From: a virus
Taxonomy: Duplodnaviria > Heunggongvirae > Uroviricota > Caudoviricetes
IMG/VR virus record: IMGVR_UViG_3300028805_000073
Reading direction: 5' to 3' (one strand)
DNA length: 64,000 nt
Part shown: one piece after another, positions 1 through 64,000 of the stretch
Position numbering within the stretch: the stretch's first letter is position 1
How the letters are laid out: each line of letters starts with the position of its first letter
The notes under the pieces: generated by a model
Databases searched by the model: none
Told to the model about the DNA's origin: nothing
What the model saw: the letters and a program-made list of their open reading frames with translations, nothing else
Program-made: the position numbers and the translations under genes

Positions 1-1
1 A

Positions 2-397
2 ACTATGGTTCAAAGAAAGAATTATGAAAAATTTACTGTAAATGCTAAAGATGCTTCAGTATTTACAATGGATCCACAACTTGCATATCATATTAATCCT
101 GATAAAGCTGCTGCAATATTTGTAAAATATCGTAAGCCAATTGAAGAAATTGAAAATGGGTATATTCGTACATGTATTTATGAAGCCTATCGTACTTGTG
201 GAAATGCTTATACATCCGATTCTTTAATGAGTAATAGAGCAAAGTTTGAAGCTGATGTTCGTGCAAGACTTGAAAAATCATTAGCTGCTGAAGGTTTTAT
301 TGTTGATGAATTTACTAGTGCAATTACACCTCCACAATCACTTACAGAAATGATTGATGCCAAAAATAGGGCTAAAATGTATGGTCCACTTGCTTAA
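2..397 (+). CDS. SPFH/band-7 (prohibitin/HflKC-like) protein, 5' exon; partial (gene starts upstream of window; real 5' splice site probably ~340-390)
   Basis: ORF 5..397 has an SPFH-core-like sequence (KFEADVRARLEKSLAAEGFIVDEFTSAITPPQSLTEMIDAKNRAKM). No TAG. Frame stops at TAA 398-400, which lies inside the downstream intron. Confidence 0.55.
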   Translation, partial: TMVQRKNYEKFTVNAKDASVFTMDPQLAYHINPDKAAAIFVKYRKPIEEIENGYIRTCIYEAYRTCGNAYTSDSLMSNRAKFEADVRARLEKSLAAEGFIVDEFTSAITPPQSLTEMIDAKNRAKMYGPLA

Positions 398-1305
398 ACA
401 GCAAGTTAAAAACTCCTTTAATTTCTGGAAACTCCATATTTTTATTATTTTTATTTTTTGATATTTTAAGAATGAAAATAAATTTATTATGAAATAAAAT
501 ATAATAAATAGATAATTCTTTAAAAACAAAATTAAAAAATTAAAATTATGGACAACCAGAAGCCTACATTAAAAAATGCTTAGAAATATGTTATAGAACC
601 AGGAAAAACCTATGGTAACTATAAAGTTATTGAATCTACTATTATTCAAGGAAGAAAAAGTAGAGAAACAAGATGGATTTGTATATATCTGCCTACAGGA
701 GAACAGAAATTAAAAAGAGGAGCAGATTTAAAACAATTTTTAACTGGAGAAGAACAAGAGGAAGAGAATAAAAAATTAGTTGCAGAAAATAAACATCAAA
801 TGGGATTTAGAAACTATCTTTTTAGAACATCTAGAGATGGAGCTGAAAAGAGAAATCATGAGTTTAGACTAACCCAAGAAGAATTTGATGAAATTATTCA
901 AAAAGATTGCTACTACTGTGGAGAACATCCCAGACCAGCATCTAAAGAATTATTAGAAAAACGTGGAAATACTAAGCAACCAACATTTTATTATAACGGA
1001 ATTGATAGAATTGATTCTACAAAAGGATATTCTGTTGATAATTGTGTTCCATGTTGTCCTAAATGTAATTATATGAAAAATACTCTTTCTCAAAATGATT
1101 TTTATAAGCAGATTATCAAAATATATAATCATTTAAATTTAGGTTCAACGACTATCGAAAACACATCTAAATTAGATGGAAGTGAGTAGAGTACATCACA
1201 AGCTAATGGTGATGGAAACAAGGAGCACTCTAATATAGAGTGAAGATATAGTCTCAACTACTATGGTAACATAGTGCAGTTCATTAGAGAACGGATATAG
1301 TCTTG
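380..1305 (+). mobile_element. Group I intron (approximate ends) interrupting the SPFH gene and carrying an HNH homing-endonuclease ORF
   Basis: Conserved group I core elements occur in canonical order. P-like AATTTCTGGAAACTCC at 420-435. Q-like AACCAGAAGCC at 554-564. R-like GTTTAGACTAACCC at 862-875 (GACTA). S-like AAGATATAGTCT at 1243-1254, which matches the classical S consensus AAGATATAGTCC. Both flanks are halves of one SPFH protein, in different frames. Confidence 0.55.
548..1189 (+). CDS. HNH homing endonuclease (213 aa if started at ATG 548, with one in-frame TAG at 581-583; 129 aa if started at ATG 800 under the standard code)
   Basis: HNH motif near the C-terminus: CYYCGEHP...NGIDRIDSTKGYSVDNCVPCCPKCNYMKN. 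The frame is open from 548 to 1189 except for the single TAG. It overlaps the Q and R intron elements. Confidence 0.7.
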
Positions 1306-1584
1306 CGAACTATATTGAAGATATTGGTACAGGCTGCTTTGAAAGCAGAAAACGAAGTAAAAGAGGCTGAAGCTAACGCTAAAATTGCTGTGGCTAAAGC
1401 TAAGGGTAATGCAGATGCTATGAAGATTAAGGCTGATGGTGAAGCTTATTATAATCGTACTATTGCTGCATCATTAACTCAATATGTAGTAATGGAAGAT
1501 TGGATTGAAAAGTGGGATGGAAAGCTTCCTACTGTTCAAGGTGGTCAAGGTATGATGTTTGATATGTCTAAATTTGTAAAATAA
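1288..1584 (+). CDS. SPFH/band-7 protein, 3' exon (exact 3' splice site unknown, probably 1290-1330)
   Basis: The translation LKAENEVKEAEANAKIAVAKAKGNADAMKIKADGEAY...IEKWDGKLPTVQGG is the Ala/Glu-rich C-terminal tail typical of HflC/prohibitin. It lies immediately after the S element. The ORF finder had to use TTG as a start, which is consistent with this being an exon rather than an independent gene. Confidence 0.55.
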   Translation, partial: RTDIVLRTILKILVQAALKAENEVKEAEANAKIAVAKAKGNADAMKIKADGEAYYNRTIAASLTQYVVMEDWIEKWDGKLPTVQGGQGMMFDMSKFVK

Positions 1585-1889
1585 TGGGAATTTTAATTTT
1601 TTGGTTACAATATGTAATTGCTGGAATATTGTTATATCATATTCTAAGATGTTTATATATTAAAAAGGATGTAGATACTAGAAGTTATAAAACAAAATAT
1701 CATAAAACTGAAAATGATGAAAGATTAAAGCATCCACTTTGGTTATTAATAATCGCATTTGTGATATTAACTATTCCAGTCTTAAACATTTTTGCATTTG
1801 GATTATATCTTTCGCATAAATTAATATGTGAGGATGGAGAAGAATGTAATCCTTATTATTGTAAATCATCTTTCACTAAAAAATATTAA
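1584..1889 (+). CDS. Small membrane protein (2 predicted TM helices, Cys-rich C-terminus)
   Basis: ORF of 101 aa. Its start overlaps the SPFH stop (TAATG at 1582-1586). Hydrophobic stretches ILIFWLQYVIAGILLYHIL and LWLLIIAFVILTIPVLNIFAFGLYL. No TAG. Confidence 0.5.
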   Translation: MGILIFWLQYVIAGILLYHILRCLYIKKDVDTRSYKTKYHKTENDERLKHPLWLLIIAFVILTIPVLNIFAFGLYLSHKLICEDGEECNPYYCKSSFTKKY

Positions 1890-1897
1890 ATAAAAAA

Positions 1898-1941
1898 GGC
1901 TGTAATCACTGTAATTAGTGATTGCAGCCTTTATTTTTTTC
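1898..1941 (+). terminator. Rho-independent terminator
   Basis: Hairpin GGCTGTAATCACT-gtaatt-AGTGATTGCAGCC followed by TTTATTTTTTT. Confidence 0.6.
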
Positions 1942-1993
1942 TTAGACATTTTAAAATTTTTAAGATGAATAATTTATCATCTGAGATATAAAA

Positions 1994-2041
1994 ATTGATT
2001 GTAGACTTTTCTACATATCTTAAAATTAAAATTTTTATATA
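1994..2041 (+). promoter_or_regulatory. Putative sigma70-like promoter for the 2044 ORF (TTGATT ... TATAAT directly abutting the ATG; possibly a leaderless transcript)
   Basis: TTGATT at 1994-1999. TATAAT at 2036-2041 immediately 5' of ATG 2044. The region is AT-rich, so this is a weak call. Confidence 0.2.
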
Positions 2042-2043
2042 AT

Positions 2044-2490
2044 ATGAAAGATTTAGGATTTATAAAAAATTGTAATAATTGTAAACATAATATTTCTTTT
2101 GAAGAAAAAGATATAGAAAAAGAATATATTCCAATGGGTTATGTTATAATATATAAACCTATAGGAGAACAAAAACGAAGGTCTTTTTTATGTGAAAATG
2201 CTGAAATATTAGCTCAATATATTAATGAATTAATGTCTCCTCCAATGTATAGTAATTGTCATTGTTCTGGAGTTAAAATTCATAAAATATTAAAAATATT
2301 TAAATATAAACACTATATTATATGTCCAAATTGTAAAGAAAAAATATTATTTGAAGAAGGAACTTTTGATGCTGAAAGTCTAAGTCATGGAGCATTTGTT
2401 ATGAGAGGATGGTCAGGTTTTTATGAAAGTCCTTTTTTTAAACATTCCATTTGGTATAATATTCAATATAATGGAGAACATAACTTATAA
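2044..2490 (+). CDS. Hypothetical Cys-rich protein (148 aa, several CxxC pairs; possible zinc-binding)
   Basis: Intact ORF with CNNCKH, CHCSG and CPNCKEK. No TAG. Confidence 0.45.
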   Translation: MKDLGFIKNCNNCKHNISFEEKDIEKEYIPMGYVIIYKPIGEQKRRSFLCENAEILAQYINELMSPPMYSNCHCSGVKIHKILKIFKYKHYIICPNCKEKILFEEGTFDAESLSHGAFVMRGWSGFYESPFFKHSIWYNIQYNGEHNL

Positions 2491-2492
2491 TA

Positions 2493-2547
2493 AAACCCCG
2501 AAGCAGAACTCATTTTTGAGTTTTGTTTCGGGGTTATTTTTTACTAG
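2493..2547. terminator. Bidirectional hairpin terminator between convergent genes
   Basis: AAACCCCGAAGCAGAACTCA-ttttt-GAGTTTTGTTTCGGGGTT followed by a T-run. It sits between the + gene ending at 2490 and the - gene ending at 2541. Confidence 0.55.
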
Positions 2548-5500
2548 AATAATTCTGTTTTCTATCCAACTTTTGTTCCCAAGGTATTTAATTTGACCCA
2601 TTCCCATGCTGGAGTAGTTCCGCGTGTAGCAGCAGATGTCTTAATAATAGCATCATAAAAGTCTTGACTACCTTTTATTGCGTTTTTATATTGATTTACT
2701 ACATTAGTCATAGAACTAATTGAAAAAGGAGTCCATTGAACACCTCTACCAAATATTGATTTAGCAAAATTAAAGTCATCAGCAGAACTATCAAAAATTC
2801 CAACTCCTAGATTTATAGCAGTATTAGCCATAGCATTACCAAAGTTCTCATTAGAATGATTTTTAGCGAATTCTTTTTGTCCACTATGCATTAAAGAACT
2901 AGCAAATACTCCAAGGAAGAGTAACATAAACAGATCATACCATAACTAACGTAAATTAGCAGCAAATAATCTTCTTAGATCTGGATCTATGTTTTCACTA
3001 GTTAAAAGTTCTTTTACTCCTTTCAATCCTACATTTTCTAATCCTTCATAATTTCCATTAAATGCTTTTCCAAGATTAATTAAGGTAATTATAATTCCTT
3101 CCTGAGGACGTCCTTTCCATACTTGAATAGGTAGTCCTGTATTCTCGGTAGTAGGTTCTAACTAACCATCCTCTGTTACTTTCCAATACCATTTAACTCC
3201 ATCTTCTTCGTAATCAACATAATAACCTTCTTGAGTATAAGAACGCTACTAAATATATTGATTCTTTTTAGCAGACCAATATGTATTCATCTACATAGTT
3301 AATGCTCCAACAAATGTAGAATTAAACATAGATTTCTTTTCATGAGCATAATAACCATAAATTCTATCAGAGAAAGCTTTTCTTCCTTCAGATTCTCTAT
3401 TACTATAAGCTTTTGGTAAGGGTTTTGGATTTTTTATATCTAATATAAATAAACTTCCATCATCATTTCTTGCTCCCTCTTCTACAAGCTATCTAGCTAA
3501 TGTTATATAATTAGATTTAGCTCTGTTATATTCAGTAATATTAGACTAATCATTATTTGCAAAAGCAGCAAATCTTTTATCTTTAGTCCAATCATAAACA
3601 AGTTTTCCGTTTTTTACTGAATGTGCTTCAAAAGCTCCATCAGCTCTCATTTGAGCTATAAATATAGTCATTCTATTATAATAGTCAGGTCTAGATGAAA
3701 AACGGAATCCTGTATCCCAGAAATGAGTCATTAATCCAGTATTATCAGATTTAATTCTGTCGATATAAGTATTCATATCCATATCATTAATACCGTATTT
3801 CATATTTAATAATTCAGTAATACTTCTGTTATCACCATAATTTCCAAATAAATCTCCCATCACAAACTTCCAGGCCCATGTAAGATTTTCTTTAGTAAAG
3901 GCCATAGTTCCATCAGGCTATTTTACAAATAATTTTATATCCTACCAAATACCATCAAGGAACTAATATGTCTATCTTGGATTAAATGCTAATGCCAATC
4001 TAGAAGCCCATTTCATCATTTCATTAGTGATATCTCGTAAGGTAGCTTCCTAAGTAGTTCTATCTTCCATTGGCTAATTATGAATTTTAGTTTTAATATA
4101 GTCTAGAAGATACTATATATCATTAGTAAACTATGTATTTAAAATAGCTCCTTGAGAATTTAAATGAATTAATAAAGACTATATTACAGGAAATACTTTA
4201 TTTAACTCCTCAGCTAAAGTATAAGCTGAATGTTGTTTTAATAATAAAGTTTCTAGGTTATGCTCAAAGTATTCTTTGCCTCTTCTGTTAATTAATTCCT
4301 CTCTTCTTTCTTTATTTTTAGGATCATCTAAATCAGACATAGTATTAATAGCTTCCCACTATTCTCCTTTCTTTACTAATTCTGACTATTCTGATGATAA
4401 TAACTTTGTAACAGTATCGTCAATTTTCTTTTTTAATTCAACTCTTGTCTAAGCATTCCAAACAGAAAGATATTTAAATCTATTTCTAATAAAATTAGCA
4501 ATTCCTCCTCTCATCGCTACTTCTGAAGAAAAATCTCCTTTAACTAGAGGAGCTTTTAAATATTTTCCTTCTGTATCTTTTGCTATTAATTCTCCCATTA
4601 GATCTGGATTTTTCATCATTTTCTTTAAATCTATTCCATTTCCTCTTGTAGAATTTATTTTTATTATAGCATATTTCAAAAACTCCCTTTCTGCATCATC
4701 TAAAGCAACATTATTATCCCAAGGATTAACAAACTTTACATCAGATGATGTTTTATCATACATATTTTTGTATAGTTCAGTGGTCTGATTAGAAGTAATG
4801 TTCTATTGTATCCATCCAAAACCTTTGCTTTCTTTTAATTTTTTAACTCTTTCTCTTAATTCAGCATCAAATTGAGTTATAATATCTCTAGTATTCTGAT
4901 AAGCTATAGTTACCTGATTCGTTGCTTGGTTAAGAATAGCTGATTGTAAGGTTCCTGGATTATCTATCATTGTTCCACCAAGTCCTACTTTATCACTACC
5001 TAAATTAGTATTTAAATCAAACTTTTTCTGCTCATCCAACTGTTGAACCATCTTTACTCCAGATAATTCTGCAATAGCATATAGAATATCCTTATGTAAC
5101 TTATACTAAGGATTATTATCATCTAATTTATCTCTAATGTTTTGTGTTACTTCTGGATATTGTTCTACTAATTTCTTATCAATTTCTATTAAACTAGCTT
5201 TTAATTCCTCATTAGACTTTCCTTTCCAGTCTAATTTACTTACAGAATTTTTTAGTTCTCTATCTAATCCAGACATTCCATATTCATTACTTTTAGATAT
5301 TACCTCTACAAAATCCTATTTAAGTAAATCGACATAACTAGCCATTCTTATTACACCTTCTGAATTAGCATCTGTTTTAAAATTATTTTCTACTGAAGCC
5401 TAATTACATAATCTAGAGAAATTATAAAGTAATTGTTTATTAGGAACTTCTAATCCAGTTTGTTGAGAAGGACATATTAGTTTAACATTTCCAATTCCTG

Positions 5501-7541
5501 TAAATCTATCAGTAAATAAGTTTTTCATCTAATTCATAACTAATAAAGTTTCTATTAACTCAATATTACCTTTAGTAGAAACCATTGTTAATGAATCAGC
5601 TGAATTATGTGAAAGTTGATCTGACATAAATGCTCCTAATATATAATTTCCTTTTGGAAGTTTTACTTTCTATTTTGGATTATATAAAGCAGATACTCTA
5701 ACTATATCAATTAAATGAGTATTTTTATTTTCAAATAATAATATTCCAAATTGATCTAATAAACTATTTAAAGCAGAAGAATTTTGATCTGGAACAGGTT
5801 TCCAAACATCTGTGTTAGTATATTTTTCTAGCTAACTCTTTACATAATGAGAGTTTCTTTTACTTGATGTTCTAGAAGAACTAAATCCTCGTTGAATTTT
5901 TTCAACAGGATTCTCTCCTGAATTATAATAATAATTATTAAAGTCTTTTCTAATAGAGTTAGAAGTATTTATAGAGAAATTTTCATTATATTCATCTCTC
6001 TTTTTCATCTCTTCTACAATTTTAACAGTGGCTTCTTCCTAAGAATTAGCAGAAACTGTTATCATTCCATCATCATTATATTTATTAGGTTTAAAATAAT
6101 ACTTATTTTGTTGACTATCAAAATTTACTCCTCCGTTTTCTTCTATATAAGATTTATATCCTTCCAATGTAGTATCCTTTTCTTTAATAGGAAACATTTT
6201 GGACATTTCATCTTTTGTAGTCTTTATTACATCTTTTGTTTCTAATGATGTTTTATAATAAGCATTTTTAGGGAAAATCTAATCAAGATTTCCTTCTATA
6301 TTAGCCCTTTCATTACCGGTATCAGAGTTAGAAAGTTTTTGTAACATTGTTCCTCCTTCTTGATCTCCTAAACTAGATATTCCACTAAATGAAACTTTTC
6401 CATTTTCTAGTTTAAAATCTTCAAATTTTAAAGGAACTACAAATAACTCTATATCATTAGGAGGATTAACTCCTAGTGCTTTTAATATTTTACGATATGT
6501 TTCAAGCTAGTACTTAAAAGTTAAAATTTTAGCAGAATTATAATATAATGGATCATTATTAATATTGCTTGTAGTATAATCCTTTGGAGAACATTTAAAG
6601 TCTATTATTCCTACTTGTCCATTTTCTCCTACAGCTATTAAGTCAATCTTACCAATAATTTTAGTTATTTTTCCATTCTCTGTTTGAAACTAAACATCAC
6701 CTACTATTGGTTGTTCAGTTCTTATATAGGCATTCTATCCATACTTTTCACGTAACTCATTATCTAATTGGATACACTATTTTACTATACTTTCTAATAC
6801 CTGATCAGATATATATTTTTTAAATTCTGATCTAATATTATTTTTAAAATAATTTAATATTTCATTAGGAGCATCTTTTAATTGATAAAGATATTTTCCT
6901 TTTTTCTCTTTTCCATCAGGACTTTTATAAGGAATAGTATCTCTATAAAATCTAGAAAACATTTCGTGAACCAAATTACCACAAACTGCTTGCTAAGACC
7001 ACAATCCTCCTTTTCTTATACCCTTTTCTAATTCTCCCTCAATTCTATCTCTAATTTTATTAAGAGTAGCTTCATCAGTAACTCTATCATATCCTCCTGT
7101 AGAATTAGGAGTTAATAAGTCTGATATATACTATAATTCATAAGCATCAAAAGTTCCTATTTTATAAAGTTTGAACTTTTCATCCCAATAATTATCAGAT
7201 TTAAATATAGGAAATACCTATTCTGTAAATCTTCCAGGAATAGTGTGTATTAAATCAGTTACTGAAATATATGGATACTTTAATGTTCCTATATCATCAA
7301 GTTCTTCTGGTTCAACTTCTCTAGCTTCTTCAGCTGACTTTACCTGAATACCTGCTTTCTTTAACTTTTCATATTCTTCCTAAGTCTCCTAAAATCTTTT
7401 AGCATAATGTCTTTGAGTAGAAGTCATTGAATATACAATATCTCCTAATATCTAAACTGAATCTTCTGTATCTAACAGAAAATCATTTAGTTCTTCTTCT
7501 GAAGAAAATTCTTTTCCTTTAAAATTATATCTACAATTCAT
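2541..7541 (-). CDS. Giant virion/ejected protein G1 (1666 aa with TAG read as sense)
   Basis: A single reading frame is kept across ORF-track pieces 2562..2927, 3546..3905, 4449..4763, 4803..5051 and 6777..6974. Every interruption checked is an in-frame CTA (= TAG). ATG at 7541-7539 overlaps the upstream TAA (TAATG). The true stop is TAA 2541-2543. Confidence 0.6.
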
Positions 7542-8596
7542 TATTCACAATTTTCTGTTAGTTCATTACTTTTTAGATACTTCTCTTTTAAATTAGCTAA
7601 CATTCTATGAACAGTACTTTTATTTAAATGTCCTCCTGTTTCTATATTAAAAATGTTAGATTCTGTCATTTCTGCTAATTCTTTTAAAGAGCAATCATAT
7701 AAATTATCTAAAGATTTTACACTGTAATTTCCATCTAAAAATGTATCTAAATCTCTTTGTATGCAATATAACATTTCATTAAGTACATTATCATTTAGTT
7801 CTGATAATAAACTTTTTTGTCCTGTTAAATATTTAGAAAGTTCTTCTACAAATATTTCTTCATTAATATCACTTCTAGTTCTATTTGGATAGAACTAACT
7901 TCTATAATTATAATCAGATAATTGTTCTACAGAATTTACTAATTCATAGAACATATTACTATTCTATCTACTTAAAGTTCCTAGAAATAAATGTAACATT
8001 TCGTGGATAGGAGAATCAATTCCAGCATTATCTATATTAACATAAATGTTTCCATTATTAATAAACGCTTTTGCTCCAGAAACATTTAATCCTGGAAAAT
8101 CATCATCGGATGTTATTGGAATAATATTAATTCCATAATATTTTCTCATTTTGTCTAATGAGTCAATAATTCCACATTGAACTTGACTATCATTAGTAGC
8201 AGTTATAGAATATGGAGTACTTCCTATTCTATATTCACTTGGTCTTGGTTTTATTTCAAATATAGAAACTCCATTTATATCTGTTATTCTTACATCTAAA
8301 TCTCTATGAGTATCATTTATTGTAGCATTAGCTTCTTCTATAGAAGAACTACTTGTTTTATCTAAAATGTTCTATGTACTTTGATAAGTAGTTCCAGATT
8401 TAGTTGTTTTTAATCCCAAACTTTCTCTTAAATAAGGTTCCGAATTAGCATCAGGAATATTATCTAATTCTGGAAATATTCCATACAAATCTTGATATTC
8501 AGTACATATTTCTGCTACAGAATCAGGAGAAATGCCAGACATTTTTGACAAAGTCTGACATTTCTAAGATTCTTTTATTTCACAATAATTTGCCAT
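7541..8596 (-). CDS. HExxH zinc-metallopeptidase-like protein G2 (351 aa)
   Basis: Hand translation from ATG 8596 through pieces 7964..8149 and 7541..7774 gives ...GIDSPIHEMLHLFLGTL... (HEMLH). TAATG overlaps at both ends (8594-8598 and 7539-7543). It contains in-frame TAGs. Confidence 0.5.
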
Positions 8597-10180
8597 TAAC
8601 ACTTAGTATTATCATTTAATAAGGATTCTAGTCTATGTTTAAGTCTACTGTAAATTAGAGCTTCATATGTATGATTTCTACTTTTCCTTTTGACAAACTA
8701 GAAAGCTTTAAAAACATCTTCTTCATTTCCTACTATATCTAAAATGTCCTTCAAACTCATTGAATTTCCATTTATAGATAATAATATTTTGTCAGAATTA
8801 GTTTTCAAAAACTATTTTTTAGCTTCCTCATTTTCTGATAATTCGACATTATCAAAAATCTATGGATTAAGTAGTGTATTTTTTCCTAAAATAAACTTAT
8901 TATTAGTAACAGAATTATTTACTCCAACAGTATCCCATTTTCCTTTTAAAGCTTTTCTTATGTCATCCATTGTTTTATAAGATTCATAATACTATGTTGG
9001 TTCGTGATCTTCGTTATCATCATAGCCTCTTTCGGGTTCTGGATTATTTTCAGCTCCAGAAGCCTCTAATTGTGCTATTTCTGCTTCGGTTAACTAACCT
9101 AAATGCTAAAGAAGAACTTCTCTATTGTTTTCAGGATTAGTTATCCAAGCATACCGCATATTATCAGTAACATCTTTAAAATATACAGTAGGAGCGAAAA
9201 CTTGTAATAAATAGTCTTCTTCAGCATCAAAATCAAATAACTAAACATCAGATGCATCTAAATAAGTTATATACTTATTATAATCTGAAATAGTTTGGTT
9301 ATTATCATAGATTAAGAAATCTTCAAATAAATCAGTTAAAGCCTATTGTCCAGGTTGTCCATTATAAGCTATTAAATTATAATAGAATAATGCTTTAACT
9401 AATCCTCTTTTATTATTTAATTCTACTAATCCTTGTTTAATTTCATTAAACTAAACATTTTCAGCAGGATTGTTCATATTAAAGGATTGTGTTTTAGCTA
9501 AATTAATTGTTACTTGATGGTCTAAATTATAACCATATGTCCTAAGTGAAATTGATTTAACAAAAGCATTATCTGGATAATTTTCCTTTAAATAAGGATA
9601 TATATAATGAATAACATAATCTCTAAATTTCTAATTAGATAAATCAGTTCCAAGTCTTATTGTTTCAAACTTAAGATTTCCACTTTCATCACGAGATTCC
9701 TTTAATTCTCCATTCTTTATTTCAAATTTAGGAATTTCATATTCTTCCTACTGCTACCATAAGAAATTATTATTTATTTTCTTAAATATAACAGGATTAA
9801 GAGTTTTAAAGAATTTATTAATTTGATCCTAGTTCTTTAAACCCAATTTAGGAAATATTCTACTAATAATTTGAGTCTGTGTATCATATACTTTGGAAAC
9901 AGCTTTTCCTCCTTCATATAAAAGATTCATAGTTTTTAAATATCCTTTATAATGTGGAACTCCAAGCATTACATCTAATATATTTACTCCAATTTTAGAT
10001 TCTTCATAAACATTAATAGCATCCTGCTAATAAGTAGGATCATTTAAAAACTTATTTAAATCTAAACTAGTAGATCCATATTTAGATACAAAAGATTTTA
10101 CAAGATCAGAATCTTTATTATTTTTTCTTCTAATTGCTCTATCTAATATTCCATTAAACGAATTAACCCAACTCATCTAA
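8596..10180 (-). CDS. Hypothetical protein G2a (frame-0 coding region; start not resolved)
   Basis: Frame 0 codes cleanly here (for example 9000-9060 gives SGAENNPEPERGYDDNEDHE). It ends at TAA 8596-8598. The upstream boundary is the frame-0 TGA at 10183-10185. The only in-frame ATG below that TGA is at 9969. Confidence 0.3.
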
Positions 10181-10182
10181 TC

Positions 10183-13100
10183 TTGAGTAGAATTAGGTAG
10201 TCCTTGATTAAGTTTAAGAACTGTTCTCAAGTCTCCCATCTCCTCATTAAATGTATTTAGTTTACTTATTTCTGAGAGAATAGAGTATTCTTTGTCTTTA
10301 ATTACTATTTTATCATTTTCAACAGTTTCTCTTGCTCTTATCCAATCAAATACTGAATATAAGAACTTCTTAACTTCTCCTTGATCAGCCTACATAAATT
10401 CTTTAGCTTTTTTTCTAGCTGATTTCTTAGAACTTTTTTCTACTGCCTTTAAATAAGAGTCTATTTCTTTAGCAGCTTTTTCTCCTTTTCTAGATTCTGG
10501 ATCAAGAATATATGCGTCTAATGATTCTTTAAGCTCTCTTAATTTATTATATTCATCAAACTTCTTTTTTAGTTTATCTCTCTTCTCTCCAATACTATCT
10601 TTATATTCCTATTCTTTTTCTTCATTCCATGTCCAATAATGTGGATCAGATTTCACATCTTCCAACATTCTCTTAGCTATCTTCTTACTATCTGTCTCAA
10701 ATTCAAAGTCTCCAGAGTGAAGAAGATATTGAGCCATTTGTTTAAACTTCTTTCTATTCCTCTTGGACCAAAGAGCTGTAGTTAAATTAAATTCTTTGTC
10801 TTCAGGATCTTTTAATCCAAATAACTCATAATAAGTATCAAAGTCTCTATCAATCTCTTTTGGAGGTTGTTTTAGATATCTAATAGCATCAGATAGTTTA
10901 GAAATAGAATTTCCATCAGGATGGAAAACATTTCCCTATATTAATTTAGATAATAGAATACCAGTATTAGAAAGTAATAATGTAGCAACATCCTCTACTG
11001 ATAATCCTAATACTAATCCTGCAGTATAACATCCCATAGTTCCAGGGGTAGCGTTTAATTTAGATAGCGTGGGATCTTTAGCATTATCGGTAGCTAGTGA
11101 TAATAATGCAGACATCATAATAAATGCATCTTTATAATTATCGACTGTATCATATGCTTTTTCTATTTTACTTGACTATAGAGTATCTCTATTTTTAGTA
11201 TAAGAATTAGCTATTAGTGGAAGTTTTTTTCCAAGTATTTTAATATTTGATATAAGACGTTGCTGTTCTTCAAGAGATCCTTCTGAAAGTACTTTATTAT
11301 AATGATGACTCATTGCTTCAAATACTTTCATAGCTGAAGCCACAATTCCAACATTTTCTTTACCAGTTAATGTAAGTACTAACTATCTCATTCTAGCTAA
11401 TATACTTCTATTATCAGAAGTTGTTGGCATTGCAGAAAGTCTATTAAATCCTGGGCTCTTTACTATGTCTTTTACAGTATCTGTAGCTACATCAATACCA
11501 GACTATCCCTAAATTAAATTTATCGGATTTTTAGTAATATTTTTTGATTTTATAGAAATAAAATTGTATAGAGCATCACGTTTTCTCTTATCTCTACGTT
11601 TATCTCTCTTTCCATCTTTTCCTATAAAATGTAAATTATGTTTATTTACAATATTAATATAGTCTACAAACTCAGAAGGAATTGTTCCAAGTTTAGTAAA
11701 TGTTCTGATAAGAGTTCCTAAATCGGATAAATTAGTAAAATAGTCACCATCCTTAGAAAGATCTAAAGAACTTAAATACAATCTATAATCATTATTCTTG
11801 TCCAACTCAACGAATTTTCCAGAGTCATCAAATTTAAATGTATTTTCATCAAGTACTCCATTATTAATTATAGTAAACTAACCAAAGTTCTTAATAATAG
11901 CATGTTGTAATAAATATGTATTTTGATTTAATGTTCCTAAATCCTAACTAAGACCCCATACTCCTTTAGAAATTTCTGTAGCAGTAATGCTGTTATTATA
12001 ATCATCAGTAAATACTACAAAATTCTATCCACTAGAATTTACTCCTTTTCCTTTAACATAATTCTTTTCTATTACATCAAAAGGAATTTTTGAATATAAA
12101 TCATCTGTATTTAAACTTTTTCCTGATGGGAAAGGTAATTTTTCACTTTCTTCAGCTCTATGTTTTTCTCTTAAGTCATAATACGGACTCCATGTAACAA
12201 GTCTTCCGTTATAGAATTTTAATCCTAAAACATTTGCTTTATCAATATCAAAGTCACTACCTTGTAGATAAAGCTACATACGAGAAACATAAATTGAATT
12301 AGTAGTATTACTATCAAATCCAGCAACTCTCATAGCCATAAATGACTAATGTGATTGTGCAGGAGTTCTTGATACTACTGCTTCAAGTGAAGTTAGAAAT
12401 GATGTATATTGTTCCTATGCAAAATCTAAAACTGATTTCATATGAGGATATTTTGTTAGGAATTCATTAACAGAATTAGTGTCTATAGCTTCTAATAATC
12501 CATCAAGTAATTTCTATTGATTAGAAGCATCTACAGTAAATAATTCGTGATGAATTAAAGCATTCTTTCCTACAGTATCCTCAAAAATCTATCCTAAATT
12601 TTCAAATTCTTTATCGAAATTTAAATAAGCTTGAGCTAACTATTCATTATCAGCAATAATTTTAAAATTACTATCATTATTTTCTAATCCTTTCTTATTT
12701 GTTTCGATTTTTCTTTTTACAGCATTCTTTATATAGTTTACTTTACTCTATGCTACTTTATTTGTACTCTATTCTAATTGTAATAAAACATTTTTAGCAT
12801 GATTAATATCGGAATATACTGAGAAATCTCCTAAATTAACTTGATTGTAATCAGCCTATTCTAATATAGATAATAAATCATCAGTCTTTATTACTTCTGT
12901 TCCATTTAAGGTTTTTATAATCTAACAATTTGGAACAAGTTGTCCTGTAGATTCATCAACTTTTGATGGAATTTGATACATTTTATTTCCATCAGAATCA
13001 ACTCTATACATAACTCCATCTACTATTTCTGGAATTATTTTAATATCACTTCCTAATACTTTTCTATTACTGGATGCTATATAGATATGATTTCCATCAG

Positions 13101-16100
13101 TTCTTTTAAGTTCAAAGTCAAATTTTTTTCCTCCTACAATATTTCCCGTATTGTCTTTAGAATAGAATTTGGATTTAGAATTTTCCCAATAACGTCTAAC
13201 AAAAAAGTATTCATCATTAACAATATCTCCTATAGTATCATTACTTCTTAAACCAAATGTAGTTTTATAAATCATAGGAAGAATACATTCGTATGGAGTA
13301 ACTGTAGTTAAATTTTTATTTATTACTACTGGAGTATTGTTTATTATTACTTTATTTCCAGTTCCATTTGAAATACTATCAAGAGTTCTTTGGAAGGATG
13401 CTTGAAGCATATCTCCCATTGTTTCTGGAGTTACTTCAGTAGAAATTCCAAATTTTTCTAATTCTTGAATTAGATTCGGAGCTACTGATTCATCACCAGC
13501 AACATATTGATTCCAATATTTTTCTAGATTAGTTTGATTAAGTCCAGACTTAAATATTCCGTTCTCTTTATCCCAATCAAACAAACATCTAACAATATCT
13601 GTTTCCCATAAACTATAAGTATTACCATCTATAGAAACAATTTCAGCATCATAAGTTGCTAAATCTCTTCCTAAGGGCTAATAGTTTTTAAACTCTGGAA
13701 TCATTTCTCCACTGTCATTCAGAATAACATTTAGTCCTTTTTGAACAGCTTCTATTACATGAGCTCCATTTTGCATAGCATTTTTAACTTCATAAAAGTC
13801 TTCTAAGCTATCAATTAATTTTGGAGTAGCAGGACCTACCCCATAAATCATATAATAGTATCTTCCAAACTTAATTTGAGAAGATTTAGTTAAAGGATTA
13901 TTCCAATTCTAAGACTAAACAAGTTTAATTTCATTTTCTGAAATTTTTCCTTCTAATTTTCCATTAATTATTTTAAATATTCCATTAGAAGGATTAAGAA
14001 CTAACATTCCTCCATCAAATTTTAGTCTAATAGAAGATTTTTCTAAATTAGAAGCAAGTTTAGAAAAAAGATTTGCGAATATTTGTGGACTACTTATTGG
14101 GAATGAACCTTCTAACTAACTATAAGATCCAAATCTTTGGAATCTTTTTAATCCGTTTGCTATAGCTGATAATATATTTCCATCTGAAATAGATACATTT
14201 TTTAATGTCTATAACATTATATTAGCTACAGCTGTTTTAAATTGTTCAGAATCTTCTGTTAGTCCTTGATTTAGTTTATCTAATTCTCCGAAAGCCTCCT
14301 CAAATGACTATTCGGCTAAATCCTATAATGCCTAATAACATTCTTCAGCATCCTATTTAGAATAACCTCTAGCACCTAAAGCATTTATAACCTAAGTCAT
14401 TAGAGAAACATGTCCTCCTTCAGCAGTATGTTCAGCATCAAGCTATTCTCCAAAATCATCAGAGAAACATTCCATTACAGTTGGAACATAATCATCATCG
14501 TCTAATAACTATGTAGAATTAATATTTGTTGCTCCAAACTTTCCAGCCTCTGTAGTCGGAATCATATCTATTTGAGATTCCTTAACTACTTGTAATACAT
14601 TAGTTTGACTTACAACAGGCATATTTGGATTTAGTACTATACCAGTGTGATTCATTACATAATTAACTCCTTTAAAAGAACCATTATCATTTATAGAAGT
14701 TAATTTATGTTTAGAATCGAAATGACAAGAATAAGCTCCTCCAAACACATTCCATAATTCCCAGTTAGAATTTATAGGTGTAGCAACAAAATTAGGAATT
14801 TCTTCTCCGTTAATATTTGTAGCTAAATTTTCATTAACCTAAGCTGCTACAAAATTACCATTAGAATATCCAAAGGTTAACTAAACAGGTTTAGCATTTT
14901 TTCCTTCACCATTATCAAGTACTTCTTTAACAGTTACTCTAGTTATTCCATTTTCATCAATAGTTGGATTTGTAAAATGATAGAATTTATCCCCTTTCTA
15001 CACATACCATCCTTTTGAGAAATCTAATGGTTTTTTGTTAAAGTCTTCTAACCAATTAAAAAATGGATCATTATAACCATTAAATTTTAGAGTATCAGTC
15101 CATTTAATAGTATGATTCATTTTTTTATTCATTCTTTTTCCACGTTCTGAAGATTGAATATAATTATTACTTATAGCAAAACCTGCTGTTTTAACAATTC
15201 CACCAATTCCAGTTTTAGGATCAATAAAGTGAATGAATGGCTTCTTATCTTCACCCATAGCATCAGCACCAAGAGAATTATTATCTAAATCAACCATAGT
15301 TCCATTATAGAATGTAGCTCCATTATGTACTGCTATTTCATCACTCTTATAATCTCCCTTAAAAGTAATAGCAGAATCTTTTTCATCACCTATAAAAGTC
15401 ATTCTAAGTTTTCTTCTAATTCCTTTTAAGGAGTTTTGAACTTCTCTGTGTTTAGTAGCTGTATGAGAAACATTACGTTTTACTTGTTGTCCAAAATTAC
15501 CATATTCATAATTATAAATAGTAGAAGCATTATTATCACCAGGATGAGAAATAAAAGTTCCTACTGATGTTAGCTAATAAGATTCTCCTAACCAATTATT
15601 CAAAGCCTAATAACGTTCAATTTCTGGATTTAATTGAATATTAATAGAACTATTTATTCTGTTCTTAATTTTTTCAGCCTGTTCAGATTCTGGATTATCT
15701 TCTAAATATTTCTATAATGTCTTTAATTGCTCATTATAATCGAAATCAGGAGTATCTCCATCTAATTCATCAGTAATAGCAATATTTATATCAAGATTCA
15801 TTTGATATTTTGCTTTTTTTATCTTGATGTCTTCTTCCGATAATTTAGATTTTTCTTCCTAAACATGTCTTTCAATAGCTTCATTTCCCCAATTAGGATG
15901 TCTAGTTCTTAATTCATCTCTTAAAACTTCATCAATATCTCTAGTCTATCCTAATTCCTCTTCTAAGTAGTAAGGTAATATAGCATTCTAAGCATCTTTA
16001 AATTTAAATAAGTTGTACTTACTTATTATGTTTAAAGCGTTTAAAGTTTTAAGTAAGTTAAACCTTGGATTAGATATATTATATTCTGGAGAATTATCAA

Positions 16101-19100
16101 GTTCTCTCAGTCTTCTATAATCATTCCAATTTTCAAAGTCATTTAAAGATTGAATATTTATAGTTTCGTATCCGTTATTAATTTTAGCAATTACTATTGT
16201 ATTACCATTTCTCCAAACACCATTTTCATTATAATGTTGTGCAGCCCATGTAGCATTATCATTAACTTTAGAAGTATCATCTCCTAATCTTATTCTGATA
16301 TTATTCTATAATAATTCAGTAATAAGTTGTAAATTAAGTCTAGTTTGAGCTTGTTCTGGAGTTTCATTAATAGTATTTGTATCTAGATTATTAAGATACT
16401 TTTTACTTGTTCTTATTTTGTGTTTTGGTACTTCTCTTCCATAGATACTAAGCTAATGATATAAAGAAGGATTATTATGTAAAGATCCATCCTTACCCCA
16501 TATATAATGCATTTTTTCTGTAAGTCTTATAAGATATGGATCTACTCCATCTCTTCTAGCTTCAGTCTAGAATAAAGCTACAGCATCATGTAATACATTT
16601 TTAGGATTTAATCCTGCGTTTGTACATTGTTGATTAAATAATTCATAATCATTGTCATAATCTAATACAGCTCCAGGAAGTATTCTTTGTACATAAGGAA
16701 GAATATTCTCTAAATCAGACTTTATTCTATCATAAACACCCTAATAATATTTACCAAATTCTTCTTTTTGTAAATCTAATATTTCTTGTGTTGTTAATTG
16801 ATAAAAAGCTTTTATTTCTCCACTAGGTAGAGTTACTTTAGTTTTCCAGTTAAATCTAAGTTTTGGAAGTTTAGATTTATCAGAAACAACAGGACCCATT
16901 ATTCTAAAGTAACAATCTTCATAACTATCTTTACTTATATCACTTTGTGTTCCGTCTTTTGCTACAGCTAACTAACCGCCATAAAAATCCTAAATAAAAT
17001 TAGCTTCGAAAAATTCCGATTCAGAAAATGAAGTAGCCTATTTATTATTACCTACTTGAGAGTAATCTCTCATAAATTCAACCTCTTCTATGGTATCTAT
17101 AATTCTAAAATCTTTAATTATAGAATCTGGATCAGATAAATTGTTATTATAAACTAACTCAAGATATTTAGAAGCTAATGAAGAAAGCCCAACTAATGAA
17201 ATCTATTTTCTCTAACCATCTTTAGCAGTAGTATCTCCAGAATAACCCTATTGAATATCTAATGCTAAAGCAAATCTTCTAATATCAGTATAAATAGTTC
17301 TATTGGTTAGTTCTGGCTGCATTTGTCCTCTAGCAGGAGAAGGAGGATTCTCACTATAAAATTTAGCTATTTCTGCATCATATACTTCTTTTTCAGGAGT
17401 ACCTTTTTGTGATTGTATTTTTTGATAGATGTATTTTCCTACTTTATAATTATAAAGGATTGTTCCAGCAATGTTAATTAATTCTCCTAATGTTCCTCCT
17501 ATATTTGTAAATATATCTAAGAAATCATTATTAATTCTTTTATTAAATACTTCAGATAAGAAATCAGATAATTCTGGAGTTAATGTTGATATTTCTACAG
17601 ATTTTCCATTCTATAGTTTAGGAACTACTTTTACATTTCCATTATCTGCTTTAACTTCTAAACTAACTTCAGAATTATTTATTTTTATAGTAGTTGAATT
17701 TCCTTCACCAAAATCCTTTATCGTAAATGTCTTAAATGACTGTGGTAATTCAGCATTATAATTTGCCTACCAAATATATTTTTGAGAATTTAATCTAGAA
17801 TTAGAAGTATTCTATTGAAGTTGGATTGTACTTATTTTATTATCTGAATCTTTCTAATATTCTATCATTGGAATATTTTCAATATTCACAAATAGTGTAT
17901 TTACAAAAGTATATAAGTCTAATCCATCTAGATTAATTCCTCCGCTATTTTCCATTCTTCTTAATAAAGAATTAGTATTAGTATAATCAAATATATTTTT
18001 CCAAATTGAATAAACAGCCTACTTCTCCTAATATCTATCAAAGAATTCTTCTCTATAGACAGCTAAAATTCCAAATAAAAGTGGAGAATATAATGCAGGA
18101 TCTTTTTTAGTTTTAGCAAGTAATTCTCCTAAGGTTTTACCTTTTAATTCATCTAATACTATATCTTCCCATCCATCTTTATAGAACTAATCAATTCCAA
18201 ATCTTTTTAAAGTATCAGTAGAAATACTATCAAGACTAAATTGTCTCAAAGGAGTTCCATCTCTTTTATGGTTTCTATTGAATACTTTCATTATTCCTCC
18301 AATACCAGATTTTACATCTTGGAATGACATTTTAAAAGGAAGTAAAGCTCCATTTTTAGGGTCATACATATTTAAACTTTCCATAAAAAGTCTAATTATA
18401 CTTCCTATTTCGTCTGTTTCATCAACATCTTCACTCTAATCATTCCATCCTCTAGCATTTTTATTTCCTAAATTAATTTTATATTTTAATTCTTTAGTAT
18501 CATAATTACCTTTATATAAGACTTTAACAGAATCTCCAAAAGCATTGTTAACTAGTTCATCAAAATGATTCATTGCTATATATGATGTATAAGCTAATAA
18601 TTTCTTTTTTAGATTTCCATCAGACATAGTATTAATAGTTGGGAGTCTCAAAAGTTCTACAGGACTTAATTCTAATGATTTATTATCAAGCAGTTGTTTA
18701 AAATAATTTAATTTATCTTTAATAGAAAACTATTTAAAAGCACTATAATCTTTAGGAAAGAACTATTCAACATAATTATCCAAATTCTATTCAAAACTAT
18801 TTCTAAATTCTTTAATAGCTTTATCCATTTCTTCCTAAGTTATATTAACCTTAGAAAATGTATTATCACCACTAAAGAAGAATCTTTCTATTAAATCATT
18901 TCTGAATTTCTATTCAAATGCTAATCTAGCATCACTAGACATTGGAAAATATGAAGCTAATGTGTTTTGTTTTATAGCTTCTTTTTCATTCTTTTCCTAT
19001 TCAGTGCTATCAATATTATCAAATTTAGATTCATTATCAAGAGTACTTTCTATATAATTAGTATCAGTAGAAGTTAATTCTCCTTGATAATCTTGAGAAA

Positions 19101-19347
19101 GAACGGAGGCTAAATTTCCGTTCTTTCTCATTTTCCATATCATTCCAGCACTACTAACTATATCTTTAATAGAATCAAAGAAATTATCATCACTTACCTC
19201 TGAATAAGTATTTCTTAAATTCTTAAGTGCTCTTATATAATTATCTTCTAATTCCTATTTATCATTAATTCCTTCTAAGGAATTAACTATCTTTATAAAT
19301 TCTTGCTTAAATTGTTTATCCTAATTTAAACTACAAACATTTCCCAT
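10183..19347 (-). CDS. Giant virion/ejected protein G3 (~3054 aa)
   Basis: Frame 0 is maintained across ORF pieces 10936..11118 through 18436..18651. Start ATG 19347-19345 overlaps the G4 stop (TAATG). TGA 10183-10185 was verified as an in-frame stop. The interior frame continuity was not checked codon by codon. Confidence 0.45.
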
Positions 19348-22300
19348 TATACATCATATTTTATACACGAAATATTTTTAGAATTATCTTTAGTTTTTAT
19401 ACTTTCTTCTACAATTTCTAATAATTTATTAAACTTATCCGTATCAAGATTTTCTCCCATAAACGATGCTATCATATCTTCTTCTTTTATAGAGCGATTT
19501 AATCCTTCTAAAGCATCAAAATTTCCAGATTTAACTATTAATGCTGCTAACATTAACTTAGAAGTATTGACTTTTCTTTCTATAGTTCCATTATTATTAC
19601 TTTCAGTAATAACTCCTATTTCTTTCAACATTTCTTCGTTTTCAGGACTATAAAATCCTATAATATCATCAGCATAGCTAATTGATCCTGGAGCAAATAC
19701 TGAATCTACCATTTCCTATCCAGTTAATCCAGTATCATCTGGATTGACATAAGAATTAATATAATCTTGAATTATTTTCTTACCATTAGTAGTAAATCCA
19801 ATATTATTATTTAATACTTCCTATAATTCTTCTAATGTTGCTGTAGACTTAGTTGAGGCTTTAAATATTTCACCATTTTTAAGATAATATATTTCACTAT
19901 CTCCAATTCTAGCTAAAATATCCATATCTGTTAATTCTACTAGATCATATAATCCGTTATTTCTCTTGATAGGATATTTATTTAATCTATTAAATGCTAA
20001 ATTAAAAACATTAGGAAACTAAACATCTGTTCCATTATCTTTCATATACTCTTCTAATACTTTCAAGTTTTCAGAAGTAGCAGATTCTCTAGTAAGAAGT
20101 TTATTGGATTGTTTTAGTTTTTCCTATATTGGATCTACTGAAATACTTCTTTCTTTTTCTTCGTAAAAAGCTCCAGTATTTTCATTATATATACTTATTT
20201 TAGCAGAATCACTAAGTGTACTAAGTTTCTAAGAAGTTACAATTCTTCCATCATTGTGTTTTATAACTAACTTAGAAAGTATTTCATCCATTATTGGTTC
20301 TATATCTACAACAATTGCTGTAGTATCTAATTTTCCATTTATATCAATAGTCTTATCAGATAAGAAAGATCCGTCTTCTGCTTTAATCTAAGCTACTTTA
20401 TATCCTTTTGATGATATTTCAGTATCTTTCTTTAGATTAGAATGGAACATAATTCCAGTCCATCCATTACTCTCTAAATCTTCTTTTAAAGCATTTATTC
20501 TATTCTATTGATATGATTTATATTTATAATCATTTCCTACTCTTTCAATATAATAATCCTATCCAGATAACTGTCTTGATACGTATTTTCCTTCAGAATT
20601 TTTACTTTCATATAAATTCTCAGAGAATAAAAGTTTTCTAAACTCATATTGAAGAATAGTTCTAAGACTCTTATTACCATAACCTATCATTCCACTATCA
20701 GAAGTAGGTATAAACATTCTATAAAGTTCAGAGTCTACAGTTTTTAAGTTATCAAGACTCTAGTTTAAGAAACTTAATAACTATTTTGCTGGAGAACCTT
20801 CAGAAGCAGAAGGAACTAAAGATTTTTCATAAGTATCAAGATATTTCATTATATCTTTAACTCTTTGAAATCTTTTTTTAGCTTGATTTTTCTATTCATC
20901 TGTATCAGTATTATTAGAAATCCAATCTTCGAAGGCTTCCTAATATTTACTTCCTTCTTTAGTCATAAATGATAATAATCTATAAGAAGTAAGCATGTTA
21001 CCAATTGATTTATCTATATCATCAGCAGAAGTCTCATCTTCATTACCTCTTAAGGCTTCTTGCTAATTATATAAGAAATAATCAACACTTTCTTTTGGAA
21101 GATATACATATACTCTAGTAATTAATGGTTCAGAATCTTTATTAGAAATTTGTTCAATATATTTCTCAAATAACTCTGTATCAGTCATGTTAGAGTAATA
21201 ATCTGAAACTAATACAAATGGAACACCATGTTCTAATACTATATTTCCTTCAGCATCTTTTACATCTTCTTTAAGATTTTCTAATACCTATGAAATTTTT
21301 CTATTAGGCATCTTCTCTCTATATTCAGCAAGACTTAATCTCTATCCTTCATATAAGTAGTCTTTATCAAAATATTCACTACCTCTTGTTTTAGGAGGAG
21401 TCTAAACTCCTGTTAACTTACCAGAATTTAATACAAAGTCTTTATTAAACCTTATTACAAAATTTTGGTCTTTAGTATTATGTCCTGAATAATTCCACTA
21501 ATAAATCTCTAATAGTTTTAACATACTCTTTATATGTGGAATTGGTTCATTTTTTCTTCTAATAAGTTCCTAGTGAAAATTCATTAAATTTTCTCCGCTA
21601 TTAATGAATATGTCATTAAGCTATTCGAATCCTTTAGTTTTTACTAATGTAGCTGGAGAAGTTAAAATTCCTATAGGAATTTCAATTTGTTTTCCGTTTA
21701 CAAATATTTCTAAACCAAAAGTTCTCTTTTGAGGTTTTTCAATTTTTTCATTAGAGTTTTTATTGAATAAGTACATTAATTTATCTTTAACTCCTCTAAA
21801 TAATTTTATTAAAGGACCTCCAGAGACTCCTATGTCTTCATTCTAAGTATTCTTATAAATAAAATTAACAGATACAGAATCAGTACTTCTTAATCCAAAT
21901 GCTTCTCTTACTTTAGCTACAACATTTTCTGGAGTTTTTTCATATAATCCAGCAGTTCTAGTTTTATGTAGTATAGATAAAATTTGTTTCGTGTGTTCTT
22001 TCGATAACCTATCACCTTCAGAGTAATCTGTTCCGTCAGCTTTTTTAATATTTAAAGCTTTAATAATTCCATGAACATTATCAATTCTCTAAGATGTTTT
22101 TTCTCCTAAAACTAACAATCCGTCTTTGTCTATATATCCACCACATTCATTAGTATTAAATGTGTGTATTAACATATTTAGACTATCTTCAGAATTATTA
22201 TCTATATCTACAGGTTTTGGATTATTTCTAATATCTATTTTTTCGTCCTCAGTCTCCTCTTCTGGTTTAGGTTCTGGATTTTTCTTTTCATCAAATTTTT

Positions 22301-25300
22301 CTTCGCTCCAATCAACTTGTGCTGTAACAGAGGTTCCGTTTAATCCAGTTTGAATTGCTTTCTTTCTTGAATCAGCATACTTCTTTCTAGACTCTTGTCC
22401 AATATTAGATCTTACTAACTTATCCATCTAATGAGACTAAATTCTTTTACTTATTTCATCGCTACCTTGTCTTTCATAAATCAAAGTAGCTTGTTTAGCT
22501 CTAGATATTGCTGTATAAAGAGTCTTAAATTGATTAGTAGCTGCTATATAATCTTTAACATCAGAAGTAGGTCTTGTACTTAGTTCTATATCTACAATAT
22601 AATATTGTCCTTCCTAACTCTAAGCAGCTTTAGTTGATATTTCATTTATTTTATCTGCATAATTATTATGTAGATATTTATACATTTCAGAGTTTGGATC
22701 ATCATATATAAAGTTGATTTTTTCTCCCTCGTTTAAGGTATCTATCATCAACTTAATTCTATTTTTAGTATCAGTATCTAAATCAAAAGTAGATCCTGAA
22801 GCAGTTGTTATTTTATCAGAAGAAGCGATGACATCTCCAAATAATCCTTTCTCATCTTGATAGTATGAAAATATAGTTGGAGTAATATTTTTTCCATTGG
22901 ATAATAGACTATCTATAAATTTATATTTATTTAGTCGTAATCCTACTGTATTGTTAGATTTATATATATTATTCCCTCTGACTATTTGTCCTAACTTATG
23001 TGTAGATATATAGTTTCCAGCATCTTGTGTAATAAGAACAGATTTATCTTTAGATACTGCTAATGCTCCAGAAGCTCCTAACTAATCAAAGTCTCCAGCA
23101 TAAACACCATATATACCTTTAGCTTTCATAAAATCATCAACCATAGCAGCATCCATCTAAGAGAGTGATGTAGCCTCATCAATAATTATTAAGGAAGCAT
23201 CTAATCCATCTGGATTTAATGTAGCTTTCTTATATCTATATATACCATCATCACCAAACTCAACATCATCGTTATTAACTTCCATTCTACCATCTTTATC
23301 AACATTGAATGAAACATAATTGTTCATAATTTTTTGTCTAAACTCTTCAATTCCAAAATGTTGAGCTTTCTCTAACTATAAATTATTTTTTAGTGTTTCA
23401 GCGTTTTCTTTAGAGTTACTTACTATTACTACTTTTTCTAATAGTTTAGGATGGAATTTATCCAAAATATCAGTTAATGTTTTTAATACTGCACTAGATT
23501 TTCCACTTCCTGGTAATCCTTCTATAAAAATGCTTCTTCTAGCATTAATATACGAATAACCTTTATCATCCTAATCACTTTCCATTAAATTAGCGTTATA
23601 GGCATCAGCAAATAGGTTAAAGACCTTTGGATTTATTAAGAAACTTAAAGCTGTTTTTATAGCTTCTTCTTGTCCAATAATAGGAGCATACTATGATGTA
23701 ATAACTTCCTAATATTCGTACATTACAGCATCTGGATTTACAGCAGCTGTAGAAGCTAAATTCCATAATAAATCTTTATGAGGATATGATTTTTCTTCAG
23801 AATTTAAAATAGTAGATGTTCCATCACTATCAAATTTATGAACAATTTTTATATCCTTTAATAAAGTTTGTAATTTCTTTATAGATTTTTCTTTGTCTTC
23901 TTTTGTCTTATATTCGAATACATCTTTATTAACCTAGAAGAAATTATATAAAGCTCTATCTAATGACATTCTAGCATTAGTTATCTTTTCTTTATATTCC
24001 TAATTAATAATATCATCTTCTGTTAATTCACTAATAGAAGATTCTTCAACTGCCTTTTTTAACTAATCCACTTCGTTCCAGTCTCCTGGTTCTATATGTC
24101 CTACGAAAGTCTTTAATCCGTTTAATAAATTAATAGATTGAGTTCTATAGGTTTTATCATGTTCATTTAAAGCTTCGTTACTATTTATAGACTAAACTTG
24201 TTTAAATAATAATAATTCCTATTCATATCTATTAATATCTTGTTGTATTCCTACTGCTACATCTGCAGGAATAGTAGCTAACTGTTGTCCAGCTTTTCCT
24301 CTTTTAGCTCTAATTTCATTAACAGAAACATTATATCCGAATACATCTGATAAGTCTCCATTTATACTAGTAGCAGCTGATTCTAATCCAACTTTAGCTA
24401 GTTTAATTATACTTAAAGCATCATCAATAGCTTTCTCTACTTTATCATCATATGAAAAATTATTTAGTATTCTAGCTTTAGCTAATTTAGATACTAATGC
24501 TTCCATATCAGATACTAATGGAGATACTTCTATTCCTTTACTTTTTAAAGTTTTTGTAACTCCATTTAAATATTCATCAACTGGAGAGCTTGGAACATTT
24601 TTATATGAATCCATATATTCTTTAGCATCAGTTTCAGATAATAATGGAACTTCTATTATATCTCCTGATTCTTCATCTAAAATAGATATATTAGAATTAA
24701 AGAAATCATTTAATGCCTATTTAACAGTAGGTAATATATACTTAGCAGAAGATAACATCTTTTTTAATTCCTTTTTTACATCATCATCCATTAAAAATTC
24801 TTTTAACTACTAGTTAAAATCAGCTGCCTAAAACTAACGTTGTTCCTTTTCAAAACTAGATACTTCTGTTCTAAAAGCATTATTTAATACTTCATATTCC
24901 GCTCCAGTTTCTTCATTTTTTCGTTTTTCTATATAAGCATCAGCGTCTTTAGTCAATATATCATGGTCCTAGAATTCACTTATAGAACTTCTTAGTTCAT
25001 CTGGAGTAGTTGGAAGGTCTTTCCCTAATACTTCAGTTGCTTTAGTTTTTTGACTTATTATTCCTTTAATTTTATCTAAATATGGCTGAGCTTTTTCTTT
25101 CTCCATATTACCTAATATTATTTGCTATAAATTATTAAGTAATAAGTTAATACTATCCTTTCTTAAATGCAAATATTCTTCAATAGAAGGAATAGTAACT
25201 TCTTCATCAGCTAATGCTTCTCTTCTAGCTCCAAATAAAACTTCATTTAAATTATCAATAAAATTAGGATTATCAAAATAAGAATCATTATATTTTGTTA

Positions 25301-27983
25301 TTAATCCTGATAATTTCTCCATATTTTTAATATGAATCTATCTAGCCATTCTAGTTATATCTCTTCTTAATGGCTTAGAGTCTTTATATTTATTTTTCCA
25401 ATCATCATATTCTTTGGCAGATAATTCATCAATAGCTTTCCCAGTTTGTTCTTCAATCCATCTATCTGGATCTGTTGGAACATATTCTCCAGAAATTTTA
25501 GAAGTCATTTCAAAAAGAGCATCAAGGATAAATTCATCAGACATAGTTCCATCTTTAAACTTATCCAATTCCTCTTTGATACCTTTAATTTCCTCTTTTA
25601 GTTTTTTCTCTTTTTCAGAAGAATCTTCTCCTTCTTCTCTTTTCTATTTATCAGTTTTACCATTCTAGATACTCTTTAAATCAAAAGATTTCTATACTAA
25701 TTGAGAACTTAATTCATTATATCTATTTAGGTACCACTCTATAGAATTTGATTTTTCAGAAGCTAATGTAGCTAACATTCCATATTTTAAATCATCACGG
25801 AATCCTTCAATCATAGAATCTCTGGTAAGATCAGCACCATTAACCTTTAGTATATCTTTAATATCTGTAACTAATCTTTCAAAATTCTATTTAATAGCAT
25901 AGTCCTAACTTTTAGTAACATCATCTGTTTGATTTCCTTGTTCATCAAGATATTTGTTACCAAAATTCATTTTATACATAGTACTTAATAATTCTTTATC
26001 TTTTCCCTATTGTATAATATCAACTAACTCTTTAGTAGCAGCTTCCTATGACATTGTTCTATCAAATCTAGCTGATCTGTAAGCTGGTAAATATCCTGCT
26101 ATTCCTCCACCTACAGCTCCACCTACGAAAGATAAAGCATATCTGTCAAAAATATTTTCAAAATTATCATCAAACTTTGCTCCACTACCTAAAGATGTAG
26201 CTACATTGAAGAATGTTTTAGCAACATCCTATAAAAGTTCTTCAGAGGTTTCTTCTAATGCTTCAGACGCCATATTAGATATTGTGGAACCTAAAGTCTC
26301 ACTTCCAACACCTTCTCCTAAACTATTATTGTATGCTTTTTTACCTAAGTCAAATAGTTTCTAGTACCATTTTAGTTTTCCTAATTCAGTCTTAGTATCA
26401 GAATTAGACGTTACTTCTTTAACTTTAGGCATAGCTTTATTTATAACATTTCTTATATGTCTTTCCTCAGATTTTAATTCTGGAAGAATCCATTTTCCAA
26501 GTTCTGAGTTTAATAGTTTCCATTCACCTAAAGTATATCCTAAAGAGAACAAAGCAGCTTCAACATCTGTTGCTCCTGCTTCTTTAGCTTCACCATAAGA
26601 ACTAGCAGTAGTAATACCTGTCATATAAGCCATAGACAATTTACTACCTAATTCATTTGCTCCTTTTAGTTTATCCTATAATACTTTTTGAGCTTTACTA
26701 AAATTAATGGATTTTTGAGTTACTATTGCTGCTTCTGGAGTAACTCCTTTAGAAATTCCTTCAATAATTTCATCAATACTTCCAGCCTTATTAGAATTTT
26801 TGGCAATATAATCCTCAATCCATTTGTTTTGAGCCTCCTTACTAGAAATAATTTCCTTATTTAATCCAGAAAATAATGATGCTGACTTCTCAAACATCCA
26901 TCTCTATTCAGCTAACTATGTAAATACATCCGCTATTAATTTAAATCCTGTTTCAGCAGACCATAAATGTGCATCCTATAATACATTACCATTACTATCT
27001 TGAGAACCCTGTGTATAATCTGACTATGAAAAACTTAAAGCTTTGTCCCAAGCTTCTAGTCTATTAAAAATAGGTTCCCCAATATCTGTTCCTATAAAAG
27101 ATTCCAAAGTTTTACCTACAGATGGAAGGATTTGAGACATTCCTAAAGCAACTCTTGCTCCAATATACCATTCTCCAACACCAGGAATAAATGCTGGAAT
27201 TATTTGAGCAGCAGCTCTCATTAAAGAACCTCCGGTAGATTTTTCTATATCGTCTGAATCTAGAAAATCTAATCCATTCCAGAAGGAACCATCAGTAGTT
27301 AAAGTATCGAATCCAGAAAGAACTTCTTTACCATAAACATCTCTTCCATTAAGATCCTCGTAATAATAAGTACCATTATTATTTAATTTTCTTTCTCCTT
27401 TTTTATGTTCTATTTCTTCTCCAGTAATAGGATCTTTATGTACTCCATCTTCATCCCATGTAGCTAATACTTTTGGATTTAAGAAATTATCAAAAGGAGT
27501 TTCGTTTGGTGCTTCTTCCCAAGTATTTGTATCTGGATTCCATACTTTCTAAGTCTGAGCAATTTCTCTTATAGATTGTGTTGGATTTTCTTTTAATCTA
27601 AAATCAATAAATCCACTTTGTTGTCTTAAAGGATTAGATACTTTTTGAATATTATATTGTGGAGACCTATCTCTTAAATATTCTGGCATAGAAATATCAT
27701 TTCTATACGCCTTCCATGTTTTACCTAAATCATCTGTTTCTTTTATTTTGGCTAAGTTTATAAATCCATTTTTTGCATAATTATAAAAATTATCAAACTT
27801 AGCCTAATCAAAAGTTCCATTTGTTTTAAATACATCTAAATTTTGAATGTAATTTGAATTACGATAAATATCTTTATCCTATATAGATGTATTGTCTACT
27901 GATAACCCAACCTAGTTAAAATCATCAGCACTGAAGGTTGGATTACTTAGTAGACTTAAAAAATAGTCATTCTATTTTTCCAT
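19347..27983 (-). CDS. Giant virion/ejected protein G4 (2878 aa) with an internal SF1 (Pif1/RecD/Dda-like) helicase core
   Basis: Frame 2 runs across pieces 19347..19712 through 27024..27221. The helicase motifs lie at ~22440-23560: Walker A EGLPGSGKS, motif II LIIIDEATSLS, motif III VYAGDFD[TAG]LGASG, motif VI LYTAISRAK. ATG 27983-27981. Stop TAA 19347-19349. Confidence 0.6.
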
Positions 27984-27984
27984 T

Positions 27985-30900
27985 TTAGTTATTTATAATT
28001 TGTGATAAAGTAACATCTTGAGGTTTATAATTAAGAGATTTAGGAGCATACTACATTAGTTGTACTGTAGAAGCATTATCTGGAAGATTTTGTTTCATAG
28101 GACGTCCAGAACTTACAGCAGCAAAAGCAACATCTTCATCATAAGGAATAAATATAGTTCCTTTATAAAGTTCGTCTTTTCCCCATCCTGTAAGCCACAT
28201 TCCGTTTCCTAAACTATAATTTTTATTACTCTTCTTCATTGCTTCTTCATATAAATCTCTTTCTACATCACCTGCTAACTAAACTTCATCAGATAAAACA
28301 GCTTCTTTATTCTAAAGGGCTTGTTCATCTAAAGTAGCCTAAATAGCAGCAAATCTCATATATTTTTGAGTATTAAGTTCTCCGTTTTGATTATATTTTG
28401 GAGGTAATCCAACACTCTAATAAACTTCGTTTATTTTATCAGGATCAGTTATATTTTGTTGTGATATAATTTCATCAGCCTTTTCAATCAACTTACATTT
28501 CTAAAAATCTGGAACAGTATTTCCATTTAAATCTACTTTATATGGTAAATCTACTCCCATAATTTCAGAGTTATTTAATATAATATGACTATAAGCTCCA
28601 GGATTTAATCGTGAACCACCAAATGTTGCTTGTCCTAATTTTAAGAAACTAAACTGTGATTTACTAACATCTTGAAGAGTTGATCCCTATCCAAGATTTT
28701 CTTGAGAGTGATTCTAAATAGTTCCTCTTATTCCTAAGGCCCTAATAGCTACAGATGTTCCTGTATTAAAGTCTACAATTTCTCTAGGACCTTGTCCAAG
28801 TACAAATGCTAATCCCGCAGAGTTATCTGCTCCTCCTCCTTTTGAACTAGAACTTCCATTGGTATCACTACTAGCTTTTCCAGTTAAAGGAGAAATAGAT
28901 TCCTAATAGGAACTATTAGTTTGAGAAACTAACATGTTTCCAATCATTTTAATACTATTATTTTCATTACCAAAATGTAATTTCATTATAGTTTTATAAT
29001 TATTAGGTAACATTCCATATATATATTTTAATGCTGCTTGTATATTATTCTATGAGTCTTTAGTCTATTGAGTAATTTTATAATATCCATCAGGAGTTCC
29101 ATCAAATCCAGCAAGTATTTGTAATCCGTTTTTAATTTTATTAGATTCAACTTGCGAAATTCCTTCTATTTTTTGCTCCGATGAACCGAGTGTTGAAGCA
29201 AGATTTTTAATTTGAGCTGCAATCTTATTCATTCCAACACCTCTATTTACTACATCAAATATTTCATCATTAAATGCCAAATTTGGAGAATGTGCTCTTG
29301 CAGTAAGTAACTAACCATTAGTTAATGGATTTAGTTTTCCTCCAGATTTCTAAATGTCAGAGATTGTTCCTTTTTTAATTTTTCCAGTTTCTTGATCCTA
29401 TAAGAACAAACTATTATCAGAAGCAACAGCAATTTCATCCATAGCATCATTAGATACGGCTTGATTATATGCTTTATCATAAGCATCTTTACTATACTTA
29501 AGATATGTTAATTTCTACATTGAACTAAGATACATTGATGCTAAATCATCAGTTGTTAATTCCTCTCCTAAAGCTTTAGCTTTAAATATAGTATTTGATA
29601 TGTCTTTATATATTAAGGAAGTATCAATGGGTAATGCTGAAGCTGAAACAGATTTAAATAACTCTTTAATTAAATCAAGTTTATCTTTTTCAGCTTCACT
29701 TTTTTTATCAGAAGAAGATTTACTACTACTTGAAGAAGTTGATGTCTGAGTACTTACTGTTGATTCTCCACCACCCAATCCTAATGGACGGTATATATAA
29801 AAAGGGGCAACACCTCCCAGCTACATCTTTTTTGCTTTAGGACGTGGAGTTAGCTTTACAGTTTTAGGTAATGTTCTTACTCTAGAATCATCTGTCATTT
29901 TAGTTATTCTTCTAAAATGATCGACTATATCCTTAGATACTTTATAGAGAAATTTATCACTTTTATCTTTATATTCTAATTTTGTTCCAGATTTAGCAAT
30001 GTAAAGTCCTTGCTCATTCCAATTCTTCTTTTTCTAAAGCATATAGTTTTGATATTTTTTATTAGCATCTTCAAATGCTTTCTTTAATGTTGGATTATTT
30101 TTATCGTTACTATAGGCTTCTAGAGCTTTGTCTCTGTCGCTCTATAAATCTTGTAAAATAGTATCATTTAATAAATCTTGCTACATTGTAATTTGAGCAA
30201 GTTGTCTATCATATAGTTTTCTTTCATTATTTTTCTATAACAGTTTACTCTGTGCTCCAAGTAAATACTAATCAGTATTTGTCCAATCAGCTAATAATTT
30301 CTATGCTTTTAACTATTGCTTAGCAGCATTAGCTTTGTTTATTTCTAATAAATTATTATTAGCTACAGTTGTATCCCTTTCTCTATTAGCATCAGCATGC
30401 TAGGAAGCTAATTCAGAAGTTTCTCTAATTCTCTAATTATCAGCTAAATCTCCTTGTGCTCTTAATTCATCACCAACACGTTTATGCTCCATCATATAAG
30501 CTACTTGTCTATCAGCATCTGATGTAAATGGTTGAGCAGCTTTTGTCTAACCTTGAGCAGCTCTTCTATAATATGTTTGTTTAGTAGCTTCATCACCAAC
30601 TACCTATCTATATGTATGATAACTCTATTGAAGACTTGGACGGATTCCTTTTAACATTTCATCAAATACTCTATTATTTGTATGTAATGTTCCAATTAAT
30701 CGTGCTGCATCAAGTGCATCAGGAGCAATATTTCTAAATCCAGCTATTAATTTTTCTCTAAAAGCATTTCTTTTAGCTTCTTCATCAGCTCTTTCCTAAG
30801 CTGCAATTTCATTTTCTCTTTTGGCTAAATTAAATTTTGAAACCACATCATTATTTGGTTTCATCATATAATCATGTAAAGGAGGATTATTAGGAGTTTT

Positions 30901-31521
30901 TCCAGTAACAACTGTATCTGGAAGTAACCTTTCTAGATAATAATATCCATCATCTTTTAAAGCCATTTTCCATCCTGAATCCTTCAATTCAGAATTAAAT
31001 TGGTTAAGACTCTATTCATCCCAGTCTCCTTTTCTACCCAATAATCTTCTATCATCGGTTATTGCTGAATATAAATTATCAACTAAAAACTTCTTTCCAG
31101 AGTTATCTCCAGAATATCTTGTTGGAGGGCTATCAATTCTATATCTTGTATTAAAGTTTGGAGATATACCCTGATTAAAATCATAAGTATCATTAAAATC
31201 ATACTATTTAATAGTACCATCATTATTTAATCCTCCTTTATATCTTAATTGATAATCGCCAACTGCATTATCTTCATAAGCTTGATTTTGCCAAGTGTTA
31301 GATTTTCCACCTGCTCTATGATAAATATCAGAATGAGCCGATTGCATATTATTAAGCCAATTACCATATTCATCACTAAGAGTTCCTCTTTTTTTAAGTT
31401 CTTCTAAAATATGTTGTCTGTAATTAGCAAAAACCTAATTCAACCAATCGGCTCCTGTACCATTGGAAAATCTAACACCACTTTTAGCTTTAATTATATA
31501 TTGTTTAGGTCTTATATTCAT
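27985..31521 (-). CDS. Large virion protein G5 (1178 aa), Ser/Gly-rich tracts
   Basis: Frame 0 across pieces 28051..28239, 29065..29280, 29515..29778 and 30796..30987. ATG 31521-31519 overlaps the G6 TGA (ATGA). Stop TAA 27985-27987. Confidence 0.5.
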
Positions 31522-34217
31522 ATATTATTATTTTTAATAAAATCTTTAATTATCGTATCTATTGAAGGATTAATTTGTCCTCCTTGTTTTAAATATCCTT
31601 CTTGCTTTAATTTTCTAATTAAATCAAATTTTATTCTAGAACGATTTTCTTTTGGAACTTGAGAATCTATTTTTTTCATTACGTCTTTTCTAAGAACTTC
31701 TAAAGTTTTACTTTTTATGTCAGCTTTAGTTCCAGTTACATTAACCCTAGTTCCTCCAAAATCAATTTGTAAAGTATGTGTTCCATCAGAATTTCTTATT
31801 CCATATAAATCTCCAAATCCTTTTATACTTCCGACAACTCTACTTTCATCTTTAAATTCATTTGTACTAAAATTTTTACCTCTTAAAGTAGATTGTAATT
31901 CTTTTGAATCTTTCTTAGATAATACAGAAGGTTTTGGTTTAGCATTAGATCCAGTAGATGTTGAAGTAGTATGTAATGTAGAAGAAGTATTTGAAGAAGA
32001 TTGATTCTACTATTTAGTTCCTTTAAATGGTCTATTAGGAACAGGATTCCATGTTTGTTTAATTCTGTCTACAATGTTTATATTTGGTGTAGATACTCTA
32101 GCAGCACTCTAATATATATCATAATCAGTAGGTAAATATTTTAAAAGTGGATGTTTAGCTTTATCTCTAATATTTTTTATAGCTAAAGCTCTAGAATATC
32201 TCTATACTTCTGGAGATTGTCCGATGTTTTTAGTAGATGATTCTAATTTAATTTTATTAGTAGGATCTATTTTACCTTTTACTCCAGTTTTAAAATTAAC
32301 ATTAACTTCATCATCAGCTTTAGCTCCAGGAAGTTTTCTTAATTCTTCATTAGCTTTATTATTTCCGCCTTTTCTTCCTGCTTTATTTATAGTATCAACC
32401 TATTCCTAAGTTGCTTTAATTTTTCTTCCAGACTTTGTAGTAATAAAAGTTTCTGTTTCTGTATTTTGAGTAACTGTAGGTTTATATTTTCTATTATTAA
32501 CAATTCCTTTAGTTCCTCTAGATAAACCTGCAGCAATACTTAAACCATAAGCAATATTCTTCCAATCGGTGTTTGTTAACTCTTTAGGATTGCTAATAGC
32601 TTTCTATAAGGCATTATAGGATTCTGGTAAATCTTTAATAGCCTATAAAGTTAATAATCGTGGAGCCCATTTAGCAATATTTGTTATCCATTTTCCTGTT
32701 TTAGATGTTAATCCTAATCCAGGAACCATACCAACAGCAGCTAAACCAAGATTAACTCCAGCATTTTTAGCTACATCCAATTTGCTCATGGATTCATCAT
32801 TTATATCTGCTACCATATTAGTTCCTAATGAGGTTAAACCTAAAATTCCTGAAGCAGCCATACCATAAGGTCCTCCCCAAGCAGCAATACCTCCAGCTAT
32901 ATCCTAGGCCATTGCTCCCATTCTAAGATAATCTTCAGTTTCAAAACCTTCACTTAATTTTCTATTAGCAGCTTTCAATTTATTATCTTGTTCCTTTTTA
33001 GCTAAAGCTTCAGGACTATTCTAATCTAAAATACTCTATAATGTAATTCCATTAGAGTTTAATTCTCTCTAAGGCTGTACTATTCTTCTAGCTATTGAAT
33101 CATAATAAATTCCATCTAATCCGTTTATTTTTTTAAGTCTAGATGGATTATTAGCATATCTAGGCATCCACTATAGTTCTTCTTTAGAAAGATTCTACAA
33201 TCCTCCAGATTTTTCAGCTTGTCTAAATGCCCAAGATATTCTAGATATATCATTTCCATCAAGCTACTAATTATTAGCTAATTTTAATGCAATATTATTA
33301 AAGTCTTCCTAGTTAGATGGAGTTCCATTTAAATAATTATAGTATCTATAGTTCTTATATTGGTTTGCATAATTTGCCTCTCTTAAAGCTGCAGCTTGTT
33401 TTGCTTTATCCTCAGCCTATTGTTTCTAAAGCTAATTCCACTAACTATATGTATATGGATTTCCAGTCTGTGGATTTATATTATTAGTGTATTCGTTACC
33501 TCCATTACTAAAGAAATTTCTATAGTTTAAACCTAAAGCACTAAATGCTGGTAAATCATCAGACTCTTCATCTGTACCAAGAGCATCAATAGCTTTCTAT
33601 AATTTTGTTAAAGCATCGTTTTTATCTTTAAATGATGTTCCTTCAAAATTATAGTCTTTTCTTTCTAAATCCTATTTGTAAAGTTTAAGCTATTCAGCCA
33701 TTACTCTTCTACGTTCTTTAGTACCTCTAAGTCCATCATTACCTCTAGCATCAAGAGAATTCCAACCTTGTTCTGAATCTGAAAAAATACTAGAATCTCC
33801 ACCATAAAGATTTAGAAGTTGTTTCCCAAAACTAGTTTTAAAGTCAAAAGGTTCTAATTCTTTTTTAACTTCTTCTTCTTTTTTTCGAGGAGTCATTTGA
33901 GACATTTTATTCTATATGTACCAGGCAGCATCAGCATAAATCTCTTTATCAATATTTGACATTGAATCTGTATCAATTCTATCTCCGTTATATTTAATTT
34001 TCCACTATCCACTTTCACTTGATGCTCCAGTAATACCATGATTTATAATATCCTAATATGCAGTCATCCATTTATCACGATATTTAGGATTTCGTAACCA
34101 TCGTTTACTATTTAGATATGTAGGTAAATCGTTAGCCAGTCCTGTCATTAAGTCCTACTAAGAGATTTCGTCTTGACCATATAATAAATATTTTTCTTCC
34201 TAATTTATATCAGCCAT
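31518..34217 (-). CDS. Virion protein G6 (899 aa) with Gly-rich hydrophobic segments, tape-measure- or ejection-protein-like
   Basis: ATG 34217-34215 was hand-translated through piece 33690..33905 (MADIN[Q]EEKYLLYGQDEIS[Q][Q]DLM...). Piece 32643..32861 has GILGLTSLG...GLAAVGMVPGLGL. Stop TGA 31518-31520. Confidence 0.5.
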
Positions 34218-34242
34218 AATCAATTAATTTAAATAATAAAAG

Positions 34243-34275
34243 GGTGACACGGCTATCGTGTCCGCATCACCCTTT
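34243..34275 (-). terminator. Imperfect hairpin followed by a U-rich tract between the small ORF and G6
   Basis: GGGTGA-CACG-gctat-CGTG-tccgca-TCACCC, then CTTTTATTATTT on the - strand. Confidence 0.35.
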
Positions 34276-34283
34276 AGTTTCAA

Positions 34284-34613
34284 TTACTTTTGAATCCATC
34301 TGGAAAGCTTACCACCTTTTTTAAATACTGGTTGCTGTCCTTCAGGAGCGGCAGGACCTTCAGGGGCTCCTCCACCTAACATCTAAACTAATGCCTATAA
34401 AACTTGCATAGCTAAATTACAATCTTGATTTTGTAAAGCAGCCATAGCAGCTTCTAATATCTAAGCAGTAGGATCTCCTCCTTCTGGAGCACCTTCTGCA
34501 GGTGCACCTCCTTCTGGAGCTGCTTCTGATGTTTCTGGGCCTTGAACTGGTCCCCCTTCTTGTAACTTACGAATCATTTCAGTAAGTTTTTTGTCGTTTG
34601 ATTTAATGTTCAT
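34284..34613 (-). CDS. Small Pro/Ala/Glu/Gly-rich protein (109 aa, 3 in-frame TAGs)
   Basis: Hand translation MNIKSNDKKLTEMIRKLQEGGPVQGPETSEAAPEGGAPAEGAPEGG... Its start overlaps the stop of the upstream endonuclease gene. Confidence 0.4.
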
Positions 34614-35559
34614 AATTACTAATAATATTATTAATGTTAATTATAAGATTATCAAAATCTTGTTTTGAATAATCATATTTTAATTCAAATAATATACAGT
34701 TATTTTCCTTACATTTATTTCGTTTTATATTATCTTTTATCTAAGTATCTTGAAATTTTATTGTTCCTCCAAAATGCTCTATAGGAATATAATGTTGTTC
34801 ACCATTATATTCTATTGCTATATTATATTTAGGAAAATAAATATCAATTCTCTAATTTTCTATCCAAGGAATTATCTTTTTAGTTACTTCAAATAAAATT
34901 TCTTCATGTGGAAAATATTTCTGTAATTCTTCATAAAGTTTTGTCTAAGACTTTAACTAGCATTTTGGACATCCTCTTCCTTTTAAATGGTTATTTGGTG
35001 TCTATATAAATTCTCCATGTTTTTTACATATTATAGTAATAGGAGTTCTACTATTTTCATATATAACTTTAGAATAATCATATTTATTATTATGTAATTT
35101 AGAAGCCTTTACTATAAAATCTTGTAAACTATCTTTTTGTTTTTCTTTATTATTTTCTCTACTACACTATAAACAACCATAACCACTAAGATGATCATGA
35201 GGAGACTACATAAATTCTCCATGCTTAGGACATATTATAATTATCTTTTCTTTATTATTTTTACCATAAATAGATTTGGAATAATCATACTTAAAATTAT
35301 GTACTCTATTAGCTTTTTCTATAAAAGAGGTTATATCTCCTTTTTGACTTTCAGCTAACTGTTCAGTTTTGCATTTTAAACAACCGTTACCTCTTAAATG
35401 ATTATTAGCTATCTACCAAAACTCTCCATGCTTAGGACAAATTATACATACTTTTTCAGAAGATTTTTTATAAATTACTTTACTATAATCATACTTATCT
35501 CCATGAATTTTCTTAGCATTCTAAATCCATTGTTCTGTTGTAATTTTCTTTCTACTCAT
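34603..35559 (-). CDS. Homing-endonuclease-like protein: three N-terminal zinc-ribbon repeats plus a C-terminal PD-(D/E)XK (DUF559/Vsr-like) nuclease domain (318 aa)
   Basis: Three ~68-aa repeats of the form KYDYSK.IY....ICPKHGEF.[TAG].P..HL.G.GC..C, then RIDIYFPKYNIAIEYNGEQHY. TAG occupies the same repeat position in all three copies. Confidence 0.6.
34880..35500 (-). repeat. Intragenic tandem DNA repeats (3 units of ~205 bp) encoding the zinc-ribbon modules
   Basis: Near-identical nucleotide blocks, for example CTCCATGCTTAGGACA..ATTAT at ~35210 and ~35425. Confidence 0.45.
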
Positions 35560-35730
35560 ATCATTTTTATGTATCGTTAAATTAAAAATTTAGGGGCAGA
35601 AGAACGATACTAAACTTCCATAGTCGGTTAATTACTCCGATTTAGCCCTTAATTTTTATAAATTGCTTAATAGGACAAATTTTAAATATCTTTTAGGTAA
35701 AAATATTATTTATTCTATTTTAGTCAAATT

Positions 35731-35973
35731 TTAATTAGATATATTAACATTCTTCTTAAAAATATCTGTAACATTATCCAATCCCATAAGTGAAGCACTT
35801 GTAACATAAACTAATTCTGCAAAATCAGGAATTTCTTTATTAAGTATAAATCCAGCTATTAATAGAATTAAACATACAGTCATACCGAGTGCCCCAAAAA
35901 TTCTTTTTGAGCTAAAACCTCCACTATGGGCCTAAAATGTTGTTCTCCAGCCAAATTTATCCCTAGTATTCAT
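35731..35973 (-). CDS. Holin-like small membrane protein (80 aa, 1 TM)
   Basis: Translation MNTRDKFGWRTTF[Q]AHSGGFSSKRIFGALGMTVCLILLIAGFILNKE... Its ATG overlaps the lysin TGA (ATGA). Confidence 0.45.
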
Positions 35974-36725
35974 TGTAATAAGCTTTTTCCAAATTTTAAT
36001 CGTCTGCTTATGGACTATGCCATTTCTCTTTGTGATGGTCTTTCAAAATGTTTCATAAAACTATTTACTGCTTCATCTAATGATCTTGTTTGTAATAGTC
36101 TATTATAAGCTGACTTTTCAGTAGTATTTAATTCTTCCCACACAAATTCTAACTATTGTTCAAAAGTAGGATTGTTTCCATATTTATTAAACAACTATTT
36201 TTTTCTTGAACCTAGCCATTGTGCTAGTCCATATGCTTTGCTATGTGGATTAACCGCTGTATGATTTAAATTAGATTCACCCAATAAATTAGCAACGATT
36301 CCAGCAGCCTAATAAGGAAGTAACCCTTTTGACTAGAAAAATTCCATAGCTCTTTTTTTATTTCCAGATAAACTTTGATTCATTGAATATGATTTATTAT
36401 TAAAATTTGGCTAGTCAATTGTCTAATCCTGAATTGGCTATACTATTACTGGTTCACTGTTAGGATTATAATGTGTTTCTGCCATTCTATCCATAAAACT
36501 ATTGTCAAAATCCTAAGCCTCAGGAATATTTGGTTTAAATATAAGATTTTGTTCTCCATTATCTGTAGAAGCAATTCTACTTACTCCATAATCAGAGAAA
36601 TTTATTGTATTTCCTAAAATATCCTCAACTTCTAAATTATTGTTATTATCTTGTGAGTCTTTACTAGCAGAAACAAATTTATAGAATAAATCTCCATTCT
36701 AAAATGGATTAGTATATTCAGTCAT
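35970..36725 (-). CDS. Peptidoglycan hydrolase with a phage-tail-lysozyme-like domain (probable endolysin, 251 aa, ~13 in-frame TAGs)
   Basis: Motif ...AAGIVANLLGESNLNHTAVNPHSKAYGLAQWLGSRKK[Q]LF... AAGGAGG Shine-Dalgarno upstream of the ATG. Stop TGA 35970-35972. Confidence 0.65.
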
Positions 36726-36726
36726 A

Positions 36727-37329
36727 TTATTCCTCCTTCTTTTCAGGGGCATCTACATATTCAGCAGGTCTATCATTCTAGCCTTTTAATACTTTAAACA
36801 TGTATTTACCTAATGCTTTATAATCCTTATCCTCTTTAGATACTTCAGCTTTAAGAGCTTTTTTAATTAAAACAACTGTTTCTCTTCTAGAAACAATACG
36901 CTCTCCACCTTTTAAAGCCATCTAAACAGTGGAATCAGGAGCAAGAACTTTCATCACATAATCTTCATCTTCATCTTCTAAATCTGCTTCATCACCAGGT
37001 TTTATACCTGAATCTGCATTTACTTCAAGAACATATGATGCAATTCCTTCAATTCTATCATCTTCTGGATTTCCTCTTTTAACATCTAATACTTTAAATT
37101 CATCATCCATAAATATCATATCTAAAGGAAATCCTACATTATGCATATGGAAAAATGTTTCAACTGGATTTGATTCATTTATCACAAATAACATTCCTTC
37201 ATCTTTAGGTAATGACTTAAAATACTATAATCCACGCTCTTTCTATTCCTAAGATTTAGCAATAAATATATCATATTCTTGTCCACCTAATTTTATTGTT
37301 CCTATATTTTTAGATTGTCTTGCTTCCAT
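36727..37329 (-). CDS. DUF192-family protein
   Basis: ...GMLFVINESNPVETFFHMHNVGFPLDMIFMDDEFKVLDV... matches the DUF192 signature (GMLF, FWM.N, PLD.IF.D). Piece 36922..37194 continues through TAG codons. Confidence 0.55.
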
Positions 37330-37480
37330 AATTATTAAGTTTTACTTTCAACATATTCAATTTCAGCATCATAAGGAAGAGGAGAAGATTGCTACCAAAT
37401 TAAATTACTACCAATATATAACACTTCTGCTTTTTGAGAACCTAACATTATATCAATAGCATTTTGTATATCTGTACTTA

Positions 37481-38281
37481 TCATAGTGAAGCAGAAGTTA
37501 TAACATAAATTGTATTAGGATCTGGAGTTAATAAATCATATTCAGCCTAAGTTCCTGACCAAATATTAGCTTTATTATTCCAATTATATTTTTCTCCTGT
37601 AGTTACTACTGAAAGAGTAGTTCCATTAGATACTGCAGACTAACTTGAAAAAGAAATTGATGGAACAAACGATACCCATTTCTAACCAGGAACATTGCTT
37701 ATATTACACAACTATCCGTTCCACATTGTATTCTACCAATAATATGGAGATTTATTAGCGCTACTAATAGTGAATCTTGCTATTTTATGACTATCAGAAG
37801 ATTCCATAATTTCAACTTTAAGTTCTCCGTCATATAATCCTACAGCACTATTTAAATCTGAATAATGTACTGTAGACATATATGTTTTACCTTTTACAGC
37901 ATCAGGATCAGCATCTATAGCATCAACAAGATTCTATAATGTATACTAATTTGTTGTAGGCCAAGTGCTTGGGAAAGGCTAATTAGATATTATAGTAACA
38001 TTCTATTCGTTAATTTGTAAATGTCCACTATCATCTACAGTAATATATCCAGAATCATTTGTTAAATCACTTGTATTAGTAGGAATTTCTGTTTTATCAG
38101 CTTTTTGTAAAAGTGTATTTAAAATACCAGTTGATGCGTCCTTATCAGTAAGAATAGTAATTAGACTCTATATTGAAGAAGAATCTAATCCCAACATATC
38201 TTTTATCTAATTCTATAATAAATCTATTCTTTTATTTAAATTGTATATTGCATGTCTAATTCCGACTAAAAATGGTATCAT
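37481..38281 (-). CDS. Hypothetical Gln/Asn/Thr-rich protein (266 aa, ~12 TAGs)
   Basis: Codon-by-codon hand translation. ATG 38281-38279 overlaps the upstream TGA (ATGA). The stop is TGA 37481-37483. There are no pieces of 60 aa or longer because the TAGs are so dense. Confidence 0.45.
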
Positions 38282-39462
38282 TGATTCTAAATTTTATCGA
38301 TTAATCCTGTTCTATCATCTGTATGTTTAGTAATTTCACAGGTAAGTATTTTACCCATTTCTATCGCTATTTCATCTTTTTTAGAAGAAGATTCTTCTGA
38401 ATTATATTTCTTATAAAGTTCCTCCATTTTATCGGTTACTTGTTTACGGAATATAATTTCATCTCTTTCAATTTCAGCTTGTTGTTCTCCATTATTATCA
38501 ACTACGGGAATTCCTTTAGCTGTAAAGTCTTCACCTGCGCCTTCCATATTATTCTTTCTAGCGTGAAGAGCACCTTCTGGAATTACGGACATTTGTCCAC
38601 CTTCTTTAAACGCTTGTGGAGATTTAGGATAAGGATTAGCTCCAAAATAACTTGGGTAAAACCATTTATAGTTAGTAATAAACCATTCAGCTTCTTCTGG
38701 AGTCATTTCTAATACATCCTTATTCTTTATTGCTCTGTCAAGTGCTTCTGGAAATTTATAATACTAGAGATTTTTATATTCATTCTCTTGTACTTCTGGA
38801 TAAACATAAGTTTTTCCGTCTTGTTCACCATATCCTAATAAATGAGTAGCATAACTTCCATTATGTAAATCTAATTTTCTCTAATCATTATTAAGAATTC
38901 TTTGCATAAATGGAACTCCACTTTGATTAGCATATAATATCAAATCAGTTCTACTTCTTTTAGATTTTCCACCCTTCTAAAATGAATTTATTTGCTATTC
39001 ATCTACCTAAGCAGGCTCTTCCCTCTTTTGTGAATTTTTAGAATATGTCCAGCAATCCTTTTCTTCATTGAATGTACGCACATAACCACCGAGTTTAAGT
39101 TCTTTTACTAATGGAATTACATCATTATCCCATACACGAATATCTTTAGCTACAGTATCATTTTCTTTACCTTTATTAAGATATTCATATTCATCTGATT
39201 CTTCGTTATAACCAATAGAAGGCATTATAAAATTTTGTCCATCTAATGATTCTATCATCCCTAACCATTTAGCATCTTGAAAGTTAGATGGTTTACCATA
39301 TGCTTCCCAAGCTGCTTTTAAACGATATTTATCATTATCTTTATAGTAATCTAATTCTTCAGGAAGAGAATTTTTAAATTTATCAAAGGGATCTCCAACT
39401 TGTTTTTTGTTGGAGATTTCCTTTGATTTATTAATTATATTTCTTAATCTAGATCTCTGCAT
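38278..39462 (-). CDS. Hypothetical protein (394 aa)
   Basis: Pieces 39007..39462 and 38287..38706 are joined by in-frame TAGs. Stop TGA 38278-38280. Confidence 0.5.
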
Positions 39463-40895
39463 CTTGAAAGTATTATTTGTTTATTATCAATTAATGCAGC
39501 TCCAGATAATAGTCTCATTCCTATATTATGGTTAGTTGCATTATTAAATATCTTCATTCCCATTCTACCTCTAGCTATTGGAGACCAACCTCCTTGAATA
39601 TTCTGAGCATATCTCTAATTATTTATAGAAGACATATACTAACTTCTAATATTCTATAATTCATTCTAATCAGCCATATTTAGTATTCTATTCCAAGCAT
39701 AATTAGCAAAATTTATATTATCATCAGCCTTTCTTCTAGCACCTTGTGAGAATGTTCCATAAGTTTTTCCTGCTTCTGCTCTAGCTTTATCAAATTTATC
39801 ATTTAAATTACCAAAAGCATTTCCCATAAATGAATTAGCTTTCATTGAATTCTACCAAGATTGATTATTAAAAGTTCCTGTAGTAGAAGCATTAGCCATA
39901 TTTAACCATTTTATTGGAGCAGGTGTAAATGATGAACCCATTATAGCATCTTGTAGAGTCATTCCATCTGTTGAACCAAAAACATTAGATAATCCTTTAT
40001 TTAATGCCATTGCTCCAGAAACTATTGCTCCAACTGGACCAATAAATCCCACTCCTGCTTGAATTATATCATATATAGTATCAGCAGTTTTAACAGCACT
40101 ACCATATTTACCTCCATACTCTTTAGATGGACCTGTAGCAGCACCTATTGCTGAACCTGCTATTGACATTCCTGCTCCCCAAAGATTAGCTTTAGAACCT
40201 AACTATGCAGCTTTCTAAGCATCTGTTAATCCACCAGCAGCTTTAGAAGCTTTAGAAATATCATTAAGAGTCTTAATAGAATCATAAATAGATTTTGACT
40301 ATCCTATTGTACTAGATACACCTGCACCTATTCCTCTTGATAAAGCAGTATGTCCTCCAAGAGAATCAATTCCTTGTCCTACAAGATTACCAGTTATTCC
40401 AAGTGCAGTTCCACCTAAAGCTGCTCCAACATTTTGTCCTAGATTTTCAGATAAAGCATTACCTTTAATTAAGTTTTCTGTAATAGTATTTCCAGCAGCA
40501 CCTACTCCTGAACTAAATAATGCTCCCATACTTCTTCCAACGTCTGAGTCATCAAATAATTTATTTGATATATAATTAGTAGCTAAATTAGTAGCAGTAT
40601 TAACTCCAGCTCCTGCTAACTAATTAGTCTTACTTGTTGTAGAGAGAGTATTTTTATCTATTTTTACTGGCTTACTAACTGAAGGTCTATCATATGCAAA
40701 AATATTATTATTTATAGGATTTATTCCAGATCTAGTTTGGCTATGAATGCTAGCTAATCCTCCAGTCCCATCTTTAAATGTCTACAAGATATTCTATATA
40801 CTTAAATTACCATAAGACTAATTTATAAGAGGATTTCTCTAATTTCCATAATTTAAATCTAATCCACCAAACTAAAGTTTTCTAATTCTATTCAT
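39444..40895 (-). CDS. Glycine-zipper-rich protein (483 aa); putative membrane-active virion or ejection protein
   Basis: Pieces 40299..40529 and 39852..40169 carry GALFSSGVGAAGNT...GAALGGTALGITGNLVGQG...SIAGSAIGAATG. The ATG lies 3 nt after the upstream TGA. Its 3' end overlaps the next gene by 19 nt. Confidence 0.5.
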
Positions 40896-40897
40896 AA

Positions 40898-43800
40898 TCA
40901 ACTATAACTTATATTATATAGTGTAACTAGACTATGAATTACAGCTAAATTCTTTCCACTGTATCGTACTCTAATCTTTATCCATTTATCTCTAATTTTT
41001 GCCTCTTTTCTAACAGTCCATCCATCTACTTGAATAGCACTTGTGTTATATCCAAATCTACTGTAAATATTAGGAAGTTTATCAGAACTAACTCTTGTTG
41101 TATCTAAATCATTTGGAAGATATTGAGAATTAATAACAATTGGTGGAAGTGCATCAATAAATGGTTTATTTTTTTCTTCTTCTGTTGAAGTAGTAATGTT
41201 ATTTTTGCAAGTTAATAAATCCTAACATAATAATGAACCTTCTTCTCCTTCACAAGAAGCTAATTTAAATTCTTCAATAGGAACGTAATTAGGATCAAAA
41301 TCACCACATACAAGAATATCATCTCCACATAATAATGATCTTTCATTATCATCACAAGATATAATAAAAGGATTAGCAGTAGGAATTGTAGTTTTATCCC
41401 AAATTTCATTTTTCTACATAAATGATATAGGGGGAATCTATACATTCCATTTTCCTTCTTTATATCTTGAATTACCTCTTAATCTTCCTACATAATCAAT
41501 AGGACAATTTTTAACGTGAGTTATAATATTAAACTAATTTAAATCTCTATTCCAAGATATTTCTGAACCTGATAAATTCTAGAAATCATATACTCCATCT
41601 TCATCATGCATTAAATGATATTTATGATATATATCATTATAAGTATCAATTCTCTCATAGTATAATGGGAATATAGTAGATTTTACTTGCTATACTAATC
41701 CATGACTATATATTGGATATACTTTATCTATTCCAATACAATTTTCATGAATATCTGTTCCATTATAATTATATGCTTTTCTAAATTGATCTTCATCATT
41801 TAACAGTTTCTAAGAATTAGTAGTTCTGTAATACTATTCATATGTATACTTATTAGCAGCTACATCTGTATAATATCTATTAAATAATATATCAGAACCT
41901 AAAGTCTAATAAAGTTCTTTTGTAGATTCTTGTCTAAAATACATTGTTCTCTTATCTTCAGAGAATTCATAGTTATCACCTTCAATCTCAAAATGGAATG
42001 ACTCTGGTTCAGCTTTATTAGATATTATAACTAAATTAGTAAATATTTTCTAAGTACCTATTTTATCATTTACTACAAACTCAAATTCAAATGGATGATA
42101 CTTTCCATACCAATGAGTTGGATATAAATCTTCAACAACATTAAATATTCCAGCCTATCCATGTAAATAGAAGTCAGTAGTTAATCCTGCTCTATTATAC
42201 TAGTCTCCTGTTAATAATGGATTATTAACTATAGAATCTAAAGTTAAAGCTATCATTTCAGTTTTAAACTGAGTAACAGCTGTTGCATTAGATACAATTT
42301 GACTAATATTTGATAAATAAGGAGTAATATATAAAAGAATTACTTTGTGTTCCTAAAATCTATTATAAAGATCTTTATTAGTAACTCCATCTGCTAATTG
42401 TAATTTATTTCCACTAATATTAAATAGTCTCCAATTTTGCCAGTGATCTTTTTCTATTGCAAATCTAACATTCTAAAGTTTATATCTACCAGTATTTCCA
42501 TCTTCTTCACAATCAATACTTATAGTCCTTTCTGAACTTGTTCCGTCTGAGTTCATTAATGTATAAGTTATAATACACGACTTATTGATTGTTGAATAAT
42601 ACAAATCTGGAAGTTCTATATTAGTTCCTTCTTTACATACTGGGTTATCAACTAAAACTCCAGTATTTTCTGGAATTGAATAATTACATTTAGATAATAA
42701 TGCTAAAGCTTTTGCAGTATCTCTATCAAAACTAAAGAATTTAGTATCTATATTAGCAGAATATGATGGAACCCAACTATAGAATGTTATAAACTAATCT
42801 AATAATTCATTATAACATAAACTCCATACTTTTTCTTCATCTTTATAAACATCATCATAAAATGTAAATATTAAATCTTTTTTATTGTTATTATAATGTG
42901 TCTTTACATTTTTTAATCCTATAGTTGGATATAATTCTCTTTCTCCGAGAGATATATTATCAATTAAAAATTTATTTACTTTAAAATCAGAAAGTAATTC
43001 AATTTGTTGTCCTTTAACTCTCCATATTTTTTTAGCAACAGTATCAACTCCATATACAAATCCTGCTTCTGATTTAATTACAGAATCTCCCCATTGTGTT
43101 CCATAAGTATCTGTAATTATCGTAAGTTCTTCAGGAAGTACATTATTAGTATTAATAAATACTGGTTCACCATCAGACTATCCTGTTAGTACTCTTTCAT
43201 TAATAACTGCTACTCCAATACCATGTTCAAATATTACAAGTATATATCCTTCAAATCCAACAAGTTTTTGAATTGAACCATATTCTTGTGAATAATCTCT
43301 AAAATATGTAGAAAGCGATACTCTATAATTATTCTTAAATGAATCTTGTATAGCTATAGCAGAATATTGTATTCTATTTGAGAATGTATCTTTTATATAA
43401 TTTATATCTTGCAAAGTAAAATAACATTTATATCCAAGAGAAGCTCTATATGCATCATTATAAAGGTAAGAATCTGGCATTTTATTTTCACCTCTATATA
43501 ATAATGAACTTCTTGGATAAAAACTTCTTGGAGATCCCATTAATGCTTCTTCAGATACATACGAATGGTCTACTGAACGAAGAGCATAATTCATAGAACT
43601 TCTAACTTTAAAGGTAATCCAAGAACCTATTTGTATAGCATTGATGTCTGATCTAGATATATTTTGCCATTTTTCTGGATCTTCTACTTTATAATTATTA
43701 ACCCAAGTACTGACGTCAATTATTTCATCATTATTAGGAAGAGCTGGATCATTAAAATTTCTTACTAATCTATATGTATACTAATTTATATAACAATCTC

Positions 43801-46171
43801 CTCTCCAACATACATATTCAGTATCACTATCAAATGTGTTATATCTATCACTAATAGCATAAAATGGTTCTGAAGAATTCATTCTATTAAGATATTCCTA
43901 AGAAATACTTATTGGACTATCTTGATATATATTATATAGACACCCTGTTTCTAATTCACCTTCATTAGAATAAATTGCTAAATAAGGAGAATATTTTCCT
44001 CTTACTATATTATAAGCTTTATTAACTTTTTCGTAGTCCTAATCTTCTCCAGCAGTATAAGTACTTTTATCAACTTCTGCATATTTAAATTTATATGATT
44101 CTTCAGTTTTACCTATTTCTAATCTAAATATTTTATCCTAAATAGCTACAGTATCAACATTATCAGTAACACTACATATTGTTACTTTTTTTAGATTTTC
44201 AATATTCTAATATTTTACTTCTTGTAACTAATTAAAGAATCTTTCATTTCTAACTAATCCGGAATTAATAGTACTTACTTTTTGTATTCTAAATTTACCT
44301 CCATTAAATATTTGATTATAATATGGTTGATTTAATAAGAAATCTGGACATATTCCAGCAAATGCTTTTTTACTTATAGTATTATCAGAATCGGATGATT
44401 CATAATTATATTTATAAAGTCTATTAGTATACATTTGAGTTAATGTTCCAGTATCTTTATTTACAAAACACTCTGTGTAATGTTTTTTAGAATCACCAAA
44501 TCCTTCTTCTAATACAGGAGCTTGTAAAGTTTCATCCATTGCTAGAAGATAACACTAAGCTAATATATTAGGAACACATTTTTGTCTTACAAAAAATAAT
44601 CCTCTTATTCCTAATTCTTCTCTTAAATACTTAGAAACTTCTCCAGGAACTTTAAATTTAACAGAAAATAGAGTTTTATCATCATATAAATCCATATAAT
44701 TGAAATGACAAACTCCTTTAGCATTTAAATCCTATCCATTTAATTTATAAAAGTCTCCTTCTTTAATCCATCCATAATCATCAACCTTAATATAATTTCT
44801 AAATAATACAGCATCTTTTACTGTATAAATTTTAGCTTCTTTTTCTGGATTATCTATATCATTTATTCCTAATAATAAATTTTTATTATCAGTAAGAGTT
44901 CCACCTAATGTATTATAAACATTAGATAATGTTCCATTCTAATAAATAAATACTACTCCAAATCTATAATATTCTTGATTAAAATATCCTGTTTTATTAT
45001 AGATGTTTAAAGAATTATAGTAAGTACAATCTCCATTTTCTGAGTAGTAATTAGAGTCTAACTTATCAAAATTATTTACAACATTAAGCTGAGGTACAAT
45101 CCTTAATGCTAAATCTGTAAGTTCTCTATAATTATCAGTATTTTTTTCTATATTTCCAAAGAATAACATATTTTTACACTAAGCTTGAGTAAGAATATTC
45201 TTTGGATTAAATCTTGTTATATTTAATATATTTGGATCTAAATCTTCACACTCTTCAAATCCATTTATCTATAAATATAATATACTAGAATTTATAGGAA
45301 CTCTTTTATAAATTTTCTTACATTCATATACCCTATTTTGCTAATAATCTGCAAAATATCTAACATAATATACTCTTAAATAATTATATGATTTATCAAG
45401 ATTATTTAATCTTAACTGAATACCTTTATTAGTTGATTGATTTTTAATTCCTCCATCTATTGAACGTGGATCAGAATCATTTCCAATAAATACAGGTATT
45501 AATCCAGATTCAGCAATAAAATCAGATTCATTATCATCAGCATCACAATAAGTAAAATAAAAACAATACTAACCTACAGGTAATTTTCCTTTAACAAATC
45601 CGACATAAGTTATAAGAGGATTGTATTCATATTGAAAATATAAGGATGTATCTTTATCAAAAGTTTTTGAATTATAAATATTAGTATCGTTTTCTCCAAT
45701 TCTATCTACAATTTCGTAAGTATTTTTTTCTCTTACAGAAAATCTAGAATTTATTAATCTTGGTATATTTTTATCATCATTAAGAATTAAGTTTACAGAA
45801 CCATCATATGATGGCTGAACTTCAATTTCTACTGGATGATCAAGATCAAAATTTAATTTATCTGTATCTAAATCAACAATAGATCCAGCTTTTGCCCAAA
45901 GAGTTCCTTCTTCAGCTAAAACTACACTACCAATATCTATTTCTCGTCCTCTTTTATCTACCCATTTTCTGTTTTCATTGTATCCTTTTTTAGTAAGTAT
46001 TTCGCCGTTTTTTATATTAACAGCCTAATCAGCAGGGACAATGAATTTATCATCAATGATATATAAGTCTACATCAGTTTGATAATTATATAACGGATTA
46101 TATTCGTAAGCTAAATTTCCTTTTTGTCTAAGGGTATTTAGATATACTTCGAAACTTTTATTCAAATTCAT
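40898..46171 (-). CDS. Large tail structural protein T1 (1757 aa)
   Basis: Frame 1 across pieces 43178..43594, 44228..44539 and 44939..45169. The first ~350 aa were hand-translated (MNLNKSFEVYLNTLRQKGNLAYEYNPLYNY...). Stop TGA 40898-40900. Confidence 0.5.
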
Positions 46172-46188
46172 AATTAATTAATTTATCT

Positions 46189-49100
46189 TTACTATGTAGA
46201 GTTATCTCTTCTTTTTATTAAATATACTTTATCATATACTAATACTGTTTCAGAATCACCAAGTGTATTAGTTCTCTAACAAAAACATTTAAAATTTCTA
46301 TTATTAACAGTTCCTTCTGTTAGTTCACGTGAGTCACTATCAACTACTTTTTCAATATCATTATTACTATTATATAATAAAGAATATTCTTTACTGTTTT
46401 CATTTATTTTTCCTCTTGTAAACTAGAAATTATCACTACCTCCAACGATGTCTAATTTACCATTTTCATTTTCAAGAAGAATATTTTTTTCATTAATTTT
46501 ATTACTTCCATTTACTATATCTTTCATTAGTTGTACATTTCCATTTTTTAAATATACATAATCTAATGCAACATCAGAATCATGAATCTATAAATTATTA
46601 TGAAAATCAGTACTTGAAGTTAAATCTATTTCAACAGTATTACTATTATTCATAGCAAAATTACCCTATTTAAAGTTTAAATTTCCAATTCTATAATTTG
46701 ATGAAATTGATATAATGTTGTCATTATTATTTAATAATTCGCAATCTATCCCAAAAATATATTTGATTTTATCATAATTTAAAGTGTATGTATAATTAGC
46801 ATTACTATCATTTATATTATAAGATATATATATATTACTATTTTGTAATGTATAATTATCATATTTACAATATATATAATTGTCTATATGATTTTTTATA
46901 AATTGCTAAAAATTATTTTTTAAATTATCATCATTATCACTTGTATTATCTCTTTCTAATAAATCCTAGAATATACCCCATACACCGTCATTAGTACTTT
47001 TCATCCAAACTCTTGTATATTTATAACATGGTTTATACTCATAACCATTATAAACAGGAAGATCTTCATATCTATGATTTATACTAATAGGTTCAATATC
47101 TTCATAATAATTTGTATAATAATTTAAATAATTATCATTATCATCAAAATCTACAGACGAAGGATTAACTTTTTTTATAAAAATAAATGTAAACATATCA
47201 TTTTTTACAAACTCGCTAAGTCGTGTATAAAAATAATTAGAATCGTGGAATGTTGTTGGACTTTTCAATATTTGAGAAAGATAAGAATATCTTATTTTGT
47301 CTGCGTGTTGCTCATTTTCTAAAGTTTCTCCTTCTGTTGTACTATCTCCTCTTATTGTAGTTTCATATGAAGGCCCATGAGCTAATTTTATAATATGCTT
47401 ATCCCCACTATAGTTTGAATCCCAATCCACTATAGGTCCAGCAAATGTACTTGGATATTTAATATCATCATAAAAATCACAAAAAACATTCGATAAATTA
47501 TAAATTTTCTTATCAGTATGTGTTAAAAACAAATCATTATATTCTAAAGATATATTTATATTATTATTATCAGTTGTGGAGTTACATTCTAGCAAAGTTA
47601 TACCTTTAAATTCATCTATCAAATCACAATTATTGCTATTATCATAATATTTATTATTTTTCTAGTTATTTTGTAAAGATATAGCTTGTTTAAATGCTTC
47701 ATCTACTGTAATATTATTTGTAGTTAAATCTACATCTCCTATCTATAGAGTTTTAATTCCATTTATTGCAAATGAATTTTTAGCTGAATCACTTACATGT
47801 ATTTGACTAGGATAATTTTCTTCGTTTTTAATAGAAATAACAGAATTATTTTGTAGATTAAGATTTATTGTATGTTTACATCTATATTCTATATTTGGAT
47901 CATCTTTTTTTATAAGACTTCCAATTATTTCAGATTTTTCATTAATTTTCTTATTAAATCCTCCATCTGTTTCTAAATTAACAATCATTAAATCTTCAAA
48001 CTTTTTCTTAGCATTAGTAAATTCTTCTTTGCTTAAATCTGCTTTATTAAAATCACAAAAGTCAGGAACATTTCCATCAACTTGATAAAATTCATTAAAT
48101 AAAGGAGTTGATAAAAACCATCTTTCTACCCCTTCTGGTTCCTCTAAAGTTACATTATTTTTTGTATTAAGTTCTTCATCAATAATATCATAAGTTGCTG
48201 TTACTTTATATAAAGTTCTAGGTTGTATTCCATATTCATCCCAACTCAATGTATCAGTATTTCTATTTTCAAGCTTTAATCCTCCTTCTTTAGGATAAAT
48301 AAAAGTATTTCTTGAATTTAAAACATCAGTAAATTTAAATTTAAGATTGTCAAAACGTTTTCCATATTCTGGATAAGCGTTAAATGTATATGTTAAAATA
48401 GTTTCTTTTTTATTTATGTCATTTCTAAATCTCCATCCAGTTAAAAATACTTTTCCACTTCCTAATAATGCTAAATCTATAGAACCTCTAGCAGATAATC
48501 CTCTTATATAAATATCATTAGTATCTTTATCAGCTAATACTCCTATTGTATAATTATATGTTGTTATTGTTTGTCCAAATGCTAAATTACTTTCTGAATT
48601 TGTCTAGTTTCCGTTTGAATCAACAGGATTAGCTGAAATTCCAGAATATTTTTTAACAATTTTAACAGAATATAAATTAGTATTTGGATTATATGTACTT
48701 TTAGATCTTATTATATCTCCTTTCGTTCCATTTCCATTTAATATTAAATCAAAGGCATCAAATTGAGGAATTCCTTCATCAAAATTTATATAGTTTTCAT
48801 TTCCATTCTATTTATCAATATTAGTAGGATTATCAGGACAATTATAAGTTAAATATCCTTCTATCTGTAAATTAGCTTCTCCAGAATCATAAGTTCCATA
48901 TATAGTATAATTAAAATTTTCTATATGATTCAAACTAGTTTTTAAATATAGAGGTCCTATTAATTTATAGGCATATGTATTAGCAGCCATCTATTGGCGT
49001 TCTTTTATTAATTTAGAATCTCTTATAGTTTCACTTAAATCAATATTAGTAAATCCATCTGGTATAAAATATTCATCATTGAATTTATATATATCAGAAT

Positions 49101-49788
49101 ATGAATAATCATATTTTTTAGGTTTCCACATTCCAGATTTTTTCTCCCATCTACATAATGTTTTAGTAATATCAACAAATTCATTCTATGAATTTAGTAC
49201 TCCAAGATAAAGTGTATATTTTCTATTTTTAGGAGATTTGGCCTTCTTAGCAATATTATCAACATTTTTATAATTTGTAATATAATTTTTCATTTCTGCT
49301 AATCCTTCTGTAGACCATACAGCAAACTTATCTCCAGCTCTTAATGAAGTATCTCCGGTAAGCGGAATTAAAAATGAATCTGTATTTAAAACTTTTATAC
49401 CTAAATATTCATCATTAGATATATTTCCTTTTGTTAAATTCAAAAATGTATCAAAATCGAAACTTCCTCCTAAATTTTCATCATCATTAATATCTATTTT
49501 CTTTTCAGGAGATGGAAAACTTCCTATTTGAGATTTATTAGTTATAGGATTATATGCAGCAACATAAATAATTCCTCCATATTCTTTCATTCCAACAGGT
49601 TGATACCCAGGAGGGAGAAAAGCATTGTCTACTCTTCTATTACCCATGTCATTTTGCAAAATAACCTCATTTCCATTCATGGTTATAAATGTAGCATTCA
49701 GAGCATCTGATAAACTATCGTTGCCCTAAACCATTGGATGTGTATCAAGTTGAAGTCCTTTACTAAATTGATTAACTGTCTATTCCAT
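46189..49788 (-). CDS. Large tail structural protein T2 (1199 aa); podovirus nozzle/tail-tube-B-like N-terminus (tentative)
   Basis: Frame 0 across pieces 46966..47622, 47743..48249, 48808..48990 and 49186..49680. The N-terminus MEQTVNQFSKGLQLDTHPMV... has only a loose resemblance to the T7 gp12-type N-terminus. TAATG at 49786-49790. Confidence 0.45.
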
Positions 49789-50354
49789 TATTGTTGTATA
49801 TATTTAAATTTATTCTCAGAAGTCATTATGTTCTGCATATTTAAAGGATCTCGAACTACTATAAGTTCGGCATTTTCAGTTTTAATTTCTTTATAATATT
49901 TGTGCATCCATTTAGTCTTATCTTCATTTAATCTAAAAATGTAAGGAGACTATGGATCTTTTATTTTGATTTCTTCTAAAAGTTTATATAAAAAAACATT
50001 TTTGAATACTTTATATTTTCTATTTTTCTATGATAAATAGTCAATATACTAACTCTCTGATCTTGTAAAATAATAATATCCATCCCATTGTGATTTAGTT
50101 CTTTGAAACATATATGCTATTCTTTTAGATAATTTATAACAATAGTTCTTAAATACTGTTAAACCACTAGATGGTATTATTCCTATAAACATAAATTCTT
50201 TATTTGTAATCATTGAAACATCATTTCCAGCTCTTACATACTAAAGTATCATTTTCCAGCCGTAAACTAAAATTCTTTTTACATCTTCTCTGGAAAGTTC
50301 TGGAAATTTCTCATGAACAGAATCAACATAATCATTAATTTTAGTTGTTTTCAT
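49788..50354 (-). CDS. Hypothetical protein (188 aa)
   Basis: ATG 50354 is adjacent to the upstream TAA. Hand translation MKTTKINDYVDSVHEKFPELSREDVKRIL... Confidence 0.4.
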
Positions 50355-50804
50355 TTAACAATAAACTTTTCCCTCATTAGTATATTTAGTTATTTTATCT
50401 CTTAGAAACTTATTTACATAAATGGGATATTTCTTTCTATGTAAGAAATTATCAGATTTTCCATGAATATACAGATACATCTAATATCCTGTAAATAAAG
50501 ACTCTAAGAAATCTACATCTTTAAATTTTCCGTTTTTTCTAACTCTTTCAAATTCTGAGCCTGTAATGGCTTCCATATGAATTTCTCCTCCCTAGTAACC
50601 TACACCTTGTATTTTAAATGTAGCATTATTTTCTATAATATCATTAAGAATTTGCTAAACCCCCTCTCTAAAAACCTACTTAATTTTCTATCTCCTAAGT
50701 TGTTTCGTTTTAAAATTCTTTACTAGAGATTTGCATTTTTCATATGGAAACCTTACAAATATATCATTTAAATTACAGGCCCAACCTATTGCAAAATGTT
50801 TCAT
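50355..50804 (-). CDS. Hypothetical protein (149 aa)
   Basis: Hand translation MKHFAIGWACNLNDIFVRFPYEK... Confidence 0.4.
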
Positions 50805-50806
50805 AC

Positions 50807-51511
50807 TTATTTAAATGCTTTTAATCCAAAACCAAATCGCTTACGATCCCATGAAGTACTAGCATCCAAAATTGTATCAAAATCATTTTGAGATAATTGT
50901 TTAACTCTAGCCTAATCACACTATTTTGTCCATTGTTGATATAAAGCTCTAGTCATTTCAAGAGATTCTTTGGTATTTGTCCTTAGACCTTCTTTAAATT
51001 TTACAGTATATGCAATATAGGTAGCAATAGCCATTGCTTCTTTATCAGTAATTTCTGGAAGTCCATCCTCATCAAATAATATTCCTTTATAAAGAATATT
51101 TACCTTTCCATAATTATGTGTAAAATATAATTTATCTCCTACTTTTTCATATTTTAATACTTTTCCAGGTAAATAATAGTTTCCCTAATATCTTTTATTA
51201 CCTTCTATATACTATTCAGTATAAGCAGTACTGAAATCTCCAAAATCTATTTTATTAGAGACAGATGACCAATCTTCATAACAAGATGTTACTAATTCAA
51301 TGCAACTATCTCCATTTATATCTAGTGCATTACAAGGAAGAGTTATAGAATTATCACTTGGATCAATTTTAGCTGTATATCTATATAGTTTTCTATTCTT
51401 ATTACCTATATATCCCCAAGCCACAAGTCCAAGCTCTTCCATATCAGAATCTTCAATTTCGATTCCATACACCATATTTAATAATACTTGAATATAATGA
51501 AAATTTTGCAT
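50807..51511 (-). CDS. Hypothetical protein (234 aa)
   Basis: Piece 51212..51511 extended through TAG codons to TAA 50807-50809. Confidence 0.4.
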
Positions 51512-52236
51512 TATCCAGCAGCATATTTCTAATCATTTGGAAGGATAGGTGTTGCATATTGTCTATAATATTTTAACTTCTATTGAGTAAGTCTATCCTT
51601 TATAACAATATCTAAGAAATTTAAATTTGCATCCATCTATGTAACTTTATCAGCTGAAGGTCCATCACTACAATCACATTGAAATTCCTCTAATTGTCTT
51701 GGATCTTTAAATATAGCAACTATAGACACCTATTTAATTAATGGTGCTCCAAATATATAACAATCTAATAAACCATCCTAATTTGGGGCAATATCTATAT
51801 AAACCCAAGGTTTATTTTTTCCTCTTTTACGATATTTCTAATATGATTTAATTTTATCTATTGCTGAAGTATATACTAAAAACGAATGTTGTCTATCAGA
51901 AGAACCTAAATATTTTATTGTATATCCCAATCCAAAATCTAATAATAACTAAGGAATTTGAAAATGAGCTGTAGGTTCTCCACATACAGTTCCTCTACAT
52001 TTACATTTGTCTAAAGTATCACAATCTACAGGAATACAATTTATAGCTGCAACTAAATCATCTATAGGAAGTATTCCTTTTAACATATATTCTTTAATAA
52101 CAGCTAGCCTCATCTGAACAATCTCTTCCTATAATTGTTCTTTAGACATAGACATATTCTAATGATAACCTCTTAATCCAGATACAATATCATTAAATAC
52201 GGCATCGGCTAGTCGTTCTATTGATGTCCAAGCCAT
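51511..52236 (-). CDS. Hypothetical Cys-containing protein (241 aa)
   Basis: Hand translation MAWTSIERLADAVFNDIVSGLRGYH[Q]NMS... with CIPVDCDTLDKCKCRGTVCGEPT. TAATG at 51509-51513. Confidence 0.4.
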
Positions 52237-52250
52237 AATACAAAAATAAG

Positions 52251-52292
52251 CTAGACTAGACCTATAAGGTCCGGTCTAGCTTTTATTTTATT
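52251..52292 (-). terminator. Strong hairpin terminator downstream of the 299-aa structural gene
   Basis: CTAGACTAGACC-tataa-GGTCCGGTCTAG (11 of 12 base pairs), followed on the - strand by a U-rich stretch. Confidence 0.55.
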
Positions 52293-52300
52293 AAATTAAA

Positions 52301-53200
52301 TTACACATAAGGTTGTGCTAATACAGTATCAGCAGCACCAGCATCTCCTGCTTTCTTGATTTTAGCAGAGAATAAAGTATTTAAGGCTGTATAAATTTCC
52401 TTTGCAGCGCCAGAACTATCTGCAATTTTACCAGCAGCATAAATAACATGAGTAGTTACAGAAGTAGCTCTGTTACCAACAACTTGTCCTGCAATACCAT
52501 CTCTATCTACACACATTGTAATAATGAATTGTGTATATTCTTGTCCAGGAATGGGGAGTTCTCCCATTTGTTTTGTAACTGACCAAAAACCTGTATTTGC
52601 AGCAGTTGGAAGTCTTAAGTTATGGATAATCCAATTATAATCTCCAAATGCTTCAAGACCTGGAAGGATAGCTATTTCATCTGAATCTAATTCTACAGCT
52701 TCTCCGTTTTCATCTAATTTTTGAGCAGGATTTCCAGCTATTGCTAATCCTGTAGTATCATCAATTTCATATATTACAGGTACACCAGTCTTTATTGTAA
52801 TAAAGTCACCTTGATCTGAGCAGCAATCAATAGTATATGCTTTTGGATCATAACTTTGAAGTTCTGCTTTCTTGATTATTTGATAACCATTAACTGCTTC
52901 AAAAGTAACAGTACCTGTAGCAGAATTATTTCCACTTGCAGCAGCAGTAGTTGTAGTAACAGTTAAAATCTTTTCTTTTTCTCCAGTTTCAAAAAGTAAA
53001 TATTTCTTTGCAATTTTAGCTACTCTCTTAGCAACTACATCAGCAGTATCAGTACTCTTAACTGGGAATTCTACATAGAAAGGTTTTCCTTTATAAACTA
53101 ATGCATTAGAATAGAAAGAATCTTGACTTCCCATTGATAATCCAAGATAAAGAGCAATTCTTCCTGTAGTTTCTCCTGTTTGAGGAATAACATCAGCCAT
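52301..53200 (-). CDS. TAG-free virion structural protein (299 aa; capsid- or tail-associated; probably highly expressed)
   Basis: Intact standard-code ORF in a region where neighbouring genes are TAG-dense. Ala/Thr/Gly-rich. Followed by a strong terminator. Confidence 0.55.
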   Translation of the reverse strand: MADVIPQTGETTGRIALYLGLSMGSQDSFYSNALVYKGKPFYVEFPVKSTDTADVVAKRVAKIAKKYLLFETGEKEKILTVTTTTAAASGNNSATGTVTFEAVNGYQIIKKAELQSYDPKAYTIDCCSDQGDFITIKTGVPVIYEIDDTTGLAIAGNPAQKLDENGEAVELDSDEIAILPGLEAFGDYNWIIHNLRLPTAANTGFWSVTKQMGELPIPGQEYTQFIITMCVDRDGIAGQVVGNRATSVTTHVIYAAGKIADSSGAAKEIYTALNTLFSAKIKKAGDAGAADTVLAQPYV

Positions 53201-53438
53201 ATCAAATGTTACACATGCTAAACTTTCTTTTGAAGGAGCTTTAATCTAAATATCTGTAACATATGGAGAATCAAATCTAGTATTACCAATTCTAATAGAA
53301 GGAATTCTGCTGTTAGTAGAAGTAATTAAATTGGCATTCTTAACAGTTCCTGCTTTAACCTATGCATCAGTTGCAGGAGTAATTGTGTTGTAAATTGTTT
53401 GGGTTGTAAAACTAAACATAATTAATTAAATTTTAAAA

Positions 53439-54584
53439 TTACGCAGATTGTCCTGCTGCTTCAGGAGTCTATGCCTGAGCTGGATTAGCAATAGACTGAC
53501 TAACTACTGGATGTGTCTAAAGTCTCTGGTCACTAATATTTTCCATAATAAGATGTACCAACTCATTTATAATCTCTTGACAAACATAATCAGGATATTC
53601 TAACAACTAAGAAACATCCTCTGTTCTGTCAAGCTAATACTATGTAAGGCGTATGTGTTGAGGTGCTTTTATATAATCAACATAAACATCAGTAAGTTTA
53701 AATACTGAATCATCAGTACCATATCTGATTTCGATACGTACTTCAGAACGATTTCCATAACGTAAATATGCTCCTTTTTCTCTTAATGAACCACTTACTT
53801 TACTATCTCCATATGTTAAGTCAATAGTATTTTTATAATCATTACCTTGATAAATCTTATTACCAGTTCCATCTACTCCAAGATCTAATAGTCCAGATGA
53901 TACATTTTGATGATAATGTGAATTAGCAGGATCATAAGAAGCTGCGTTTTGATTTACTCCAGGAGAATCAATACCTCTTCCTTGATGTTCTCCTTCATTT
54001 TCATATGTTGCAGTTGGAATAGTAGCATATTTTATATTAGTTCTAGATGTATTTGGCATATTACCACTACCATTATTAGAAAGATCATCAAAACTATCTC
54101 CAGAACTCCATTGATCAACTATTTTATTTACATTATGGATATAATAATAAGGTCTTTTATAATCCGGTTTATTCCAGAAATTATCAAGAACCTAAGAATA
54201 CATATCAGCTGTTAAGCGAGTAGCTGCTGCTCTCCAAGTATCTCCTCTATTATAGCATTTGTAGGTTTTATCAACTCTGTAGATACAAATGCAATTAAGA
54301 ATATGAAGATAATCAGCTGGCATTACAACTTCATAATTTGCTCCATCTGCTAAACTTAATCCATTATAATCCTAAATTTTAGTAGGTTTAAGCATAGCAG
54401 TAGCTTTAAGTACTCTTAAATCATCTGTTGTTTGTTGATTAACATCATAAATATTATATCTTTTGTTGATATAATTATTTATAGCTTTATTTGCGAAATA
54501 ATTAAAATCCTCTAACAGTATGTTAGGAGCATTTTCCTTATTTAATTCAATTAATACACCATCGTATAATTGTCTTGCGGTCAT
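53439..54584 (-). CDS. Hypothetical structural protein (~381 aa)
   Basis: Pieces 54372..54584 and 53640..54059 are in one frame, joined by TAG. Stop TAA 53439-53441. Confidence 0.45.
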
Positions 54585-54593
54585 TTAATTACC

Positions 54594-55456
54594 TTATTTT
54601 TCTTCAGATTTTCCCATCAATTCGGGATAAGTATCTTGTTTTATAAGTTTATATATATTTGCGTTCTTTGGATCTTTTAAATATAATATGGCAGCATCAT
54701 CGGTTGCACCTAATACTACATTATCCGCATATGTATAGAGTTTATTTTTATACATAATAATATGTTTATCTCTAGCTTCTACAAACAGTAATCTAACTGC
54801 TGTATCTCCACCAGTATATAGATTAATAATTTTTTCTGGATCTGTCTCTGCTACTTGTAATAGATAATCTGTTACATCAGCATCAGGCATATTATCCATT
54901 CTATGTCCTAATAATCTAGCCTTTAATACTCTTCCTTCATATCCTCTATCATCATTATAAATATATGATTCAGCATCATGCTTAAGTTTCTTACGAGATA
55001 CTCTTCTATTAGCTTCAACTCCAGGTCTAACGATATAGAGTTCTGCTGTACCATACTTTCTGAGTTCTTTGTTATATAATTCCTTTACACCATAAGTTCT
55101 AGTGTCTCCATTAATTAAAGAAAATCCGGAAGAATCCTTTGCATAGTAATCAGGAGAAATTAAAGGATTATTTTTTATAGCTTCCCATTTAAATCTATCT
55201 CCAACATTATCTAAGTCAAAGGTCATACCATCTACTACATCAATTACTGCATCTTCTCTAATAAAATAGTTCCTATTTGGATCATTCATTTCTTTTTCAT
55301 TAAGAACCATATTTCCATTAGAGTCTACTCTTTTTACACAATCAGGATAATTTCCGTATTTATCTTTACAAGGTTGCATTTTTATAACTATACCAACCTT
55401 TCCTCTTACACTTTTAAGTATTATCTTATTAGATAAATTAATTTCCTATTTAGTTT
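54594..55456 (-). CDS. Hypothetical structural protein (287 aa; alternative start at 55379)
   Basis: ORF 54594..55379 has no TAG over 261 aa. An upstream in-frame ATG at 55456 adds 26 aa and one TAG. Confidence 0.45.
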
Positions 55457-55496
55457 CCTTTGCCATATTATTTCATTAACATAAAAATTTATATTA

Positions 55497-55532
55497 ATAC
55501 GGGCTCCTGAGTAAATCCCAGGAGAACCGTAT
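55497..55532 (-). terminator. Hairpin between two capsid-region genes
   Basis: ACGGGCTCCTG-agtaaatcc-CAGGAGAACCGT with AT/U-rich flanks. Confidence 0.35.
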
Positions 55533-55564
55533 TAACAGTATCTAATTAATTTTATTTTCTTTTA

Positions 55565-56430
55565 TTAAACTTCTCTGATTACATAACTTCTATATGGATT
55601 GAATAAAGCTAATGAGCTATATCCCCACATAATACGTTTAGCACCAGCAACAGGTGTTGAAACTTCTCCAGATTCTAATCCAGTTAATCCACCAACACCT
55701 TTAATATAAGATTGCATCATATCACCACCTTTAAGGGTAAATAATGCTATAGGAGGCTGACTGCTTGTCTTATCACCTGTTACATCAATAGCAAATGCAT
55801 AACCCTTATCAGCATATTCTCTTGTTAATGCTTTATCAACCTTAAAGGTAATTTCGTTACCCATCCAACGATAAGTATCGTATCCTCTAGCTCCAACTTC
55901 TACATATCCATTAGCTTTCATTGACCATAAGTATGATCCATCAGTGTGATACTGTGCAAGATATGTATCAAGTAAATCTCCAAGTTGATAATAGAATGGT
56001 TCATTGCAAATAAATAAATACTTATTACCTGTAGTTTCTCTAGCCTTTTCATTAAGACTTTGAATTGCAGTTCTTAATACATTAATAGTAAGTTTGTTAT
56101 AAGCATATTTACTTGCAAAAGCTTCAACTTGAGGAATTAAACCATCAGAAATATAGATAGGTCTATTTGTTTGTGGATCAACAATAGTAGCTTTACCATC
56201 TTCTGTTACATTACCTTTAGAGAATAATAAAGCATTATTACGTCCTTCAAGGAATGTATTAAGTAATGTCTTTTGAACAGTATCCATTCTATAAATTGTT
56301 TCTGTTAGGGATCCTTGATCCTTACCTTCAGCAATCTTAATGAATACATTTTCTAAAGCAGCATATCTTTCAGAATAATCTGCGTCAAAACGGTGAGTCT
56401 AGATATATCCTCTGTGTTTTTCAACATTAG
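55565..56430 (-). CDS. Putative major capsid protein, 3' exon (open frame extends upstream of ATG 56287 with no in-frame start back to ~56500)
   Basis: ORF 55565..56287 (240 aa) has no TAG. The same frame stays open upstream through ...VFYGDIRGYTEEGYTKW[Q]SNVEKHRGYI[Q]THRFDADYSERYAALENVFIKIAEGKD... with no ATG, which is consistent with an exon. It lies downstream of the scaffold gene. Confidence 0.45.
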
Positions 56431-56439
56431 ACTACCATT

Positions 56440-57800
56440 TTGTGTAACCTTCTTCCGTATAACCTCTTATGTCGCCATAAAAGACTGACTATATTATTAA
56501 TTATTCTAAATATTTATAAATATGTTGTTTATGAGTTCTATTTGTTCCTGCTAAAACCTTCCAAACAGATGTTCCGTTTTCTTTTTCAGCAGCTGTAGCA
56601 GATTCATATTCTTTTACAAGATTTCCTTGTAAATCATATTTACCTACTCTACGTTTTTTATTTATTCCTTTTGGAATATTATAATTTTCAAGTTTTTCTA
56701 ATGACCATAAATATCCGTTTTCATCTGGAGATTTAAATTTTATCGATTTTGTTATATTGGTTTTGCATTCTAATTCAGCTTCTTGTTGAGTTTCATATTC
56801 TTTATTAAAACTTCCATCAGAATTATATTTAAAAACTCGTCTGGATTTTATATATTCAGTTCTTGCTTTATCATAAGACTCTGCTTTTATATAAGATAAG
56901 TAATACTTATTATGTACACAATTTCCTAAAATACAAGCTTTTCTTATAGTAGTTGTTGCAATTCCTGATTTTCTTTCTGCTTCAGCTTGTGTTTTAAATC
57001 CTCCTAAATATTGTCCTTTTAAATTATAAAAATAAATTTTATTAGAATGATTTAATCCTAAATTATAATTAGTTAAATCTAATTTTTCTAATTTATCTGT
57101 AGACCAAAAATAATTTTTAGCTTTAGCTTTTTTTCTTACTGCATAAGAAATTAAAGTGTAATCACAATTTAATTGTAAAGCAGCATCAGCAAAACTTTCA
57201 TATTCATTTAAATAATTTCCATTTTCATCATATTGAAAAACTTTTATTCTTTGAGAGATTAAACATCCAGCAATTCCTCCTAATATCATATTATATACAT
57301 CTGAACGTTCTAAAAACTTTTCATTAACAATTTGTTCTTCTAAATCAGAAGCTTCTTCCAAAGTATTAAAAATAGCTAATGTTTTTCTTTTAAAATTCTT
57401 TGGACCATATTTTTTAACTGCTGCTTGAAAAGCTGTTTTAGCATACATATATGTATAAGGTTGTGTGGCTATTATTCCATTTCCTAAATAACCATCAAAA
57501 ATATCTGGATTTTCTGTTTTATGTAATCCCACATATATTTTTCCATTAATTAAATTTGTTGTTTCATAAACAATATATTTCCAATTTTTTTCCATATTTA
57601 ATATAATTATTTACTCTTTCGATAAAAATTATCTACTCCTTACGGATAGTCGATGAACCTTATTAATAATCCTCTGCTATATTAGAGTGAAAATTAATCT
57701 TGGCTTCTGATTATCTCCGAAGAGATTTCCCAGAAATTAAGTAAATTTTCTTAGTCAAATAATTTAAAATATTATTCTAACTAAGGCACAAAGTAATTTA
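56440..57800 (-). mobile_element. Group I intron (approximate ends) with a GIY-YIG homing endonuclease in P8, interrupting the putative capsid gene
   Basis: On the - strand: P AATTTCTGGGAAATCTC (57722-57738), Q AATCAGAAGCC (57702-57712), UUCG-tetraloop hairpin ATCTCTTCGGAGAT (57714-57727), R GGTTCATCGACTATCCG (57643-57659) with GNRA loop CCGTAAGG, then the endonuclease ORF, then S AATATAGTCAG (56485-56495). The order P-Q-R-ORF-S is canonical. Confidence 0.6.
56501..57595 (-). CDS. GIY-YIG homing endonuclease with three C-terminal DNA-binding repeats (364 aa)
   Basis: KYIVYETTNLINGKIYVGLHKT (GIY...YVG). Three ~45-aa repeats of the form YDENGNYLNEYESFADAA.../KYNSDGSFNKEYETQQEAE.../KYDLQGNLVKEYESATAAE... 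It is intact in the standard code, with zero TAG. Confidence 0.8.
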   Translation of the reverse strand: MEKNWKYIVYETTNLINGKIYVGLHKTENPDIFDGYLGNGIIATQPYTYMYAKTAFQAAVKKYGPKNFKRKTLAIFNTLEEASDLEEQIVNEKFLERSDVYNMILGGIAGCLISQRIKVFQYDENGNYLNEYESFADAALQLNCDYTLISYAVRKKAKAKNYFWSTDKLEKLDLTNYNLGLNHSNKIYFYNLKGQYLGGFKTQAEAERKSGIATTTIRKACILGNCVHNKYYLSYIKAESYDKARTEYIKSRRVFKYNSDGSFNKEYETQQEAELECKTNITKSIKFKSPDENGYLWSLEKLENYNIPKGINKKRRVGKYDLQGNLVKEYESATAAEKENGTSVWKVLAGTNRTHKQHIYKYLE

Positions 57801-58333
57801 TGCATCTCAGGCATATTAGCAGTAATCCATCTTGTCTTATCACCAGGTTGACAAGCACTTAAATCGAGAATGCTTTCATAGTTGTTATCAACTAATCTTA
57901 CTACAACTTCCCAATAATTGTCACCTTTTCTAACAGGACGTGCTACTACCATGCACTACTGACCTGATCCTTCAATCTTGAAAATATCATATTTTTCATA
58001 ATATCTTTCTCTAAATGCCATTATGATTTCAGTTCCACCTGCTCCATCACCATCAGGTACAGCAGCAAATTCAATTCTCTTGATATAATTTGTTTCAATA
58101 TCAAAATCATATTGGAAAGCATTTAAAGATTGATATTTATTTCCACTACCTTTTAAGTTAGTATAGAATACATTTTTAAGAGATTCGGTAATGAAAGATG
58201 CTGTTAAGTCAGTATACATTCTTGAAACAATTCCAAGACGTTGTGGCTTAACTCCAAGGTACTTATAGAAATCTTCATAAGTACGTGTATCACCCATAGT
58301 AGGAATGTTAGAAACAAAACTAGCTATTTTCAT
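57764..58333 (-). CDS. Putative major capsid protein, 5' exon (its last ~10-20 codons and the TAA are probably intron-encoded)
   Basis: 189-aa ORF with one TAG. The TAA at 57764 lies only 26 nt upstream of the intron P element, so the 5' splice site must be inside this ORF. It follows the scaffold-like gene directly. Confidence 0.45.
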
Positions 58334-58349
58334 ATTCAGTTATTCATTT

Positions 58350-59387
58350 TTATTCATCATCGTCATCTAAGTCATTTATTGTTGTATATGAACGATAATG
58401 TTGTGGTTTCGTATTGTTTTTCTTATTTGAATTATCTATTACTACAGTAGGTCTAGTTTGTACTCCTTTTTTCCCGTCTTCCAAACCTCTCTTATATTGG
58501 TTATCAGACACCAATTTTATCTATTGTGCGTAATAATCGGAAATACTATTAAGAGCCTCCTCACCATTAAGGATAAACCAAGCAGCTTTAGTTAAGGTTT
58601 CTGGATCTTGTAAGGCTTCAAAAAGATAGTTCTTTCCAGACTGATCTCTTGATAACATAAACTCAGCAAGTTCTTCTCTATCAGCATCCTCAAAGTTTAG
58701 ATCAAAGCTTCCAACAGAGTTAAAATTACTTATAGCGTCAATCACTTGAGACTAATATTCTTGAAATTGTTCAGCTTCTTTTTGTTCTCTTTGAGCTTGC
58801 TCTTGTTGAGCTTGTAAATCTTCTCTTTCTTTATACTCTTTACGAATTCCTTCTACTTGTTTCTTGAAAAATTCTTCGTTAGATTTAACAGTATTTAATG
58901 CCTAAACAGCTTCATCTTCACTTAATTCTCCAACTCTAGATTCTAAATCAAGTAAATATACTTCATCATCAGATAAATCATCTATTTTATACTATGGAGT
59001 AACTTCTACTTGTTCTCCCTTAATAGACTCTAAATATTCAACTGGAGATAATTTACTTTCTCTGATTTGATTTATTAAATTGATTTCATCTTCTGTTAAA
59101 TCATTATTGTTATTATCTTCTTGTTCTGTTTCTAAAGGCATATTTAAAATATTAACTTTTTCTTCATTGGATAAGTCATTCCAACTTCTTTCAACTAAAT
59201 TTCCATTTTCATCTTCAAAGTTAATTTTATTTAAATCATCTATACCTCTAGTTTTTAAAAAATCTGACATAAAATCTCCTTCAGACTCCTAACCAGCAGG
59301 TGGAGTTACGGGAGGTTCTTGAATTTCTTCCTATTGACCAGGTTCAAGAATGTCGTCATCATCTAAATCATCAATTCCTATTGCCAT
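58350..59387 (-). CDS. Scaffolding-like acidic coiled-coil protein (345 aa)
   Basis: Pieces 58992..59270 and 58521..58745 are joined by TAGs. Hand translation runs from ATG 59387 (MAIGIDDLDDDILEPGQQEE...) to ...DLDDDE*. It is acidic, with an EEDLQAQQEQAQREQKEAEQ heptad region. Confidence 0.5.
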
Positions 59388-59475
59388 ATTTATTATATTT
59401 TTAATTAAATTGAAAACAATAAAGTTTCATATTAAAAATACTACTCCTTTATTGTTTTCAAAAAATTTTTATTTA

Positions 59476-62400
59476 TTATCCACAGAAGAACTAATACCAC
59501 CGATTATCTCCATTTACAACAGCTTTAATAAACATCTGTGGTCCATAACCTATTGATATTGAAACATCCTAATTATTATCACTAGCTTTTACAATAGTAG
59601 CAGTACTAATATCTTTAACACTAACTGTTACTCCACTCTATTGAGTAGATTTTACATAAACAACTTCAGAATATCCAGTTATATTTTCTGAATAAGGCAA
59701 ATAATAATTTCCCTAAGTAGTTATAAGGTTAAATCCACACTTTAAAGTATTATTTGTATTTGGAGTAGAACTAGATGGACTACTTGGAAAATTCTGTGAT
59801 ATATATAATGAATCCGTAGTTAATAACTATAAATTTGATCTACCATATACTCTTAAAGCATCAGTACTATAGTCCGGAGTTCCAGAAATTGCTCCATTCT
59901 AATACAATTCTATATATAAAGGAGTATTTATAATACCAGCTGAACCAAGTGAACTATTTGTTCCAGTATTAGGAATAAAATAAACAACTTTTTTACCGCC
60001 ATTATTACCATACTATCCATAAATTTGAATATTTCCAGATGATAGATTAGAACCAGCTCGGTCAGAAAGAGCTCCCGCATGATAATCACTTGTCTATAAA
60101 TGATCATTATAAATATCAAACCCACCTATAGTTCCTCCAGTAGCTATTATATTACCTTCAACATTAACACCTCCAGAAGAATCTATTAAGAATTTATTTT
60201 GAGCAGCACCTTGTTCTCCAGTTAATAAATTAACCCACCAATTTGGTTCAAACGAATTTGTGAAAGTGAGTGTAAGTTTAAAATTAATACTTGTTGTTGA
60301 ATTTGTTCCAACTCTTATATATCCATCATAACTTGAAGTTCTAGAGCCAGTATTAGGATTAGCAGTTGTTGTATTTACATTAACTATAGATGGATTATCA
60401 TGTCCATCTACTAATACACAATTTAAGACTCCAGATGTTGTAATTCTTTCTAATGTTGCATCAATTTTAACTCCGCTTGGAATATTCAAAGGTATTTTAT
60501 AACTCGATTCATTTGTACAGCTTCCAGTAAATACTATATTATTAGTAGGAGCACAAATAAATTTAGTATATGCTGGAACTCCAACAGATATTGTTGTTCC
60601 ATTATTATACTAAGTAGAACCTATTTTACCATTTGTAGAGATTATATAATCTCCACTTATAATAGCACTACCAAATTTAGCAAAGTTACCAAAATATGCT
60701 TCTGCCATATAAAACTTATTTTCATCCATCATCTATTTCCAGTGAGAATCAGCATAGATATTTTCGACTTGAGTTGGCCATCCAGTAGCAGTACGACTAC
60801 CATTACCATCTAATTCTGAATCTAATACATATAAAACATAAAATTTTTCATTATATTTTATGTAAGGAGCTTGATACTTTGTTGCTTTACAATTAGTTAA
60901 TAAAATATTATCTTTTCCATATTCTCCAACATAATAATACATTTTTCCAGCAGAAGCAGGTTGTTGAGTTATGTCTGGAATAGCAGGAACAAGTGCTCCT
61001 ATATCACTCCATTGTTCAGGTTTTATACTGTCAATACTACCATTAGAAGCAGCCGTAGCATGAATTTCATATAATGTCTAATTTCCAGAAGGAGGTGATA
61101 ATTTCCAATTTCCAATATATTCGTTTGTAGTTCTTTCATCTGTATATAATTTTTTACTTTCAAAATTATAATATAAAATACTATTAGGTTTGTTATCATT
61201 AGTTAGAACTTGAGTAGACCTCTAATATAAAAAGACACTTGCTATATTATAAAGCATATTTCCAGCAGCATCAACTCTTATAGGTTCACTCCATTCAGTT
61301 TTATTTATATCATCACTTATCGTCTAACCGTATGCTATAGCAGTAGTCATATATAGATCATTACTACCTTCTGGTATATTAATAGACCATCCATTGTTTT
61401 TACTACTATCATTCCAACTTAAAGTTTTATTTTTAAAATTATAATTAGATTTACTATCTATTCCAGTTTCAGTTAATTCTAATGAAGATCTTTTATAAAG
61501 TCTTATTGTAGCCTAAGAATATCCTGGTTCGTTTGGTTTTAAACAATAGATTTTTCCAATATCTACTTTTTCACTATTATAATATAAGCAAATATTATAT
61601 CCTCCTTCTTTATATGGTAATGGATTTGTTTCTTTCATCTATAAACCTGTATAATAACCAGACTAAGAAGGAGAAACTCCCTGGAAATATCCATCTTCAG
61701 TATCAATATTATAATAAATACCTTGAGTATCAGAAATGTCAATAGAATAATCACTATTACCAGGACGAGCTCCACTAGGATTATAAACACGTACTCCAAA
61801 ATTTCCTTGTGATCCATCATTTCCTATTTTTTTACATTCTATTCTTATAGTATTATTGCTGTCTGATACTTCTCCATTACTATTATAATGTATAACATTA
61901 TCATAAATAAGTAATTTAGGAAACGATCCATCGTTTGAAAGATCTGATATATTTAAATTAGAACATATTGTAACATCAAAAGAAGTTTCTTCTACTATTA
62001 ATTGTAAAGTATAATGATATAATCCCGTAGATAGTTTATTAATAGTTCTGCCTGATTCTTTATAGATAACAAATATATTACTTTCTGTTGTCTATCCCTA
62101 TTCAATCAAGTTATATTGATTATTATTAGTTTCAGTGTATAATTTTAATCCATCTGGAAGAACAATATCTGTTACTTTAAATTTACAATTCATAGTAACA
62201 TTAGAATTTGCTCTATATACAGTTATAGAATTACGTGTAGCTGCTTTTAATCCTGCATCATTAGTTGTATTATCATCAACATAACTACATGGATTATTTT
62301 GAGTCATAATGTATGCTTCTGTTCCCTATCCCTCTCCAGCAGGACCTCTATCACCTCTAATTGAAAAATCAACAGTTTCATTATCAACTATTTTTAGTTC

Positions 62401-64000
62401 CCCATTAATTTTTTTATATAATTCTACTGTTATATATTCAATTGTTTTAACAAGGTTAGATGTATTTGATAAACTAGATAAATCATATGTTATAATTGTA
62501 TTGTTAATTCCATAAGTAAAATTTATATTATTAATTGTATCTCCATTTGAATTTTTAATTATAACTCCAAATTCATTATCCTATAAATTACTAGTACCAT
62601 TTTTAATAACTAAATCTGAAATAGAATTATCATTAATTTTTAACGCTGATACCTATATAGATGATGTAGATCTAAATTTATAATTGCTTGTTTCAGATTC
62701 TCTTTCTACACCTAATGTATTAGGACTAACATTAAGTGAATATGATTCTCCATTACTTATGTCTATTACTAAGAAATTTTGTAATTTTGATGCAGATATA
62801 TTATCTTTTTCAATTGTATAGGTAATCTCTGTAGATCCTACTGAAAAATTATCATTACCTTGTTTAATTAAAACAAAACCTTTAAAATTACTATCAATAG
62901 TAGTATTAGATCCCCATTCTAAAACACTATAATTACTTACAGTTCCATTGTTATTTATACTTGTAATTAATGCTGGTTTAATTTTACTAATATTATCTCC
63001 ACTACAATCAATTTTTACAACAGAACCATTTGTAATATCATCAACACCATTCCATAATTTTACATTTGTTTTAGAAGCAGTTTTTAGTGAATTTAACGTT
63101 GTCTAATCATCAACAACTATATTATCATTATCTATAGTTGCTGAATATCCACTTGACGAAAATATTCTCCATACTTTTGGATTAGAAAATTCTCCCCAAT
63201 AAGAATCTGTATCATTATTTTGATTTCTTTTACGTTTTCTAGTTGAAAAATATTCTATCGGATTATTAATACTAAGATTTTCTGAAGGATCATCACTCCA
63301 TCCATCTAGTATGAAATCATCGTTTTGATATTCAACACTATTATTAATTTCTGAAATATTAATTTCAACTGTTGTATTACTATCTTTATTTTTTCCTCTA
63401 TATTTTCCATTACTTGATATAGAAGGAACTGAAGCATTTTTTCCTTTTAAATAATATATATATTCATAACCATCTCCATCAAGTCCGTTTCTTCCATAAT
63501 GAGACCATATAATTGGACCAAATAAATATGTATATTCATTATTCTATTTAGTAAATCCTACAATCCATTCATAAGGAACACTACTATCAACTCCATATGG
63601 ATGATCATTCCAATAACCAGTAACACTATCCTCATCAGCATAATTAGTTCCATTATAAGGTTTTCTTGGATTATGACTTTCTATTCCTTTTACTATATTT
63701 ACCCAATCAGCATTAGTATTATTGTTTCCAGGCTTATTGTTACCCTATGTTCTGCAATATATGTAATTAAAGGATTCACTATCACTTCCAGTTCCAGAAG
63801 TTGTTCCATCAGAACCTATTCTATAAGGACCAAACCAGACTATATTATTAGTTGCAATAAATTCATCTCCCTGTTTATTAGCATATATCATATATAGGCT
63901 TTTACCAGATTCAACAGTTGTATTTTGTTCATTATTCCAACCAGTAGGAATTCCTTGAGTTGATTTTATAGTCTAATATTCACTATCTGCATCACTCTAA
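59476..64000 (-). CDS. Tail-fibre/receptor-binding-like large protein, 3' portion (gene continues beyond the window end)
   Basis: Frame 0 across pieces 60094..60489, 60733..60942 and 62098..62307. Rich in Asn/Thr/Gly with repetitive beta-strand-like segments (GGTIGGFDIY, NVEGNIIATGG). Double stop TAATAA at 59473-59478. Confidence 0.5.

What the first reader, a model, noticed from the sequence alone, without database searches (positions are those of the whole stretch)
1..64000. Bimodal TAG usage: homing endonucleases, three capsid-region genes and the + strand module are TAG-free while their neighbours are TAG-dense
The following have zero TAGs: the GIY-YIG endonuclease (364 aa), ORF 55565..56287 (240 aa), ORF 54594..55379 (261 aa), the 299-aa protein at 52301..53200, and about 600 codons of + strand genes at 1-2490. 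The giant genes, the lysin (~13 TAGs in 251 aa), the tail genes and the small structural ORFs carry about 4-5% TAG. This could reflect temporal control, with genes translated before the suppressor is available. It could reflect avoidance of an inefficiently decoded codon in very highly expressed proteins. It could also reflect recent horizontal acquisition of the endonucleases. Recoding of the lysin fits the idea that code switching gates lysis timing.
Basis: seen in the sequence. Interest (0 to 1): 0.7.

Follow-up and report, generated by a model that had tools for sequence, protein, structure and literature searches.

The report
Uneven TAG use in recoded crAss-like phage
This is part of a crAss-like phage that reads TAG as glutamine in its late genes; TAG use is uneven between genes but graded rather than two-class, for three mostly ordinary reasons: a standard-code early block, TAG-poor highly expressed capsid genes, and a TAG-free intron-borne homing endonuclease.

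Summary
The window is a TAG→Gln recoded crAss-like phage segment. ORF coverage is 40% under table 11 and 98% with TAG as sense. ORF 55565..56287 is the end of exon 2 of the major capsid gene, which a 1,344-nt group I intron carrying the GIY-YIG endonuclease splits. With corrected models, late genes run continuously from 0 to 4.5% TAG (mean 2.1%, not 4–5%). They are over-dispersed (P≈1e-4) but not bimodal.

There are three separate causes:
- **Early block:** the + strand module is the end of the standard-code early block (known pattern).
- **Capsid genes:** three capsid-region genes are TAG-poor (TAG share of Gln codons 0.17 vs 0.46). This recurs in 6 of 7 recoded lineages and tracks high-expression codon bias.
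- **Endonuclease:** it has no TAG. Across this endonuclease family in TAG-recoded phages, 36 of 52 clusters have none.

Homologous endonucleases in TGA-recoded relatives are full of sense TGA. So translation before the suppressor appears is not an intrinsic requirement of this endonuclease family. Selection and slow two-step accumulation remain unresolved. Overall this is an incremental addition to known biology.

The parts
5..373 (+). SPFH/Band_7 gene, exon 1 (5' end may be cut by the window edge); 0 TAG
   Evidence: The joined exons hit Pfam PF01145 Band_7 (46 bits). Seven relatives, L058-L064, have the gene continuous, with residue 123 joined to exon 2.
374..1326 (+). Group I-type intron (953 nt) carrying an HNH endonuclease ORF. 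It follows a T and ends in G.
   Evidence: It is absent from all 7 relatives. Junction sequences were read. Window ~1137-1273 matches a profile of 19 Rfam-validated group I introns at E=2.5e-12. There was no Rfam hit in the window itself.
548..1243 (+). HNH endonuclease ORF (CYYCG...CCPKCN motif). It has in-frame TAGs at 581-583 (codon 12) and 1187-1189. The second is probably the true stop.
   Evidence: Read from the sequence. The second TAG lies inside the ribozyme-core match. No relatives were found in viral contigs.
1327..1584 (+). SPFH/Band_7 gene, exon 2; 0 TAG
1584..2490 (+). Two small + strand genes: a membrane protein at 1584..1889 and a zinc-ribbon protein at 2044..2490. Both have 0 TAG.
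2494..2535 (.). Hairpin terminator (19-bp stem followed by a T-run) in the gap between the convergent early (+) and late (-) blocks
2541..64000 (-). TAG-recoded late block of 27 genes, including giant ORFs of 1,199-3,583 codons. Pooled TAG is 2.10% of codons and 46% of Gln-like codons.
34603..35559 (-). Treble-clef zinc-finger repeats with a PD-(D/E)XK-like C-terminus. This is a promiscuous mobile endonuclease-like gene. It has 9 TAGs among 18 Gln-like codons, which is average.
   Evidence: Pfam DUF4379 and DUF723. Relatives at 40-50% identity occur in very diverse viral contigs, including giant-virus MAGs.
35731..38281 (-). Lysis neighbourhood of four genes: a small membrane protein (35731..35973), the lysozyme (35970..36776; 11 TAG in 268 aa), a DUF192 protein (36727..37329) and a tail-tip-domain protein (37481..38281; 12 of 14 Gln-like codons are TAG). 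The block's TAG share is 0.69.
   Evidence: Pfam Phage_lysozyme2, DUF192 and Phage_tail_C.
52301..53419 (-). g52301, a 372-aa probable auxiliary capsid protein; 2 TAG (codons 20 and 58)
54594..55466 (-). g54594, a 290-aa conserved protein of unknown fold immediately downstream of the MCP; 1 TAG (codon 7)
   Evidence: 1,064 homologues. The N-terminus is conserved. No fold match was found.
55565..56455 (-). Major capsid protein gene, exon 2 (296 codons plus stop; 2 TAG)
   Evidence: Relatives have a continuous gene. The exact junction was read. The joined protein hits Pfam PF23898 Crass_capsid at E=1.2e-14.
56456..57799 (-). Group I intron (1,344 nt) in the MCP gene. It follows a T and ends in G. 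The endonuclease ORF sits between the P7 strand (CGACTA) and the P7' strand (ATATAGTC).
   Evidence: An ORF-deleted mini-intron matches a profile of 19 Rfam-validated relatives' introns at E=6e-14 across the deletion junction, and 0 of 200 shuffles scored. Rfam found 19 Intron_gpI hits in relatives' MCP regions. Rfam found nothing in the window.
56501..57595 (-). GIY-YIG/NUMOD1 homing endonuclease, 364 aa; 0 TAG, 12 CAA, 0 CAG
   Evidence: PHROG 314 homing endonuclease at E=1.7e-21. Pfam NUMOD1 at 48 bits, and SegE_GIY-YIG below its cutoff.
57800..58333 (-). Major capsid protein gene, exon 1 (178 codons; 1 TAG)
58350..59387 (-). Acidic 345-aa protein upstream of the MCP, scaffold-like by position and composition only; 6 TAG among 27 Gln-like codons (0.22)
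   Evidence: there was no family match.

Best explanation
The window joins the 3' end of a standard-code, presumably early, + strand block to the TAG->Gln recoded late block of a crAss-like phage. TAG density differs between genes for three separate reasons.

1. Code partition by block. The + strand genes are read in the standard code, where TAG is a stop. The - strand late genes need a TAG suppressor. The partition is shown here. The link to timing is inferred from published work on crAss-like phages.

2. Codon selection within the late block. CAA and TAG are near-equal synonymous choices, and about 46% of Gln-like codons are TAG. The most abundantly made capsid proteins (MCP, the gp36-like auxiliary capsid protein, g54594 and, to a lesser degree, the scaffold-like protein) hold TAG at a low equilibrium frequency. 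The likely reason is that decoding by the suppressor is slower or riskier than decoding CAA by the host tRNA-Gln. The pattern is shown; the cause is inferred.

3. The endonuclease. The GIY-YIG gene inside the MCP group I intron has no TAG because lineages of this mobile gene family rarely carry TAG. The likeliest cause is that they start TAG-free and gain TAG only slowly, by the two-step route CAA->CAG->TAG (CAA->TAA is lethal). Weak selection for suppressor-independent expression may reinforce this. It is not a timing device, because homologous endonucleases in TGA-recoded relatives are full of sense TGA.
For: **Recoding**
- ORF coverage is 40% under table 11 and 98% with TAG as sense.
- Window TAGs most often sit opposite Gln in standard-code orthologues, and they interchange with CAA/CAG in close relatives.

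**Block partition**
- Convergent blocks meet at a hairpin terminator.
- The + module has at most 1 sense TAG in about 671 codons, against 14 expected (P=1e-5).
- Relatives' early blocks are TAG-free, with TAG at ORF ends. L062 shows the same boundary.

**Capsid genes**
- The three genes have 6 TAG among 35 Gln-like codons (0.17 vs 0.46, P=3e-4).
- Their TAG share is lower than in other late genes in 6 of 7 recoded lineages, significantly in 4.
- TAG sites turn over quickly: 1 shared site with L009, and the window's 3 MCP TAGs are all CAA/CAG in L001. Low density therefore reflects a low equilibrium, not inheritance.
- The same genes have the highest NNC and AAG usage, in all 7 lineages. Spearman rho between NNC fraction and TAG share is -0.61 (P=8e-4).
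- They are richer in G-ending codons yet poorer in TAG.

**Endonuclease**
- 0 TAG in 364 codons.
- Among 52 clusters (70% identity) in TAG-recoded loci, 36 have zero TAG, 8 have 1-2 and 8 have 4-10. The pooled share is 0.10, against 0.32 in other ORFs.
- Composition does not explain this. TTG/(TTG+CTA) is 0.53 in endonucleases and 0.58 in flanks, and rho with G3 is 0.05.
- Homologues in TGA-recoded loci have a TGA share of about 0.81 against 0.46 in flanks. Nine of 15 such TGAs sit opposite conserved Trp.
Against: - No suppressor tRNA was found in the window or in 24 related loci, so the decoding mechanism is inferred.
- Expression levels are inferred from protein identity and codon bias, not measured.
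- In two lineages (L041, L009) the capsid depletion is weak, and in L042 it is absent.
- For the endonuclease, the slow-accumulation argument rests on a rough rate estimate.
- The window-type clade has stayed in TAG-recoded phages down to 56% identity with only 2 TAGs gained. The flanking genes' Gln sites are 27-43% discordant over the same comparisons. That could equally reflect purifying selection.
Confidence: 0.6

Rival explanations
1. The endonuclease is kept TAG-free by selection, so that it can be translated without the suppressor. That would allow it to act early, cutting a co-infecting intron-less genome while DNA is still replicating. Or it would keep it functional after moving into phages that use the standard code.
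For: - TAG share is 0.10 in endonucleases against 0.32 in neighbouring ORFs, across 52 clusters.
- The window-type clade stays TAG-free at 56-88% identity, while neighbouring Gln sites are 27-43% discordant.
- Composition does not explain the depletion.
- The same intron family occurs at the same MCP site in standard-code and TAG-recoded phages: the L041 and L048 copies are 63% identical.
- One copy, in L056, has TAG as the last codon before TAA, which looks like a tandem stop.
Against: - Homologues in TGA-recoded relatives, including the 58-63% identical L074 and L071 copies, carry 1-5 sense TGA and almost no TGG. This family therefore tolerates full dependence on a suppressor.
- Eight of 52 clusters in TAG-recoded phages carry 4-10 TAGs.
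- No cross-code pair closer than 65% was found, and TAG-free copies are no closer to cross-code relatives than TAG-rich ones (P=0.17).
- Borges et al. found an intron endonuclease enriched in the recoded stop (10.1101/2021.08.26.457843).
Confidence: 0.2
2. Temporal gating inside the late block: the TAG-poor capsid genes and the endonuclease are translated before the suppressor accumulates, and the TAG-rich tail and lysis genes afterwards.
For: - TAG share is graded, from the capsid module (0.17-0.33) to the lysis neighbourhood (0.69).
- Borges et al. proposed that recoding delays lysis proteins.
Against: - MCP, g52301 and g54594 each contain 1-3 TAGs, so none can be completed without suppression.
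- All lie in one co-directional, tightly packed gene array.
- The codon-bias correlation points to expression level rather than timing.
- Giant genes with 63-82 TAGs require near-perfect suppression in any case.
Confidence: 0.1
3. Mosaic history: the capsid module or the endonuclease arrived recently from a standard-code relative and has not yet accumulated TAG.
For: - Standard-code relatives with the same gene order exist (L010-L052).
- The endonuclease's synonymous divergence (0.20-0.24) is somewhat lower than that of flanking genes (0.27-0.38) in the same genome pairs. That is compatible with horizontal spread by homing.
Against: - The MCP is only 55-62% identical to standard-code relatives.
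- The capsid depletion is shared by lineages whose TAG sites have fully turned over, and the few MCP TAGs themselves turn over.
- The capsid genes have more G-ending codons, which should speed TAG gain rather than slow it.
- No close cross-code endonuclease relative was found.
Confidence: 0.07
4. There is no real heterogeneity: the differences are sampling noise plus wrong gene boundaries.
For:
- Individual capsid genes reach only P about 0.01-0.015.
Against: - Chi-square heterogeneity is P=1.2e-4, and P about 3e-3 without the endonuclease.
- The pattern is replicated in independent lineages.
Confidence: 0.03

Closest known systems
Alternatively coded crAss-like phages with intron-rich capsid genes (Yutin et al. 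2021, PMC7886860)
   Same: - TAG->Gln reassignment is confined to the late-gene block.
- There are two oppositely oriented gene blocks.
- Group I introns with endonuclease ORFs split the MCP.
- Related contigs are large, about 130-210 kb.
- Code switches occur between close relatives; both TAG-recoded and standard-code relatives were found here.
   Different: - That paper noted one Zeta-group MCP without stop codons, and intron ORFs containing TGA in another phage. It did not quantify per-gene recoded-codon usage.
- The subgroup of this window was not determined, because no terminase lies in the window.
Gene-family preference for recoded stop codons (Borges et al., bioRxiv 10.1101/2021.08.26.457843)
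   Same: - The method is the same: share of TAG vs CAA/CAG, or TGA vs TGG, per gene family.
- Early genes are in the standard code.
- Lysis-cassette genes and a neighbouring tail gene are enriched in the recoded stop. Here the lysis neighbourhood is 0.69 vs 0.45.
- An intron endonuclease enriched in TGA was reported for Agate phages. The TGA-recoded relatives here show the same.
   Different: - That work reported only enriched families.
- Here the notable cases are depleted ones: capsid genes, and the intron endonucleases of TAG-recoded phages.
- The endonuclease bias has opposite sign in the two recodings.
Phage T4 group I introns with GIY-YIG endonucleases (td intron / I-TevI), from general knowledge
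   Same: - A GIY-YIG endonuclease ORF with a NUMOD-type DNA-binding region sits in a peripheral loop of a group I intron that interrupts an essential phage gene.
- The intron follows a U and ends in G.
   Different: - The host gene is the capsid gene of a phage with a reassigned stop codon.
- The ORF lies between the P7 and P7' strands.
- Splicing and homing were not tested.
Avoidance of poorly decoded codons in highly expressed genes (translational selection on codon usage), from general knowledge
   Same: The genes for the most abundant virion proteins depart from the genome's mutational codon bias (more NNC and AAG) and use the suppressor-dependent codon least.
   Different: - The disfavoured codon is a reassigned stop, read by a phage-supplied suppressor in competition with release factor 1.
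- Expression levels were not measured here.

Membership tests
TAG->Gln (code 15) recoded crAss-like phage | Reading frames are restored when TAG is read as sense, but not when TGA is | tested here: met
   ORF coverage is 40% (table 11), 98% (TAG sense) and 43% (TGA sense).
TAG->Gln (code 15) recoded crAss-like phage | In-frame TAG corresponds to Gln in homologues | tested here: met
   - Gln is the commonest residue opposite window TAGs in standard-code orthologues (19 of 102 site/residue combinations).
- TAG interchanges with CAA/CAG more often than with any other codon class in close relatives.
- MCP exon-2 codon 8 is TAG where four relatives have CAA or CAG.
- Q58 of g52301 is at least 90% conserved.
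TAG->Gln (code 15) recoded crAss-like phage | Crassvirus-type major capsid protein | tested here: met
   Pfam PF23898 Crass_capsid, 54 bits against a cutoff of 27.
TAG->Gln (code 15) recoded crAss-like phage | Phage-encoded suppressor tRNA (anticodon CUA) | tested here: inconclusive
   No tRNA was found in the window or in 24 related loci, apart from one tRNA-Arg. Only parts of the genomes were available.
TAG->Gln (code 15) recoded crAss-like phage | Recoding is confined to the late block, and the early block is in the standard code | tested here: met
   The + module is nearly TAG-free. Relatives' + blocks are TAG-free with TAG at ORF ends. Expression timing itself was not tested.
Group I intron carrying a homing endonuclease gene | A precise insertion into a gene that is continuous in relatives | tested here: met
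   MCP: L001, L004 and L009-L035 are continuous, and the junction is exact to the base. SPFH: seven relatives are continuous.
Group I intron carrying a homing endonuclease gene | Match to the Rfam group I intron model (RF00028) | tested here: not met
   No hit in the window at the gathering threshold or at E<=1. The likely reason is that the 1.1-kb ORF splits the core. Nineteen hits above the gathering score were found in relatives' MCP regions.
Group I intron carrying a homing endonuclease gene | Ribozyme core homologous to validated group I introns | tested here: met
   The ORF-deleted MCP mini-intron matches a profile of the 19 validated introns at E=6e-14 across the deletion junction, and 0 of 200 shuffles scored. 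The SPFH intron's 3' core matches at E=2.5e-12. These are sequence profiles only; base-pair covariation was not tested.
Group I intron carrying a homing endonuclease gene | The 5' splice site follows U and the intron ends in G | tested here: met
   MCP...ATGCAT|AAATTAC...TATACG|GAAGAAGG. SPFH...AGGGCT|AAAATG...GATATTG|GTACAGG.
Group I intron carrying a homing endonuclease gene | Self-splicing and homing activity | not testable with these tools
   This needs RNA data or biochemistry.
GIY-YIG homing endonuclease | GIY-YIG catalytic domain plus a DNA-binding module | tested here: met
   - PHROG 314 'homing endonuclease' at E=1.7e-21.
- NUMOD1 at 48 bits against a cutoff of 22.8.
- SegE_GIY-YIG at 16.9 bits, below its cutoff of 25.
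- The KYIVY...IYVG motif is invariant in an 11-member alignment.
Preferential recoding of lysis genes (Borges et al.) | Lysis genes use the recoded stop more than the standard synonymous codons, relative to other late genes | tested here: inconclusive
   The lysozyme alone has 11 TAG among 20 Gln-like codons (0.55 vs 0.46; P=0.28). The four-gene neighbourhood is 29/42 = 0.69 (P=0.002). Relatives of this region could not be retrieved.
phicrAss001 auxiliary capsid protein gp36 family (for g52301) | Fold similarity to chain 7qof_a | tested here: inconclusive

The most novel reading that the evidence does not exclude
Intron-borne homing endonucleases in stop-codon-recoded phages are under code-specific selection. 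In TAG-recoded crAss-like phages they are kept free of TAG, so they can be made without the suppressor (early action, or spread into standard-code relatives). In TGA-recoded relatives the same family is driven to use TGA almost exclusively. If so, the genetic code switch shapes how selfish elements spread between co-infecting phages.
Probability: 0.2. Interest if true: 0.6.

Novelty: new variant of a known kind. Interest (0 to 1): 0.4.

Why it matters
The main value is corrective. Apparent TAG-free genes in recoded phages can be artefacts of calling ORFs from internal ATGs and of missing introns. Once genes are delimited properly, the two-class picture disappears.

Two modest additions to published work remain:
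- Inside the recoded late block, the most abundant capsid proteins use the reassigned codon least, and this holds across lineages. That suggests decoding by the suppressor carries a cost, which limits how far a phage can recode.
- The same endonuclease family is TAG-poor in TAG-recoded phages and TGA-rich in TGA-recoded phages. Complete genomes could use this contrast to separate mutational paths from selection in the spread of reassigned codons.

Tried and rejected
**Searches that found nothing useful**
- PHROGs on ten capsid-region proteins recognised only the endonuclease.
- Sequence search of the PDB with MCP, g52301 and g54594 found nothing meaningful.
- Foldseek against the PDB found no significant match for either model.
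- A megablast of 14 kb against GenBank phages found no match. Protein searches there hit only two unannotated records.
- No tRNA was found in the window, and only one tRNA-Arg in 24 related loci.
- Rfam found nothing in the window at any threshold. A profile of relatives' introns run on an ORF-deleted construct resolved this.
- Relatives of the lysozyme and of the HNH endonuclease could not be retrieved from viral contigs. So the lysin enrichment and the HNH's first TAG could not be checked comparatively.
- Using g34603 to reach the lysis region returned unrelated viruses. That did show the gene is promiscuous.

**Explanations considered and rejected**
- A-ending codon preference as the cause of the endonuclease's TAG-poverty. 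The analogous TTG/CTA pair shows no difference, and TAG share does not track G3.
- Recent immigration from standard-code phages. No cross-code relative exceeds 65% identity, and TAG-free and TAG-rich copies do not differ.
- My earlier P-values for 'all conserved Gln sites are CAA/CAG'. They reject only the idea that the endonuclease sits at the same equilibrium as its neighbours. They do not reject neutral accumulation from a TAG-free start.

Full report
**1. What the window is**

The sequence is 28% G+C. Under table 11 it has only nine ORFs of 150 aa or more. Stop-to-stop frames of at least 100 codons cover 40% of the window under table 11, 98% if TAG is read as sense, and 43% if TGA is. Nearly all genes lie on the minus strand, from 2541 to the right edge, tightly packed. 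They include giant ORFs of 1,199 to 3,583 codons. A short plus-strand module occupies 1..2490. No tRNA and no Rfam family was found in the window.

The protein obtained by joining two ORFs that flank the GIY-YIG gene matches Pfam's Crassvirus major capsid protein, at 54 bits against a cutoff of 27. Related viral contigs are 90-210 kb long. This is therefore a crAss-like phage that reads TAG as an amino acid.

TAG means Gln:
- In standard-code orthologues, Gln is the commonest residue opposite window TAGs.
- In close recoded relatives, TAG interchanges chiefly with CAA/CAG.
- One MCP TAG sits where four relatives have CAA or CAG.

**2. Gene models: three of the four TAG-free ORFs are fragments**

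ORF 55565..56287 is not a gene. tblastn against 57 related loci shows that ORFs 57764..58339 and 55565..56500 are two exons of the MCP gene. In L001, L004, L009-L035 and others the gene is continuous and in one frame.

At base level, exon 1 ends ...ATGCAT at 57800 and exon 2 starts GAAGAAGG at 56455. L001 reads ...ATGCAT|GAAGAAGG... without interruption. The 1,344-nt insertion (57799..56456) follows a T, ends in G, and carries the 364-codon GIY-YIG/NUMOD1 ORF.

Rfam does not recognise this insertion. It does find 19 group I introns above the gathering score in the MCP regions of five relatives. A profile built from those 19 introns matches an ORF-deleted version of the window's intron at E=6e-14, running across the deletion junction. 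None of 200 shuffles scored. The ORF lies between the CGACTA and ATATAGTC elements, which are adjacent in relatives' introns. That placement explains why Rfam misses it.

The spliced MCP has 474 codons and 3 TAGs.

ORF 52301..53200 is the 3' part of a 372-codon gene with TAGs at codons 20 and 58. An identical 372-aa protein is in the database. The first seven residues are invariant or nearly so in 45 homologues, and Q58 is at least 90% conserved. ORF 54594..55379 belongs to a 290-codon gene with a TAG at codon 7 and a conserved N-terminus.

**3. Per-gene statistics**

With corrected models, the 27 minus-strand genes hold 424 TAGs in 20,175 codons (2.10%). TAG makes up 46% of Gln-like codons, meaning TAG+CAA+CAG.
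- Giant genes carry 1.2-3.3% TAG.
- The maximum is 4.5%, in a tail-tip-domain protein where 12 of 14 Gln-like codons are TAG.
- The lysozyme has 11 TAGs in 268 aa (4.1%).

The rates form a continuum. It is over-dispersed: chi-square P=1.2e-4, and P about 3e-3 by Monte Carlo without the endonuclease. It is not bimodal. The low tail holds the endonuclease (0%), g54594 (0.34%), g52301 (0.54%) and the MCP (0.63%).

**4. The plus-strand module**

The first and third plus-strand ORFs are two exons of an SPFH/Band_7 gene. The gene is continuous in seven relatives. In the window it is split by a 953-nt insertion (374..1326) that follows a T, ends in G and carries an HNH ORF. The 3' region of the insertion matches the group I profile at E=2.5e-12.

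The module's only in-frame TAGs are two in the HNH ORF. The second, at 1187-1189, lies inside the ribozyme-core match and is probably the true stop. The first, at codon 12, is unexplained.

The module therefore has at most one sense TAG in about 671 codons, against 14 expected at the late-gene rate (P=1e-5). It converges on the late block at a 19-bp hairpin with a T-run (2494..2535).

In relatives, the same-strand block upstream is TAG-free over more than 10 kb. The rare in-frame TAGs sit at ORF ends, as real stop codons would. L062 shows the same boundary next to a TAG-rich minus-strand gene. This is the published arrangement: early block in the standard code, late block recoded (PMC7886860; 10.1101/2021.08.26.457843).

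**5. The capsid genes**

Pooled, MCP, g52301 and g54594 have 6 TAGs among 35 Gln-like codons (0.17 vs 0.46, P=3e-4).

The low density is not simply inherited:
- The window shares 20 of its 50 aligned TAG sites with L001 and one with L009.
- The window's three MCP TAGs are all CAA/CAG in L001.
- Even so, the trio's TAG share is lower than in other late genes in six of seven recoded lineages. The difference is significant in L001, L006, L053 and L036, weak in L041 and L009, and absent in L042, which has few data.

The same genes have the highest C-ending usage in two-fold pyrimidine codons and the highest AAG/Lys usage, in the window and in all seven lineages. Among 26 minus-strand genes, NNC fraction correlates with TAG share at rho=-0.61 (P=8e-4).

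So these genes are richer in G-ending codons generally, yet poorer in TAG. That rules out composition as the cause. It also argues against a historical lag, because more CAG intermediates should speed TAG gain. The pattern is what translational selection on very highly expressed genes would produce.

On protein identity:
- The MCP is the most abundant virion protein (established knowledge).
- g54594 has no recognisable fold.

All three genes contain TAG, so none can be made before suppression is active.

**6. The endonuclease**

Zero TAG in 364 codons with 12 CAA is significant against the neighbours' rate (P=4e-4).

The pattern is general. In MCP introns of recoded relatives, the paralogues hold 7 TAGs against 260 CAA/CAG, mostly in truncated copies. 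A wider scan with an alignment of 11 copies gave 52 clusters at 70% identity in TAG-recoded contexts:
- 36 have no TAG, 8 have 1-2, and 8 have 4-10.
- The pooled TAG share is 0.10, against 0.32 for other ORFs.
- Only 16% of size-matched ORFs are TAG-free (Fisher P=2e-12).

I tested four explanations.

*Composition.* Endonucleases use G-ending codons about half as often as their flanks (0.09 vs 0.16). But the exactly analogous pair TTG/CTA is used alike (0.53 vs 0.58), and TAG share does not correlate with G3 (rho=0.05). Rejected.

*Need for standard-code translation* (early action, or portability between codes). Homologues in TGA-recoded loci carry 1-5 in-frame TGA and almost no TGG. By my tally this is about 58:14 (0.81), against about 125:146 (0.46) in their flanks. 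These include copies 58-63% identical to the window's. Nine of 15 such TGAs align with conserved Trp of the window protein. This family therefore tolerates full dependence on a suppressor, as Borges et al. saw for an Agate-phage intron endonuclease. This weakens the idea but does not exclude it for TAG.

*Recent arrival.* The same-site endonuclease in L005, L007, L041, L053 and L056 is 56-88% identical to the window's, with 20-40% synonymous codon differences. That is close to, though somewhat below, the flanking genes. None of its conserved Gln sites is TAG, while 27-43% of such sites in flanking genes are discordant. No cross-code relative closer than 65% exists in the sample, and TAG-free copies are no closer to cross-code relatives than TAG-rich ones. 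So it is not a recent arrival in any simple sense.

*Slow accumulation.* CAA can reach TAG only through the rare CAG codon, because TAA is lethal. TGG reaches TGA in one step that AT pressure favours. A rough rate estimate (my inference) suggests a TAG-free founder could stay TAG-poor for a long time while TGG-to-TGA conversion goes to completion. This fits both recodings and the tail of TAG-rich copies. I cannot separate it from weak purifying selection.

I take slow accumulation from a TAG-free start, possibly with weak selection, as most likely, and I rate the selection-only rival at 0.2.

**7.

'Homing endonucleases are TAG-free' fails as a generalisation:
- The HNH ORF has at least one in-frame TAG, inside an otherwise TAG-free block.
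- The zinc-finger/PD-(D/E)XK-like gene at 34603..35559 has relatives scattered across unrelated viruses, including giant-virus MAGs, yet it has an average TAG share of 9/18.

The lysozyme's TAG share of Gln codons is near average (0.55; P=0.28). Its high per-codon density mostly reflects Gln richness. The four-gene neighbourhood (membrane protein, lysozyme, DUF192 protein, tail-tip protein) is enriched as a block (29/42 = 0.69 vs 0.45; P=0.002). That agrees with Borges et al., who reported enrichment in a lysozyme-type amidase, a spanin and a neighbouring tail gene. Relatives of this region could not be retrieved for replication.

**8. Comparison with what is known, and verdict**

The following are published (PMC7886860; 10.1101/2021.08.26.457843; PMC9523058):
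- late-block recoding;
- code switches between close relatives;
- intron-rich MCP genes;
- gene-family bias in recoded-codon use;
- metaproteomic proof of TAG->Gln in crAss-like phages.

In the papers I searched I did not find two things:
- a report of depletion of the reassigned codon in the capsid genes across lineages;
- a report of the opposite-sign bias of one endonuclease family under the two recodings.

The finding is a real but graded heterogeneity, with mostly ordinary causes. It was described partly on the basis of mis-delimited ORFs. I score interest at 0.4 and classify it as a new variant of a known kind.

Noticed in passing
window 374..1326 (+), within the SPFH gene 5..373 + 1327..1584: A second endonuclease-bearing group I-type intron splits an SPFH/Band_7 gene in the standard-code block. 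All seven relatives retrieved lack it. Its HNH ORF has an in-frame TAG at codon 12 (581-583), upstream of what looks like a genuine N-terminal domain, and no alternative start follows until codon 88. The ORF is therefore either decaying or translatable only with the suppressor. The second case would resemble the Agate-phage intron endonuclease described by Borges et al.
   Followed up: partly
L071, L074, L098, L115, L117-L121, L124, L125, L129, L135, L136, L138: GIY-YIG endonucleases homologous to the window's, in loci that look TGA-recoded, use TGA for Trp almost exclusively (about 58 TGA to 14 TGG). Their flanking ORFs are near 46% TGA. The TGAs align with conserved Trp positions.
   Followed up: yes
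window 34603..35559 (-): This gene has three treble-clef zinc-finger repeats and a PD-(D/E)XK-like C-terminus. Its relatives, at 40-50% identity, occur in very diverse viral contigs, including giant-virus MAGs, and none is syntenic. It looks like a promiscuous free-standing mobile endonuclease gene, yet it is recoded like its neighbours (9 TAG among 18 Gln-like codons).
   Followed up: partly
L053-L057 and L041, MCP region: Some relatives carry up to about six insertions in the single MCP gene. These include ORF-less group I introns of about 190-260 nt that Rfam recognises (19 hits in five loci). Different relatives have endonuclease-bearing introns at different MCP sites.
   Followed up: partly
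L056 3971.. (+): One full-length endonuclease ORF in a TAG-recoded locus has TAG as its last codon before TAA. It could be a tandem stop, which would mean TAG is read as a stop for that ORF.
   Followed up: no
window 2494..2535: A 19-bp G+C-rich hairpin followed by a T-run sits exactly between the convergent standard-code and recoded blocks. It is likely a bidirectional terminator.
   Followed up: partly
window 34284..34613 (-): A small ORF encodes a low-complexity Pro/Glu/Gly/Ala-rich protein (PEGGAPAEGAPEGG repeats). At 42% G+C it is far above the window's 28%. It overlaps another open frame at 34280..34573.
   Followed up: no
L010-L035, L038, L040, L043-L052 versus L001, L004, L006, L009: Phages with the same capsid-module gene order and 55-62% MCP identity use the standard code and have higher G+C (35-37%, against 28-33% in the TAG-recoded relatives). 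This fits published reports of code switches over short phylogenetic distances.
   Followed up: partly

What the first reader, a model, noticed from the sequence alone, without database searches (positions are those of the whole stretch)
380..1584. Second group I intron with an HNH endonuclease, inside a phage-encoded SPFH/band-7 gene
The sequences on either side (2..397 and ~1290..1584) together make one prohibitin/HflC-like protein, but they are in different frames. Between them lie P-like (420-435), Q-like (554-564), R-like (862-875) and S (1243-1254, AAGATATAGTCT) elements and an HNH ORF. The endonuclease ORF appears to overlap the Q and R core elements, which is unusual. An SPFH gene carried by a phage is itself uncommon.
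Basis: partly seen in the sequence, partly recalled or inferred. Interest (0 to 1): 0.7.

Follow-up and report, generated by a model that had tools for sequence, protein, structure and literature searches.

The report
Mobile group I intron splitting phage SPFH gene
A 953-base self-splicing group I intron carrying its own HNH homing-endonuclease gene interrupts the SPFH (band-7) gene of a crAss-like gut phage that reads TAG as glutamine; it is a solid but ordinary new member of a large, well-known family of phage introns.

Summary
The intron is 374..1326 (953 nt), not about 398..1290. Nine uninterrupted SPFH homologues fix the exon join at AKNRA|VQAALKAENE. U373 precedes the 5' splice site and G1326 ends the intron. 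P1 and P10 each have 5 pairs and flank exactly that junction.

All helices P1 to P9.2 can be drawn. The intron is subgroup IA-like, with P7.1 and P7.2. Its R (862-875) is wrong; the real R is GGTTCAACGACTATC at 1142-1156.

Rfam misses the intron at gathering score because of two inserts, 110 nt in L5 and 573 nt in L6. With the inserts removed it is 81% identical to a Bacillus phage AR9 terminase intron that passes RF00028. A covariance model built without this window scores 159.5 bits here.

The HNH gene fills the P6 loop. Its start codon lies in P5, and its end lies in the P7.1/P7.2 linker or in P8. It has two in-frame TAG codons. The phage recodes TAG, and the first TAG aligns with Gln in most homologues, so the enzyme can probably be made only when TAG is suppressed.

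ORF/core overlap, introns in crAss-like phages, recoded intron endonucleases and phage SPFH genes are all already described. Verdict: new member of a known kind, low-to-moderate interest.

The parts
2..373 (+). SPFH/band-7 gene, exon 1. It is partial because the 5' end is cut by the window start. It ends ...MIDAKNRA with U373 as the last exon base.
   Evidence: Pfam Band_7 E=2.4e-11. phrog_200 positions 146-273. Junction fixed by 9 uninterrupted homologues.
374..1326 (+). Group I intron, 953 nt, subgroup IA-like with P7.1 and P7.2. It ends with omega-G at 1326.
   Evidence: Exon join. All nested helices recovered in the MFE fold of the intron without its two inserts. 81% identity to AR9 terL intron 1, which passes RF00028. 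CM hits.
369..387 (+). P1: exon GGGCU (369-373) pairs with the internal guide GGUCC (383-387), with a U373.G383 wobble at the 5' splice site. The guide's 5' part, UGUAU (378-382), forms P10 with exon 2, GUACA (1327-1331).
   Evidence: Direct reading and pair check. Compensatory G-C to A-U change in P1 of L134; P10 kept in L134 and L135.
389..405 (+). P2 hairpin (389-394 / 400-405).
413..418 (+). P3 5' strand CUCCUU. It pairs with AAGGAG at 1220-1225.
   Evidence: Present in the MFE. Four of the six pairs are changed on both sides in L135.
423..437 (+).
   Evidence: P4 pairs with 556-561 and P5 with 548-552. Family variants ttctgg/ccagaa, tgctgg/tcagca and tgcggg/tccgca. P5 U-A to A-U in L135.
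438..547 (+). L5 insert, 110 nt and very A+T-rich. It is absent from the compact relatives. Function unknown.
   Evidence: Comparison with AR9 intron 1 and cr50_1. About 65% identical to L134.
548..1243 (+). HNH (beta-beta-alpha-metal, PacI-like) homing endonuclease ORF, 231 codons if TAG is read as Gln. ATG 548 lies in P5 3'. In-frame TAG codons are at 581-583 and 1187-1189, and TGA is at 1241-1243. In the standard code only ATG 800..TAG 1189 is open.
   Evidence: phrog_1035, phrog_3322 and phrog_3118. 521 homologues. TAG codon 12 aligns with Q in most homologues shown. 19 synonymous vs 4 non-synonymous codon changes in codons 1-84 against L134. PacI 3LDY E=1.9e-4.
548..566 (+). All of it lies inside the first 7 codons (MDNQKPT) of the endonuclease ORF.
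   Evidence: N3 and Q4 are invariant in homologues.
1140..1156 (+). P6 3' (1140-1144), J6/7 and P7 5' (1150-1155): the true R element, GGUUCAACGACUAUC. It also encodes GSTTI of the endonuclease.
   Evidence: Invariant in the family. Exact motif in more than 120 viral contigs. P7 99% paired.
1164..1214 (+). P7.1 (1164-1169/1173-1178), the conserved linker GAAGUGAGUAGAGUAC that holds TAG 1187-1189, and P7.2 (1194-1199/1209-1214).
1220..1254 (+). P3 3' (1220-1225), P8 hairpin (1226-1232/1236-1242), and J8/7 plus P7 3', AAGAUAUAGUCU (1243-1254, the S element; P7 3' is 1248-1253).
   Evidence: Rfam partial alignment. Covariation in P8.
1260..1316 (+). P9 (1260-1265/1270-1275, GUAA loop), P9.1 (1279-1282/1289-1292) and P9.2 (1294-1301/1309-1316). 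The second 'GGATATAGTCT' at 1293-1303 is only the 5' strand of P9.2.
   Evidence: Covariation: P9 98.8%, P9.1 98.6% and P9.2 90.7% of cells paired, with double changes in every pair. RNAalifold finds the same helices.
1327..1584 (+). SPFH exon 2 (VQAALKAENE...SKFVK, TAA at 1582-1584).
   Evidence: phrog_200 positions 274-361. Homologue alignment.

Best explanation
Window 374-1326 is a mobile group I intron inserted in the SPFH/band-7 gene of a TAG-recoded crAss-like phage. The intron belongs to the large phage family that shares the R motif GGUUCAACGACUAUCGAAA and the S motif GAAGAUAUAGUCU.

Inferred mechanism. The pre-mRNA folds into the ribozyme. A guanosine cofactor attacks after U373, which sits in the U.G pair of P1. 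The freed exon 1 is then held next to exon 2 by P10 and attacks after omega-G1326. This restores the reading frame ...AKNRA-VQAALKAENE....

The P6 loop holds a 231-codon HNH-type endonuclease gene. Its first codons are the P5'/J5/4/P4'/P6 strands and its last codons are P6'/J6/7/P7/P7.1, extending to P8 when TAG is read through. Its product would cut or nick intron-less SPFH alleles of co-infecting related phages, and repair would copy the intron in (homing).

Codon 12 is TAG and the start codon is paired in P5. The enzyme is therefore probably made only once the phage's TAG suppressor is active, that is late in infection.

Shown here: the anatomy, the in-frame join, the family membership, covariation, presence/absence among relatives, and purifying selection across the TAG.

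Inferred, not tested: catalysis, homing, the enzyme's target site, and the timing of expression.
For: - **Exact junction.** Nine uninterrupted homologues (58-86% aa identity over the spliced protein) read AKNxA|VQxALKAEN with no gap at 373|1327.
- **Splice-site signals.** U373 and G1326, P1 with 5 bp including the U.G pair, and P10 with 5 bp directly 5' of the P1 guide.
- **Fold.** All helices P1-P9.2 are standard pairs. The MFE of the intron without its L5 and L6 inserts recovers every nested helix, including P3; only P7, which forms a pseudoknot with P3, cannot appear in a nested fold.
- **Family membership.** blastn of 1141-1330 hits introns in AR9/PBS1, Vibrio, Clostridium and crAss-like phages. 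The insert-free intron is 81% identical to AR9 terL intron 1. Compact relatives score 70-98 bits on RF00028 against a gathering score of 50. The window itself gives RF00028 36.5 bits, E=2e-7.
- **Independent model.** CM R2, built without the window, scores 159.5 bits, E~8e-43.
- **Covariation.** On 143 distinct family members, 92.8% of cells are paired against 30-43% when partners are slid, and 32 of 37 pairs show double changes.
- **Same intron elsewhere.** The same intron sits at the same SPFH site in L134 and L135-137, with compensatory changes in P1, P3, P5, P6, P8 and P9.2.
- **Endonuclease.** PHROG HNH and endonuclease VII families with E down to 3e-22, 521 homologues, PacI-like HNH core.
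- **TAG read as Gln.** The window's minus-strand ORFs need TAG read-through, with up to 82 in-frame TAG per ORF. TAG codon 12 aligns with Q in most homologues shown. L135 has a TAG where the window has CAA. Codons 1-84 show 19 synonymous vs 4 non-synonymous changes against L134.
Against: - No experiment: splicing, cleavage and homing are all inferred.
- Rfam finds nothing in the window at gathering score, and only 36.5 bits (gathering score 50) in a focused search. The 110-nt L5 and 573-nt L6 inserts explain this, but it remains a formal failure of the curated threshold.
- No suppressor tRNA lies in this 64 kb window, so TAG=Gln rests on ORF structure and homologue alignments.
- The covariation alignment A3 was fitted to the model's structure, which inflates the percentage paired.
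- P7 and the linker motifs are invariant and so give no covariation evidence.
- The endonuclease lacks a significant Pfam HNH hit (E=0.2).
Confidence: 0.92

Rival explanations
1. A decayed, no longer splicing intron or endonuclease insertion has split the SPFH gene. The gene would then be a pseudogene, or be expressed as two separate polypeptides, with exon 2 started from TTG 1303.
For: Rfam gathering score not reached. The large L5 and L6 inserts might hinder folding. An in-frame TTG at 1303 exists upstream of exon 2. Split genes caused by homing-endonuclease insertions are known in phages (own knowledge).
Against: Every core helix and every invariant family motif is intact. The window's 3' domain is the third highest of 148 family hits with model R1, although it was one of that model's 12 seed sequences; the independent model R2 still gives 159.5 bits. 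Diverged copies of the intron at the same site keep their helices through compensatory changes. Both exons stay open and are 84-86% identical to intact homologues.
Confidence: 0.05
2. The intron is real but its endonuclease gene is crippled. In the standard code only ATG 800..TAG 1189 (129 aa) is open, so the N-terminal domain is lost and the intron is no longer mobile.
For: The host gene and its + strand neighbours contain no TAG codon, so this block might be expressed before any suppressor is available. No suppressor tRNA is seen in the window. Defunct intron endonucleases are known, for example I-TevIII (PMC2790892, title).
Against: Codons 1-84, upstream of ATG 800, show 19 synonymous vs 4 non-synonymous changes between window and L134, with 20 of 27 differences at third positions. 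The TAG aligns with Gln in most homologues shown. Homologues cover 100% of the 213-aa query. TAG and CAA interchange at Gln positions between window and L135.
Confidence: 0.1
3. A free-standing HNH homing endonuclease gene sits between two independent genes, with no ribozyme, and the core-like motifs are chance.
For: The motif AAGATATAGTCY with one mismatch occurs at chance frequency in the window (3 found, 2.1 expected).
Against: 159.5 bits with an independent structural model against 13.9 for the next hit. 81% identity to an RF00028-positive intron. P1 and P10 sit at the junction that protein homology defines independently.
Confidence: 0.01

Closest known systems
Group I introns of the Bacillus phage AR9/PBS1 terminase large-subunit gene (four introns; annotated as a 5-piece join in KU878088)
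   Same: Same ribozyme family. The insert-free window intron is 81% identical to AR9 intron 1. It shares the stretch aaactcctttaatttctggaa, the R and S motifs, P7.1/P7.2, P9-P9.2 and the GAAGAUAnUG 3' end. The AR9 introns pass RF00028 at 70.6-92.7 bits.
   Different: The AR9 copies are compact and have no ORF in P6. They lie in terL of a Bacillus jumbo phage that uses the standard code. The window intron carries a 110-nt L5 insert and a 573-nt L6 holding an HNH gene.
Phage T4 td intron with I-TevI (subgroup IA2)
   Same: The endonuclease ORF sits in the P6 loop and its 3' end runs into P6a/P7, as described in PMC3073962. Both are phage protein-gene introns, and expression of the endonuclease is restrained by RNA structure at its start. 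In T4 the RBS is sequestered; here the AUG is paired in P5, which is an inference.
   Different: I-TevI is a GIY-YIG enzyme; this one is HNH/PacI-like. The overlap here is at both ends: 19 nt at the 5' end, and 50 nt (to TAG) or 104 nt (to TGA) at the 3' end. The host gene and the genetic code also differ.
HNH-bearing intron of crAss-like phage cr50_1 (Suoliviridae; NC_055868, 54.2-56.0 kb)
   Same: A crAss-like phage with a homologous HNH enzyme (43% identity over the catalytic half) in the P6 loop of an intron of the same family. The ORF reads through R in the same frame, as SSTTI. R1 hit of 123 bits.
   Different: It lies in a different host gene, an AAA/nucleotide-binding protein. It lacks P7.1. 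Its ORF starts after P4' and ends in the S element. The N-terminal domain is a different zinc-finger type. No in-frame TAG is needed.
Recoded intron endonuclease of 'Agate' phages (Borges et al., bioRxiv 10.1101/2021.08.26.457843) and recoded intron ORFs of Delta/Zeta crAss-like phages (Yutin et al. 2021, PMC7886860)
   Same: An intron endonuclease carries in-frame reassigned stop codons while sitting in a gene that lacks them. The published reading is that this delays endonuclease production until late infection. crAss-like phages with dense group I introns and recoded intron ORFs are described.
   Different: [quoted passage not shown] An SPFH host gene is not mentioned: 'SPFH' occurs 0 times in PMC7886860.
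Restriction endonuclease PacI (PDB 3LDY) as the nearest solved relative of the nuclease domain
   Same: Shares the CxxC...G(I/V)DR(I/S)DS..GY...N...C..CN..K zinc-bound beta-beta-alpha-metal core (profile E=1.9e-4).
   Different: PacI is a 142-aa restriction enzyme. The intron protein has an extra ~90-aa N-terminal domain, presumably for DNA binding, and an intron context.

Membership tests
Group I intron (Rfam RF00028) | Score at or above the curated gathering threshold (50 bits) | tested here: not met
   No hit at gathering score. 36.5 bits, E=2e-7, covering only P8-S-P9 correctly. The same failure occurs for the ORF-bearing relatives L134 and L135, while compact relatives score 70-98 bits. 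The cause is the L5 and L6 inserts, not the absence of a core.
Group I intron (Rfam RF00028) | Conserved core helices P3-P9 in canonical order, with the P3/P7 pseudoknot and P4-P6 domain | tested here: met
   P3 413-418/1220-1225, P4 423-428/556-561, P5 433-437/548-552, P6 562-566/1140-1144, P7 1150-1155/1248-1253, P8 and P9 are all standard pairs. Covariation on 143 distinct sequences and in same-site relatives.
Group I intron (Rfam RF00028) | U.G wobble at the 5' splice site in P1, terminal G (omega-G) at the 3' end, and an internal guide that also pairs with the 3' exon (P10) | tested here: met
   U373.G383, G1326, and P10 378-382/1327-1331. The junction position was fixed independently by nine intron-less homologues.
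Group I intron (Rfam RF00028) | Self-splicing with a guanosine cofactor | not testable with these tools
   Needs in-vitro transcription and splicing, or RNA data.
Subgroup IA (IA2-like) phage introns | Extra P7.1/P7.2 hairpins between P7 5' and P3 3', and P9.1/P9.2 extensions | tested here: met
   P7.1 1164-1178, P7.2 1194-1214, P9.1 1279-1292, P9.2 1294-1316. In the Rfam alignment of relative L086 this region is an insert between P7 and P3'. No formal subgroup classifier was run.
HNH (beta-beta-alpha-metal) homing endonucleases | HNH/beta-beta-alpha-metal catalytic core with zinc-binding cysteines | tested here: inconclusive
   Pfam HNH only E=0.2, below threshold. PHROG HNH and endonuclease VII families E=3e-22 to 8e-15. 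A profile of 19 homologues hits the HNH restriction enzyme PacI at E=1.9e-4. The motif CYYCG...GIDRIDS..GY..N..CC..CN..K is conserved. No structure was predicted.
HNH (beta-beta-alpha-metal) homing endonucleases | Site-specific cleavage or nicking of the intron-less allele, and homing | not testable with these tools
   Indirect only. The closest SPFH homologues found in IMG/VR (84-86% aa, L003-L006) lack the intron. More diverged phages (L135-137) carry it at the same site.
SPFH / band-7 proteins (Pfam PF01145) | Match to the Band_7 profile above the gathering score | tested here: met
   Spliced product 45.6 bits against a cut-off of 23.6, E=1e-11. phrog_200 is matched continuously across the junction.
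TAG-recoded crAss-like phages | Long ORFs only if TAG is sense; crAss-like gene content; suppressor tRNA | tested here: inconclusive
   Summed length of ORFs of at least 100 aa on both strands rises from 43% to 116% of the window length when TAG is sense, with ORFs up to 3585 aa holding 82 TAG. The nearest SPFH and HNH relatives are crAss-like phages. No tRNA in the window. No megablast match to any deposited phage. The family was not assigned.

The most novel reading that the evidence does not exclude
The code switch of the phage is built into the intron's life cycle in two ways.

1. A TAG at codon 12, together with an AUG locked in P5, would keep the homing endonuclease silent until the late TAG suppressor appears. 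The SPFH mRNA could then splice undisturbed early, and homing would be confined to late infection.

2. In the window, L134, L063, L105 and the L135 group, the endonuclease's natural stop is the TAG inside the invariant ribozyme linker GAGUAGAGUAC. Recoding abolishes that stop and lengthens the protein by 18 residues encoded by P7.2, P3' and P8. This would be 'core creep' caused by a genetic-code change rather than by a point mutation.

In all three phage lineages that carry this SPFH intron, the host gene is TAG-free while the endonuclease gene has two TAG codons.
Probability: 0.4. Interest if true: 0.5.

Novelty: new member of a known kind. Interest (0 to 1): 0.3.

Why it matters
Mainly for annotation. 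The SPFH gene of this phage and of its relatives L134 and L135-137 should be annotated as one spliced gene, with exon 1 ending at 373 joined to 1327..1584 in window coordinates. The endonuclease is a 231-codon TAG-containing ORF, not a 129-codon fragment.

The case also shows why Rfam's RF00028 misses ORF-bearing phage introns. It supplies a family-specific model and an anchor motif, TTCAACGACTATCGAAA, that finds more than 120 relatives in IMG/VR.

The pairing of a TAG-free host gene with a TAG-gated endonuclease recurs in three lineages. That makes it a clean natural test case for the published idea that stop-codon recoding times the expression of selfish and late genes.

It adds SPFH to the list of phage genes targeted by homing introns, at the most conserved motif of the protein (AKNxAVQxALKAEN).

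Tried and rejected
- **Rfam on the whole window.** At gathering score and at E<=0.1 it found nothing. Only a focused 1.15-kb search gave the partial RF00028 hit.
Rejected. 'agacta' there can pair with S, but the family alignment places R at 1142-1156, and 862-875 lies in the middle of the conserved HNH coding region.
- **The second copy 'GGATATAGTCT' (1293-1303).** I first suspected a duplicated S element or an alternative 3' end. The family alignment shows it is the variable 5' strand of hairpin P9.2, and other members have unrelated sequences there that covary with the 3' strand.
- **Alternative 3' splice site at G1317.** It is in frame and would add KIL. It has no P10 pairing, and homologues have no 3-residue insert. 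Rejected.
- **Splice at G1276, the end of the Rfam model.** It would need TAG 1285-1287 read through and would add a 17-residue insert (20 extra residues for the 3 it replaces) that is absent from all homologues. Rejected.
- **My first P3 coordinates (410-415).** These were an indexing error, caught by the pair check, and corrected to 413-418.
- **Megablast of 24 kb of the window against deposited phages.** No match, so the phage itself could not be named.
- **ARAGORN.** No tRNA in the window, so the suppressor was not found.
- **NCBIfam.** It gave nothing useful for the endonuclease.
- **The AR9 genome paper (PMC13189113).** Not held, so I could not check whether AR9 intron splicing was verified experimentally.
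- **One literature search.** It failed on a term that was too short.
Full report
**1. What is in the sequence**

The window is 28% G+C. It makes long ORFs only if TAG is a sense codon. With TAG recoded, the summed length of stop-to-stop ORFs of at least 100 aa on both strands rises from 43% to 116% of the window length. The minus strand then becomes a continuous row of genes up to 3585 aa, each with dozens of in-frame TAG codons. This is the signature of TAG-recoded crAss-like phages described by Yutin et al. 2021 (PMC7886860).

The nearest relatives of the genes studied here are crAss-like phages: cr126_1, cr128_1, cr50_1, cr53_1 and IAS virus. No deposited phage matches at the DNA level.

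The finding lies on the + strand at the window's left edge. An ORF runs off the start of the window to TAA 395-397 in frame 2. A second reading frame is open from 1288 to TAA 1582-1584 in frame 1. Between them is an ORF with HNH-like motifs.

**2. The two halves are one SPFH gene, and the junction is exact**

The first half matches Pfam Band_7 (E=2.4e-11). The two halves match adjoining parts of PHROG family 200, profile positions 146-273 and 274-361.

A tblastn search found 378 phage records with homologues, 369 of them matched over at least 80% of the query in one place. Phage SPFH genes are therefore common.

I checked nine homologues directly: MT836585, cr126_1 and seven IMG/VR contigs, at 58-86% identity for the IMG/VR set. 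All read straight through ...AKNxA|VQxALKAEN.... The window gives ...AKNRA from codons ending at 373 and VQAALKAENE... from 1327, with no residue missing or added.

The intron is therefore 374-1326, which is 953 nt (3x317+2), and this explains the frame shift. The last exon base is U373 and the last intron base is G1326.

**3. Ribozyme anatomy (window coordinates)**

| Element | Coordinates | Note |
|---|---|---|
| P1 | 369-373 / 383-387 | GGGCU/GGUCC, with the U373.G383 wobble |
| P10 | 378-382 / 1327-1331 | UGUAU/GUACA, immediately 5' of the P1 guide |
| P2 | 389-394 / 400-405 | |
| P3 | 413-418 / 1220-1225 | |
| P4 | 423-428 / 556-561 | |
| P5 | 433-437 / 548-552 | 110-nt A+T-rich loop, 438-547 |
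| P6 | 562-566 / 1140-1144 | 573-nt loop holding the ORF |
| J6/7 + P7 | 1150-1155 / 1248-1253 | |
| P7.1 | 1164-1169 / 1173-1178 | |
| P7.2 | 1194-1199 / 1209-1214 | |
| P8 | 1226-1232 / 1236-1242 | |
| P9 | 1260-1265 / 1270-1275 | GUAA loop |
| P9.1 | 1279-1282 / 1289-1292 | |
| P9.2 | 1294-1301 / 1309-1316 | |
| omega-G | 1326 | |

All pairs are standard. I replaced the two long loops by GAAA and folded the result without constraints. The minimum-energy structure contains every nested helix of this list, including P3 (CUCCUU/AAGGAG). The only exception is P7, which forms a pseudoknot with P3 and cannot appear in a nested fold.

Its R (862-875) is not. The real R is GGUUCAACGACUAUC at 1142-1156. 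The apparent second S copy at 1293-1303 is just one strand of P9.2.

**4. Family membership and statistics**

Rfam gives nothing at gathering score. A focused search gives RF00028 at 36.5 bits, E=2e-7, with only P8, S and P9 aligned correctly.

The reason is the two inserts. ORF-bearing relatives (L134, L135) also fail. Compact relatives pass at 70.6-98.4 bits; these include all four introns of the AR9 terminase gene. Without its inserts the window intron is 81% identical to AR9 intron 1 over 259 positions.

blastn of 1141-1330 hits 130 phage records, from Bacillus, Vibrio, Clostridium, Staphylococcus, Flavobacterium and crAss-like phages, and the matches end at 1322-1330. The R motif TTCAACGACTATCGAAA occurs in more than 120 IMG/VR contigs.

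A covariance model of the 3' domain (R1) found 148 members. On that alignment 92.8% of cells are paired, against 30-43% when the 3' partners are slid by 1-3 columns. 32 of 37 pairs show changes on both sides, and no shuffle reached the covariation score. The alignment was fitted to the model, so the percentage paired is somewhat inflated, and P7 is invariant.

As a control free of circularity I built a second model from 11 relatives without the window sequence, using an automatically derived RNAalifold structure. It scores 159.5 bits (E~8e-43) at 1138-1328. The next best hit in the window scores 13.9 bits.

**5. The same intron in related phages**

The closest endonuclease homologue (P0001, 88% identity) and the next (P0002, 62%) lie on contigs L134 and L135-137. 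There they sit between a Band_7 ORF and an 87-residue ORF, which is the same arrangement as in the window.

Alignment shows the same insertion point...AKNRA|VQAAL in L134 and ...EKNAA|IQSAL in L135. Compensatory changes occur in these helices:
- P1: G-C to A-U
- P3: four of the six pairs changed on both sides in L135
- P5: U-A to A-U
- P6: C-G to A-U
- P8
- P9.2

P10 is also kept.

The closest SPFH homologues found in IMG/VR (84-86% aa, L003-L006) have no intron. This presence/absence pattern is what a homing element produces, although homing itself is not shown.

**6. The endonuclease gene**

In the standard code only ATG 800..TAG 1189 (129 aa) is open. With TAG read as Gln the ORF is ATG 548..TGA 1243 (231 codons), with TAG at codons 12 and 214.

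Evidence that the long form is real:
- Homologues cover 100% of a 213-residue query.
- 12 of 18 aligned homologues begin M(D/E/G)NQ at the corresponding methionine; in the others the same NQ motif lies a few residues into the called protein.
- Codon 12 aligns with Q in 13 of 18.
- L134 has TAG at the same two codons. L135 has a TAG where the window has CAA.
- Between window and L134, codons 1-84 differ at 27 nucleotides, 20 of them at third positions, giving 19 synonymous and 4 non-synonymous codon changes.

The catalytic half matches PHROG HNH and endonuclease VII families (E=3e-22 to 8e-15). As a profile it matches the HNH restriction enzyme PacI (3LDY, E=1.9e-4). The Pfam HNH match is only E=0.2, so I call it HNH-type with that reservation.

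**7. ORF/ribozyme overlap**

The first seven codons (MDNQKPT) are P5 3', J5/4, P4 3' and P6 5'. The codons GSTTIE are P6 3', J6/7 and P7 5'. The TAG at 1187-1189 lies inside the family-invariant linker GAGUAGAGUAC. The TGA at 1241-1243 spans the last two bases of P8 and the first base of J8/7.

The same frame through R is used by the homologous ORFs in L134, L063, L105 and cr50_1. In window, L134, L063 and L105 the first standard stop is this same linker TAG.

Such overlap was reviewed and named 'core creep' by Edgell, Chalamcharla and Belfort (PMC3073962). Their examples include T4 td/I-TevI (20 nt into P6a/P7) and a B. thuringiensis nrdF intron (56 nt through P7.1a). The overlap is therefore real but not unusual. 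What is particular here is that recoding of TAG would push the ORF 18 codons further, through P7.2, P3' and P8.

**8. How it most likely works**

Inferred from the established group I mechanism, the RNA folds and guanosine attacks after U373. Exon 1 then attacks after G1326 while it is aligned by P10, and the SPFH frame is restored.

The endonuclease gene has its AUG paired in P5 and a TAG at codon 12. The SPFH exons (here and in L135) and the neighbouring + strand ORFs contain no TAG. The simplest reading is the one Borges et al. proposed for a TGA-recoded intron endonuclease in an early gene of Agate phages (bioRxiv 10.1101/2021.08.26.457843). On that reading the enzyme is made only after the suppressor tRNA appears late in infection, and it then cuts intron-less alleles of co-infecting relatives. 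No suppressor tRNA lies in this window, so this step is inference.

**9. Comparison with what is known, and verdict**

Four things are already published or abundantly present in databases:
- group I introns with HNH, GIY-YIG or LAGLIDADG genes in phages;
- their density in Delta and Zeta crAss-like phages;
- recoded intron ORFs;
- phage SPFH genes.

The paper on crAss-like introns does not mention SPFH as a host gene. I found no deposited phage record with this intron: among the listed top tblastn matches the SPFH gene is a single uninterrupted piece. The intron does occur in unannotated metagenome contigs (L134-L137).

This is a new member of a known kind. It is well supported and useful for annotation, and it carries a modestly interesting link between code switching and endonuclease expression. 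Interest 0.3.

Noticed in passing
The 5' half is compact: ttaatttctgggaaatctcttcggagataatcagaagccaag...ggttcatcgactatcc, giving P4/P5/P4'/P6/R at about 57,745-57,645. It is followed by a 364-codon GIY-YIG-type homing endonuclease ORF (ATG 57595 to stop 56501; phrog_314 E=1.7e-21) with no in-frame TAG. Then come an S-like AATAATATAGTCA (~56,499-56,487) and a P9 hairpin. The flanking ORFs (58339-57764 and 56500-55565) would be the exons of a ~500-aa protein with no PHROG hit. Neither Rfam nor models R1/R2 detect the intron (R2 gives 8.9 bits at 57581-57663).
   Followed up: partly
whole window, minus strand 2541-63999: TAG is a sense codon. The ORFs include ones of 1179, 1204, 1507, 1667, 1759, 2881 and 3585 aa with 15-82 in-frame TAG each. 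The three intact + strand ORFs at the left end (SPFH exons, 1584-1889, 2044-2490) have none. No tRNA gene lies in the 64 kb, so the suppressor must be elsewhere in the genome.
   Followed up: partly
window 438-547: A 110-nt, almost pure A+T insert in the P5 loop, directly upstream of the endonuclease start codon. It is absent from compact relatives and about 65% identical in L134. It might hold the endonuclease's own (late?) promoter, as in T4 introns. It was not tested, because the available promoter scan covers only sigma-70-type sites, not Bacteroidota-type ones.
   Followed up: no
L135 807-1049 (ENA ERZ932213 contig), upstream of the intron-bearing SPFH gene: The related phage encodes a protein with a Pfam Acb2_Tad1_hairpin hit (anti-CBASS/anti-Thoeris sponge family) and a CTP_transf_like protein in the same gene block as SPFH. 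This suggests the block is an early, host-takeover or counter-defence module.
   Followed up: no
window 58637-58801, minus strand: Weak hit of the independent intron 3'-domain model R2 (13.9 bits, E~0.04) inside ORF 58350-59426. It is probably chance and was not examined.
   Followed up: no
window 1144-1146 with 1317-1319: RNAalifold on the family alignment proposes a 3-bp long-range pairing between UUC of the R element and the GAA just after P9.2. Both sides are invariant, so there is no covariation evidence. It could be a P9.0-like or tertiary contact, or an artefact.
   Followed up: no

What the first reader, a model, noticed from the sequence alone, without database searches (positions are those of the whole stretch)
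2541..59478. Amber (TAG) codon read as sense, most likely Gln, across the late/virion gene block
On the - strand, coding potential runs for kilobases but the standard-code ORF track is chopped every ~20-30 codons. At every break inspected by hand the interrupting codon is TAG and the reading frame continues unchanged. The breaks checked include 2946, 3918, 2562, 7541-region pieces, 38287, 39007, 56399, 57956, 58521 and 58992. TAA and TGA terminate genes, often in TAATG or ATGA overlaps with the next start. Within the endonuclease repeats TAG sits at the same conserved position three times. This is a code-15-like reassignment of the kind known from some crAss-like and Lak phages. The window holds more than 55 kb of such genes.
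Basis: seen in the sequence. Interest (0 to 1): 0.85.

Follow-up and report, generated by a model that had tools for sequence, protein, structure and literature searches.

The report
TAG-to-glutamine recoding in crAss-like phage

Summary
Confirmed, but not new. If TAG alone is read as sense, the minus strand becomes 28 tiled genes of up to 3,583 aa. ORFs of at least 100 aa then cover 62.4 kb, against 22.3 kb under the standard code. Making TGA or TAA sense does nothing comparable. There are 422 in-frame TAGs in 20,129 codons, 47% of all Gln-type codons, and genes end only in TAA or TGA. Two tests that do not depend on translation identify glutamine. Against a standard-code relative (MT835470.1), Gln (CAA/CAG) is the commonest partner of TAG and the maximum-likelihood residue. 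Against an 80%-identical recoded relative, TAG exchanges mainly with CAA/CAG. Opposite-strand early genes have no in-frame TAG, apart from one TAG at codon 12 if an intron-borne ORF starts at ATG 548. The window holds no tRNA. In every fetched relative that carries a conserved 121-123-aa gene at the head of the late block, a tRNA(CUA) follows it. This matches published crAss-like code-15 recoding. Side finding, outside the window: many of these suppressor tRNAs carry an extra arm whose loop copies the cognate Gln anticodon loop. Opal suppressors likewise copy the Trp loop.

The parts
2541..63999 (-). TAG-recoded late gene block: 28 tiled genes, 422 in-frame TAG, terminators TAA or TGA only. 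The 5' end lies beyond the window.
59476..63999 (-). g01, large fibre-like protein, cut by the window end (1,847 aa in the 99%-identical contig L003). 26 TAG.
58350..59387 (-). g02, acidic 345-aa protein upstream of the capsid gene. 6 TAG; TAG share of Gln-type codons 0.22.
57797..58333 (-). Major capsid protein exon 1 (aa 1-178). 1 TAG.
   Evidence: 61% identity to residues 1-178 of the uninterrupted capsid gene of L007
56456..57796 (-). Probable group I intron that interrupts the capsid gene.
   Evidence: the two exons join seamlessly when aligned to L007; partial Rfam Intron_gpI match at 57631-57805, 40.5 bits, E=1.6e-8, below the gathering score of 50.
56501..57595 (-). g04, GIY-YIG/NUMOD1 homing endonuclease inside the intron. 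No TAG (12 CAA).
55565..56455 (-). Major capsid protein exon 2 (Crass_capsid). 2 TAG, one of them aligned to Gln in L007.
50807..51511 (-). g10. Its homologue in L001 matches CrAss_Ring_1. 4 TAG.
40898..46171 (-). g14, 1,757-aa muzzle-type protein (crAss_MUZ on the 83%-identical P0001). 30 TAG.
37481..38281 (-). g17, tail-tip domain protein. 12 TAG out of 14 Gln-type codons.
36727..37329 (-). g18, DUF192 protein. 5 TAG, three of them aligned to Gln in L007.
35970..36776 (-). g19, phage tail lysozyme (Phage_lysozyme2). 11 TAG.
34603..35559 (-). g21, endonuclease-like protein with three zinc-ribbon repeats (DUF4379/DUF723). TAG sits at the same HGEF-x-TAG position in all three; L007 has HGEFYQ there.
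19347..27983 (-). g25, 2,878-aa protein with an AAA_30 (SF1 helicase-like) domain. 63 TAG. Collinear with a 2,967-aa standard-code ORF in L007.
8596..19347 (-). g26, 3,583-aa protein. 82 TAG.
2541..7541 (-). g28, 1,666-aa protein with a PD-(D/E)XK nuclease domain. 40 TAG. Last gene of the block.
2494..2535 (.). 19-bp G+C-rich hairpin with a T-run, at the point where the late block meets the opposite-strand genes. Terminator-like.
5..2490 (+). Opposite-strand (early-type) genes in standard code. They have no in-frame TAG, apart from one if the intron-borne ORF starts at ATG 548. The same holds for 27 genes (2,926 codons) further left in L004.
548..1189 (+). Cys/His-rich (HNH-like by eye, no Pfam match) ORF inside a probable group I intron of a Band_7 gene. 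TAG at codon 12 (581-583); the ORF also ends in TAG.

Best explanation
The window is about 61 kb of the late gene block of a crAss-like phage. The block holds head, tail, lysis-related and giant multidomain proteins, and it is written in genetic code 15, where TAG encodes glutamine and only TAA and TGA terminate.

Shown here: TAG is sense, it behaves as a synonym of CAA/CAG, and it supplies 47% of Gln-type codons in this block. The convergent opposite-strand genes stay in the standard code, apart from one TAG at codon 12 if an intron-borne ORF starts at ATG 548.

Inferred from relatives: decoding is done by a phage-encoded amber suppressor tRNA with anticodon CUA. This tRNA is not in the window. 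In relatives it sits at the head of the late block, about 9-11 kb upstream of the portal gene. It follows two TAG-free ORFs, points the same way as the late genes, and lies next to the divergent early/late junction.

Inferred from published work: the tRNA is charged with Gln by the host's glutaminylation machinery and competes with host release factor 1. Late proteins can therefore be completed only once the suppressor has accumulated, which acts as a translational timer and lock on virion and lysis genes.
For: TAG is the only stop that must be made sense to open the frames.

Genes tile with ATGA/TAATG junctions and end only in TAA or TGA.

Gln is the best-fitting residue against standard-code relative L007: 32 of 146 aligned sites, CAA 19 and CAG 13, 31 log-likelihood units ahead of Glu.

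TAG exchanges mainly with CAA/CAG in the close relative L001: 108 conserved, 19 and 22 changes to or from CAA/CAG, versus 2 for Tyr codons.

ORF lengths and synteny match L007.

Early genes have 0 TAG among 70 Gln-type codons in 2,926 codons, which has probability 8e-20 at the late-block rate.

tRNA(CUA) genes occur in relatives of 179-183 kb that share the late block: L116, L142 and L153. Rfam's tRNA model scores them 59-63 bits.

All 13 of 13 loci retrieved through the neighbouring 121-aa protein carry a tRNA(CUA) immediately downstream.

The flanking ORFs are TAG-free.

Literature: Yutin 2021 (PMC7886860), Peters 2022 (PMC9523058, proteomic proof), Borges 2021 (10.1101/2021.08.26.457843, timing model), and phage tRNA(CUA) as GlnRS substrates (PMC12636597).
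Against: No tRNA gene lies in the window or in the 11.6 kb of near-identical flanks fetched. The suppressor of this particular phage has therefore not been seen.

One recoded relative, MT835492.1 (121 kb), has no detectable tRNA(CUA).

Only one independent standard-code relative aligned well enough for residue tabulation.

The 120-homologue tabulation is circular, because the ENA proteins were called with TAG as Gln.

Aminoacylation, the timing role and the host are not tested. Release-factor genes were not searched for.
Confidence: 0.9

Rival explanations
1. TAG is read as sense, but as an amino acid other than glutamine (Glu, Lys, Tyr, Trp, Leu, Ser or pyrrolysine).
For: Glu (19) and Lys (9) are also frequent partners of TAG sites in L007. 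ARAGORN labels CUA tRNAs 'Pyl' by default.
Against: Likelihood favours Gln by 31 log units over Glu and 37 over Lys. The Gln match rate at TAG sites equals that of ordinary Gln codons (0.219 against 0.229). In close relatives TAG exchanges with CAA/CAG, not with its one-step neighbours. Conserved motifs show Gln in L007, for example HGEFYQ, KSQ and IPQ. Code 15 is proven by proteomics in crAss-like phages (PMC9523058).
Confidence: 0.03
2. TAG is read as Gln, but without a phage-encoded tRNA. Either a host suppressor does the decoding or the host natively uses TAG as a sense codon.
For: No tRNA lies in the window. MT835492.1 is recoded without a detectable tRNA(CUA). Yutin 2021 notes imperfect agreement between recoding and detectable suppressors (PMC7886860).
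Against: Early genes of the same genome avoid in-frame TAG completely, and two of 27 end in TAG, as expected for expression in a standard-code cell. Every relative examined at the head of the late block has a tRNA(CUA).
Confidence: 0.05
3. The TAGs are real stops: the block is a decayed (pseudogenised) or misassembled region.
For: Under the standard code the strand is broken into pieces of mostly under 200 aa.
Against: Only one of the three stop codons interrupts the frames, over 20,129 codons. 108 TAGs are conserved in place in a relative that has diverged to 80% protein identity. The same sequence was assembled independently in JGI and ENA samples at 99-100% identity. Frames, lengths and gene order match a standard-code relative.
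Confidence: 0.01

Closest known systems
Code-15 (TAG to Gln) crAss-like phages, especially the Zeta group of Yutin et al. 2021 (PMC7886860). Proteomic validation in Peters et al. 2022 (PMC9523058).
   Same: Crass-type capsid, muzzle and ring proteins. TAG read as Gln, confined to the late genes. Standard-code early genes. Suppressor tRNA(CUA) in relatives. Relatives have genomes of 174-183 kb. Self-splicing introns with homing endonucleases sit inside conserved genes. Coding switches over short evolutionary distances: MT835470.1 is standard-coded and MT835492.1 is recoded.
   Different: No close relative is present in the GenBank phage collection. The best capsid match is 55% and muzzle match 38% identity, both to unannotated records. 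Placement within Zeta was not tested by phylogeny.
Recoding as a regulator of late and lysis genes (Borges et al., 10.1101/2021.08.26.457843), including the standard-code 'code change module' upstream of recoded genes in Jade phages.
   Same: One contiguous alternatively coded structural/lysis unit. In relatives, a standard-code stretch carrying the suppressor tRNA lies directly upstream of the recoded genes. Low G+C (28%). TAG is rare as a terminator.
   Different: The module seen here is only two small ORFs plus the tRNA. No synthetase or release factor was seen in the fetched stretches. Here the capsid-intron endonuclease avoids TAG, whereas Borges et al. describe a preferentially recoded intron endonuclease.
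Classical amber suppressors that insert Gln: E. coli supE (tRNA-Gln CUA) and su+7 (tRNA-Trp CUA charged by GlnRS). This comparison is from general knowledge, not tested here.
   Same: CUA anticodon. A U1-A72 pair or an unpaired 1:72 position. Gln-like or Trp-like acceptor stems in the phage tRNAs.
   Different: These tRNAs are phage-encoded and serve about half of all Gln-type codons of the late genes. Many carry an extra arm that the classical suppressors lack.
Engineered 'pseudo-anticodon arm' in the variable arm of amber suppressor tRNAs (Mukai 2020, PMC7590224).
   Same: A hairpin in the variable-arm position that displays the cognate anticodon, intended to recruit the synthetase's anticodon-binding domain to a suppressor tRNA.
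   Different: That system is synthetic and needed a synthetase fused to a second anticodon-binding domain. The phage tRNAs seen here are natural. Whether their arm is recognised by any enzyme is unknown.

Membership tests
Genetic code 15 (TAG to Gln) recoded phage | In-frame TAG, and only TAG, interrupts otherwise continuous conserved genes | tested here: met
   422 TAG in 20,129 codons. Making TGA or TAA sense gives no gain.
Genetic code 15 (TAG to Gln) recoded phage | TAG positions correspond to glutamine in standard-code homologues | tested here: met
   L007: Gln is the top residue and the maximum-likelihood residue; TAG exchanges with CAA/CAG; motif examples.
Genetic code 15 (TAG to Gln) recoded phage | Recoding restricted to late/structural genes, with early genes compatible with the standard code | tested here: met
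   0 in-frame TAG in 27 + 5 opposite-strand genes. The one possible exception is an intron-borne ORF.
Genetic code 15 (TAG to Gln) recoded phage | Genome encodes a suppressor tRNA with anticodon CUA | tested here: inconclusive
   Absent from the window and its near-identical flanks. Present in all relatives examined at the head of the late block. The rest of this strain's genome could not be fetched.
Genetic code 15 (TAG to Gln) recoded phage | Gln found at TAG positions in peptides | not testable with these tools
   Needs proteomics. Done for other crAss-like phages (PMC9523058).
crAss-like phages (Crassvirales) | Crass-type major capsid protein | tested here: met
   Pfam Crass_capsid, 32.9 bits against a cut-off of 27, on exon 2; full-length alignment to the capsid gene of L007.
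crAss-like phages (Crassvirales) | Crass-type tail muzzle and ring proteins in a collinear structural module | tested here: met
   crAss_MUZ and CrAss_Ring_1 on the products of L001, which is 88-96% identical in DNA to the window. Weak tblastn match of g14 to Bacteroides phages DAC15/DAC17.
crAss-like phages (Crassvirales) | Placement of terminase, portal and capsid inside the order by phylogeny | not tested
   Portal and terminase lie outside the window. No tree was built.
Zeta group of crAss-like phages (Yutin 2021) | Genome of 145-192 kb | tested here: inconclusive
   Relatives sharing the block are 174-183 kb contigs. This strain's genome size is unknown.
Zeta group of crAss-like phages (Yutin 2021) | [quoted passage not shown] | tested here: met
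   Two probable group I introns with endonuclease ORFs in 64 kb. Both Rfam matches are below the gathering score.
Zeta group of crAss-like phages (Yutin 2021) | Clusters with reference Zeta genomes | not tested
   No named Zeta genome matched in the phage collection.

The most novel reading that the evidence does not exclude
The suppressor tRNAs behind this recoding may solve their charging problem in a way I did not find described in the papers I could search.

In this lineage and in many other phage contigs, amber suppressor tRNA(CUA) genes come in a long form of 87-93 nt. The extra hairpin in the variable region has a loop that reads like the anticodon loop of tRNA-Gln: CUCUGAA, UCUGA, GCUGA, CUUUGAA. 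Long opal suppressor tRNA(UCA) genes carry an extra hairpin whose loop reads like that of tRNA-Trp: CUCCAAA, GUCCAAA.

The stems differ between lineages with compensatory changes, while the loops are kept. The reading is that the extra arm is a surrogate copy of the cognate anticodon loop. It would restore recognition by GlnRS or TrpRS, or another identity reader, which is lost when the real anticodon is changed to read a stop codon.

Alternatively the arm is a conserved relic of an anticodon-arm duplication, or it serves an unrelated function.
Probability: 0.3. Interest if true: 0.8.

Novelty: new member of a known kind. Interest (0 to 1): 0.3.

Why it matters
For annotation: any standard-code gene call on this contig is wrong, and JGI's calls on the identical contig are fragmented. 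It must be translated with table 15.

As a caution: public proteins from some pipelines are already translated with TAG as Gln. Residue tabulations against them are therefore circular.

For biology: this is one more lineage, not represented among named phages, in which a standard-code early block faces a TAG-recoded late block. Relatives carry a suppressor tRNA at the head of the late block, which fits the translational-timer model.

The only potentially new biology is the side finding on the suppressor tRNAs' extra arm. If it is functional, it would explain how stop-codon reassignment copes with synthetases that read the anticodon. It would also give a natural design rule for engineered suppressor tRNAs.

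Tried and rejected
1. Tabulating TAG sites against 120 full-length homologues gave 59% Gln. I rejected this as evidence after finding that the ENA proteins were translated with TAG as Gln (28 of 28 in P0001).

2. PHROGs gave nothing for ten proteins except the endonuclease. Megablast against GenBank phages gave no match.

3. I tried to add more standard-code relatives from IMG/VR. 36 further loci were standard-coded but too distant to align with the window's proteins.

4. I searched for the suppressor tRNA of this very strain. There was none in the window, in L001-L006, or in the flanks. Walking upstream in IMG/VR reached it only in relatives.

5. Rfam at gathering thresholds found nothing in the window. 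It found no ribozyme next to the suppressor tRNAs of relatives.

6. The HNH-like ORF has no Pfam match.

7. Pseudogenisation, TGA or TAA recoding, and non-Gln readings were considered and rejected (see the rival explanations).
Full report
**Observation.** The window is 28.2% G+C. On the minus strand, standard-code ORFs of at least 100 aa cover 22,296 nt, and the longest is 369 aa. Reading TAG as sense raises this to 62,376 nt, with ORFs up to 3,585 codons. Reading TGA (22,371 nt) or TAA (29,388 nt) as sense does not, and neither does TAG on the plus strand (11,634 nt).

The TAG-sense ORFs form 28 genes that tile the strand from 63999 down to 2541. Many have ATGA or TAATG junctions. They hold 422 in-frame TAGs in 20,129 codons, against 444 CAA and 51 CAG, and they end in TAA (23) or TGA (5).

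The three repeats of the endonuclease-like gene at 34603-35559 each read HGEF-x-TAG.

- The block continues to the window's end, so it is not bounded at 59478.
- TAG occurs once per about 48 codons on average.
- TAG use varies between genes.

**Which amino acid.** A first tabulation against 120 full-length homologues of the 1,757-aa protein g14 showed 59% Gln. I discarded it. The DNA of the best homologue showed that the source pipeline had itself translated 28 of 28 TAGs as Gln.

Two tests avoid this circularity.

- First, GenBank record MT835470.1 (locus L007) carries 45 kb of the same gene block in the same order and in the standard code: 43,386 of 44,707 nt lie in standard ORFs. Of 146 window TAG sites aligned to it, Gln is the commonest partner (32 sites: CAA 19, CAG 13), followed by Glu (19). 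The rate of 21.9% equals the 22.9% at which ordinary window Gln codons are matched by Gln. With substitution frequencies taken from the same alignments, Gln is the maximum-likelihood reading by 31 log units over Glu.
- Second, I compared codons with L001, whose proteins are 80% identical and which is also recoded. 108 TAGs are conserved. When they differ, the partner is mostly CAA or CAG (19 in one direction, 22 in the other). Tyr, Trp, Lys, Leu and Ser codons one step away from TAG are rare or absent.

Conserved motifs illustrate the same point: HGEFI-TAG aligns with HGEFYQ, KS-TAG with KSQ, and IP-TAG with IPQ. Code-15 gene lengths and order match the standard-code ORFs of L007.

**What the block is.** Pfam finds the following:

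- Crass_capsid on the capsid gene.
- A tail-tip domain on g17.
- DUF192 on g18.
- Phage tail lysozyme on g19.
- Zinc-ribbon repeats on g21.
- An AAA_30 domain on the 2,878-aa g25.
- A PD-(D/E)XK nuclease domain on the 1,666-aa g28.

Gene products of L001, whose DNA is 88-96% identical to the window, carry crAss_MUZ and CrAss_Ring_1. The window is 100% identical over the 17.5 kb compared to a JGI contig (3300031994, Ga0310691_10000488) and 99.4-99.9% identical to ENA contigs. Relatives in IMG/VR that share the block are contigs of 174-183 kb. This is a crAss-like phage whose relatives' genome size and intron content resemble the Zeta group (PMC7886860), but I did not place it by phylogeny.

**Limits of the recoding.** The block ends at 2541, opposite a 19-bp hairpin followed by a T-run at 2494-2535. 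Beyond it, genes run on the plus strand. Five genes in the window and 27 further left in L004 (2,926 codons, 70 Gln-type codons) hold no in-frame TAG. They end in TAA (13), TGA (12) or TAG (2). At the late-block rate that has a probability of 8e-20.

Within the late block, TAG supplies 47% of Gln-type codons overall. The share is only 3 of 17 in the capsid gene, 0.22 in g02 and 0.14 in g08. It is 0 of 12 in the intron-borne endonuclease (P=5e-4).

**How it is decoded.** No tRNA gene lies in the window or in the near-identical flanks. I walked upstream through relatives in IMG/VR.

- A tRNA with anticodon CUA appeared in the 179-kb contig (L116, 1407-1496). A pattern scan then found one in the 183-kb contig (L142, 512-584) and in an 89-kb contig (L153).
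- Rfam's tRNA model scores them 59-63 bits.
- In each case the tRNA points the same way as the late genes and lies 9-11 kb upstream of the portal gene. It sits just after two TAG-free ORFs (an HTH_36/DnaD_N-like protein and a 121-123-aa protein) and next to the divergent junction with the early genes.
- A protein search with the 121-aa ORF, followed by three look-ups, returned 13 loci. All 13 have a tRNA(CUA) within about 170 nt downstream.

I therefore infer, but have not shown, that this strain carries the same module about 30 kb beyond the window's right end. One recoded relative, MT835492.1, has only Asn, Asp, Met, Tyr and Ala tRNAs, in line with published remarks that suppressors are not always detectable (PMC7886860, PMC12386605).

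Charging with Gln by host enzymes, competition with release factor 1 and the timing role are taken from the literature (10.1101/2021.08.26.457843, PMC9523058, PMC12636597, PMC10879173).

**Comparison with what is known.** TAG-to-Gln recoding of late genes in crAss-like phages has been described repeatedly (PMC7886860, PMC12386605, 10.1101/2021.08.26.457843). The descriptions include suppressor tRNAs, code switches between close relatives, and introns and inteins in conserved genes. It has also been verified by proteomics (PMC9523058). The window is a further example from a lineage with no close named relative. It is a new member of a known kind, and the interest is low.

**Side findings in the window.**

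- The capsid gene is split. Residues 1-178 (58333-57797) and the remainder (56455-55565) join seamlessly when aligned to the uninterrupted gene of L007. The 1.34-kb insert holds a GIY-YIG/NUMOD1 endonuclease and a partial group I intron match (40.5 bits, E=1.6e-8, below the gathering score).
- On the plus strand, a Band_7 gene appears to be split in the same way. There is a group I match at 1158-1276 (36.5 bits). Joining the flanking ORFs extends the Band_7 profile match from position 162 to 173 of 176.
- The ORF inside that second insert starts at 548, has a TAG at codon 12 and ends in TAG.

**Side finding outside the window.** The suppressor tRNAs come in a 73-nt form and in longer forms of 87-93 nt with an extra hairpin in the variable region.

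- Among 22 unique long tRNA(CUA) sequences with a class-I-type body, 19 have YUG in the predicted hairpin loop. The other three have UUUGA or UCUGA in the aligned hairpin.
- Typical loops are CUCUGAA, UCUGA, GCUGA and CUUUGAA. These are the loops of ordinary phage tRNA-Gln genes in the same loci (CUCUGAA, CUUUGAA).
- All three pairs of the stem change on both sides between lineages.
- As a test, I fetched opal suppressors. Of 13 unique long tRNA(UCA) sequences, 12 have an extra hairpin whose loop holds U-CCA-A, for example CUCCAAA. That is the loop of tRNA-Trp in the same loci.
- Controls: long arms of Ser, Leu and Tyr tRNAs show YUG in 7 of 85 and CCA in 0 of 85. Class-II-type CUA tRNAs show neither in 0 of 5.
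- The association of anticodon with loop triplet gives Fisher p=5e-8. The sequences are related, so this overstates the independence of the data.

Nine full-text searches of the held library found no description of such arms in natural suppressor tRNAs (for example). The nearest item is an engineered pseudo-anticodon arm (PMC7590224). Function is untested. I cannot say which form this strain has.

Noticed in passing
window 55565-58333 (-): The major capsid gene is split by a 1.34-kb probable group I intron that carries a GIY-YIG/NUMOD1 homing endonuclease. The endonuclease has no TAG at all (0 of 12 Gln-type codons), unlike its host gene. The same split is present in relative L054.
   Followed up: yes
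window 5-1584 (+): A Band_7/SPFH gene on the early strand appears split by a second group I intron (partial Rfam match at 1158-1276). The intron holds a Cys/His-rich ORF (548-1189) with a TAG at codon 12 that also ends in TAG. If that ORF starts at ATG 548, this is the only in-frame TAG seen on that strand.
   Followed up: partly
window 2494-2535: A 19-bp G+C-rich hairpin followed by a T-run lies exactly between the last recoded gene and the last opposite-strand gene. It looks like a two-way terminator marking the code boundary.
   Followed up: no
P0001 / L001 10001-15289: Public ENA proteins for this lineage were called with TAG translated as Gln, while JGI calls on the identical contig (L002) are fragmented. 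Residue tabulation against such proteins is circular.
   Followed up: yes
L142 512-584 (-), L153 100-172 (-), L116 1407-1496 (+), L280-L292: There is a conserved module at the head of the late block in relatives: an HTH_36/DnaD_N-like ORF, then a 121-123-aa ORF (both TAG-free), then tRNA(CUA). It points the same way as the late genes and lies beside the divergent early/late junction. It was present in 13 of 13 loci found through the 121-aa protein.
   Followed up: yes
L116 1407-1496; L281 4424-4514; L137, L154, L135, L132 and others; opal set L318, L369, L406, L372 and others: Long-form suppressor tRNAs carry an extra variable-region hairpin whose loop copies the cognate anticodon loop: YUG (Gln) in amber suppressors and CCA (Trp) in opal suppressors. 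The stems covary. I did not find this described for natural tRNAs in the papers I could search.
   Followed up: partly
window 52301-59387 (-): TAG supplies only 14-22% of Gln-type codons in the probable abundant head proteins (g02, capsid, g08), against 47% overall and 86% in the tail-tip protein g17. This would fit TAG being decoded less efficiently than CAA.
   Followed up: partly
MT835492.1 (L008-L010) and MT835470.1 (L007): Two unannotated GenBank 'Bacteriophage sp.' records are relatives of the window. One is TAG-recoded in its late block but has no detectable tRNA(CUA). The other uses the standard code throughout the same block.
   Followed up: partly
L094 7017-7091: A more distant relative (104.6 kb) with only sparse in-frame TAGs (4-5 per 1,000-aa gene) carries a tRNA(CUA) about 3 kb upstream of its late genes. 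It may be a lightly recoded stage.
   Followed up: no

What the first reader, a model, noticed from the sequence alone, without database searches (positions are those of the whole stretch)
23030..23110. TAG falls exactly on the invariant Gln of SF1 helicase motif III (GDxxQL)
The - strand translation here is VYAGDFD-[TAG]-LGASGAL. In Pif1/RecD/Dda-type helicases motif III is GDxxQLxP, with an essentially invariant Gln. Finding the amber codon at that position is direct, sequence-internal evidence that TAG is decoded as Gln. It argues against read-through with an arbitrary residue.
Basis: partly seen in the sequence, partly recalled or inferred. Interest (0 to 1): 0.7.

Follow-up and report, generated by a model that had tools for sequence, protein, structure and literature searches.

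The report
Amber codon read as glutamine
In this gut or rumen phage the stop codon TAG sits exactly where a helicase needs an invariant glutamine, and relatives carry only CAG, CAA or TAG there, so TAG is read as glutamine; this recoding is already well documented in such phages.

Summary
TAG at 23082-23084 (- strand) is codon 1637 of a 2,882-codon late ORF (19347-27992) that contains 63 in-frame TAGs. In an alignment with T4 Dda, E. coli RecD and 50 relatives, this TAG falls on the motif III Gln (GDxxQ).

Across 91 related sequences (89 fetched loci, the window and MT835492.1) that codon is only CAG (58), CAA (21) or TAG (12). A second TAG (22620-22622) falls on the motif V Gln.

The window-wide evidence agrees:
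- 212 X-masked TAG positions were aligned to the standard-code relative MT835470.1. 19.8% lie opposite Gln, against 21.1% for CAA/CAG codons and 0-5.4% for every other residue.
- Gln beats Glu, the next-best residue, by 44 log-likelihood units.

The window is the late, structural module of a distant crAss-like phage. That module has 423 TAGs in 20,138 codons and uses only TAA or TGA as stops. The adjacent early genes have no in-frame TAG in 2,953 codons.

This is genetic code 15, confined to late genes. It has been described, and confirmed by proteomics, in crAss-like phages. The finding is therefore a well-supported new member of a known kind, not a new phenomenon.

One gap remains: I found no tRNA(CUA) suppressor in any sequence I could reach.

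The parts
23082..23084 (-). In-frame TAG codon at the motif III Gln position of the SF1 helicase domain (the finding)
   Evidence: The aligned column is Gln in Dda, RecD and all standard-code homologues. Across 91 sequences only CAG, CAA or TAG occupy it.
23070..23102 (-). Helicase motif III, YAGDFD-TAG-LGAS
22620..22622 (-). Second in-frame TAG, on the motif V Gln (Dda HKAQG, RecD HKSQG, relatives KSVQG)
   Evidence: The column holds Q 46, TAG 5, gaps 3.
23496..23519 (-). Motif I (Walker A), GLPGSGKS
23166..23192 (-). Motif II, LIIIDEATS
22491..22520 (-). Motif VI, LYTAISRAKQ
   Evidence: Weak Pfam UvrD_C_2 match.
22464..23552 (-). SF1 (RecD/Dda-like) helicase domain, residues about 1481-1843 of the giant protein. 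It contains 5 in-frame TAGs.
19347..27983 (-). Giant late gene (2,878 codons from the first ATG, stop TAA) with 63 in-frame TAGs. It is collinear with a TAG-free 2,970-codon ORF in MT835470.1.
2541..63999 (-). Late/structural gene module written with TAG as a sense codon: 26 ORFs, 423 TAG against 488 CAA/CAG in 20,138 codons, all stops TAA or TGA
1..2490 (+). End of the oppositely oriented early module, in the standard code (no in-frame TAG)

Best explanation
The window is the late (virion and structural) gene module of a distant crAss-like phage from a gut or rumen community. In this module TAG is a sense codon for glutamine (NCBI genetic code 15), while TAA and TGA still terminate.

The TAG at 23082-23084 encodes the motif III glutamine of an SF1, RecD/Dda-like helicase domain. 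That domain is embedded in a roughly 2,880-residue late protein. In this family TAG arises from, and reverts to, CAG by a single C/T transition and behaves as a synonymous Gln codon.

Shown here:
- the position of the codon on the motif III Gln;
- the Gln identity, inferred from comparative sequence;
- the restriction of TAG to the - strand late module, with the adjacent + strand early genes free of in-frame TAG.

Inferred from published work on other recoded phages, not shown here: early genes are translated in the host's standard code; a suppressor tRNA(CUA) charged with Gln then accumulates; only after that can the TAG-rich late genes be translated in full, so the code acts as a timing device.
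For: - Reading TAG as sense raises ORFs of at least 150 aa from 13.9 kb to 64.5 kb. Reading TGA as sense gives almost no gain, 15.6 kb.
- ORFs then begin at an ATG within a few codons of the upstream stop and are tightly packed.
- The module is collinear over about 57 kb with standard-code MT835470.1 at 22-61% amino-acid identity.
- Of 212 X-masked TAG positions, 42 (19.8%) lie opposite Gln. The figure is 21.1% for CAA/CAG and 0-5.4% for all other residues. Gln is best by 44 log-likelihood units.
- Motif III column: Gln in Dda, RecD and all standard-code members; TAG 12, CAG 3, CAA 3 in AT-rich relatives, one of which (L046) has no TAG in the helicase segment examined; nothing else.
- In columns at least 90% conserved among standard-code members, 21 of 31 TAGs fall on Gln columns, although only 4 of 63 conserved columns are Gln.
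- Against close relatives, window TAG pairs with TAG 85, CAA 55, AAA 31, GAA 22, CAG 10. Window CAA/CAG pairs with CAA 86, TAG 40, AAA 37, GAA 23, CAG 11.
- Early genes have 0 TAG in 2,953 codons and two of them end in TAG. Late ORFs have 423 TAG in 20,138 codons. The same split is seen across the whole of MT835492.1.
- Literature: TAG-to-Gln recoding concentrated in structural and lysis genes of crAss-like and other gut phages (bioRxiv 10.1101/2021.08.26.457843); proteomic confirmation (PMC9523058); the same conserved-Gln argument applied to TerL (PMC10607447).
Against: - No suppressor tRNA(CUA) was found in the window (Rfam), in the 8 kb upstream, or in the whole 121.6 kb of the recoded relative MT835492.1. 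The single low-threshold ARAGORN call there is not supported by Rfam.
- Only about 72 kb of this phage's genome was visible.
- The amino acid is inferred from comparative sequence, not from peptides.
- The X-masked window helicase segment is below the Pfam cut-off.
- hhalign support for the motif II-III alignment to Dda is weak, at 10% probability.
Confidence: 0.93

Rival explanations
1. TAG is suppressed, but the residue inserted is another amino acid (Glu, Lys, Tyr, Trp, Pyl) or a mixture produced by near-cognate read-through.
For: Glu and Lys are the next most frequent residues opposite TAG, at 24 and 18 of 212 positions. No dedicated tRNA(CUA) was found.
Against: Glu and Lys are also the commonest replacements of CAA/CAG Gln, so their frequency reflects ordinary Gln substitution. 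Gln beats Glu by 44 and Lys by 48 log-likelihood units. The motif III Gln column admits only CAG, CAA or TAG. With up to 82 TAGs in one ORF, low-efficiency read-through could not yield full-length protein.
Confidence: 0.04
2. TAG is a genuine stop, and the helicase and neighbouring giant ORFs are decayed or fragmented pseudogenes, or short genes.
For: Under code 11 the region breaks into short ORFs. The protein database search found no homologue.
Against: Only TAG interrupts the frames, never TAA or TGA, over ORFs of up to 3,586 codons. Conservation continues across the TAGs, collinear with a TAG-free homologue. TAGs are conserved in position among relatives, with 85 shared sites. The major capsid protein and other essential virion genes also carry TAGs.
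Confidence: 0.01
3. The host itself, not just the phage, uses TAG as Gln, so there is no temporal code switch.
For: No phage suppressor tRNA was found.
Against: The early genes of the same phage contain no in-frame TAG in 2,953 codons, and two are called with TAG stops. The same split occurs in MT835492.1, where 7 of 62 early ORFs end in TAG. Published host predictions for such phages are standard-code Bacteroidetes or Firmicutes (bioRxiv 10.1101/2021.08.26.457843).
Confidence: 0.02

Closest known systems
Genetic code 15 (TAG to Gln) in late genes of crAss-like and other gut phages (Borges et al., bioRxiv 10.1101/2021.08.26.457843; Peters et al. 2022, PMC9523058; Phassvirus, PMC10607447)
   Same: In-frame TAGs are confined to the structural/late module and the early module uses the standard code. 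TAG aligns with conserved Gln in standard-code relatives. The genome is AT-rich. Close standard-code relatives exist. TAA and TGA are kept as stops.
   Different: No tRNA(CUA) was detected in the reachable sequence; the Borges preprint itself detected one in only 40% of TAG-recoded genomes. The lineage is very divergent: its major capsid protein is 22-24% identical to Crassvirales capsid proteins, and 7 of 8 virion proteins had no PHROG hit.
SF1 helicases of the RecD/Dda type (Pfam AAA_30 and AAA_19; PDB 1W36 chain D, RecD)
   Same: Motifs I, Ia, II, III, V and VI occur in the same order. GDxxQ and the Q of motif V are conserved. RecD is the best solved-structure hit.
   Different: The domain is embedded in the middle of a roughly 2,880-residue late protein rather than being a free-standing replication or recombination helicase. 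There are large inserts between motifs III and V. Motif V lacks the usual T-x-H before the Q. The UvrD_C_2 score is weak. No activity has been tested.
E. coli supE (glnV) amber suppression. Recalled from general knowledge, not tested here.
   Same: A tRNA-Gln with a CUA anticodon inserts Gln at UAG. This is the model for how a phage suppressor would act.
   Different: supE suppression is partial and affects the whole genome. Here decoding must be nearly complete and acts on a dedicated set of genes. No such tRNA was found.

Membership tests
SF1 helicase (RecD/Dda-like) | Motif I, Walker A, GxxGxGK[ST] | tested here: met
   GLPGSGKS at 23496-23519 aligns with Dda GPAGTGKT and RecD GGPGTGKT.
SF1 helicase (RecD/Dda-like) | Motif II, DExx | tested here: met
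   IIIDEATS aligns with Dda LICDEVSM and RecD LVVDEASM.
SF1 helicase (RecD/Dda-like) | Motif III, GDxxQ, with an invariant Gln | tested here: met
   The window has G-D-F-D-TAG. The column is Gln in Dda, RecD and all standard-code homologues, and only CAG, CAA or TAG occur there. This is met on condition that TAG encodes Gln, which searches support independently.
SF1 helicase (RecD/Dda-like) | Motifs V (xQG) and VI (YxxxTRa) | tested here: met
   KAA-TAG-S-TAG-E aligns with HKSQGSE, and LYTAISRAK aligns with VYTAVTRAR. In the window the G of QG is replaced by S.
SF1 helicase (RecD/Dda-like) | Profile score above the curated threshold | tested here: inconclusive
   Window with TAG masked as X: AAA_30 23.5 bits, below the cut-off of 27. 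With Gln substituted: 27.8 bits. Standard-code homologues: 15 of 15 hit AAA_30 and AAA_19, with best E-values of 3e-9 and 7e-9; L044 and MT835470.1 are above the cut-offs.
SF1 helicase (RecD/Dda-like) | ATP-dependent DNA unwinding or translocation | not testable with these tools
   This needs biochemistry.
Phage genetic code 15 (TAG to Gln) | In-frame TAGs in conserved ORFs, with ORF lengths restored only when TAG is read as sense | tested here: met
   ORFs of at least 150 aa rise from 13.9 kb to 64.5 kb with TAG as sense. TGA as sense gives 15.6 kb.
Phage genetic code 15 (TAG to Gln) | TAG positions align with Gln in standard-code homologues | tested here: met
   42 of 212 positions are opposite Gln and Gln is best by 44 log-likelihood units. 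21 of 31 TAGs in conserved columns fall on Gln columns. Codon tallies agree.
Phage genetic code 15 (TAG to Gln) | Recoding concentrated in late/structural genes, with early genes in the standard code | tested here: met
   0 TAG in 2,953 early codons against 423 in 20,138 late codons. MT835492.1 shows the same split.
Phage genetic code 15 (TAG to Gln) | Phage-encoded suppressor tRNA(CUA) | tested here: not met
   None was found in the window, in the 8 kb upstream or in MT835492.1. 17 close MT835492-like loci also lack one within 10 kb of the tRNA cluster. The window's genome is incomplete here, and published surveys find such a tRNA in only 40% of TAG-recoded genomes, so this does not exclude membership.
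Phage genetic code 15 (TAG to Gln) | Gln detected at TAG positions in peptides | not testable with these tools
   This needs metaproteomics, as was done in PMC9523058.
crAss-like phages (Crassvirales and relatives) | Major capsid protein homologous to crAss-like capsid proteins | tested here: met
   The MT835470.1 orthologue of the split window gene (55565-56500 plus 57764-58339) hits annotated major capsid/head proteins of uncultured crAss-like phages (cr1_1, cr55_1, cr125_1 and others) at 22-24% identity, E 1e-8 to 3e-4. The relationship is distant.
crAss-like phages (Crassvirales and relatives) | Giant virion RNA polymerase with a DxDxD motif | tested here: inconclusive
   ORF 8596-19353 contains GSDFDIDKAN, but a phmmer search of solved structures found no RNA polymerase.

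The most novel reading that the evidence does not exclude
This divergent crAss-like lineage may decode TAG as Gln almost completely (up to 82 TAGs in one ORF) without a conventional phage tRNA(CUA). None is detectable in the full 121.6 kb of the recoded relative MT835492.1 or in the 72 kb seen for this phage. That would imply an unrecognised suppressor: a non-canonical or processed tRNA, a retargeted host tRNA-Gln, or a protein cofactor. A conserved early YqeY/GatB-like gene lies 3.5 kb upstream of the window, and a ribozyme-like element flanks a tRNA in the relative.
Probability: 0.1. Interest if true: 0.7.

Novelty: new member of a known kind. Interest (0 to 1): 0.25.

Why it matters
For annotation, the practical point is that this contig must be translated with table 15 on its late strand. 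Otherwise about 57 kb of virion genes break into fragments. These include a capsid gene, an SF1 helicase domain and several proteins of 1,500-3,600 residues.

Biologically, it adds a very divergent crAss-like lineage, with both standard-code and recoded members, to the phages that write late genes in a different code from early genes. The lineage offers a clean comparative series, in which CAG, CAA and TAG alternate at catalytic positions, for studying how recoding spreads.

It does not change what is known about the mechanism.

Tried and rejected
- The word-indexed protein search found nothing, either with the Gln-substituted helicase domain or with a two-sequence profile.
For the same reason no structure prediction or fold search was possible.
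- phmmer and profile searches of solved structures gave only P-loop-level hits, with RecD top at E 0.006, and did not reach motif III.
- Megablast against phage records, and an exact 40-mer scan of IMG/VR, found nothing.
- A low-threshold ARAGORN call of 'tRNA-Pyl(cta)' inside a coding region of MT835492.1 was rejected, because Rfam finds no tRNA there.
- A 'tRNA-Stop(tta)' and a tRNA with a two-base anticodon in the MT835492-like locus L124 have poor or odd structures and were not pursued.
- The early YqeY-domain protein as a recoding-specific factor: homologues occur in both the standard-code and the recoded relative, so its presence does not correlate with recoding.
- ORF 8596-19353 as the crAss-type virion RNA polymerase: there is only a DFDID motif seen by eye and no hit to a solved structure.

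Full report
**1. The observation**

The - strand of 23030-23110 reads GIYGVYAGDFD-TAG-LGASGALAVSK. The TAG occupies 23082-23084. It is codon 1637 of a frame that is open from 27992 to 19347 if only TAA and TGA are treated as stops. That frame has 2,882 codons, 63 TAG, 56 CAA/CAG, an ATG at codon 4 and a TAA stop. The coordinates and the quoted peptide are therefore correct.

**2. The TAG lies on the motif III glutamine of an SF1 helicase**

With every TAG masked as X, the segment shows the SF1 motifs in order:
- motif I, GLPGSGKS
- motif Ia, VIVSNSKENA
- motif II, LIIIDEATS
- motif III, GDFD-X-L
- motif V, STKAA-X-S-X-EG
- motif VI, LYTAISRAKQ

On its own the masked segment is a weak Pfam match: AAA_30 at 23.5 bits against a cut-off of 27, plus a faint UvrD_C_2 match. 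With Gln substituted, the whole protein reaches 27.8 bits on AAA_30.

The word-indexed protein database returned nothing.

tblastn against phage records found one homologue, MT835470.1, an unannotated 117-kb human-gut phage. Its 2,970-codon orthologue has no TAG at all. The helicase segment of that orthologue passes the Pfam cut-offs for AAA_30 (35.6 bits), AAA_19 (33.0) and Viral_helicase1 (30.5).

Profile-guided scans then recovered 19 IMG/VR loci and 75 metagenome loci. All 15 standard-code members I tested hit AAA_30 and AAA_19. The family profile's best solved-structure hit is RecD. hhalign against RecD gives 87.7% probability over motifs I-Ia. hhalign against Dda aligns DEvS...GDfdQ with DEVS...GDNKQ, but at only 10% probability.

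I took real T4 Dda and E. coli RecD sequences from their genome records. In MAFFT alignments with them, the window's TAG falls on the Gln of Dda GDNKQ and RecD GDRDQ. A second TAG, at 22620-22622, falls on the motif V Gln (HKAQG, HKSQG).

**3. Which codons occupy that column**

Among 89 related loci the motif III codon is as follows:
- CAG 55 and CAA 18 in loci with at least 34% GC; the helicase segments examined in this group are TAG-free apart from one low-coverage assembly, L063;
- TAG 10, CAG 3 and CAA 3 in the AT-rich loci.

The window and MT835492.1 add two more TAGs. No other codon ever appears.

Within the window's own clade (38-97% identity over the aligned part of the ORF), L034, L035, L036, L039, L041 and L042 have TAG. 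L037, L038, L040 and L043 have CAG or CAA. CAG and TAG differ by one transition.

In columns at least 90% conserved among the 36 standard-code members, 21 of the 31 TAGs of recoded members fall on Gln columns. Gln columns make up only 4 of the 63 conserved columns.

**4. Window-wide test of the amino acid**

The whole - strand module (2.5-59.4 kb) is collinear with MT835470.1 at 22-61% identity. In tblastn with TAG scored as X, 212 TAG positions aligned, and 42 of them (19.8%) lie opposite Gln. CAA/CAG Gln is opposite Gln 21.1% of the time. Every other residue is opposite Gln 0-5.4% of the time.

I compared the residues found opposite TAG with those found opposite each of the 20 amino acids. 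Gln wins by 44 log-likelihood units over Glu and 48 over Lys.

Against closer relatives (L032, L034-L043) the codon spectra of TAG and CAA/CAG are almost the same:
- window TAG pairs with TAG 85, CAA 55, AAA 31, GAA 22, CAG 10;
- window CAA/CAG pairs with CAA 86, TAG 40, AAA 37, GAA 23, CAG 11.

**5. Context**

Reading TAG as sense raises long ORFs from 13.9 kb to 64.5 kb. Reading TGA as sense does not. The 26 late ORFs carry 423 TAG against 488 CAA/CAG codons and stop only at TAA (21) or TGA (5).

The 27 early genes on the + strand, which span the window start and 8 kb upstream (L031, 99.9% identical to the window over the overlap), have no in-frame TAG in 2,953 codons. Two of them end in TAG. 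The recoded relative MT835492.1 shows the same split over its whole 121.6 kb.

The gene at 57764-58339 plus 55565-56500 is the major capsid protein. Its MT835470.1 orthologue is 22-24% identical to annotated crAss-like capsid proteins. The phage is therefore a distant crAss-like lineage. Seven of eight virion proteins have no PHROG hit.

This pattern matches published descriptions of code 15 in late genes of crAss-like and other gut phages (bioRxiv 10.1101/2021.08.26.457843). It has been confirmed by proteomics (PMC9523058). The same conserved-Gln argument has already been used for TerL (PMC10607447).

**6. Mechanism: shown and inferred**

Shown here: TAG is a Gln-equivalent sense codon in the late module, including at two catalytic helicase positions, while the early genes avoid it.

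Inferred from the literature: a Gln-accepting suppressor tRNA(CUA) made early in infection switches the code.

I could not find that tRNA. It is absent from:
- the window;
- the 8 kb upstream;
- MT835492.1;
- the tRNA clusters of 17 MT835492-like contigs.

Only about 72 kb of this phage was visible. The published survey detected a TAG suppressor in only 40% of TAG-recoded genomes. This is therefore a gap, not a contradiction.

**7. Verdict**

The phenomenon is already known and experimentally validated in related phages, so this is a new and unusually clear member of a known kind. Interest is low to moderate. The main residual novelty is the missing suppressor tRNA.

Noticed in passing
window 55565-58339 (- strand); insertion at about 56456-57799: The major capsid protein gene is split. 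Its two halves (57764-58339 and 55565-56500) form one continuous 473-codon ORF in MT835470.1. The 1.34-kb insertion begins with a group I intron match (RF00028, 57631-57805, 40.5 bits, below the cut-off of 50, E 1.6e-8). It carries a homing endonuclease ORF (phrog_314, GIY-YIG-like by eye; 56501-57610), the only sizeable late-strand ORF with no TAG in 370 codons.
   Followed up: partly
L028 (MT835492.1) 12403-12540: An HDV-like ribozyme match (RF02682, 28.9 bits, below the cut-off of 44, E 0.023) lies immediately 3' of tRNA-Met in the TAG-recoded relative. This is the arrangement described for theta ribozymes in recoded gut phages (PMC10879173). ARAGORN also missed a tRNA at 12157-12221, which I read by eye as tRNA-Thr(UGU).
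   Followed up: partly
L031 4433-4915 (about 3.5 kb upstream of window position 1): An early gene in the standard code encodes a YqeY/GatB-like domain (Pfam PF09424, 59 bits). From general knowledge, this domain helps GlnRS bind tRNA-Gln in some bacteria. Homologues occur in both the standard-code and the recoded relative, so there is no specific link to recoding.
   Followed up: partly
L031 5112-5684 and 7188-7766; window 1-397: The early region also encodes an isochorismatase/nicotinamidase-like protein, a cytidylyltransferase-like (NMN adenylyltransferase-type) protein and a Band 7/SPFH protein. The first two suggest an NAD salvage module.
   Followed up: no
window 8596-19353 (- strand); MT835470.1 about 42.0-43.0 kb: The 3,586-codon ORF next to the helicase gene contains GSDFDIDKAN, which resembles the DxDxD metal site of crAss-type virion RNA polymerases. 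No sequence hit to a solved structure was found. In MT835470.1 the orthologue changes frame close to this motif, which suggests an insertion or intron there.
   Followed up: partly
L109, L110, L114, L116, L118, L121, L122, L125 (MT835492-like IMG/VR contigs): ARAGORN calls phage-encoded tmRNA genes (tag peptides ARVINMTPAYQAAA and ARVINMTPVSYAIAA) a few kb upstream of the tRNA cluster in these TAG-recoded relatives.
   Followed up: no
window ORFs 52301-53425, 54594-55472, 56501-57610: TAG use is uneven among late genes: 2 TAG against 12 CAA/CAG, 1 against 3, and 0 against 12 in these ORFs, compared with roughly 1:1 in the giant ORFs.
   Followed up: no
L032 (Logan SRR27373473_628) against window 2006-4986: A related phage shares a 99.4% identical early gene (window 2044-2490), but its adjacent late giant gene is only 73% identical at the nucleotide level. 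This points to recombination at the boundary between the early and late modules.
   Followed up: no

What the first reader, a model, noticed from the sequence alone, without database searches (positions are those of the whole stretch)
56440..58333. Putative major capsid gene split by a group I intron that carries a GIY-YIG homing endonuclease
P, Q, R and S group I core elements flank the GIY-YIG ORF in canonical order on the - strand, with UUCG and GNRA tetraloop hairpins. The upstream ORF (57764..58333) ends only 26 nt before the P element. The downstream frame (56500 to 55565) is open for ~70 codons before its first ATG. Both features are expected for exons. The gene sits directly after the scaffold-like gene, which is the usual position of the major capsid gene. 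The two exons together would encode a protein of roughly 480-500 aa.
Basis: partly seen in the sequence, partly recalled or inferred. Interest (0 to 1): 0.75.

Follow-up and report, generated by a model that had tools for sequence, protein, structure and literature searches.

The report
Group I intron splitting crAss-like capsid gene
The major capsid gene of this stop-codon-recoded crAss-like phage is interrupted by a 1,344-base self-splicing group I intron that carries its own GIY-YIG homing endonuclease gene; this is real but is a kind of feature already described for this phage group.

Summary
On the minus strand, a group I intron (57799..56456, 1344 nt) splits the major capsid protein (MCP) gene into exon 1 (58333..57800) and exon 2 (56455..55565). 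Joining them gives a 474-aa protein that aligns without a gap to over 560 uninterrupted crAss-like MCPs. Close relatives without the intron read ATGCAT|GAAGAAGG straight through the site. The ribozyme core (P1-P9, plus P7.1/P7.2 as in phage T4 td) matches Rfam RF00028 when the two halves are scanned separately. Compensatory changes in eight orthologous copies at the same site support it. A 364-aa ORF is looped out of P8. Its N-terminal domain folds like the I-TevI GIY-YIG catalytic domain and is followed by four NUMOD1-like repeats.

The MCP has three in-frame TAGs, and the real 3' splice site lies 57 nt upstream of where the standard-code frame opens.

Yutin et al. 2021 already reported intron-rich MCP genes in Zeta and Delta crAss-like phages, so this is a new member of a known kind. 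One small new point: this endonuclease lineage has no TAG codons, although TAG makes up 47% of Gln-like codons in the surrounding genes.

The parts
57800..58333 (-). MCP exon 1 (178 codons, MKIASF...MPEMH). It ends with the U (57800) that forms the U.G wobble in P1.
   Evidence: It aligns to residues 1-178 of uninterrupted homologues. The P1 pairing comes from the RF00028 alignment. The intron-less alleles L001-L003 read ...ATGCAT|GAAGAAGG.
57956..57958 (-). In-frame TAG, MCP codon 126, read as sense (Gln).
   Evidence: At least 90% of homologues have Q at this column. The recoding signal is window-wide.
56456..57799 (-). Group I intron, 1344 nt, IA-like (has P7.1 and P7.2). It starts AAAUUAC... 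and ends ...GUUAUACG; the terminal G (omega-G) is at 56456.
   Evidence: RF00028 hits. Orthologues at the same site in L069, L081, L083, L084, L085, L115, L119 and L121. Pair counts.
57786..57803 (-). P1. Exon GCAU (57803..57800) plus intron AAA (57799..57797) pair with the internal guide UUUGUGC (57792..57786). U57800.G57789 is the wobble pair at the 5' splice site.
   Evidence: All 7 pairs are invariant in 8 copies. RF00028 alignment.
57750..57785 (-). P2 hairpin.
   Evidence: Found in the MFE and centroid folds. Two pairs show changes on both sides. P2 is absent in L085.
57705..57746 (-). P3 5' strand (57746..57739, AUUUACUU). P4 (57735..57730 with 57710..57705; these are the P and Q elements). 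P5 with a UUCG loop (57726..57713).
   Evidence: One P4 pair is U-A in 4 copies and G-C in 4 copies. RF00028 alignment.
57657..57704 (-). P6 extended hairpin.
   Evidence: Three to four pairs show changes on both sides.
57609..57658 (-). R element and P7 5' strand (GACUA, 57651..57647). P7.1 hairpin with a GUAA loop (57646..57637). P7.2 hairpin (57633..57621). P3 3' strand (GAGUAAAU, 57616..57609).
   Evidence: The P7.1 pairs take the forms U-A, A-U and G-C across copies. The P7.2 stem varies in length but stays complementary. L085 fits P3' = AAGUAAAU (8 of 8 pairs) and not the alternative GUAGAU-type strand (4 of 6 pairs), by inspection. The centroid fold pairs the same P3 strands.
56501..57595 (-). 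Intron ORF: 364-aa GIY-YIG-type homing endonuclease with four NUMOD1-like repeats. It ends in TAA and has no TAG codons. It is looped out of P8, whose stem strands are 57608..57594 and 56513..56499.
   Evidence: Pfam NUMOD1 at 48 bits; SegE_GIY-YIG below cut-off. PHROG 314. The model has pLDDT 87.7 and its best PDB match is the I-TevI catalytic domain 1mk0. 892 homologues.
56464..56495 (-). S element and P7 3' strand (UAGUC, 56491..56487), and P9 hairpin with a GCGA loop (56483..56464).
   Evidence: The 5 P7 pairs are invariant in 6 copies. P9 has one-sided and two-sided changes. RF00028 3' hit.
55565..56455 (-). MCP exon 2 (296 codons plus TAA; EEGYTKW(TAG)SNVEKHRGYI(TAG)THRF...). The in-frame TAGs are at 56434..56432 (codon 186) and 56401..56399 (codon 197).
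   Evidence: Homologues read ...MPEMH-EEGYTKWQSNIEKHRGYIQTHRF.... Q186 is invariant in 33 sequences. Intron-less alleles have CAA where the window has TAG at codon 186.

Best explanation
This is a mobile group I intron inside the major capsid gene of a TAG-recoded crAss-like phage.

**Shown**
- The pre-mRNA region 57799..56456 (minus strand) has a complete group I core.
- The U.G pair in P1 marks the 5' splice site after 57800. A terminal G at 56456 marks the 3' splice site.
- Removing exactly this segment joins 58333..57800 to 56455..55565. The result is a 474-codon capsid ORF that is colinear with uninterrupted homologues. Its three TAG codons fall at positions where the homologues have Gln.

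**Inferred from established group I chemistry**
- Exogenous guanosine attacks the 5' splice site. The freed exon 1 3'-OH then attacks after the terminal G, ligating the exons.
- No host factor need be assumed, but none is excluded.

**The intron ORF**
- It sits in the P8 loop and encodes an endonuclease with an I-TevI-like GIY-YIG domain and four NUMOD1-like DNA-binding modules.
- Inferred: in mixed infections it cuts intron-less capsid alleles near ATGCAT|GAAGAAGG, and repair from the intron-bearing genome copies the intron in (homing).
- Three observations fit this. The closest MCP alleles (91-93% identity) lack the intron. More distant alleles carry it at the identical site. In L081 the endonuclease is more similar to the window's (89%) than the capsid exons are (66-77%).
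For: **Ribozyme**
- RF00028 matches the 5' half at 40.5 bits, E 2.6e-9, and the 3' part at 13.9 bits. The orthologous copy in L081 scores 51.8 bits against a gathering score of 50.
- On 6 copies, 92.5% of cells are paired, against 38-45% when partners are slid. 13 pairs change on both sides, against 1-6.
- On 8 copies of the 5' half, 96.5% are paired and 8 pairs change on both sides, against 1. No shuffle in 500 reaches the observed covariation score.
- MFE and centroid folds recover P2, P3, P4, P5, P6, P7.1 and P9, with z = -2.5.

**Junction**
- Homologue alignment.
- Intron-less alleles L001-L003.
- The Pfam Crass_capsid score rises from 42.8 to 54 bits, and the match spans the junction, once the correct 3' splice site is used.

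**Capsid fold:**

**Endonuclease:**

**Recoding:**

**Not an assembly artefact:** the same arrangement occurs in independent ENA and JGI contigs.
Against: - No RNA evidence of splicing and no enzymology.
- Rfam finds nothing in the intact window at its curated threshold, or in a 3.2-kb scan. The window's own copy reaches 40.5 bits only on its 5' half, below the gathering score of 50.
- The structure was derived partly from the window sequence, which inflates the 'cells paired' measure.
- Only 6-8 related copies were available, so the shuffle controls overstate significance.
- P10 is weak (4 bp at most) and P8 shows no clean covariation.
- GIY-YIG membership does not reach Pfam's curated cut-offs (16.9 bits against 25). 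The Foldseek E-value is only 0.067, although probability is 0.99 and TM is 0.67 normalised to I-TevI.
Confidence: 0.92

Rival explanations
1. Decayed, non-splicing intron remnant. The capsid gene in this contig is a pseudogene or the genome is defective, and the ribozyme-like elements are relics.
For: The window's copy is below Rfam's gathering score on either half. There is no expression data.
Against: All core helices are kept through compensatory changes in copies whose endonucleases have diverged to 63% identity. The U.G pair and the terminal G are invariant. The exons stay in frame and keep 84-91% identity to the closest intact homologues. A phage cannot do without its capsid protein, so a non-splicing copy would not persist in many samples.
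Confidence: 0.04
2. Free-standing homing endonuclease gene inserted between two separately translated capsid gene halves (a split gene, with no RNA splicing).
For: Public gene callers annotate separate 189-aa (or 125 + 62 aa) and 240-aa ORFs. Exon 1's frame runs on to a TAA at 57764.
Against: Exon 2 has no start codon at its true beginning; the first ATG is 56 codons in. The 19 conserved residues EEGYTKWQSNVEKHRGYIQ would be lost or untranslated. The flanks of the ORF form a covarying group I core. The boundaries coincide to the nucleotide with intron-less alleles.
Confidence: 0.02
3. Intein (protein splicing). Exon 1, the endonuclease ORF and exon 2 are all in the same reading frame, and the insert is 1344 = 3 x 448 nt.
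For: The shared frame is seen directly in the coordinates.
Against: TAA stops, which are not recoded here, interrupt the frame at 57766..57764 and further on. There are no Hint/intein family hits. GIY-YIG enzymes are intron-borne or free-standing, not intein-borne (established knowledge). The RNA core is present.
Confidence: 0.01

Closest known systems
Group I introns in MCP genes of Zeta and Delta group crAss-like phages (Yutin et al. 2021, Nat Commun 12:1044, PMC7886860)
   Same: Same host gene family (crAss-like MCP) and the same kind of insert (a group I intron with an endonuclease ORF). The genome context also matches: relatives are on contigs of 125-194 kb, late genes are stop-codon recoded, and there are several introns per genome. 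The paper states that MCP, PolB, primase and other core genes carry group I introns, and shows a Zeta-group MCP split into five fragments.
   Different: That paper identified introns by their protein domains and gave no splice sites or RNA structure. Its MCP example has no recoded stops, whereas this MCP combines an intron with three in-frame TAGs. In its PolB example the intron ORFs contain recoded codons, whereas this endonuclease lineage has none. Membership of this window in the Zeta group is inferred from those similarities and was not tested by phylogeny.
Phage T4 td intron with I-TevI (subgroup IA2 group I intron carrying a GIY-YIG homing endonuclease)
   Same: A phage group I intron in an essential, conserved gene. 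It has P7.1 and P7.2 between P7 and P3', and the local sequence GACUAU-hairpin-...UCGAAA-P3' is laid out as I recall it for td (from memory, not tested). The endonuclease's N-terminal domain best matches the I-TevI catalytic domain. The mechanism expected is the same: self-splicing plus homing by double-strand-break repair.
   Different: The ORF is in the P8 loop here, not in P6. The DNA-binding part is four NUMOD1-like repeats rather than I-TevI's zinc finger, alpha-helix and HTH. Sequence similarity to I-TevI is undetectable by phmmer or a profile. The host gene is structural, not nucleotide metabolism.
Capsid-gene introns in other phages (e.g. Cluster J mycobacteriophages, PMC3706429)
   Same: An intron interrupts a major capsid gene of a tailed phage (title and abstract listed).
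   Different: Unrelated phages and capsid sequences. I did not read that paper beyond its listing.

Membership tests
Group I catalytic intron (Rfam RF00028) | Match to the covariance model at or above the curated gathering score (50 bits). | tested here: inconclusive
   The intact window gives no hit. The halves scanned separately give 40.5 bits (model positions 5-158) and 13.9 bits (174-253). The orthologous copy in L081 gives 51.8 bits on its 5' half alone. An ORF-deleted construct could not be submitted to the tool.
Group I catalytic intron (Rfam RF00028) | Conserved core helices P3-P9, including the P4/P6 and P3/P7/P8 domains, maintained by base pairing. | tested here: met
   92.5-96.5% of cells are paired, against about 40% in slid controls. 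8-13 pairs carry changes on both sides, in P2, P4, P5, P6, P7.1 and P9. P3 and P7 are invariant, so they say nothing either way.
Group I catalytic intron (Rfam RF00028) | A U.G wobble pair in P1 at the 5' splice site, and a G as the last intron nucleotide. | tested here: met
   U57800.G57789 is present in all 8 copies. The last base is G in all copies whose 3' end is held (...ACG or ...UUG).
Group I catalytic intron (Rfam RF00028) | Excision restores a continuous, conserved ORF. | tested here: met
   The 474-aa product is colinear with homologues of 473-476 aa. Intron-less alleles exist. The Pfam match runs across the junction.
Group I catalytic intron (Rfam RF00028) | Guanosine-dependent self-splicing. 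| not testable with these tools
   Needs in-vitro transcription and a splicing assay, or RNA-seq.
Subgroup IA (td-like) group I introns | Extra helices P7.1 and P7.2 between P7 and the 3' strand of P3. | tested here: met
   P7.1 (3 bp with a GNRA loop) has two covarying pairs. The P7.2 stem varies in length but stays complementary. No subgroup-specific model was available, so the subgroup label rests on this feature alone.
GIY-YIG homing endonucleases (I-TevI-like) | Pfam GIY-YIG family match at the curated cut-off. | tested here: not met
   SegE_GIY-YIG scores 16.9 bits against a cut-off of 25. The best E-value among 6 orthologues is 1.2e-4. PF01541 reaches E 0.33 in 1 of 6.
GIY-YIG homing endonucleases (I-TevI-like) | GIY-YIG alpha/beta fold of the catalytic domain. 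| tested here: met
   The AlphaFold model has pLDDT 87.7. Its top PDB match is the I-TevI catalytic domain 1mk0, with probability 0.99, TM 0.67 normalised to the target, 98 columns and E 0.067.
GIY-YIG homing endonucleases (I-TevI-like) | The motifs GIY ... YIG, plus conserved Arg, Glu and Asn. | tested here: inconclusive
   In 33 homologues Y10 (of IVY), Y21 and G23 (the YVG/YIG motif; position 22 varies V/I), R70, E86 and N102 are invariant. Their equivalence to I-TevI Y6, Y17, R27, E75 and N90 was not established residue by residue.
GIY-YIG homing endonucleases (I-TevI-like) | Site-specific cleavage of the intron-less allele. | not testable with these tools
   Needs a cleavage assay on an intron-less allele (e.g. 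L001).
Crassvirus major capsid protein (Pfam PF23898; HK97 fold) | Family match above the curated cut-off. | tested here: met
   54.0 bits against a cut-off of 27, E 1.2e-14, residues 96-324. Most homologues carry PF23898 in the precomputed annotation.
Crassvirus major capsid protein (Pfam PF23898; HK97 fold) | HK97-like fold similar to the solved crassvirus capsid protein. | tested here: met
   Tested on a proxy: a model of P0002 (88% identical, uninterrupted; pLDDT 63.9). It matches phicrAss001 chains 7qoh_A and 7qof at E 4e-19 to 1e-17 over about 500 columns, and then other HK97 capsids and encapsulins. Sequence-only PDB searches found nothing.

The most novel reading that the evidence does not exclude
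The endonuclease at this site is kept free of the recoded TAG codon. It has 12 CAA and 0 TAG, while TAG supplies 47% of Gln-like codons in the surrounding late-gene block. All distinct orthologous copies are also TAG-free, although their host capsid exons contain 1-8 TAGs.

This would mean the intron's mobility function is selected to be readable under the standard code. One possibility is that it is translated before the phage switches the cell to TAG read-through. Another is that it must work after transfer into co-infecting phages that use a different code. Either way, the selfish element would be uncoupled from its host gene's recoded late expression programme.
Probability: 0.25. Interest if true: 0.55.

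Novelty: new member of a known kind. Interest (0 to 1): 0.3.

Why it matters
**Annotation.** Public gene calls for this very sequence break the capsid gene into two or three anonymous ORFs. The combination of TAG recoding and an intron hides the 19 most conserved residues of the protein. The exact coordinates given here let the gene be annotated correctly.

**Biology.**
- It adds a nucleotide-resolved, structure-supported example to the intron-rich capsid genes described for Zeta and Delta crAss-like phages.
- Related loci show that one 60-nt stretch of the capsid gene (MPEMHEEGYTKWQSNIEKHRGYIQTHR) is used by at least three different introns.
- It raises a testable question about how homing endonucleases cope with phages that change their genetic code during infection.

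None of this changes what is known about group I introns or homing.

Tried and rejected
1. **First 3' splice site guess.** I first placed it after the TAG at 56399, the only in-phase G under the standard code. That gave a 455-aa protein. It was rejected when the homologue alignment showed 19 residues missing at the junction, and the window was seen to encode them with two TAG codons.
2. **Broad Rfam scans.** The whole-window scan at gathering score and a 3.2-kb scan at E<=10 gave no group I hit. Only narrow scans of each half did.
3. **Sequence searches of the PDB.** The endonuclease, its 6-member profile and the MCP profile gave nothing meaningful.
4. **Structure prediction of the joined MCP.** An uninterrupted homologue was used instead.
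5. **Search for an ORF-less copy.** I looked for one at this site so that Rfam could score the whole ribozyme. There were none in viral contigs, and none among the 11 metagenome loci fetched (examined).
6. **Rfam's P3' assignment.** Rfam's alignment places the P3 3' strand at GUAGAU. I rejected this in favour of GAGUAAAU, because L085 fits only the latter and because it leaves room for P7.2. All other copies are compatible with both.
7. **tRNAs.** There are none in the window, so the suppressor is not here.
8. **GenBank phage records.** Only two unannotated relatives, at 54-58% identity.
9. **Promoter and terminator scan.** Nothing informative.
Full report
**What is in the sequence.** Under the standard bacterial code, the region 55565..58333 on the minus strand holds four ORFs: 57956..58333 (125 aa), 57764..57952 (62 aa), 56501..57595 (364 aa) and 55565..56287 (240 aa). 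The first two are in one frame and are separated only by a TAG. The window as a whole is 28% G+C. If TAG is read as a sense codon, its ORFs grow from at most 369 codons to 3585, 2881, 1759 and so on. Making TGA a sense codon instead has almost no effect. The minus-strand gene block 2541..63891 carries hundreds of in-frame TAGs. No tRNA gene lies in the window.

**The gene.** The flanking ORFs are the two halves of a crAss-like major capsid protein. A search with the joined product found 567 proteins. The best are 87-53% identical and 473-476 aa long, and most carry Pfam PF23898.

My first junction used the only in-phase G under the standard code and gave 455 aa. The alignment then showed 19 residues missing exactly at the junction. 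Homologues read ...MPEMH-EEGYTKWQSNIEKHRGYIQ-THRFDA.... The window encodes EEGYTKW(TAG)SNVEKHRGYI(TAG)THRF immediately upstream.

The true exon 2 therefore starts at 56455 and the intron is 57799..56456 (1344 nt). The spliced ORF has 474 codons, with TAG at codons 126, 186 and 197. In 33 aligned sequences, Q is invariant at 186 and at least 90% conserved at 126. At 197 the closest relatives have Q.

With the corrected junction, the Pfam Crass_capsid score rises from 42.8 to 54.0 bits. The match becomes one stretch, residues 96-324, running across the junction at 178/179.

A model of the uninterrupted homologue P0002 (88% identical) best matches the phicrAss001 capsid protein (7qoh, 7qof; E 4e-19 to 1e-17) and then other HK97-fold capsids.

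**The intron.**
- *Rfam.* Rfam finds nothing in the intact window or in a 3.2-kb scan, because the ORF splits the ribozyme. A scan of 57590..57830 gives RF00028 at 40.5 bits, E 2.6e-9, over model positions 5-158 (P1 through P7 and P3'). A scan of 56380..56520 gives a weak match to model positions 174-253 (J8/7, the P7 3' strand and P9).
- *Splice sites.* P1 pairs exon GCAU plus intron AAA with UUUGUGC. That puts the U.G wobble at U57800, which is the last base of codon 178. The intron ends in G56456.
- *Thermodynamic folding.* Folding a version with the ORF removed recovers P2, P3, P4, P5 (UUCG loop), P6, P7.1 (GUAA loop) and P9 (GCGA loop), with z = -2.5.
- *Subgroup.* Between P7 and the P3 3' strand (GAGUAAAU) lie two small hairpins, P7.1 and P7.2, as in subgroup IA introns such as T4 td. 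The td comparison is from memory.
- *ORF position.* The ORF is looped out of P8. The P8 strands include the nucleotides just before the ATG and the last codons of the ORF.

**Related sequences.** Viral and metagenome contigs supply both alleles.
- *Intron-less alleles.* L001, L002 and L003 have MCPs 87-92% identical (best tblastn segment). They read ...ATGCAT|GAAGAAGG... with no interruption.
- *Intron-bearing alleles.* L069, L081, L083, L084, L085, L115, L119 and L121 carry an intron at exactly this site. Their endonucleases are 63-89% identical to the window's.
- *Rfam on an orthologue.* The L081 copy reaches 51.8 bits, above Rfam's gathering score.
- *Pair counts, six copies.* 92.5% of cells pair, against 38-45% when the 3' partners are slid. 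13 pairs change on both sides, against 1-6.
- *Pair counts, eight copies of the 5' half.* The figures are 96.5% paired and 8 pairs, against 1. Clear compensatory pairs occur in P2, P4 (U-A in four copies, G-C in four), P6 and P7.1. P1, P3 and P7 never vary.
- *Caveat.* The structure was drawn partly from the window, and the copies are few and related. These numbers support the fold but are not probabilities.

**The endonuclease.**
- Pfam gives NUMOD1 (48 bits) and a sub-threshold SegE_GIY-YIG match. PHROG 314 'homing endonuclease' matches at E 1.7e-21.
- An AlphaFold model built on 33 homologues has pLDDT 87.7. It shows an N-terminal alpha/beta domain followed by four beta-beta-alpha-alpha modules.
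- Its best PDB match is the I-TevI catalytic domain (1mk0; probability 0.99; TM 0.67 normalised to I-TevI). The next is the DNA-binding part of I-HmuI.
- I therefore accept 'GIY-YIG-type homing endonuclease', while noting that Pfam's curated threshold is not met.

**How it most likely works.** *Shown:* the anatomy, the exact insertion site and the restored ORF. *Inferred from group I chemistry:* guanosine-initiated self-splicing of the capsid pre-mRNA. *Inferred from the biology of I-TevI-like enzymes:* cleavage of intron-less alleles in mixed infections and copying of the intron by repair. The distribution fits mobility. The closest capsid alleles lack the intron. In L081 the endonuclease is 89% identical to the window's, while the capsid exons are only 66-77% identical.

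**Rivals.** An intein is excluded by in-frame TAA codons. A split gene with a free-standing nuclease is excluded by the covarying RNA core and by the missing start for exon 2. A dead intron is unlikely given the conservation across copies. An assembly artefact is excluded because independent ENA and JGI contigs show the same arrangement.

**Comparison with what is known.** Yutin et al. 2021 (PMC7886860) described crAss-like phages of the Zeta group (145-192 kb) and the Delta group. These have stop-codon reassignment in late genes and an 'unprecedented density' of group I introns and inteins. The paper names MCP explicitly and shows a Zeta MCP in five pieces. The relatives found here sit on contigs of 125-194 kb, and several have 3-5 introns in the MCP gene. 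This finding is therefore a new, well-resolved member of a known kind. Group membership of this particular phage is inferred, not tested.

**What is slightly new.**
- *A TAG-free endonuclease.* The endonuclease ORF has 12 CAA and no TAG. TAG makes up 47% of Gln-like codons in the other minus-strand genes, so about 5e-4 would be expected by chance. All orthologous copies are TAG-free, although their host exons hold 1-8 TAGs. Some paralogous endonucleases at other sites do contain in-frame stops.
- *An intron hot spot.* Relatives use at least three different insertion sites within about 60 nt of this conserved segment.

**Verdict.** Interest is modest, because the phenomenon is published.

Noticed in passing
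window 2541..63891 (- strand) versus 5..2490 (+ strand): TAG is a sense codon throughout the minus-strand gene block. Examples: 82 TAGs in a 3583-codon ORF and 63 in a 2878-codon ORF; overall TAG is 47% of CAA+CAG+TAG. The short plus-strand genes at the left end have almost none. TGA and TAA remain stops. No tRNA, and so no suppressor tRNA, lies in the window.
   Followed up: partly
window about 398..1300 (+ strand): A second group I intron. P is at 420, Q near 553, R (GGTTCAACGACTA) at 1142-1154 and S (GAAGATATAGTC) at 1243-1254, and there is a P9 hairpin. RF00028 gives a partial hit at 1158..1276 (36.5 bits, E 2e-7). The intron splits a Band_7/SPFH gene (5..397 plus about 1300..1584). An approximate join hits PF01145 at 43.6 bits across the junction. 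It carries a 231-codon ORF (548..1243) with an HNH-like CYYCGE...CCPKCNYMKN motif and two in-frame TAGs. That ORF has no Pfam hit, and exact splice sites were not determined.
   Followed up: partly
window 56501..57595 (- strand); L069, L081, L083, L084, L085, L119, L121: The intron's endonuclease gene has no TAG codons (12 CAA, 0 TAG) inside a heavily TAG-recoded block. All orthologous copies are also TAG-free, while their host capsid exons contain 1-8 TAGs. Some paralogous endonucleases at other intron sites (L013, L105, L123) do have in-frame stops.
   Followed up: partly
L068:395-2024, L080:3007-4000, L083, L085, L072, L073-L077, L094: The capsid gene of this phage clade is an intron hot spot. 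L068 and L080 carry a different intron 8 nt downstream of this site (after GAAGAAGG). L068 has a further one about 35 nt on. L083 and L085 have 4-5 interruptions in one MCP gene, some without an ORF and matching RF00028 at 55-67 bits. Other relatives are interrupted near residues 139, about 323 and 414.
   Followed up: partly
L112 and L113 (public contigs identical to this part of the window): Public gene calls split the capsid gene into 189 + 240 aa (ENA) or 125 + 62 + 240 aa (JGI), with no or weak family labels. Neither the intron nor the recoding is recognised.
   Followed up: yes
window 34603..35559 (- strand): A 318-codon ORF (9 in-frame TAGs) with three repeats of a ...KYDYSKV...CPKHGEF...C..C... 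module. It matches Pfam DUF4379 (treble-clef zinc finger) and DUF723. It may be a free-standing nuclease-like gene; not examined further.
   Followed up: no
L069:532-790: The orthologous intron in L069 has an extra insertion of about 60 nt in the P5 arm compared with the window. L085 lacks P2 altogether. The peripheral helices of this intron are therefore plastic while the core is fixed.
   Followed up: no
model of P0002, residues 176-194 (equivalent to window MCP residues 176-194): The intron insertion site falls in the most conserved sequence stretch of the protein. The structure model gives this stretch very low confidence (pLDDT below 50). It lies between two strands (166-172 and 197-205), which may be an extended loop that is ordered only in the assembled capsid.
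   Followed up: no
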